Origin: Candidatus Krumholzibacteriia bacterium
GTDB lineage: Bacteria > Krumholzibacteriota > Krumholzibacteriia > WVZY01
Assembly: GCA_036478295.1 (NCBI GenBank)
Contig: JAZGDW010000012.1
Location: forward strand, 1-20,117
Direction: 5' to 3'
Length of the DNA stretch: 20,117 nucleotides
Of this stretch, positions 1 through 20,117 are shown in pieces; the first letter of the stretch is position 1; every line of letters starts with the position of its first letter. Under the pieces are notes generated by a model. The model was not told the DNA's origin and did not search any database. It saw only the letters and a list, made by a program, of their open reading frames with translations. A program made the position numbers and the translations under genes.

Positions 1-20
1 CCTCCGTTATCAGGCTCAAT

Positions 21-2375
21 TCAATGGATTCCCAACTTGTTATCATCTCCAACGGTTATTTTGTATTTGCCTCCTGATTTAATGGCGCCTTGCACGAATC
101 GGTCGCTGATCAAGCGTGAAACGTGGCTCTCGACCAGCCGCTGCACCGAGCGCGCCCCCGTGGTCCGACTGTCAATTTGTGATATAAGCCATTGCATTGT
201 AGCATCATCCACCTCTATCCCACAAGTGAGAATCTCACTATTGTTCACTTGATCGATAACCCGATTGACTTCCCTGCGGGCGATCTTCTGCAATGTGTCC
301 TTGCCCAGAGGCCCGAAGGGAATAATTTCGAGGCGGTCGATAAACTCCCGGCGGAAGGTCGGGCCGAGTTGTTGGCCCTGGTGTGGGTCCTGATACCTCA
401 GCAGCATCTCCCGGATCTGTCCGTCGTCGGAATCGCCGACATCGGCCAGGGCGTTCGAGGTCATTATAAACACGGAGTTCTTGCAGTCCACGATGCGGCC
501 GTGATTATCCGTCAGGTGGCCATCACTGAGGACCTGCAGCAAAACATCAAAAACACGGCTCGACCCCTTCTCCATCTCGTCGAAGAGCACCACGCTGTAC
601 GGGTTCTCCGTTAGGCTGTTGGTCAGCTCTCCGCCCTCGTCATAACCCACGTACCCCGGTGGCGGGCCTACGAGCCGCTGGTAACTCTCCGGGGTCTGGA
701 ACTCCGACATGTTAAAGCGGACCAACGCCGCCGTGCTACCCATGAGATACTCCGCGACCGCCTTGGCCAACTCGGTCTTGCCGGTGCCGGGCGGGCCCAC
801 GAAAATGAACGATACCTTGGTGCGCGCCGGGTCGCTCAGGCCAAGCCTGAGGTTCTGGATCGCCTTGCTCATCGCATTCGTGGCGCGGTGCTGGTCGTAC
901 ACCCTCCCCTCCAGGTAGTCCTGCAACCCTTTGAGCTTGGCGTGCTCCATCTCCGAGAGCCGCGAAATCGGTATGCCCGTCTCGCGCGCGACCACTTGCA
1001 GCACGTCACGGGAGGCGACGCGCCGACCGTCGGCCGGCCTGGTTTCGACGTCCTTACCCGTGACGGGCGCCGTGTCGGCCGCCGGAGGGGATTTCTCACC
1101 GCCAGCCGGTTTGGATTCCGGCTCCACTTTGTCACGCAGGCTTTGAAACGCACTATCCAGGATTGAAATTGCCTTGGCCGGAAAACGCAGCGACGGCATG
1201 TAGCGCTCGCAGTTGCTCACCACCGCGGGCAGGGTGTCCTCTTCCACGCCGAACCCGTAGTGCTTCTCGAACCTGGGCAGATGCGTCTTGAGCATCTCCA
1301 GGCTCTCGTCCTTGCTCGGTTCCTTGATCTTGACAACTTCGAAGCGGCGAATGAAGGCGTCGTTGGGCCGAATCTTGCCCTCGAATTCCTTGGTCGTGGC
1401 AGCGGCGATCAGCCTGAAGGTCCCTTTGTTCAGGTACGTGTTGAAAAGCCCCAGCAGGCTGCTCGACCCGGCGCTGCCCTGGTCGGCCAGCACGTTGATC
1501 TCATCGAGAAAAAGTACGATGTCTTTGCGCACTATGGCCGCGTCGATCAGCTGCTGCAGGCGCTCCTCCAGCTGCCCGCGGTAGCCGGCTCCGGCGATGA
1601 GCGAGCTGCACGAGACCGAGTAAATTTGACAACCCTTTAGCCACTCGGGAGCCTCGTCGGTCAGGAGCCAGGCGGCCAGCGCTTCCACCAGCGACGTCTT
1701 GCCGACACCGGGATCCCCCACCAGCATTGGGTTGGGCCGTGTCAGCCGTCCCAGGATGCCCGAGATGTGCCGGATCACGTCCTTGCGGTGTGCGGAGAGG
1801 TCGAGCCCCTGGCCGGCGGCCGCCTCGGACAAATTCTGCGCGTAGCGGCCAAGCACGTCGCCAAAGCTCGCCGCGCCCGGTTTTGTCACGGCCGCGCGTT
1901 TGGTGTCACCCGCCCCGTCACTTTTCTGCGCCCCGTACGCCGGGTTGAGTTTGGAAACTTCCAAATAGAGATCATCGAAAGAAAAAGGTGCGCCCCGCAG
2001 CTCGTGCGAGACAAACCCCAGATTGTCACAGAGCATGCACTCGACAATATCGAACTCGTTGAGCAGACGTTCGAGTTCCCTGCCCTTGGCAATCAAGCTG
2101 TTCGCGGTAGCCGTTTCGAGGATGGGTTCGGTGACACCCGAATAACGAGAGGCCGCTTTCTCGGCCAGGGGTGCACACCAATTGACGGCGTCTTCCGGGT
2201 CGCTGCCGAGACGCAGCAGCGGGTTGTCGAGCATACCGTTCTCGAGAGGAGCCAGGAGAAGCTGCGGCCCGCGAAAGTACCGTTGCGAGTATTTTTGTGC
2301 GCGCTCCCGGGCTTCTTCGACGAGTTTTACACCTGTGGGATCCAGCCAGTGATTAACATCTGTGTAAGCGGCCAA
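21..2375 (-). CDS. Clp/Hsp100-family AAA+ ATPase with two nucleotide-binding domains (ClpA/B/C/V-like, atypical)
   Basis: NBD1: Walker A GDPGVGKT (~1695-1718), pore loop AGAGYRGQLEERL, Walker B LFLDE, AFIRRF. NBD2: Walker A GPPGTGKT (~774-797), RLVGPPPGYVGY, VVLFDEMEK, sensor-2 GARS. The ORF track starts at TTG 2381, but the GAGGAG Shine-Dalgarno (2383-2388) is better spaced to the in-frame TTG at 2375. Confidence 0.9.
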   Translation of the reverse strand: MAAYTDVNHWLDPTGVKLVEEARERAQKYSQRYFRGPQLLLAPLENGMLDNPLLRLGSDPEDAVNWCAPLAEKAASRYSGVTEPILETATANSLIAKGRELERLLNEFDIVECMLCDNLGFVSHELRGAPFSFDDLYLEVSKLNPAYGAQKSDGAGDTKRAAVTKPGAASFGDVLGRYAQNLSEAAAGQGLDLSAHRKDVIRHISGILGRLTRPNPMLVGDPGVGKTSLVEALAAWLLTDEAPEWLKGCQIYSVSCSSLIAGAGYRGQLEERLQQLIDAAIVRKDIVLFLDEINVLADQGSAGSSSLLGLFNTYLNKGTFRLIAAATTKEFEGKIRPNDAFIRRFEVVKIKEPSKDESLEMLKTHLPRFEKHYGFGVEEDTLPAVVSNCERYMPSLRFPAKAISILDSAFQSLRDKVEPESKPAGGEKSPPAADTAPVTGKDVETRPADGRRVASRDVLQVVARETGIPISRLSEMEHAKLKGLQDYLEGRVYDQHRATNAMSKAIQNLRLGLSDPARTKVSFIFVGPPGTGKTELAKAVAEYLMGSTAALVRFNMSEFQTPESYQRLVGPPPGYVGYDEGGELTNSLTENPYSVVLFDEMEKGSSRVFDVLLQVLSDGHLTDNHGRIVDCKNSVFIMTSNALADVGDSDDGQIREMLLRYQDPHQGQQLGPTFRREFIDRLEIIPFGPLGKDTLQKIARREVNRVIDQVNNSEILTCGIEVDDATMQWLISQIDSRTTGARSVQRLVESHVSRLISDRFVQGAIKSGGKYKITVGDDNKLGIH

Positions 2376-2546
2376 TTTCAAACTCCTCGGCCGAGTGGTT
2401 GCTTCCGGAGGGATTTAGAAATGATGACCTTACAGTCTCACTAAGCAGTTCTTCGCACGGTTGCGATCGCAAGTTAGTGAAGGGACCCAGCATCGCCGTC
2501 CCGACGCGCAAACGCTGGATTCGTAACTGCGGGCAGTCCGAGTCTA

Positions 2547-2575
2547 ACTGTAAGGGATGTAAATGGCTTTGTCAA
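2547..2575 (-). promoter_or_regulatory. Putative sigma70 promoter for the Clp ATPase operon
   Basis: Minus strand reads TTGACA (2575-2570), a 17-nt spacer, then TACAGT (2552-2547). It lies in an AT-richer patch of the divergent intergenic region. Confidence 0.6.
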
Positions 2576-2749
2576 CCCTGCCGCTTATTTTTGTCGTGAT
2601 CTCTCCCCGATCTTCGATTTTTCGGGCGGCGGTTGCCCCGCGTGCCGGTTTCGATGGACCGCTTTCCCGCCCGCGCGGGCGCCAGACGACGATTTAACCG
2701 CTCGATCCCCTGTCGGGATGCCCCGGTCCTTGGTGGTCGGCGAACCCGT

Positions 2750-2778
2750 TCGACATCCGGAGAAAAGTATGGTAGTCT
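2750..2778 (+). promoter_or_regulatory. Putative sigma70 (extended -10) promoter for the lipoprotein gene
   Basis: TCGACA (2750-2755), a 17-nt spacer ending in TGG, then TAGTCT (2773-2778), about 110 nt upstream of the AGGAGG RBS and ATG 2892. Confidence 0.4.
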
Positions 2779-2891
2779 TCTGCCGTCTTTTCGCGCCGGG
2801 TAAACTCAGCGTTTAGTCCACTCATCTTCACGCCACACTCCTCCATGCTGACCCCACCGGCGATTCCCTGAAGTCCACAGGAGGTAAACGT

Positions 2892-5498
2892 ATGAGGCGA
2901 ATACGAAGGGTTTTTGACCGGAACCCCGCCTGCCCGCCGTTCCGCGGGAGCAGGGTGAGGGTTACGGCCATTTCTTTGGCAGTACTGATGCTTGTCGCCG
3001 TTGTAGGGTGCAGTGGGGACGACCCACCCCCGGTGGCAGTGGACACCAAAGCGCCGACGGTGACATCGATGTCGCCCGCGGCTGGGGCCATTAACGTTTC
3101 GTTGAATACGACGATCAGCGCGACCTTCGACGAGCCGGTACAGGCGGCGTCCGTCAATACCACGACCTTCACCGTGAGTGGTGTGACAGGCACGGTCGCG
3201 CTCAACGGAAAGGTGGCGACCTTCACGCCCTCTGCCCCTCTGGCCGAGAGCACGCCCTACACGGTGACGGTAACTAACGGGGTGAAGGACATCGCGGGTA
3301 ACCCGCTGGCCGCAACCGTGTGGTCGTTTTCGACCCTGGGAACCGCGCCCGTGGTAACGTCGGTCTCTCCCCTGAATGGGGCCACGGGTGTTGCGTTGAG
3401 CAGCACCGTCAGTGCAACCTTTTCGGAAGCGGTCGATCCCGCGACGGTGACTGCGACCACGTTTACGGTGGGCGGCGTGACTGGCACTATCAGTGTCACC
3501 GGTGCGACCGCGACCTTCACGCCCTCTGCCCCCTTGGCGGAGAGCACGACCTTCACGGTGACCGCCAGCACCGGCATAACCGATCTTGCCGGCAACGCGC
3601 TGACTGCCGATTTCGTGTGGTCATTTACAACCCTGGGAACCGCACCAACGGTTGCGTCGGTCTCGCCCCTGAATGGGGCCACGGGTGTTGCACTGAACAC
3701 CACCGTCAGTGCAACCTTTTCGGAAGCGGTAGATCCCGCGACGGTGAATGCAACCACGTTTACGGTGGGCGGCGTGACCGGCGCTATTAGTGTCACCGGT
3801 GCGACCGCGACCTTCACGCCCTCTGCCCCCCTGGCCGAGAGCACGAACTTCACGGCGACCGTCACTACCGGCATAACCGATCTTGCCGGCAACGCGCTGG
3901 CTGCCGATTTCGTGTGGTCGTTTATGACCAGCGGGTTGCCGATTGCCAATGCCGGCGCCGACCAGGACGTGACGAAGAACAATGCCGTCTTTCTGGACGG
4001 TTCGGCGAGCGTCGATCCGGATGGCAGCTCGCTCACCTATTCTTGGACCCAGGTCTCGGGACCGACGGCGGTCATCGTCAACGGCAACACGGCCATGCCG
4101 ACGATCCAGCCGATCGACCAGGTCGCCACGCTGGAGTTCGACCTGGTAGTCACGACGGTTACTCCACCAATCGAAACCAGCACGGCGGACCGCGTCGTGA
4201 TCTGGCTGCTCGAGGACGCGAATAACACGCTGTGGGTCAGCACGGCAGGAAACGACGCCAACGCCGGTACGCGCCAGGCCCCGCTCGCGACGGTGCAGGC
4301 CGCCGTCGATGCGGCGAACGCGGGCGCCCAGGGCGCCGACGTCTATGTCACCGACGGGACGTTTGCGGAAACCGTTACGCTGCGCACGAGCGTGAGTATT
4401 TACGGCGGTTTCAACACGGCGAGCTGGCTCCGTGATATCGCGACGAACCAGACCATCATCGTCGGCGGGCCACGAGCGATGTTCGGCTCGGGGGCCAACG
4501 ACCTCACCGTCGACGGCTTGACCGTGCGGAGCGCGGCAGGTGTGACGGCGGGTGAGAGTTCGATAGTAATCGGCTTGAGCGCCAGCACGGGCGTCGTGAT
4601 TTCGAACAACATCCTGACCGCCCAGGACGGTGCCGCCGGTAGCAATGGTTCCAACGGATCGAGTGGCGCCAGCGGCGATTTTGGCAACACCGCGACCACT
4701 TCGACGGGTGCCGGCGGTGGATCTGGCGGCCCGGGCGGAAACGGTGGACGTGGCGGCAACGGCGGTGGAATCTTCGGTGGCGGATCCAACGGGTCCGCTG
4801 GAGCCGGATCCGCTGGAGCCGGTGGCAGCGGTGGGGGCCCCGACTCGAATGGCTCGACCGGGGGCTCTGGGGGCAACGGCACCAACGGATCGAGTGGCGG
4901 CGGTGGCGGCTCCTTCGGCTCTGTCGGCAGCGGCATCTACAACCCTGCCGCTGGGGGCAACGGTACGACCGGAAGCGCCGGTAGCGGTGGTGGCGGCGGC
5001 GGTGGCGGTGGCGGCGAGAGCAATCTCTTCGGAAGTTCCGGCGGTGGTGGCGGTGGCGGCGGCGAGGGCGGTGCCGGCGCTACCCGCGGCACCCGCGGCC
5101 TGGGTGGCGGAGGCTCGTTCGGCATCGTTCTCAGCAACAGTGACGCAACGATTACCGGAAACAACATTACCACTGGCGCCGGTGGCTCTGGCGGAACCGG
5201 GGGCCTCGGCCGTACCGGCGGTAGCGGCGGTAGCGGCGGCAGCGGTGACGTTGTCTCCGGTGCGGGAAACGGTGGACGTGGCGGCAACGGTGGCAGAGGT
5301 GGCCACAGCGGTGCTGGTGGCGGTGCTGGTGGAGGCCCCACGTTCGGGATCGTTGCGAACGCGGGGAGCACACCGACATCATCGAACAACACGTTCACGA
5401 TCGGCGCCCCCGGAACGGGTGGAGCCGGTGGGACGAGTTCGGTTGGCAGCGGAGGAACAGGTGAATCCGGGCAGACCGGAGACGAGCTACAGCTCTAG
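2892..5498 (+). CDS. Surface lipoprotein: 3x bacterial Ig-like (SbsA/Big_5-type) domains, PKD-like domain, DUF1565/beta-helix-like region, Gly-rich PGRS-like C-terminus
   Basis: AGGAGG RBS at ~2879-2884. Basic N-region, hydrophobic stretch and lipobox VVG|C (Cys40). Three repeats of APxVxSxSP..GA..V.L...SATFxE.V...ATFTPSAPLAEST...D.AGN.L...WSF. ANAGADQ..LDGSAS.DPDG..LTYSWTQVSG is PKD-like. WVSTAGNDANAGT..P.ATVQAA resembles a DUF1565 start. Long GGxGGxGG tracts follow. Confidence 0.85.
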   Translation: MRRIRRVFDRNPACPPFRGSRVRVTAISLAVLMLVAVVGCSGDDPPPVAVDTKAPTVTSMSPAAGAINVSLNTTISATFDEPVQAASVNTTTFTVSGVTGTVALNGKVATFTPSAPLAESTPYTVTVTNGVKDIAGNPLAATVWSFSTLGTAPVVTSVSPLNGATGVALSSTVSATFSEAVDPATVTATTFTVGGVTGTISVTGATATFTPSAPLAESTTFTVTASTGITDLAGNALTADFVWSFTTLGTAPTVASVSPLNGATGVALNTTVSATFSEAVDPATVNATTFTVGGVTGAISVTGATATFTPSAPLAESTNFTATVTTGITDLAGNALAADFVWSFMTSGLPIANAGADQDVTKNNAVFLDGSASVDPDGSSLTYSWTQVSGPTAVIVNGNTAMPTIQPIDQVATLEFDLVVTTVTPPIETSTADRVVIWLLEDANNTLWVSTAGNDANAGTRQAPLATVQAAVDAANAGAQGADVYVTDGTFAETVTLRTSVSIYGGFNTASWLRDIATNQTIIVGGPRAMFGSGANDLTVDGLTVRSAAGVTAGESSIVIGLSASTGVVISNNILTAQDGAAGSNGSNGSSGASGDFGNTATTSTGAGGGSGGPGGNGGRGGNGGGIFGGGSNGSAGAGSAGAGGSGGGPDSNGSTGGSGGNGTNGSSGGGGGSFGSVGSGIYNPAAGGNGTTGSAGSGGGGGGGGGGESNLFGSSGGGGGGGGEGGAGATRGTRGLGGGGSFGIVLSNSDATITGNNITTGAGGSGGTGGLGRTGGSGGSGGSGDVVSGAGNGGRGGNGGRGGHSGAGGGAGGGPTFGIVANAGSTPTSSNNTFTIGAPGTGGAGGTSSVGSGGTGESGQTGDELQL
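3045..3935 (+). repeat. Three tandem 297-bp intragenic repeats encoding the Ig-like domains
   Basis: GTGTGGTC recurs at 3318, 3615 and 3912, and ACCGATCTTGCCGGCAACGCGCTG at 3579 and 3876, giving a period of exactly 297 bp. Copies 2 and 3 are near-identical; copy 1 is more diverged. Confidence 0.9.
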
Positions 5499-5525
5499 GT
5501 TGTCCCTTTGTGCGTAACTCACAAG

Positions 5526-5554
5526 AAGGGCGGCTCTTCGGAGCCGCCCTTTTT
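5526..5554 (+). terminator. Rho-independent terminator, possibly bidirectional
   Basis: Stem AAGGGCGGCTC, TTCG loop, GAGCCGCCCTT, running into a T-tract. It starts 28 nt after the lipoprotein stop, between convergent genes. Confidence 0.9.
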
Positions 5555-5674
5555 GCTACGCTCTTCGATTGCTGGTAGCGGTACCGGCCGGTTGTGCGGT
5601 ATTCACCGGCGCCGTACCGGCGCCGCCCGCGGCTGACGGGTCATGGAATGCCCGGGCTACCGGCATGGTCCAAC

Positions 5675-5974
5675 TCAGGTGGTCTCGTCGATCAGCTCGA
5701 CGAATCGCCCCCACGGGATCGCCGTCCAGGTCTCCGCCTCCAGGGCGCCGGACGACCGCGTGATCATCGACACCTTGGCGGCAACTTCCTCATTCGGCGC
5801 CTCGAAGATGTCCAGGAAATCGTGCGGTCCCAGCAACACATAGTGCGAGATCCACTTCACCTCCGGGCACTTCTTCGCCACCTCTTTCATCCACTTTTTG
5901 CCGATTTTTTCGCGGTGCTTGAGGTCGCTCATTACCTCGGGCGTCAGTTTGGTCAAGAGGATGTAAGTAGCCAT
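5675..5974 (-). CDS. GYD-domain protein (function unknown)
   Basis: 99 aa with MATYILLTKLT...HYVLLGPHDFLDIFEAPNEEVAAKVS...ETWTAIP, the typical GYD pattern. GAGGAGG RBS at ~5981-5987. Confidence 0.85.
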   Translation of the reverse strand: MATYILLTKLTPEVMSDLKHREKIGKKWMKEVAKKCPEVKWISHYVLLGPHDFLDIFEAPNEEVAAKVSMITRSSGALEAETWTAIPWGRFVELIDETT

Positions 5975-5993
5975 CGAAAACCTCCTCGTTCAA

Positions 5994-7052
5994 CTAGAGT
6001 GCCTGCGCCTTCCACCCGGCCGACCGGTGGCGCTCCCCGCCGTCACCGAGCATGAGGCACGCGCTTTGTGGCGTGGAGTCGATCAGCCGCAGCCCGTCTC
6101 CCGGGCCCATGACAAAGACGGCGGTAGCGAGCGCATCGGCCTGCATCACCGACCGCGCCGTGACAGTGACGCTTTTACTATAATGAGGGGAGCGGCCTGT
6201 GTGCGGGTCGACCAGGTGGTTGTAAACCTTTTCCCTGTCATAGTATATCTCATAACTTCCCGACGTGGCGACTGCGGCGGATGTCAGCCGCAGAACTTCC
6301 GGGTAGCGTCCCTTCTTTTCCGGATCTTCGACGGCCACGGTCCACGGCCGCCCGTCCGCCCGGCGACCGCGGGTACGGATATCACCGCCGGCATTGACAA
6401 GGTGATCGTCGATTCCCCGCGCGCTGAGAACCTGTGAAATCTGGTCGACGACATACCCCTTGGCAATGCCGTCCAACGTAATGCCCATACCACGAGTCGA
6501 GAACCGGATGTGCCCGTCCGCCATCTCTATTCCGTCCGAGCCCACCCGTGCGAGCGCGTCCCGGAGTTCGCCATCCGTCGGCATCGCCCCGCCCTGTCCC
6601 GGACTTTTCTCGAATAGATCGACCAGCGGTTTGACCGTGATGTCGAAGGCACCCCGGCTGGTGCGATGCAAATCGAGTGCCCGCTGCACGACTTCTACCA
6701 GCTCAGCGGGCGGCCGCCGAATAATGCCCTCACTATTAAGAACCGCCACCGGCGAAGCGGTGTCGTGACGACTGAGGATCGCGATGAGACGTTCCATTTC
6801 TTCGAACGCGCGGCCGATGGCCTCCTCGGCGTGATCGGCCGAGGCGTGCACGGCAGTAATGGTGACGTACGTGCCCATGGCGATACGGGATCGAGAGACG
6901 CGGACCCGGTCGCGGCCGACCCTCACGACTTCGAACAGCGCCTGCAGGGCTCCCCCGCCGGCCGCACCGATACCGAAGATCCCGCACGCTTTCAAGAAGC
7001 CCCTCCGGTCGAAGGCGCGCTCCGCCCATGGCCATAGTTTTCTTGTGATCAT
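5994..7052 (-). CDS. apbE: FAD:protein FMN transferase (ApbE family) with twin-arginine signal peptide
   Basis: Motifs AMGT, GAFDITVKPL, LDGIAKGYVVD, VNAGGD, VATSGSYE, HLVDPHTG and ADALATA. N-terminal FDRRGFLK plus hydrophobic stretch. The real start is ATG 7052 (TGATG overlap with the upstream gene), not 7961 as in the ORF track. Confidence 0.93.
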   Translation of the reverse strand: MITRKLWPWAERAFDRRGFLKACGIFGIGAAGGGALQALFEVVRVGRDRVRVSRSRIAMGTYVTITAVHASADHAEEAIGRAFEEMERLIAILSRHDTASPVAVLNSEGIIRRPPAELVEVVQRALDLHRTSRGAFDITVKPLVDLFEKSPGQGGAMPTDGELRDALARVGSDGIEMADGHIRFSTRGMGITLDGIAKGYVVDQISQVLSARGIDDHLVNAGGDIRTRGRRADGRPWTVAVEDPEKKGRYPEVLRLTSAAVATSGSYEIYYDREKVYNHLVDPHTGRSPHYSKSVTVTARSVMQADALATAVFVMGPGDGLRLIDSTPQSACLMLGDGGERHRSAGWKAQAL

Positions 7053-7303
7053 CAGGTTCCCCTCGGTTTTCCGCTCGAAATCAAGCGCTCGCCCTGTTCT
7101 TGCTTTTTTGTGGCTGTTTCCGGTGCGCGCTCCGGGTTGAAGCCGCAGTGGCACATACCGCCGGCGCCGCACATGCGGCACTGCAACACGTCCGAGCCGC
7201 TCGGGAGATCCGGCGATTGCCGCCGTACCAGTGCCTGCACGGCGACCCAACCGCCGGCGAGCGCCGCGATTGCCACCACGGCCACGAGCAAATGATACAA
7301 CAC
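7052..7303 (-). CDS. Small membrane-anchored Cys-rich protein (NqrM-like architecture)
   Basis: 83 aa with an N-terminal TM helix and CRMC..GGMCHC. It fills the gap between rnfA (3-nt spacing) and apbE (1-nt overlap). Confidence 0.7.
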   Translation of the reverse strand: MLYHLLVAVVAIAALAGGWVAVQALVRRQSPDLPSGSDVLQCRMCGAGGMCHCGFNPERAPETATKKQEQGERLISSGKPRGT

Positions 7304-7306
7304 GCG

Positions 7307-7888
7307 TCAGCCCCCCATTCCCGCAAACCCCATAAAGGCCATCGACAGTATACCGGCCAGCATGAGGGTCAGCGCCGCGCCTTTGACGACCGACGACACG
7401 TCGGCCAGCTCGAGCCGCTGCCGAAGTCCGGACATGAGCAGCAGGGCCAGGGTGAAACCCGCTCCCGCGCCGAGAGCGAAGCTCAGCGATTGTCCGAAAC
7501 TGTACTGCCGGTTGGTCTGAAATAGCGCCAGTCCCAGGATGGCGCAGTTGGTCGTAATCAGGGGCAGAAAAATCCCCAGTGCGCGGAAGAGCGCCGGGCT
7601 GAATTTCTTGATGAACATCTCTACCAGTTGGACCGCCGACGCGATCACGACGATGTACGAGATCAAGTGCAAGTACGGAGCGTCGATTGCCACCAGGGCA
7701 CGGTGGATGCCGAAAGCACAGATCGAGCTGACGAGCATCACAAAGGTGACCGCCGCGCCCATGCGAAGCGCCGTGTCGACCCTTCCCGAGACCCCGAGGA
7801 ACGGACAGATTCCCAAGAACATACTCAAGACGAAATTGTTGATCAGCGCCGCGTTGATAAATATCTGCAGGGATGAGACGTCGTTCAT
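7307..7888 (-). CDS. rnfA: Rnf electron transport complex subunit A
   Basis: NNFVLSMFLGICPFLGVS, IASAVQLVEM and LGIFLPLITTNCAILG. ATG 7888 overlaps the rnfE stop (ATGA). Confidence 0.95.
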   Translation of the reverse strand: MNDVSSLQIFINAALINNFVLSMFLGICPFLGVSGRVDTALRMGAAVTFVMLVSSICAFGIHRALVAIDAPYLHLISYIVVIASAVQLVEMFIKKFSPALFRALGIFLPLITTNCAILGLALFQTNRQYSFGQSLSFALGAGAGFTLALLLMSGLRQRLELADVSSVVKGAALTLMLAGILSMAFMGFAGMGG

Positions 7889-8511
7889 GTCCGCTGCTCC
7901 TTTCGCTCGCGGAGCCAGTTGAAGAGCAGCAGCCATGCCCCCAGGACGAAGAACGCTCCACCGGGCAGGATCATGATGATCCACGGTTCGAACTCCGCGC
8001 CGAAAACGGGCAGCCCGGCGATGGTACCGTTGCCGAGCAGCTCCCGTACCAGGCCCAGGCACAAACAGGCGATGGTGAAGCCCACCCCTATCCCCAGGGC
8101 GTCGAGCATCGACTTGCCCACGCTGTTCTTCGAAGCGAACGCCTCCGCTCTCCCGAGGATCACGCAGTTGACGACGATGAGCGAAATAAACGCTCCCAGA
8201 GCCTTGTGTATATCGAGGCTGATTGCCTGGATGAGGTACTCGACGACGGTGACGAAGGTGGCGATGATGAGAATAAACGAGGCGATGCGCACCTGTTTGG
8301 GAATCCAGTGTCGCACGAGCGATACAATGGTGCTCGACATGAACAGCACGAAGGTCGTGGCGGCACCCATGGCCACGGCGTTAACGACCGAGTTGGTCAC
8401 CGCGAGCACCGGGCACATTCCCAGCAGCATGACGAAGACAGGATTGTCCCGCCACAGTCCTTTCAACAACACGTCCATGTTGGGCGCGGCGGGCGCGCCG
8501 GTTTGCGCCAT
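7885..8511 (-). CDS. rnfE: Rnf electron transport complex subunit E
   Basis: GLWRDNPVFVMLLGMCPVLAVT, LIVVNCVILGRAEAFASKN, RELLGNG and ILPGGAF. ATG 8511 overlaps the rnfG stop (TAATG). Confidence 0.95.
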   Translation of the reverse strand: MAQTGAPAAPNMDVLLKGLWRDNPVFVMLLGMCPVLAVTNSVVNAVAMGAATTFVLFMSSTIVSLVRHWIPKQVRIASFILIIATFVTVVEYLIQAISLDIHKALGAFISLIVVNCVILGRAEAFASKNSVGKSMLDALGIGVGFTIACLCLGLVRELLGNGTIAGLPVFGAEFEPWIIMILPGGAFFVLGAWLLLFNWLRERKEQRT

Positions 8512-9224
8512 TATTGCGTCCCCTCTTGCAGAATCTCCAGGTTGCCCTCGATGACGGGCACTGATTTCGCCGTGCTTTCCCGCAGTATGTTGGCGATGGC
8601 CCGGGAAGAAATTGTGGCACCCGTAATGGCCTCGACCTGCCACGGCTCGGTCTTCTTGCCGTGCTTGACCATTTCGATGGGGTGGAACACTCGAGTTTTC
8701 TCCTCATCGAGCGTCACGTCGAGCGTTTCGAAATTCGCCCGGAAGTCGGGATCGGTCTCGATCTTGTCGCCGAGCCCGGGGGTTTCCTTGCTTTCGAGCA
8801 CCTTGAGCCCGACGACACCGTGCTTGCGGGGGGAGTACCCGTAGAGCACCCTCAGCACGTCCTGAAAACCCTGCCCCTGTGCCTCCAGGGCGACGCCCAC
8901 CAGCCGCCGGTCCGCGTCGTAGCACGCGTAATACTTGATCGCCCGCTCGTCCTCGCCCTCGAGCAGTTGCAGACTCGTGCCGACCAGTTTGAACGCCGCT
9001 TTCGTCTGTGCACCGGGCACCACTTCGAAGATGGCGCGCTCCAGGGCGATCGCCTTGTTGCGTTTGATGGTCGGAAACGTCCACTGAAACGTGAGCACGA
9101 TGAGTATGCCGGACAGCAAACCGATTCCACCCATGGTGAGTATCATGCGCATGCTGTTCGCCCCGTCGGCCCCCGAAGCGGGCGGCGGCGTGGTCGGCGT
9201 TATGGGAGGTGTCGGGCCGTTCAT
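8511..9224 (-). CDS. rnfG: Rnf electron transport complex subunit G (FMN-binding)
   Basis: N-terminal TM, ETPGLGDKI and flavinylation motif AITGATISS. ATG 9224 overlaps the rnfD stop (ATGA). Confidence 0.92.
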   Translation of the reverse strand: MNGPTPPITPTTPPPASGADGANSMRMILTMGGIGLLSGILIVLTFQWTFPTIKRNKAIALERAIFEVVPGAQTKAAFKLVGTSLQLLEGEDERAIKYYACYDADRRLVGVALEAQGQGFQDVLRVLYGYSPRKHGVVGLKVLESKETPGLGDKIETDPDFRANFETLDVTLDEEKTRVFHPIEMVKHGKKTEPWQVEAITGATISSRAIANILRESTAKSVPVIEGNLEILQEGTQ

Positions 9225-10252
9225 GCGCCCGCCTTCCCTGTCCTGCCCGTGCCGTACACGCGCGGCTGGGTCAAGCGGTCGATGAGCGGTGTAAGCGCGT
9301 TCATCAGCAGGATCGCATACATCACTCCTTCGGGCATCCCCCCGAACTGGCGGATGACGATAACGAGCAGGCCGGTGCCGATGGCAAATACCCAGCATCC
9401 CTTCGGCGTGACCGGTGAGGTAACCGGGTCGGTGGCCATGAACACGGCGCCGAGCATCAGCCCACCGGCAAGCAGATGAAACTCACCGCTCGGGTATTTG
9501 GCGCCATCGATGGCGTGCAGTATGGTGGCGAAGACAAAGACCGAGCCGAAGATCCCAATCGGTATGCGCCAGTTCAGAAATCGCCGCCAGGCGAGATACG
9601 CCCCACCCAGCAGGATGAGCAGCGCGCTGGTTTCACCAAGAGATCCCGCGGTCGAGCCGAGGAACAGGTCCGACAAAGCGGTGGGCACAGCGTCGAACTT
9701 CATATTGGCCAGCGGTGTTGCCGAACTCACCGCGTCGAAATGCGGGCGCGTGAATGGCAGCGCCAGGTTGTCACCTCTCAGCTCGAAGAAACCGCCGAGG
9801 TTGGCGTGCTCGTGCCATGTGGTGAGCGCCACCGGAAAGGATGCCTGCAGAAAGGCACGGCCGGTGAGCGACGGGTTGAAAACGTTGTGTCCCAGGCCGC
9901 CAAAGAGGATTTTGCCGACGACGATTGCGACCACCGCGCCGAGAAACGCCATCCACAGCGGCAGGCCCGGCGGAAGCGTCAACGCCAGCAACACAGCGGT
10001 CACAATCGCGCTGCCGTCCGCAATGGAACTGGCCCTGGCCGGGCCTTTTCCCCCGAGCGCCCACTCCGCCAGCAAGGCCCCGGCGATGCAGACCAGCGTG
10101 ACCAGGAGCGCGCTCAGGCCGAAAAAATAAATCGACGCGAGTACAACCGGCACCAGGCTGTAAATAACCTGCCGCATGATGGCCGGCGTGTCGTACTGCC
10201 GCTTCACAAAAGGCGAAGCTGACAGGACAAGATGCGGCATCTTGGCCTTCAT
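9221..10252 (-). CDS. rnfD: Rnf electron transport complex subunit D
   Basis: DGSAIVTAVLLALTLP, FGGLGHNVFNP, DAVSSATPL (FMN-Thr), GSLGETS and FMATDPVTSP. ATG 10252 overlaps the rnfC stop (ATGA). Confidence 0.95.
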   Translation of the reverse strand: MKAKMPHLVLSASPFVKRQYDTPAIMRQVIYSLVPVVLASIYFFGLSALLVTLVCIAGALLAEWALGGKGPARASSIADGSAIVTAVLLALTLPPGLPLWMAFLGAVVAIVVGKILFGGLGHNVFNPSLTGRAFLQASFPVALTTWHEHANLGGFFELRGDNLALPFTRPHFDAVSSATPLANMKFDAVPTALSDLFLGSTAGSLGETSALLILLGGAYLAWRRFLNWRIPIGIFGSVFVFATILHAIDGAKYPSGEFHLLAGGLMLGAVFMATDPVTSPVTPKGCWVFAIGTGLLVIVIRQFGGMPEGVMYAILLMNALTPLIDRLTQPRVYGTGRTGKAGA

Positions 10253-11580
10253 TGCGCCATCGCTTTCTGGCGCGCCTGCTCCTCGCGCAGCATTCCCTTC
10301 GCCACCCGGAAACGCTGGACCAGCGGAATATTGGAAGGACAAACGTACGAACAGGATCCGCACTCCATACAGTCCATAAGATTGAACTCGAGCATTTCCT
10401 CGTAGTGACCGACCCGCGCCAGCATCCCCAGACGACTGGGATTGAGAAAAACCGGACACACGTCCAGGCAGCTCGAGCAACTGATGCATGCATACTCGCG
10501 GCGCGGCCGTACTTCAGCATCGGTGAGACAAAGAATGCCCGAGGTGCCTTTCATCACCGGCACCTCGAGATTCTGCTGGGGAGTCCCCATCATCGGACCG
10601 CCAAACAGAATCTGTCGCGCGTTTTCACGAAGCCCGCCGCAGTAGTCGAGTACTTCGGCCAGCTTCACTCCGACGGGAATCAAAAGCGTCGACGGATTGT
10701 GAATTCCAGGCCCGGTCACTGTCACCACGCGCTCGATCAATGGTTGACCCCACGCGAAAAGATCACCGATACCGGCGACGGTGCCGACGTTCTGGATGAG
10801 AACCTGGGCGTCGATCGGCAGCTTGCCGCTCGGTACCTCCCGCTTCAAGACCGCGGTGACCAGCATTTTCTCCGCGCCCTGGGGATACTTGGTCTCGAGC
10901 GGAATGATGTCACACGGCAGGTCGTCTGGCACCTGCTCGCGCAGTGATTTGATAGCGTCCCATTTGTTGGTCTCCACACCGATGAACGTTTTCTCGGCGC
11001 CGAGAATCCTGTGGATGATCCGGATACCGAGAAAAAGCGGCTCGGCGTATTCCAGCATGATGCGGTGGTCGCTGGTCAGGTAGGGTTCGCACTCGCAGCC
11101 GTTGACCAGAAAGAACTGGACCCGCTTGCCTTGCGGCACCGTGAGTTTGACGTGGGTGGGAAAAGCGGCTCCGCCCTGCCCCACGAATCCGCCCTGCTGG
11201 ACGGTCGCGAGCAGCTCCTCGACGGGCGCGTTTTCCCAATCGCGCCGGCCGCCGTCGTACAACGTTTGGGGGGAATGGGGATCACTGGCGATCACGATGG
11301 ACTCGACCAGACGCCCGGAGGGGTGGTGACGCTTCTCGATCGCTGTCACCTTGCCCGTGACCGACGCGTGCAGGGGGACGGAGACGAACCCGACCGCCTC
11401 CGCGACGAGCTGCCCGCGGTAGACTTTTTCGCCAACCGTCACAACCGGTTTGGACGGCGCTCCGAGATGCTGGCTCAAGGGCAGGATCACCTCATCGGGC
11501 ACCGGCAGCCGCTCGATGAGCCTGTCTGCCGTCAGCGATTTATGATCCTCCGGGTGTACTCCGTGGCGAAACGTCCTCAT
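10249..11580 (-). CDS. rnfC: Rnf electron transport complex subunit C (short form)
   Basis: GVHP, QHLGAP, GFVGQGGAAFPTHVK, NGCECEPYLTSD, KYPQGAEK, GGPMMG, CISCSSCLDVCP and CMECGSCSYVCPS. Confidence 0.95.
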   Translation of the reverse strand: MRTFRHGVHPEDHKSLTADRLIERLPVPDEVILPLSQHLGAPSKPVVTVGEKVYRGQLVAEAVGFVSVPLHASVTGKVTAIEKRHHPSGRLVESIVIASDPHSPQTLYDGGRRDWENAPVEELLATVQQGGFVGQGGAAFPTHVKLTVPQGKRVQFFLVNGCECEPYLTSDHRIMLEYAEPLFLGIRIIHRILGAEKTFIGVETNKWDAIKSLREQVPDDLPCDIIPLETKYPQGAEKMLVTAVLKREVPSGKLPIDAQVLIQNVGTVAGIGDLFAWGQPLIERVVTVTGPGIHNPSTLLIPVGVKLAEVLDYCGGLRENARQILFGGPMMGTPQQNLEVPVMKGTSGILCLTDAEVRPRREYACISCSSCLDVCPVFLNPSRLGMLARVGHYEEMLEFNLMDCMECGSCSYVCPSNIPLVQRFRVAKGMLREEQARQKAMAQ

Positions 11581-14500
11581 CGTCCTGTTGCTCCCCGTTG
11601 CGGTTCGATTTCTCCTGCATCACGAATTCACGCAGTGACTGTTTGAAAAACTCGGGATCGCGTCCGTAGCCGCAGAGCCATAGCAGCCGCTCGGTCAACT
11701 TGTCGTAGGTCGAGCGGTCCTGCTGCGGGGTCCGCTCCGGCTCCGGGCGCCCGGTGTCCGCCACCTCGCCCACTGCCACCTTGGTGGACGCCGCCTCGCC
11801 CGCCGGCACCTCGGTGGACGCCGCGGCCAGCCGCTGCAGGCGCCTCCAGGCGCTGCGCCTTTCCTCCACCGCTCGGACCAGCTCGGGGGAAACGACGGCC
11901 AGCCGATGACGCTGTTTATGATCGCTCACGTCGATATACGGTTGCAGACCTTCACGCGCGTCCGCCTCCAGGTCCAGGTACCGTGACAAGGTCACTGTAT
12001 TGTCGCTCAGGTACCCCTTCGAAATCACTTTGAAATGTTTATGAAACCGCATCTCGCCCACCGCCCAATCGGCCGCCGTCACCGGTACCGTGATAACGGA
12101 GACCGATCCCGACGTTTCGCTGACGGTCAAGTCGATCGAGCTCCAATCCCGATCCGGGTCCGGATTCTCGTGGAGCGTGATCCGTTGTTCATCGGGGTCG
12201 CGCTCGAAAAGCGGAAACACGCGGCTGCGGAACGCGAGGTCCGCTTGCTCTGCCGTCTTTTCAGGCGCGATACCGTGTGCCGGCGCATCCGGCGCATAGA
12301 TGTGAAACAGCGCCGGGCGGGGCCGGGCGACCCCGTCACACACGCCACGAATCAGGTGTCCCGGATGTCCGACGCTGGCCTGCAGGACGAATGCCTCCCC
12401 ACACCCCAGCGCCCGCTCGGCAAGATCGCTCTTGCCACCACCGACCGCACGGTTGCCATAACCTGCGGTTGCCGGGGACGCGGCGCCCGGCTCTTGCACG
12501 GCGCTTGTCTCCGGCACGGTCAGCCCCTCGGTGTTGACGACCACAACCTTGATCGGGTAGGGCCCCGACAGAAGATCCGAGATGTCGTCGAAGCCCGTGC
12601 TCTCCGATTGGCAGAGGACCAGTACCACCGGCATGAGCTGACGCTCTTCGTCGGCAAAATCCTTCCAGTCGAACTTTGCAAAAAGAGAATCGTGCTCGGC
12701 GGGCACGTAGGAGTCGCTGAGCTCGAGGTCCGCACGGCGGCACACGGCGATTTCTTTCGCGAGCCTGCGCGCGATACTCTCGAATACTCCCTCGGCGAGG
12801 GCGGGCGCGTCGCCGGGACGATGACTCACCCACGGGTGCGCGTGGGGATTACTCGGGTAGGTCCCACTCCACATCGATGCCACCGCGGCGTCGATCGTCA
12901 TGACCATTGACGCACGACCGTCGCCCACGGCTCCCTGCAGGTAGAGACGGCGCTGTTCCTGCAGGTCGGTCAGAAGATCACTAAGGCGTTTCATCTGCGC
13001 GGCATCGATGTCGGCGGCACCCTCCTCGGCACCGATCATGTCCGAAAGTGACTCGGCGGTGAGAGATTCCGCGCCGAGCCGCCGCAGTTGCCGGCCGAAC
13101 GCATCGAAATCATTTATCTTGACGGCGCCCGACACCTCGCCCTGGATTTTGTCTTCGATACCTTTGATCAACCGCGTGAGCCGATCGATGTGGTTCCGGA
13201 AACGGGGCCGCATCACCGATTCGACGGCGGCCGTTACCAGGTGCACGGCGGTTTTCACACTGTTACCGGGGTACGCTCCGTCCCCGCCAACGAGTGAATG
13301 GTAGGCGGCCTTGTCGAGCAACCTGTAGACCTCGGTGTCCGGTTCGTCCGGCGACACGTATTGCTCCGGCCGACCGGCCGGCAGGTCCGGGAGTTTCATC
13401 AAAAACTGCCAGTTGCGTTGGTAGGGTTCCAGCTCACCTGCCGTTCCAGCCGTCCACTCGAACGCATTTTCGGGGCACACTTCCACGCACAGGCGGCATC
13501 CCTTGCAGCTGAGCGGATTGATGGCTATGGAAAGCACCTCACCGCTGCCCTTTTCTCTCTTGTGCGGCCCGTTAAAAAAGGTCTCTGTCCGGATCACCGG
13601 AAAATGTTCGACGATGGACCGTACCTGTTGAAACTCTGCGCTCAACGGTGCGAGCTTGTCGGCGGGCAGATCCATACGCTTTACCAATTGTGAAAAGGCT
13701 TCGTCGAGCAGCGGTCCAAAGGACAAATACCGTTTCAAGTCATCCTTGCTCACCAGGCGATACGCCATTTTGGCGAGCTGGGCGCCCACACGTTGCATCT
13801 GGATCATTGCGGTACCGCCCTCTCCACAAACGGTGACCGCCGTGTCAATGACGGCGTCGATGCTGCGGACGGTCGCGGGCAGCGCCGAGTCCGGACAGTG
13901 CGCCCAACACAGTCCGCAACCCGTACAGTTCTCTGCCAGAAGGCGGGGAATACCCAGGCGGTACGCCGCCATATTCCGATAGGCACTACTGCGCGCGGGA
14001 ATAATACCGCTGGCCACGTACGGATCGGTCAGAGCCCGGTCCACCTGACCGGTGTCGTAGAGGTAACCTACCGAATGCCAGAACCGGGTGGCATCGAATA
14101 CGGTCCCATCGCCGGGATCGAGGTCACGAACCGTCCACGGGGCGTCCGGCTCCCCGCCGGTTCGGGCGTCGCCGGCAGGGCGGTCGAGCTCGACCACTTC
14201 TCTACCGCCACCGCGGATCGCGTTCGTAATGTCACCGACCAGAAAATGCCCAGCGCCAAAGACACGTTGCAGCCGGATCTCCAGATCCTCGACGATACGA
14301 ACGACCGCGTGCGGGGGCGCGCCCGGCAGTGTCGCGAGATAGGCGCCGAGCAGGGCCCAGACGGCGAGCTGGTCGACGAACGACGGCTGTGATGCGGCGT
14401 CTGACGCAATCTTGCGCGCGTCGACCGCGTAAACACGGAGGTCGTGGCCGCGGACCCAATCAATGTTTCGCGCCGACAGCCTGGACCAGAGCGTTTCCGG

Positions 14501-16270
14501 TCTCCGGTTGGTCTCCACGACCAGCGTGCCGCCTTTCTTGAGGGCGGCGTGTGAAGGCAGGGCGTCGAGCAGTTTGTCTCCGGACACGAGAACCGTATCC
14601 ACGACATCGGGGGCGTGCTTGAAAACGTCGTCGCCGTCGGTATGGCACAGGGAGAAGGATACCGGCTGCAGGTCCGGCGCCAGACCGCCGCTCGGGAAGG
14701 TCCTTACCCTCCACTCGAGTGCGGTGCTCAGCGACCGCGCGAACAGATTGCCCGCGAACAAACCACCCTGCCCCGAGAGCGAATAGAGTTTCACCGACCG
14801 CCCGGCGGGCAGCGGCGCCTCGACGCCCTCACAGGCAGCGAGTGACAAATCGTCCAGGTGCGGGTAATCCTTGCGGATTCTCTGCTGCTGCGTCTGCAGG
14901 TGTGGAAAATCCCTCGTCTCCGGGTCGAAACCGATACCCGCATAGAAGAGTTTCTTCGCCGTCCCGGCCGGCCGCATGTTCCTGAAAACCGCAACCAGTT
15001 CGGCGAACGACGGCGCGTCACCACCGGTCGCGCACACGCCGGAGAGAACGCGAGGATGTTCATCGAGGCGGCGGTAGGTTTCGTACGCCGGGTAGTCGGG
15101 AGGATCTCCGTTCCGACGGCCGTTCTCGACCGCCTTGTCGATTGCAGACCGCACTTCCCTCACCGCGGGGAGATCTTCCGCCAGCGGCTGGTCGGTACGC
15201 TCCAGCACCGTCACGACCTTCTTGCCTTTGAGCATTCGTGTCAGCTGCGGACCGGGGAACGGCCGGTAGACGCTCAACCCTATGACACCGGCTTTCAGCT
15301 TTTCCTCGGCACGCATGTAGTCCGCGACCACCTCCAGTTCTTCCACCAGCGCGCCCTGGGCGATGACAACAACCTCGGCGTCGTCAGTACGGTAGCCGGT
15401 CACCTTGTTGTAGACGCGGCCGGTCAACCGACCGAACTCGCTCATGGCCTCGTCGACCACAGCGTCCAGGTGTTCGGCAAAGAAAGGACGCTGTGCGGCA
15501 AGCGCTTTGAAATAGCTATCGTGATCCTGTACCCCACCGATACCGGCGGGGTGGTCGCGGTCGATGAGCAGCGGGATTCTCCGGCGCCGCTCGCCGAAGA
15601 GCATCACCTGCGCCGGCGTCGGTGCCGGGATAAGGTCATCGGGGTGACCCAGGTAAGCCTGCACAAGTTCGTATTCCGGCAGCCTGATGTTCTGCACCGA
15701 ATGGGCGGTTCGGTACATATCCTGCGCGCAGATTCCCGGGGTCAGCGACCGCTCTGCGATACGGTGCGCGATCAACGCAAAATCGGCGGCTTCCTGCGCG
15801 TTTCTTGCAAACAACTGGAAGAAACCGGCGGGCGCCGCCGCGTAATAATCATCGTGTCCGCCGTGAAGCGATCCCGCCTGCCGTGGCAGTGCCCGGCAGG
15901 TAAGATGAACGACACACGGCAGTCTCTTTCCCGCGACTGCATGCAGCGTCCCCGGATTCTCATCCAGGCTTCCGGTCAACATACAGGTACGGAGCCCGCC
16001 CAGTGCGTAGCCCACCATCACCCTCGCCAGCGGTTGCGTTCGCGGGATCTCACGGATCAGTGCCGGCTTTCGTGCGGCGACCTCATCGCTCCGTGGCGTG
16101 AGATTGCCGAGCGGCCCGGTGATTTCGCTCAGGTCCGGACCGGCCTGCAGGAGAATCACTTCCCCGGCAGTAATTTCCACGGCATAGACGGCGCCGAGGC
16201 CGTCGAGCGCTTGCTCCTCTCCGGGAAACGGATATGTTCTTGCCGCGGCTGTTTTCTTTGCAGTCCACAT
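11540..16270 (-). CDS. Fused pyruvate:ferredoxin oxidoreductase (PFOR/NifJ)-like protein with degenerate catalytic and TPP motifs
   Basis: PFOR-like segments appear in order: VHLTCRAL..HGGHDD, QEAADFALIAH, YRPFP..VTVLERTDQP, a gamma-like domain (YAVDARKIA), CTGCGLCWAHCP (13892-13927), CKGCRLCVEVCP (13472-13507) and a C-terminal beta-like domain (PALFHIYAP, SRVFPLF). Canonical YPITP, GACxGC, TGC and GDG..N motifs are not recognisable at the expected positions. Confidence 0.85.
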   Translation of the reverse strand: MWTAKKTAAARTYPFPGEEQALDGLGAVYAVEITAGEVILLQAGPDLSEITGPLGNLTPRSDEVAARKPALIREIPRTQPLARVMVGYALGGLRTCMLTGSLDENPGTLHAVAGKRLPCVVHLTCRALPRQAGSLHGGHDDYYAAAPAGFFQLFARNAQEAADFALIAHRIAERSLTPGICAQDMYRTAHSVQNIRLPEYELVQAYLGHPDDLIPAPTPAQVMLFGERRRRIPLLIDRDHPAGIGGVQDHDSYFKALAAQRPFFAEHLDAVVDEAMSEFGRLTGRVYNKVTGYRTDDAEVVVIAQGALVEELEVVADYMRAEEKLKAGVIGLSVYRPFPGPQLTRMLKGKKVVTVLERTDQPLAEDLPAVREVRSAIDKAVENGRRNGDPPDYPAYETYRRLDEHPRVLSGVCATGGDAPSFAELVAVFRNMRPAGTAKKLFYAGIGFDPETRDFPHLQTQQQRIRKDYPHLDDLSLAACEGVEAPLPAGRSVKLYSLSGQGGLFAGNLFARSLSTALEWRVRTFPSGGLAPDLQPVSFSLCHTDGDDVFKHAPDVVDTVLVSGDKLLDALPSHAALKKGGTLVVETNRRPETLWSRLSARNIDWVRGHDLRVYAVDARKIASDAASQPSFVDQLAVWALLGAYLATLPGAPPHAVVRIVEDLEIRLQRVFGAGHFLVGDITNAIRGGGREVVELDRPAGDARTGGEPDAPWTVRDLDPGDGTVFDATRFWHSVGYLYDTGQVDRALTDPYVASGIIPARSSAYRNMAAYRLGIPRLLAENCTGCGLCWAHCPDSALPATVRSIDAVIDTAVTVCGEGGTAMIQMQRVGAQLAKMAYRLVSKDDLKRYLSFGPLLDEAFSQLVKRMDLPADKLAPLSAEFQQVRSIVEHFPVIRTETFFNGPHKREKGSGEVLSIAINPLSCKGCRLCVEVCPENAFEWTAGTAGELEPYQRNWQFLMKLPDLPAGRPEQYVSPDEPDTEVYRLLDKAAYHSLVGGDGAYPGNSVKTAVHLVTAAVESVMRPRFRNHIDRLTRLIKGIEDKIQGEVSGAVKINDFDAFGRQLRRLGAESLTAESLSDMIGAEEGAADIDAAQMKRLSDLLTDLQEQRRLYLQGAVGDGRASMVMTIDAAVASMWSGTYPSNPHAHPWVSHRPGDAPALAEGVFESIARRLAKEIAVCRRADLELSDSYVPAEHDSLFAKFDWKDFADEERQLMPVVLVLCQSESTGFDDISDLLSGPYPIKVVVVNTEGLTVPETSAVQEPGAASPATAGYGNRAVGGGKSDLAERALGCGEAFVLQASVGHPGHLIRGVCDGVARPRPALFHIYAPDAPAHGIAPEKTAEQADLAFRSRVFPLFERDPDEQRITLHENPDPDRDWSSIDLTVSETSGSVSVITVPVTAADWAVGEMRFHKHFKVISKGYLSDNTVTLSRYLDLEADAREGLQPYIDVSDHKQRHRLAVVSPELVRAVEERRSAWRRLQRLAAASTEVPAGEAASTKVAVGEVADTGRPEPERTPQQDRSTYDKLTERLLWLCGYGRDPEFFKQSLREFVMQEKSNRNGEQQDDEDVSPRSTPGGS
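11753..11824. repeat. ~2.4 copies of a 30-bp tandem repeat in the C-terminal linker of the PFOR-like protein
   Basis: Units start GGTG(T/G)(C/A)CGCC at 11753, 11783 and 11813, encoding AASTEVPAGE-AASTKVAVGE-VADT. Confidence 0.7.
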
Positions 16271-16271
16271 G

Positions 16272-17123
16272 TCACCACTTGCCCGCGTTCAATGCCTGGT
16301 GCGGCGCTTCCGCATTCTCAAACTGACCTTTCTCAACCCAGGTGATAGCACCCGTGGGGCAACGCACGATGGCGTCCGGAGTCTGCAGATCGATCAGATC
16401 CCTGTTCAACACCGGCAGGTTTCGTTTCATCCTCAGTAGACCCGCGGGGGCATCGGCCACACACTTGCCGCACGCCGTACACCCAACCTTGCAGAGCTCG
16501 AGCATGTCATCCCCCTCCAGTTCCGACTTGCATTGCACCAACAGGGTTTGCCTGAGGGGAAGAATCTCGAACAGGCCCTTGGGACATATCCTGACGCAGT
16601 CCCCGCACGACGTGCATTTTTCTACGTCCACGATGGGCAGGCCCGTGGAGCTCATCACGATAGCGTCGAAGTCGCAGACGACCTCACAGTCGCCAAAGCC
16701 CATGCATCCGTAACGGCACCCCTTGTTGCCGCCGGTAACGGCGGCCGCCGAACGGCACGTCTCGTGTCCCTCGTATTCCCCCATCTGAATGGCGACGTCG
16801 GTTCCGCCGGCGCAGAGCAGGCGGGCCGTTGTTTCCTCCATCTCCCCCGCGTCGACACCCAGGTAGCCGGCGATGATCGCCGCACCGTCCACACCACCCA
16901 CCGGGCACCCGCTCGGCTGAACCTCGCCGGCGACGGCTTTCTCCGCGAACGCGCGACAGCCGGGGAGCCCGCAAGCACCGCAGTTCGATCCGGGCAACAT
17001 ATCGGCGACCTCATCGATCCGCGGGTCCTCGAACACCTTCAGCCGGCTATGGGCGATTGCCAGCACGACGGCCAGCGCGCTCGCCAGACCCAGCAGAAAG
17101 CCAATGGCGCTTAGCGTTTCCAT
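16272..17123 (-). CDS. rnfB: Rnf electron transport complex subunit B (polyferredoxin)
   Basis: N-terminal TM, VFEDPRI..LPGSNCGACGLPGC..CPVGG, CRYGCMGFGDCEVVC, CTSCGDCVRICP and CKVGCTACGKC..CPTGAI. Confidence 0.93.
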   Translation of the reverse strand: METLSAIGFLLGLASALAVVLAIAHSRLKVFEDPRIDEVADMLPGSNCGACGLPGCRAFAEKAVAGEVQPSGCPVGGVDGAAIIAGYLGVDAGEMEETTARLLCAGGTDVAIQMGEYEGHETCRSAAAVTGGNKGCRYGCMGFGDCEVVCDFDAIVMSSTGLPIVDVEKCTSCGDCVRICPKGLFEILPLRQTLLVQCKSELEGDDMLELCKVGCTACGKCVADAPAGLLRMKRNLPVLNRDLIDLQTPDAIVRCPTGAITWVEKGQFENAEAPHQALNAGKW

Positions 17124-17133
17124 CGATGATCCT

Positions 17134-19665
17134 TTAAAGATACCGCGCGGCCCGTTTCAACAGGTCGTCCAGGTCCGATTCATCTGCGTTCTTCGGCTTG
17201 CCGGGGTGGATGATGTTCACGGGACATTTCTCAGCCGCGACGACCAGGTCACGGTAGGAGCCGGCGAGCGGATCCTTGATGTAAGCCTGCTTGTTGTCGT
17301 TGTACGCGAACATCTGCCCGTTGAGGTCTGTGCAGTCATTGCACGTCGTGCAGAGGGGGGTATCGATATACGGGTCGTCGAACGAGAGCGATTCTTCTTC
17401 CTCTTCTTCTTCCGCCTCGGTTTTCTTCTCTTGAGATTCGGCCGGCGCCGCCGGTGCGGGGGCTTCCACTGCCGGTGGGGGCGGCGGTGCTGCAAAAGTA
17501 ACCTTGGATATGTCGCCCCCTTCAACCAGCAGTTGGGCGGCGATTCGCTGGACGATCTCGCGGGTCAGTTCTTCGATGTCGCGGTCCAGTTCGACGCGGT
17601 ATTTCTCTTCGATGGCGTCAACCTCGCGCTGCTTGTCTTCTTCCAGCCGCTGTTTCTCCTGGAACAGCGCATTCTCCGCAAAGGAGTTGTGGATGCCGCC
17701 CGACTCTTGCAAATGACGCCAGGACGACATGCATCGCAATACCGACATCAGGACCGCGCGAGTAATAATCGCCCGGCCCAACCGTCCCTTGCCGTCTACT
17801 GTCGTGAGATATGGTACTTTGCCCCCGCTGACTTCGGGATCCAGCCGCAGGTACTCGCCGAGCGGAACCATGTCCGGGTGCCATTTGGGCGCCGGCACGT
17901 GCCAGAAATGACGACCGAGCCGGGTGTCGCACAACAGCAAGTCCGCAGCGGTCATCGGTAGCTCTGCGGTGATTTCGTCACCTTCATTCGTCCGGTACGT
18001 AAAAGCCTCCACGGGCCAGTCGCGGTCGAGTTGTGGGTTATCGCCGATATCGATACGCTCCCGAAGCGTATCTCCGCGTCCCGGGTCGAAGGTAAACGCT
18101 GGGAACACACGCGACTCCAGCGCAGCGGCGCTGTTGAGGTACACGGGCAGGCCCGGATGATGGTCCGGCGTGCCGGTGTAGACGCTGAAAAGCGCCGGTC
18201 CCGAGTAACGGAGCCCTTCGAGAAAACTGTCATGCAACAGCGACACTTGCGACACCGGCGACTGCATTACGTACACATGGCTCATGGCCATCGTCATATT
18301 GGCCAGATGAGTCGGCCAACCCGGCATGACCGACGGTTCCTCAATGTCGCCGCAGACATCCTCGACCTTGGCAAGGATCTTGATCGGCAGACCTTCGGTC
18401 AGTATATCGAGCAGCGTTCGGATACCCGCCGCGCTAAAAAAGTCTCCGTCGAGCACGAGGATTACGGGCGGACACAGTGCCAGCTCATCCTCGGCGAGGT
18501 GTGTCGCGTCGAAACGAGAGAAAAAGGGGTCGTGCAACGCCTCGCGGTAGTGGTTTTCGGTCTCCAGCCGCGCGATGCGGATGGCCCTGAAAAAACGCAC
18601 CATGATCTGCATGCGCTCGTGGTAGGTGCCCACCGCCACGGCGCTGTCGTTGGAGATCGGCGAGAGATCGAACGGCAGTTTCGTGCCCTTCGCCGGGGCT
18701 TCATCGAACAGCGGTTTGACATCGAGAATCGTGGCGAGAATTTCCTGAAGGCGGTTGCGGCGCTTCTCCGGCAACGTGTTGCCAAGCTCGCTCGCGCTCA
18801 AGATGCCGGACAGCACGTTCGCGTCGACATCGTCACCGGCGCCCTCCCCCACCGACGCGCGCAGGTGGTCGGGATTACGGCCCTCCGGAGAACGGTCAAA
18901 ATCCGCCTGCAAGATATCCTGCAGGTGCTGGGTCAGCGACGCGAGTTCCTCACGCCATCCATCACATGCGCCCCTCCAGTGGAACTCGCGAACGGCTTCG
19001 ATGAGTCTTTCGGGTGTTCGCGTCCCGCACGCAATGACGTCGCCGTCCCGGTGAAGCACCCCCCGCGCCGCGGACAGGCTTTGCTGCACCCGTTCTTTTT
19101 CTTCCGGCGAGACGATGGACTCCAGCAACTCTCCGGAAGCGCGCTGCCAGAGTTCCCCAAGCGTCACGCCGTCGCTGTCGTCTGCCAGGGCTCTGATCGT
19201 GGATTCTAACCGGTGGACGTGGCCCTCGACACGTGCACCCTCGTCGCCCTCGCCGCCAATCTCGGCCACCACTTCATCGATGATGCTGGATAGCGAACGG
19301 GCCGCCGCGTCCGGGTCACCGGCGACCAAGCAGGCCGGGTAGCCGTACCGTACGCGCAACAGATCCCGGTGCAGGTACAACAAGGCGGGCATGGGTCCTG
19401 CGGCGGGCGTCGGCGGTAGTGCCTGCGGCCCACGGTGCCCGTAGAGGTGAAACTCCATCAACTCGACAAAGGTGCGCGTGGCGTCGTAGCCACCGGCTCC
19501 CTCATCGTCCCACACGTGCGCTGCTTCAACCGGCAGATCATCCGCCCCGGTCATGCCGGCAGTCGGCGGTGCCTCTCTCCGGTCGGCGTCGCCGGCTTGC
19601 GAGATGTCTTTGCCGAGATCGGACTGGCCGCCGTCAGCGGGTTCGGGATCCTTCACCGTTTCCAC
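17134..19665 (-). CDS. Protein with degenerate PFOR C-terminal (beta-like) domain, coiled coil, Pro/Ala/Glu linker and C-terminal single-cluster ferredoxin
   Basis: GPALFSVY, ESRVFPAFTFDP, NPQLDRDWP and WRHLQE parallel the C-terminal part of the 1576-aa protein. The terminal domain has YIDTPLCTTCNDC...AAEKCP. GTG 19665 is chosen as start because GAGGAGG lies at 19672-19678; the ORF track start is 19701. Confidence 0.8.
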   Translation of the reverse strand: METVKDPEPADGGQSDLGKDISQAGDADRREAPPTAGMTGADDLPVEAAHVWDDEGAGGYDATRTFVELMEFHLYGHRGPQALPPTPAAGPMPALLYLHRDLLRVRYGYPACLVAGDPDAAARSLSSIIDEVVAEIGGEGDEGARVEGHVHRLESTIRALADDSDGVTLGELWQRASGELLESIVSPEEKERVQQSLSAARGVLHRDGDVIACGTRTPERLIEAVREFHWRGACDGWREELASLTQHLQDILQADFDRSPEGRNPDHLRASVGEGAGDDVDANVLSGILSASELGNTLPEKRRNRLQEILATILDVKPLFDEAPAKGTKLPFDLSPISNDSAVAVGTYHERMQIMVRFFRAIRIARLETENHYREALHDPFFSRFDATHLAEDELALCPPVILVLDGDFFSAAGIRTLLDILTEGLPIKILAKVEDVCGDIEEPSVMPGWPTHLANMTMAMSHVYVMQSPVSQVSLLHDSFLEGLRYSGPALFSVYTGTPDHHPGLPVYLNSAAALESRVFPAFTFDPGRGDTLRERIDIGDNPQLDRDWPVEAFTYRTNEGDEITAELPMTAADLLLCDTRLGRHFWHVPAPKWHPDMVPLGEYLRLDPEVSGGKVPYLTTVDGKGRLGRAIITRAVLMSVLRCMSSWRHLQESGGIHNSFAENALFQEKQRLEEDKQREVDAIEEKYRVELDRDIEELTREIVQRIAAQLLVEGGDISKVTFAAPPPPPAVEAPAPAAPAESQEKKTEAEEEEEEESLSFDDPYIDTPLCTTCNDCTDLNGQMFAYNDNKQAYIKDPLAGSYRDLVVAAEKCPVNIIHPGKPKNADESDLDDLLKRAARYL

Positions 19666-20117
19666 CGCTCGCCTCCTCGGATGCTCTGGGAAAGATCCCA
19701 AATCTGTCGAAAGCCTGTTCGAGCACGGCCTGCCTGTCTTCTATGCCGGACACACGCCGTGACCTTCTGATATGTTCGTAGCGCTCGACGTCCTGGTTTC
19801 TGTACAGAATCCCGACCGGTACCCGATCCGTTAATCCGGCGACCTCGCGGGCGCGATTGAGATCGGACGGGTCATGTACTTCCTGCGTCTTGTAAACACG
19901 GGCCGTTGCCTCGCTGATCTGCATGCCGTTTTCGTGTTTTAACACCAAAACGTTGTCTGGATTCGATAGCAGGTTTTCGAAGATACCCGGCATAAAATGC
20001 GGGCATCTCTGCAAAATCCGGATAAAGGAGAATCCCTTGTGATGAAACGCCTGCTTGATGATGTCGTACAACAGTTCAGGCATCCACTCGCATACCTGCG
20101 CGACAAACGACACGTTG
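19634..20117 (-). CDS. C-terminal part of a 2-oxoacid:ferredoxin oxidoreductase beta (TPP-binding) subunit, truncated by the window edge
   Basis: SFVAQ...IIKQAFHHKGFSFIRILQRCP and PVGILYR match the KorB/PorB-type C-terminus, with the cluster-ligating CP retained. The frame is open to the window end. Confidence 0.7.
   Translation of the reverse strand, partial: NVSFVAQVCEWMPELLYDIIKQAFHHKGFSFIRILQRCPHFMPGIFENLLSNPDNVLVLKHENGMQISEATARVYKTQEVHDPSDLNRAREVAGLTDRVPVGILYRNQDVERYEHIRRSRRVSGIEDRQAVLEQAFDRFGIFPRASEEASGGNGEGSRTR

Follow-up and report, generated by a model that had tools for sequence, protein, structure and literature searches.

The window that we analyzed, 20,117 nucleotides long, is the entire contig JAZGDW010000012.1 and is broken within korB. 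It holds 12 tightly packed, co-oriented genes, all on the minus strand, whose identities are backed by Pfam and NCBIfam profiles. From the broken end onward, the genes and features are as follows.

19634..20117, minus strand: korB, 3′ half, beta subunit of a two-subunit 2-oxoacid:ferredoxin oxidoreductase (PF12367; last cluster cysteine in QRCP)
17134..19665, minus strand: PFL2, 843 aa, GTG start inferred, dead PFOR paralog (sequence, profile, AlphaFold, and Foldseek)
17137..17385, minus strand: tethered single-cluster ferredoxin domain of PFL2, CTTCNDC...C (PF13370, 27.1 bits; cutoff, 24.5)
16272..17123, minus strand: rnfB, 283 aa, polyferredoxin type with an N-terminal membrane helix (TIGR01944, above cutoff)
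11540..16270, minus strand: PFL1, 1576 aa, full-length dead PFOR paralog (POR_N, PFOR_II, POR, and Fer4 domains; TIGR02176)
10249..11580, minus strand: rnfC, 443 aa (TIGR01945, 520 bits)
9221..10252, minus strand: rnfD, 343 aa, with flavinylation-type motif SSATP (TIGR01946; 7zc6_D)
8511..9224, minus strand: rnfG, 237 aa, with flavinylation-type motif TGATISS (TIGR01947, 91.8 bits; cutoff, 102; FMN_bind)
7885..8511, minus strand: rnfE, 208 aa, with both [2Fe-2S] cysteine motifs (TIGR01948)
7307..7888, minus strand: rnfA, 193 aa, with both [2Fe-2S] cysteine motifs (TIGR01943)
7052..7303, minus strand: TM protein, 83 aa, one membrane helix and a CxxC-x4-6-C motif (15 homologs aligned)
5994..7052, minus strand: apbE, flavin transferase, 352 aa, with a twin-arginine-like RRGFL (PF02424)
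5675..5974, minus strand: GYD-domain protein, 99 aa (PF08734)

The junctions from korB through PFL2 and rnfB to PFL1 are −32, +10, and +1 nt, negative values being overlaps; those from PFL1 through rnfC, rnfD, rnfG, and rnfE to rnfA are −41, −4, −4, −1, and −4 nt; and those from rnfA through the TM protein gene and apbE to the GYD gene are +3, −1, and +19 nt. The last is the widest in the operon. Gene calls and junction lengths agree with an earlier note on this DNA, which had counted at least 12 co-oriented genes overlapping or separated by no more than 19 nt. The operon genes are translationally coupled. Scans of the sequence for promoters (4 sites versus 3.0 ± 1.7 by chance) and terminators (18 versus 11.6 ± 4.2) gave nothing usable. 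Upstream of korA, FNR-like boxes were found in only 3 of 46 loci, and Rex and CRP boxes were found in none of the 46. Ahead of the operon lies a gene for a MarR regulator whose tail is rich in cysteines.

All six Rnf subunits, A, B, C, D, E, and G, are encoded in the operon. Five exceed their TIGR cutoffs; RnfG falls below, with TIGR01947 still its best family. The cysteine motifs LGICP/TNCA and LGMCP/VNCV occur in RnfA and RnfE, and RnfC has two CxxCxxCxxxC motifs. We take the RnfA and RnfE motifs to be [2Fe-2S] ligands and SSATP and TGATISS to be flavinylation sites. The solved chains nearest to RnfB are 9eri_B and 7zc6_B. Judged by these matches, the operon encodes a complete Rnf pump.

In the TM protein, W19, C42, C45, and C51 are invariant in 15 homologs, so the label "TM-4Cys" given to it earlier has to be corrected to three invariant cysteines. 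NqrM (DUF539), the maturation factor of Na+-NQR, is defined by one membrane helix and four conserved cysteines. Both are small membrane proteins with a cysteine cluster, but PF04400 (NqrM) matched none of four TM protein members at E 10 and nothing in the genome at E 1. We rejected membership in NqrM on the missing profile match and the cysteine count and kept the analogy: the TM protein is a candidate functional analog of NqrM. Passages of PMC12174285 place NqrM next to apbE and downstream of RnfA/E homologs, the same placement as that of the TM protein. Atlas matches to the TM protein were hypothetical clusters only, with a lead below 0.9 to FeoB-associated Cys-rich proteins. The GYD gene lies near the operon at only two other places (genome G001 and locus L094), many loci ending before they pass rnfA; its product is probably a passenger.

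PFL1, whose gene parts rnfB from rnfC, is collinear with PFOR over five stretches (compared with 6cin), and its Pfam order agrees with domains I-II-III-IV-V-VI. It scores 173 bits against TIGR02176, whose cutoff is 911. Two intact domain-V [4Fe-4S] motifs lie at aa 782 to 792 and 922 to 932, and all eight of their cysteines are kept in 37 of 37 PFL1 sequences. A conserved C-terminal helix spans aa 1522 to 1535. The catalytic motifs are gone. In the window's PFL1, YPITP is replaced by QAGPD, GACxGC by GAYPGN, NATGC by IDAAV, and GGDGW by CQSES; the catalytic glutamate is Thr, and DTETYSN aligns to NTEGLTV. Family-wide, the Thr of the YPITP column remains in 2 of 37 sequences and the catalytic Glu in 1 of 37 (fast alignment, with rough N-terminal columns). 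The proximal CxxC is found in 0 of 37 (local alignment), none of the 37 keeps the NATGC cysteine, the YSN asparagine, or the last cysteine, and each of the four proximal-cluster cysteine sites of domain VI is vacant in all 37. As controls, four NifJ-type PFORs retained YPITP, the glutamate, CxxC, and NATGC, and three of the four also retained the GDG region. On its sequence, then, PFL1 is a PFOR-derived pseudoenzyme without ligands for thiamine or the proximal cluster. The domain-I arginine is kept in the window's PFL1 and nearer relatives (14 of 37 in the fast alignment, where N-terminal columns are rough). The statement in the earlier note that both proteins keep only Fe-S motifs is accordingly too narrow for PFL1, which also retains PFOR collinearity and this arginine. 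Domain V of PFL1 sits beside a dead site with no obvious electron source in the chain, and its clusters could be structural.

PFL2 combines a degenerate domain IV/V that has lost its cysteines with a domain VI fold that lacks both TPP and cluster ligands; behind them, a long helix and an acidic, flexible linker lead to the ferredoxin. It is 23% identical to the C-terminal half of PFL1, with a profile match over 370 columns at probability 100; domain VI is common to both proteins, and their tail helices align in the profile comparison. The AlphaFold model of PFL2 has a pLDDT of 90, with a helix at 661 to 714 and low confidence at 717 to 724 and 741 to 757; its best Foldseek matches are Moorella PFOR. 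The ferredoxin domain matches the fold of ferredoxin I (1fxr; TM 0.85 by target). Its four cysteines are invariant in 129 aligned sequences, and its motif is present in 50 of 50 PFL2 proteins. None of these 50 has YPxT, CxxCxxCxxxC, GACxGC, NxTGC, or DxxxYSNTG, and one has GGDG. The arm comprises a 54-residue helix and an Ala/Pro/Glu linker of about 45 residues. Across 46 sequences, A/P/E/S residues account for 62% of this linker, and its net acidity is about 9. The motif losses are thus family-wide in both proteins, and the proposal that both neighbors of rnfB are PFOR-derived pseudoenzymes holds. The earlier expectation that automated labels would miss them was borne out for PFL2, whose homologs are named "ferredoxin," "coiled-coil protein SlyX/ferredoxin," or "hypothetical." As for PFL1, annotation will take it for an active PFOR, and metabolic models of these genomes will therefore wrongly gain pyruvate:ferredoxin activity.

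Both genes are under purifying selection. Against a relative of the same genus, dN/dS was about 0.23 for PFL1, 0.21 for PFL2, 0.19 for apbE, and 0.04 to 0.11 for the Rnf genes. The family comprises hundreds of clusters. That PFL1 or PFL2 retains catalytic activity of an altered kind, as the PFOR architecture of PFL1 and the intact giants found at the same position elsewhere (below) might suggest, is hardly credible, since the TPP, Mg, and proximal-cluster ligands are all lost family-wide. Equally, the idea that the genes are decaying remnants was refuted by their conservation: frames are open, dN/dS is about 0.2, and clusters number in the hundreds.

The earlier note had placed an active oxidoreductase at and beyond the right edge. 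We retrieved the upstream genes, and their sequences are consistent with this. Contig C196 (locus L128) of the same genome ends in korA, which is intact, followed by roughly the first 158 codons of korB; the window picks up korB near residue 177, and since the two contig ends share no overlap, we infer the join. On C196, KorA has PAEI, YPITP, and QRGGPSTG, and the N-terminal half of KorB has WCPGCG, SGIGCASR, GDGD, and NxxYGLTK. Across the family, YPITP is present in 47 of 48 KorA proteins, and WCxGCG, SGxGCxxR, and GDGD are present in 54 of 54 KorB proteins. The nearest solved alpha chain is that of the Magnetococcus OGOR (6n2n), and the arginine of SGIGCxxR, which we take to bind 2-oxoglutarate, aligns with 6n2n_B. 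The substrate is probably 2-oxoglutarate but is uncertain, because the nearest solved beta chain is that of the Sulfolobus enzyme (5b46), which is broad in specificity. In this genome and its relative G001, korA is directly preceded by a gene for a free 76-aa single-cluster ferredoxin; two further relatives, G014 and G025, have such a gene after rnfA. This speaks against a strict reading without free ferredoxin, and free carriers are probably used as well.

The order korA-korB-PFL2-rnfB-PFL1-rnfCDGEA recurs across phyla, so the arrangement is not peculiar to this genome, a point on which the earlier note had made its proposal depend. PFL2 is present in 70 of 80 loci; among these, korB lies upstream in 47 of 49 testable cases, rnfB follows PFL2 in 54 of 64 (the other 10 have no adjoining rnfB), and PFL1 follows rnfB in 47 of 47. 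These counts show that the gene order is not due to chance. A strong PFL1 match occurs in 16 of 41 sampled genomes, all 16 of which have RnfC. In four proteobacterial loci korAB-PFL2 follows an NfnAB pair (top PDB matches at L116, 5jca and 4ylf), which takes the place of Rnf; these four genomes gave no RnfD or PFL1 match. In at least one genome (G045) the operon is in two distant halves. Thus there are two modules: korAB-PFL2 is separable, and PFL1 always tracks Rnf. Both Nfn and Rnf belong to the ferredoxin:NAD(P) oxidoreductases; one sink can thus be exchanged for the other, and what stays constant is the tethered ferredoxin. A PFL1 single-protein scan of GTDB contigs gave no matches; the ferredoxin alignment as query did find homologs. 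We found no published description of the operon, although a passing mention in subscription journals or supplements is possible.

A sister architecture, T2, occurs in Gemmatimonadota, one Planctomycetota locus, and Gemmatirosa as korA-korB-X340-rnfB-intact giant PFOR+ferredoxin-rnfCDGEA. It has the same gene order, tethered ferredoxin, and tail helix, the last on the ~340-aa X protein. Unlike PFL1, its giant retains YPITP, GACxGC, NxTGC, GGDG, and DTQVYSNTG, has the proximal CxxC in 7 of 7 cases (local alignment), and itself carries the ferredoxin. We found no characterization of T2 in the literature. In a quick FastTree of fast-evolving sequences, which left out two PFL or outgroup segments shorter than 230 aa and replaced short NifJ extracts by fixed segments, PFL1 and PFL2 group together in a single clade (support, 1.0) that branches from within the intact giants; one long-branch sister giant falls among the dead proteins, and the separation into PFL1 and PFL2 subclades is poorly supported. 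An intact giant PFOR was likely duplicated to give PFL1 and PFL2, its redox parts being divided between the copies. The stages are still visible: a stand-alone intact giant, an intact giant with ferredoxin inside an Rnf operon, and two dead copies. T2 carriers are in culture (Gemmatirosa and Persicobacter), making the wiring idea directly testable.

In the reading that we propose, PFL1 and PFL2 would form a scaffold whose ferredoxin, on a predicted swinging arm, brings electrons from KorAB to RnfB. Ion pumping through Rnf would then be powered by the transfer of electrons from a 2-oxoacid (probably 2-oxoglutarate) to NAD+; we put the probability of this reading at roughly 55%. First, PFL2 would very likely be the dedicated partner of KorAB, bringing its own ferredoxin to an enzyme without domain V, as a lipoyl arm does. 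Second, PFL1 would be the Rnf-side subunit, forming a pseudo-dimer with PFL2 through domain VI and the homologous C-terminal helices, and its two clusters would extend the RnfB wire or buffer electrons; we lean toward this part. Third, net flow would likely be oxidative under low oxygen; the system would then serve beside the SucAB dehydrogenase, also present in most hosts, as an alternative that conserves energy. SucA matches were found in 15 of 16 PFL1 genomes, the exception being this genome (91% complete). Thus, the TCA cycle can be closed without the system, and we rejected the idea that KorAB-Rnf replaces SucAB. Of the hard-wired coupling that the earlier note had envisaged, the pseudoenzymes, the intact oxidoreductase, and the order across phyla stand; the free ferredoxin genes speak against a strict exclusion of free ferredoxin, and the modules split in some genomes. 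Three points go beyond that note: the central element is a ferredoxin carried on a long arm, korAB-PFL2 also pairs with NfnAB, and the giant of T2 is catalytically intact.

That splitting, the service of the Kor module to NfnAB without PFL1, the free ferredoxin genes in or beside the operon in four genomes, and an RnfB of ordinary type, fed by cytoplasmic ferredoxins, would also suit two co-regulated but separate machines. In that case soluble KorAB-PFL2 would meet Rnf or Nfn transiently, helped by free ferredoxin, with PFL1 as a structural or docking accessory of Rnf and no stable supercomplex. We consider this unlikely: PFL1 follows rnfB at every testable locus, the genes are translationally coupled, and a transient system has no obvious need of the conserved domain VI and tail helix common to PFL1 and PFL2. 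Flow in the reverse direction, in which Rnf reduces the tethered ferredoxin from an ion gradient and NADH and KorAB carboxylates succinyl-CoA or another acyl-CoA for biosynthesis or redox balance, fits the nearest KorA structure, a reverse-TCA enzyme of Magnetococcus, the reversibility of Rnf in passages of PMC12174285, and two haem-copper oxidase subunit-I genes in the host that could supply the gradient. It is nonetheless distinctly improbable: the loci examined have no reverse-TCA genes beside the operon, SucA points to an oxidative cycle, and no ATP-citrate-lyase domain was found in this genome, which shows little as the same search matched no control genome. We are still more doubtful that PFL1 is mainly a regulator or oxygen shield, responding to the state of its own clusters, to CoA, or to a 2-oxoacid by gating or protecting Rnf and KorAB in hosts that alternate between oxic and anoxic conditions. 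The kept arginine, the oxidases and SucA of the hosts, and the MarR regulator before the operon would suit such a role; the arginine is absent from many PFL1 proteins, however, domain III is their least conserved region (24% mean identity), and 1500 residues with two invariant clusters would be costly for a sensor.

Rnf is understood to take electrons from soluble ferredoxin, and at the 2-oxoglutarate step the drop to NAD+ is roughly 0.2 V. If the proposed hard-wired input is true, facultative aerobes of many phyla could pump ions at this step of the citric acid cycle and at the same time shield low-potential electrons from oxygen. This would be a rare case of metabolic pseudoenzymes as subunits of a respiratory complex. 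More tentatively, KorAB, the two scaffolds, the swinging-arm ferredoxin, and Rnf may form one membrane-bound assembly, an undescribed ion-pumping 2-oxoglutarate:NAD+ oxidoreductase of hundreds of bacterial species whose Kor module could dock to NfnAB instead. Such an assembly would do the work of the 2-oxoglutarate dehydrogenase complex while conserving energy.

Several known systems resemble parts of this one. With one-subunit PFOR/NifJ (Moorella 6cin, Desulfovibrio 1b0p; TIGR02176), PFL1 shares collinear domains I to VI and both domain-V clusters, and PFL2 shares the domain VI fold. Unlike these enzymes, the dead paralogs lack YPITP, the catalytic glutamate, the GDG...N motif, and the proximal-cluster cysteines and have large helical insertions and a C-terminal helix; PFL2 also lacks domains I to III and has the tethered ferredoxin. 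KorAB has the III-I-II alpha and domain-VI beta subunits of two-subunit OGOR/OFOR (Magnetococcus 6n2n, Sulfolobus 5b46; TIGR03710), with all catalytic motifs. It has no domain V, which two-subunit OFORs lack according to passages of PMC13768988. In contrast to them, this KorAB subfamily almost invariably has PFL2, or the short counterpart of PFL2, as the next gene, and domain III of KorA has an extra helical insertion. Known Rnf complexes (Acetobacterium woodii 9eri, Clostridium tetanomorphum 7zc6, and Azotobacter vinelandii 8ahx; species names in part from PMC12174285) have the same six subunits, flavinylation and [2Fe-2S] motifs, polyferredoxin RnfB, order rnfB...CDGEA, and downstream apbE. 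Here, by contrast, a 1576-aa pseudoenzyme gene interrupts that order and the operon begins with genes for a 2-oxoacid oxidoreductase; the review passages name a single extra subunit, RnfH, which is small and cofactor-free. Finally, the lipoyl swinging arms of 2-oxoacid dehydrogenase complexes are the basis of our analogy for the PFL2 arm. They share no homology with it, but in both cases a carrier on an Ala/Pro/Glu-rich linker stands between the enzyme and an NAD-reducing module; here an Fe-S ferredoxin takes the part of the carrier, a dead paralog that of the scaffold, and a membrane ion pump that of the NAD-reducing module.

The window is one entire contig of a 3.5-Mb assembly that is 91% complete. 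Labels of the closest named homologues, Ca. Krumholzibacteriia or Latescibacterota, suggest its placement. On the minus strand of the window, from 20117 to 5675, we found twelve genes, starting with the 3′ half of korB and ending with the gene for a GYD protein:

20117..5675, minus strand: korB (3′ half), PFL2 (843 aa), rnfB, PFL1 (1576 aa), rnfC, rnfD, rnfG, rnfE, rnfA, an 83-aa membrane protein, apbE, GYD, in this order

The junctions, in operon order, are −32, +10, +1, −41, −4, −4, −1, −4, +3, −1, and +19 nt. The tight, co-oriented run of 12 genes claimed in the earlier note was thus borne out, with every junction overlapping or at most 19 nt long. Five Rnf subunits scored above their TIGR cut-offs and RnfG slightly below; the GYD gene looks incidental to the operon. 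Convergent with the operon and apparently unrelated to it is a gene at 2892-5498 (plus strand). Its 868-aa product, probably a lipoprotein, contains one PKD and three Ig-like Big_5 domains as well as a long tail rich in glycine. The gene at 21-2381 (minus strand) encodes a 786-aa AAA+ ATPase of the ClpA/ClpB type whose N-terminal region is divergent.

Another contig of the same genome, C196, terminates in a full korA followed by ~158 codons from the 5′ end of korB, preceded by two genes:

L128:970-1897 (the locus on C196), directly upstream of korA: genes for a MarR regulator, whose C-terminal tail is rich in cysteine, and for a 76-aa single-cluster ferredoxin (CLGDKQC...CP)

PAEI, YPITP, and QRGGPSTG are all present in this korA, as are WCPGCG, SGIGCASR, GDGD, and NxxYGLTK in the korB part, and the korB reading resumes in the window near residue 177. 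Because the two contig ends share no overlap and leave a gap of ~50 bases, we infer the join from position and from relatives with korA-korB-PFL2 on a single contig. The MarR protein may regulate the operon in response to redox state.

PFL1 is collinear with the Moorella and Desulfovibrio PFORs, and its TIGR02176 score is 173 bits against a cut-off of 911. We numbered its residues by the intact NifJ of a relative (1408 bits to the Moorella structure 6cin). Relative to this NifJ, PFL1 has QAGPD at YPITP, Thr at the catalytic Glu, GAYPGN at GACxGC, IDAAV at NATGC, and CQSES at GGDGW; the YSN asparagine is absent and the domain-I arginine is retained. We compared 37 near-complete PFL1 sequences, that of the window and those of 36 loci. 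All eight domain-V cysteines were present in 37/37, while each proximal-cluster cysteine and the YSN asparagine were found in 0/37.

PFL2 is a paralogue of the C-terminal half of PFL1 (23% identity; profile match over 370 columns, last helix included). Its AlphaFold model (pLDDT 90, alignment of 129 sequences) has a helical N-terminal part and then a domain-VI-like core. Residues 661-714 follow as a 54-residue helix, which a low-confidence linker joins to the ferredoxin. The linker is acidic and 62% A/P/E/S. With this model Foldseek ranked PFOR chains first, with low whole-chain TM scores (0.15-0.19); the tail matched ferredoxin I. The ferredoxin motif was present in 50/50 PFL2 sequences, and catalytic or domain-V motifs in 0/50, except for one GGDG. 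Long forms of 1190-1565 aa retain degenerate N-terminal domains. Compared with a same-genus relative at dS near 1.1, which makes the values approximate, dN/dS was ~0.23 for PFL1 and ~0.21 for PFL2; apbE had 0.19, and the values of four Rnf genes lay at 0.04-0.11. By these ratios, neither gene is in decay. PFL1 and PFL2 are almost certainly pseudoenzymes.

The earlier note would have been refuted by an arrangement unique to this genome; in a synteny search the order recurred in multiple phyla. In a 50%-identity library, PFL2 matched 905 clusters with E values no worse than 1e-30, paralogues included. Tethered-ferredoxin patterns matched in 535/566 candidate stretches (GTDB contigs, one genome per species). 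We analyzed the best 80 of the 535, a set that is biased to near relatives and probably overlaps in part with the sampled relatives' genomes. By record titles the taxa are Calditrichota, Rhodothermales, Bacteroidota, Gemmatimonadota, Planctomycetota, Myxococcales, and alpha-, beta-, and gammaproteobacteria. PFL2 was present in 70 of these 80 loci. Among testable PFL2 loci, korB lay upstream in 47/49, rnfB followed PFL2 in 54/64, and PFL1 followed rnfB in 47/47; rnfC began within 700 nt of PFL1 in 31/34 and farther along in the remaining three. Within the same best 80, YPITP was kept in 47/48 KorA and the three core motifs in 54/54 KorB. The arrangement is widespread. In its own phylum it is patchy: 25/201 genomes had matches, 9 of them a single weaker match, and the ones that we inspected proved to be stand-alone intact giants, the catalytically intact PFOR relatives of PFL1.

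Some loci depart from this order. The operon is apparently broken in two complete chromosomes (L021:9616-10290; L036/L046), by rearrangement or assembly error, inside rnfC (relative G011) or inside PFL1 (relative G012), with the rest elsewhere. The locus L071:514-11119 encodes korA, a 708-aa protein with a KorB-like start and also a KorA match, korB, PFL2, and rnfB; a divergent NuoE/NuoF-like gene adjoins, and ~4 kb of inserted genes displace PFL1.

We found three architectures: that of the window, an intact giant with Rnf, and NfnAB with korAB-PFL2 and no rnf. The second, korA-korB-X340-rnfB-giant-rnfC as far as the contigs reach, occurred in 10 of the best 80 of 535 loci and in Gemmatirosa. 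Its giant carries a ferredoxin in its own chain, and seven near-complete giants kept the proximal CxxC (7/7) and YPITP (6/7). X340, the ~340-aa protein before rnfB, is a domain-VI remnant whose terminal helix is the same as the PFL1 tail helix. A Persicobacter plasmid (L038:16605-28631) has an intact giant with tethered ferredoxin, then rnfCDGEA, then rnfB; korB had no match in this 41-kb locus. The third architecture occurred in four loci, from proteobacteria and one unclassified genome:

L111:2552-10246, L115, L116:2442-10252, L127: nfnA-nfnB-korA-korB-PFL2, with no Rnf and no PFL1

At one locus, Nfn structures were the top PDB matches for both NfnAB-like genes. The four genomes (completeness not given) had no RnfD or PFL1 match, and a fifth carries korAB-PFL2 and PFL1-rnfD on separate contigs. 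The NfnAB variant is possibly a soluble, electron-bifurcating form of the same machine. A strong PFL1 match was present in 16/41 sampled genomes, all 16 with RnfC; 3 more had RnfC but no strong PFL1 match. Therefore, PFL2 tracks KorAB and PFL1 tracks Rnf.

A quick tree built from 336 columns of the domain VI region in 100 sequences put PFL1 and PFL2 in one group with support 1.0, nested among the intact giants; one long-branch giant falls inside this group. This fits an origin by duplication and division of redox parts, with long-branch attraction possible. Stand-alone intact giants with no tethered-ferredoxin match and no Rnf nearby (L129:7260-12641, L130:8092-12945, L035:1179-5810) are the likely ancestral form of both proteins.

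The KorAB substrate is probably 2-oxoglutarate, because the solved structure nearest to the alpha chain is the Magnetococcus OGOR 6n2n, with which it has the PAEI loop and the QRGG arginine in common, and because the KorB SGIGCxxR arginine aligns with the 6n2n beta chain. We take the loop and both arginines to have functional roles in OGOR. The nearest solved structure to KorB, a Sulfolobus enzyme, counts against this assignment. Under low oxygen the net direction would probably be oxidative, because the genome encodes two haem-copper oxidase subunits and a second canonical KorAB, and SucA occurs in 15/16 PFL1 genomes.

L041:1897-4579 (own genome, C155): second canonical korAB pair, motifs intact, no PFL or Rnf neighbours seen

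The genome also encodes, at L040:6634-11376 (C216), a 1580-aa single-chain oxidoreductase of permuted domain order (ferredoxin, TPP-binding, POR, POR_N, PFOR_II), in which our motif patterns found two ferredoxin motifs and no others. Similar frames of 1593-1608 aa occur in relatives G001, G011, and G012.

Two-subunit OFORs lack domain V and carry only the proximal cluster, and all OFOR structures are dimers (PMC13768988). The RnfB C-terminal domain takes electrons from cytoplasmic ferredoxins (PMC12174285). As read from its genes, the operon would fill this gap with a ferredoxin carried by a long helix and an acidic linker. PFL2 may bind KorAB, its ferredoxin swinging between the KorB cluster and an acceptor; this acceptor would be RnfB in the operon of the window and Nfn in the variant of the proteobacteria. 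This ferredoxin is quite likely a dedicated carrier of KorAB. PFL1 would be an Rnf-side subunit, paired with PFL2 like two halves of a PFOR dimer, and its two clusters could serve as relay or buffer. We give the full scaffolded link from KorAB to Rnf a probability of roughly 55%. Three observations count against it: this genome, G001, G014, and G025 each have a free single-cluster ferredoxin gene within or next to the operon; the modules can be unlinked; and the PFL1 chain has no active site upstream of its clusters. No regulatory motif backing the assembly was found.

The 83-aa protein, with an invariant CxxC-x4-6-C, is found repeatedly behind rnfA; in two cases without rnf it comes immediately behind PFL2. 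It occupies the same apbE-adjacent place as NqrM in nqr operons (PMC12174285). Membership was rejected, as the NqrM profile gave no match, and the protein is a candidate analogue of NqrM.

In full-text searches of open-access main texts, we found no account of this operon, no PFOR pseudoenzyme in an rnf cluster, and no tethered ferredoxin for Rnf. The papers compared include PMC12174285, PMC13768988, PMC12337175, PMC6315080, PMC3534657, PMC5317091, and PMC9324843. In the portions compared, a 2025 Rnf review names RnfH as the sole additional subunit (PMC12174285), and Rnf appears in the 2026 PFOR review only as a ferredoxin-regenerating complex. A different direct link, that of Flx-Hdr to a four-subunit OGOR, is proposed in PMC6315080. 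The operon encodes a real, conserved Rnf variant with pseudoenzyme partners, apparently undescribed so far.
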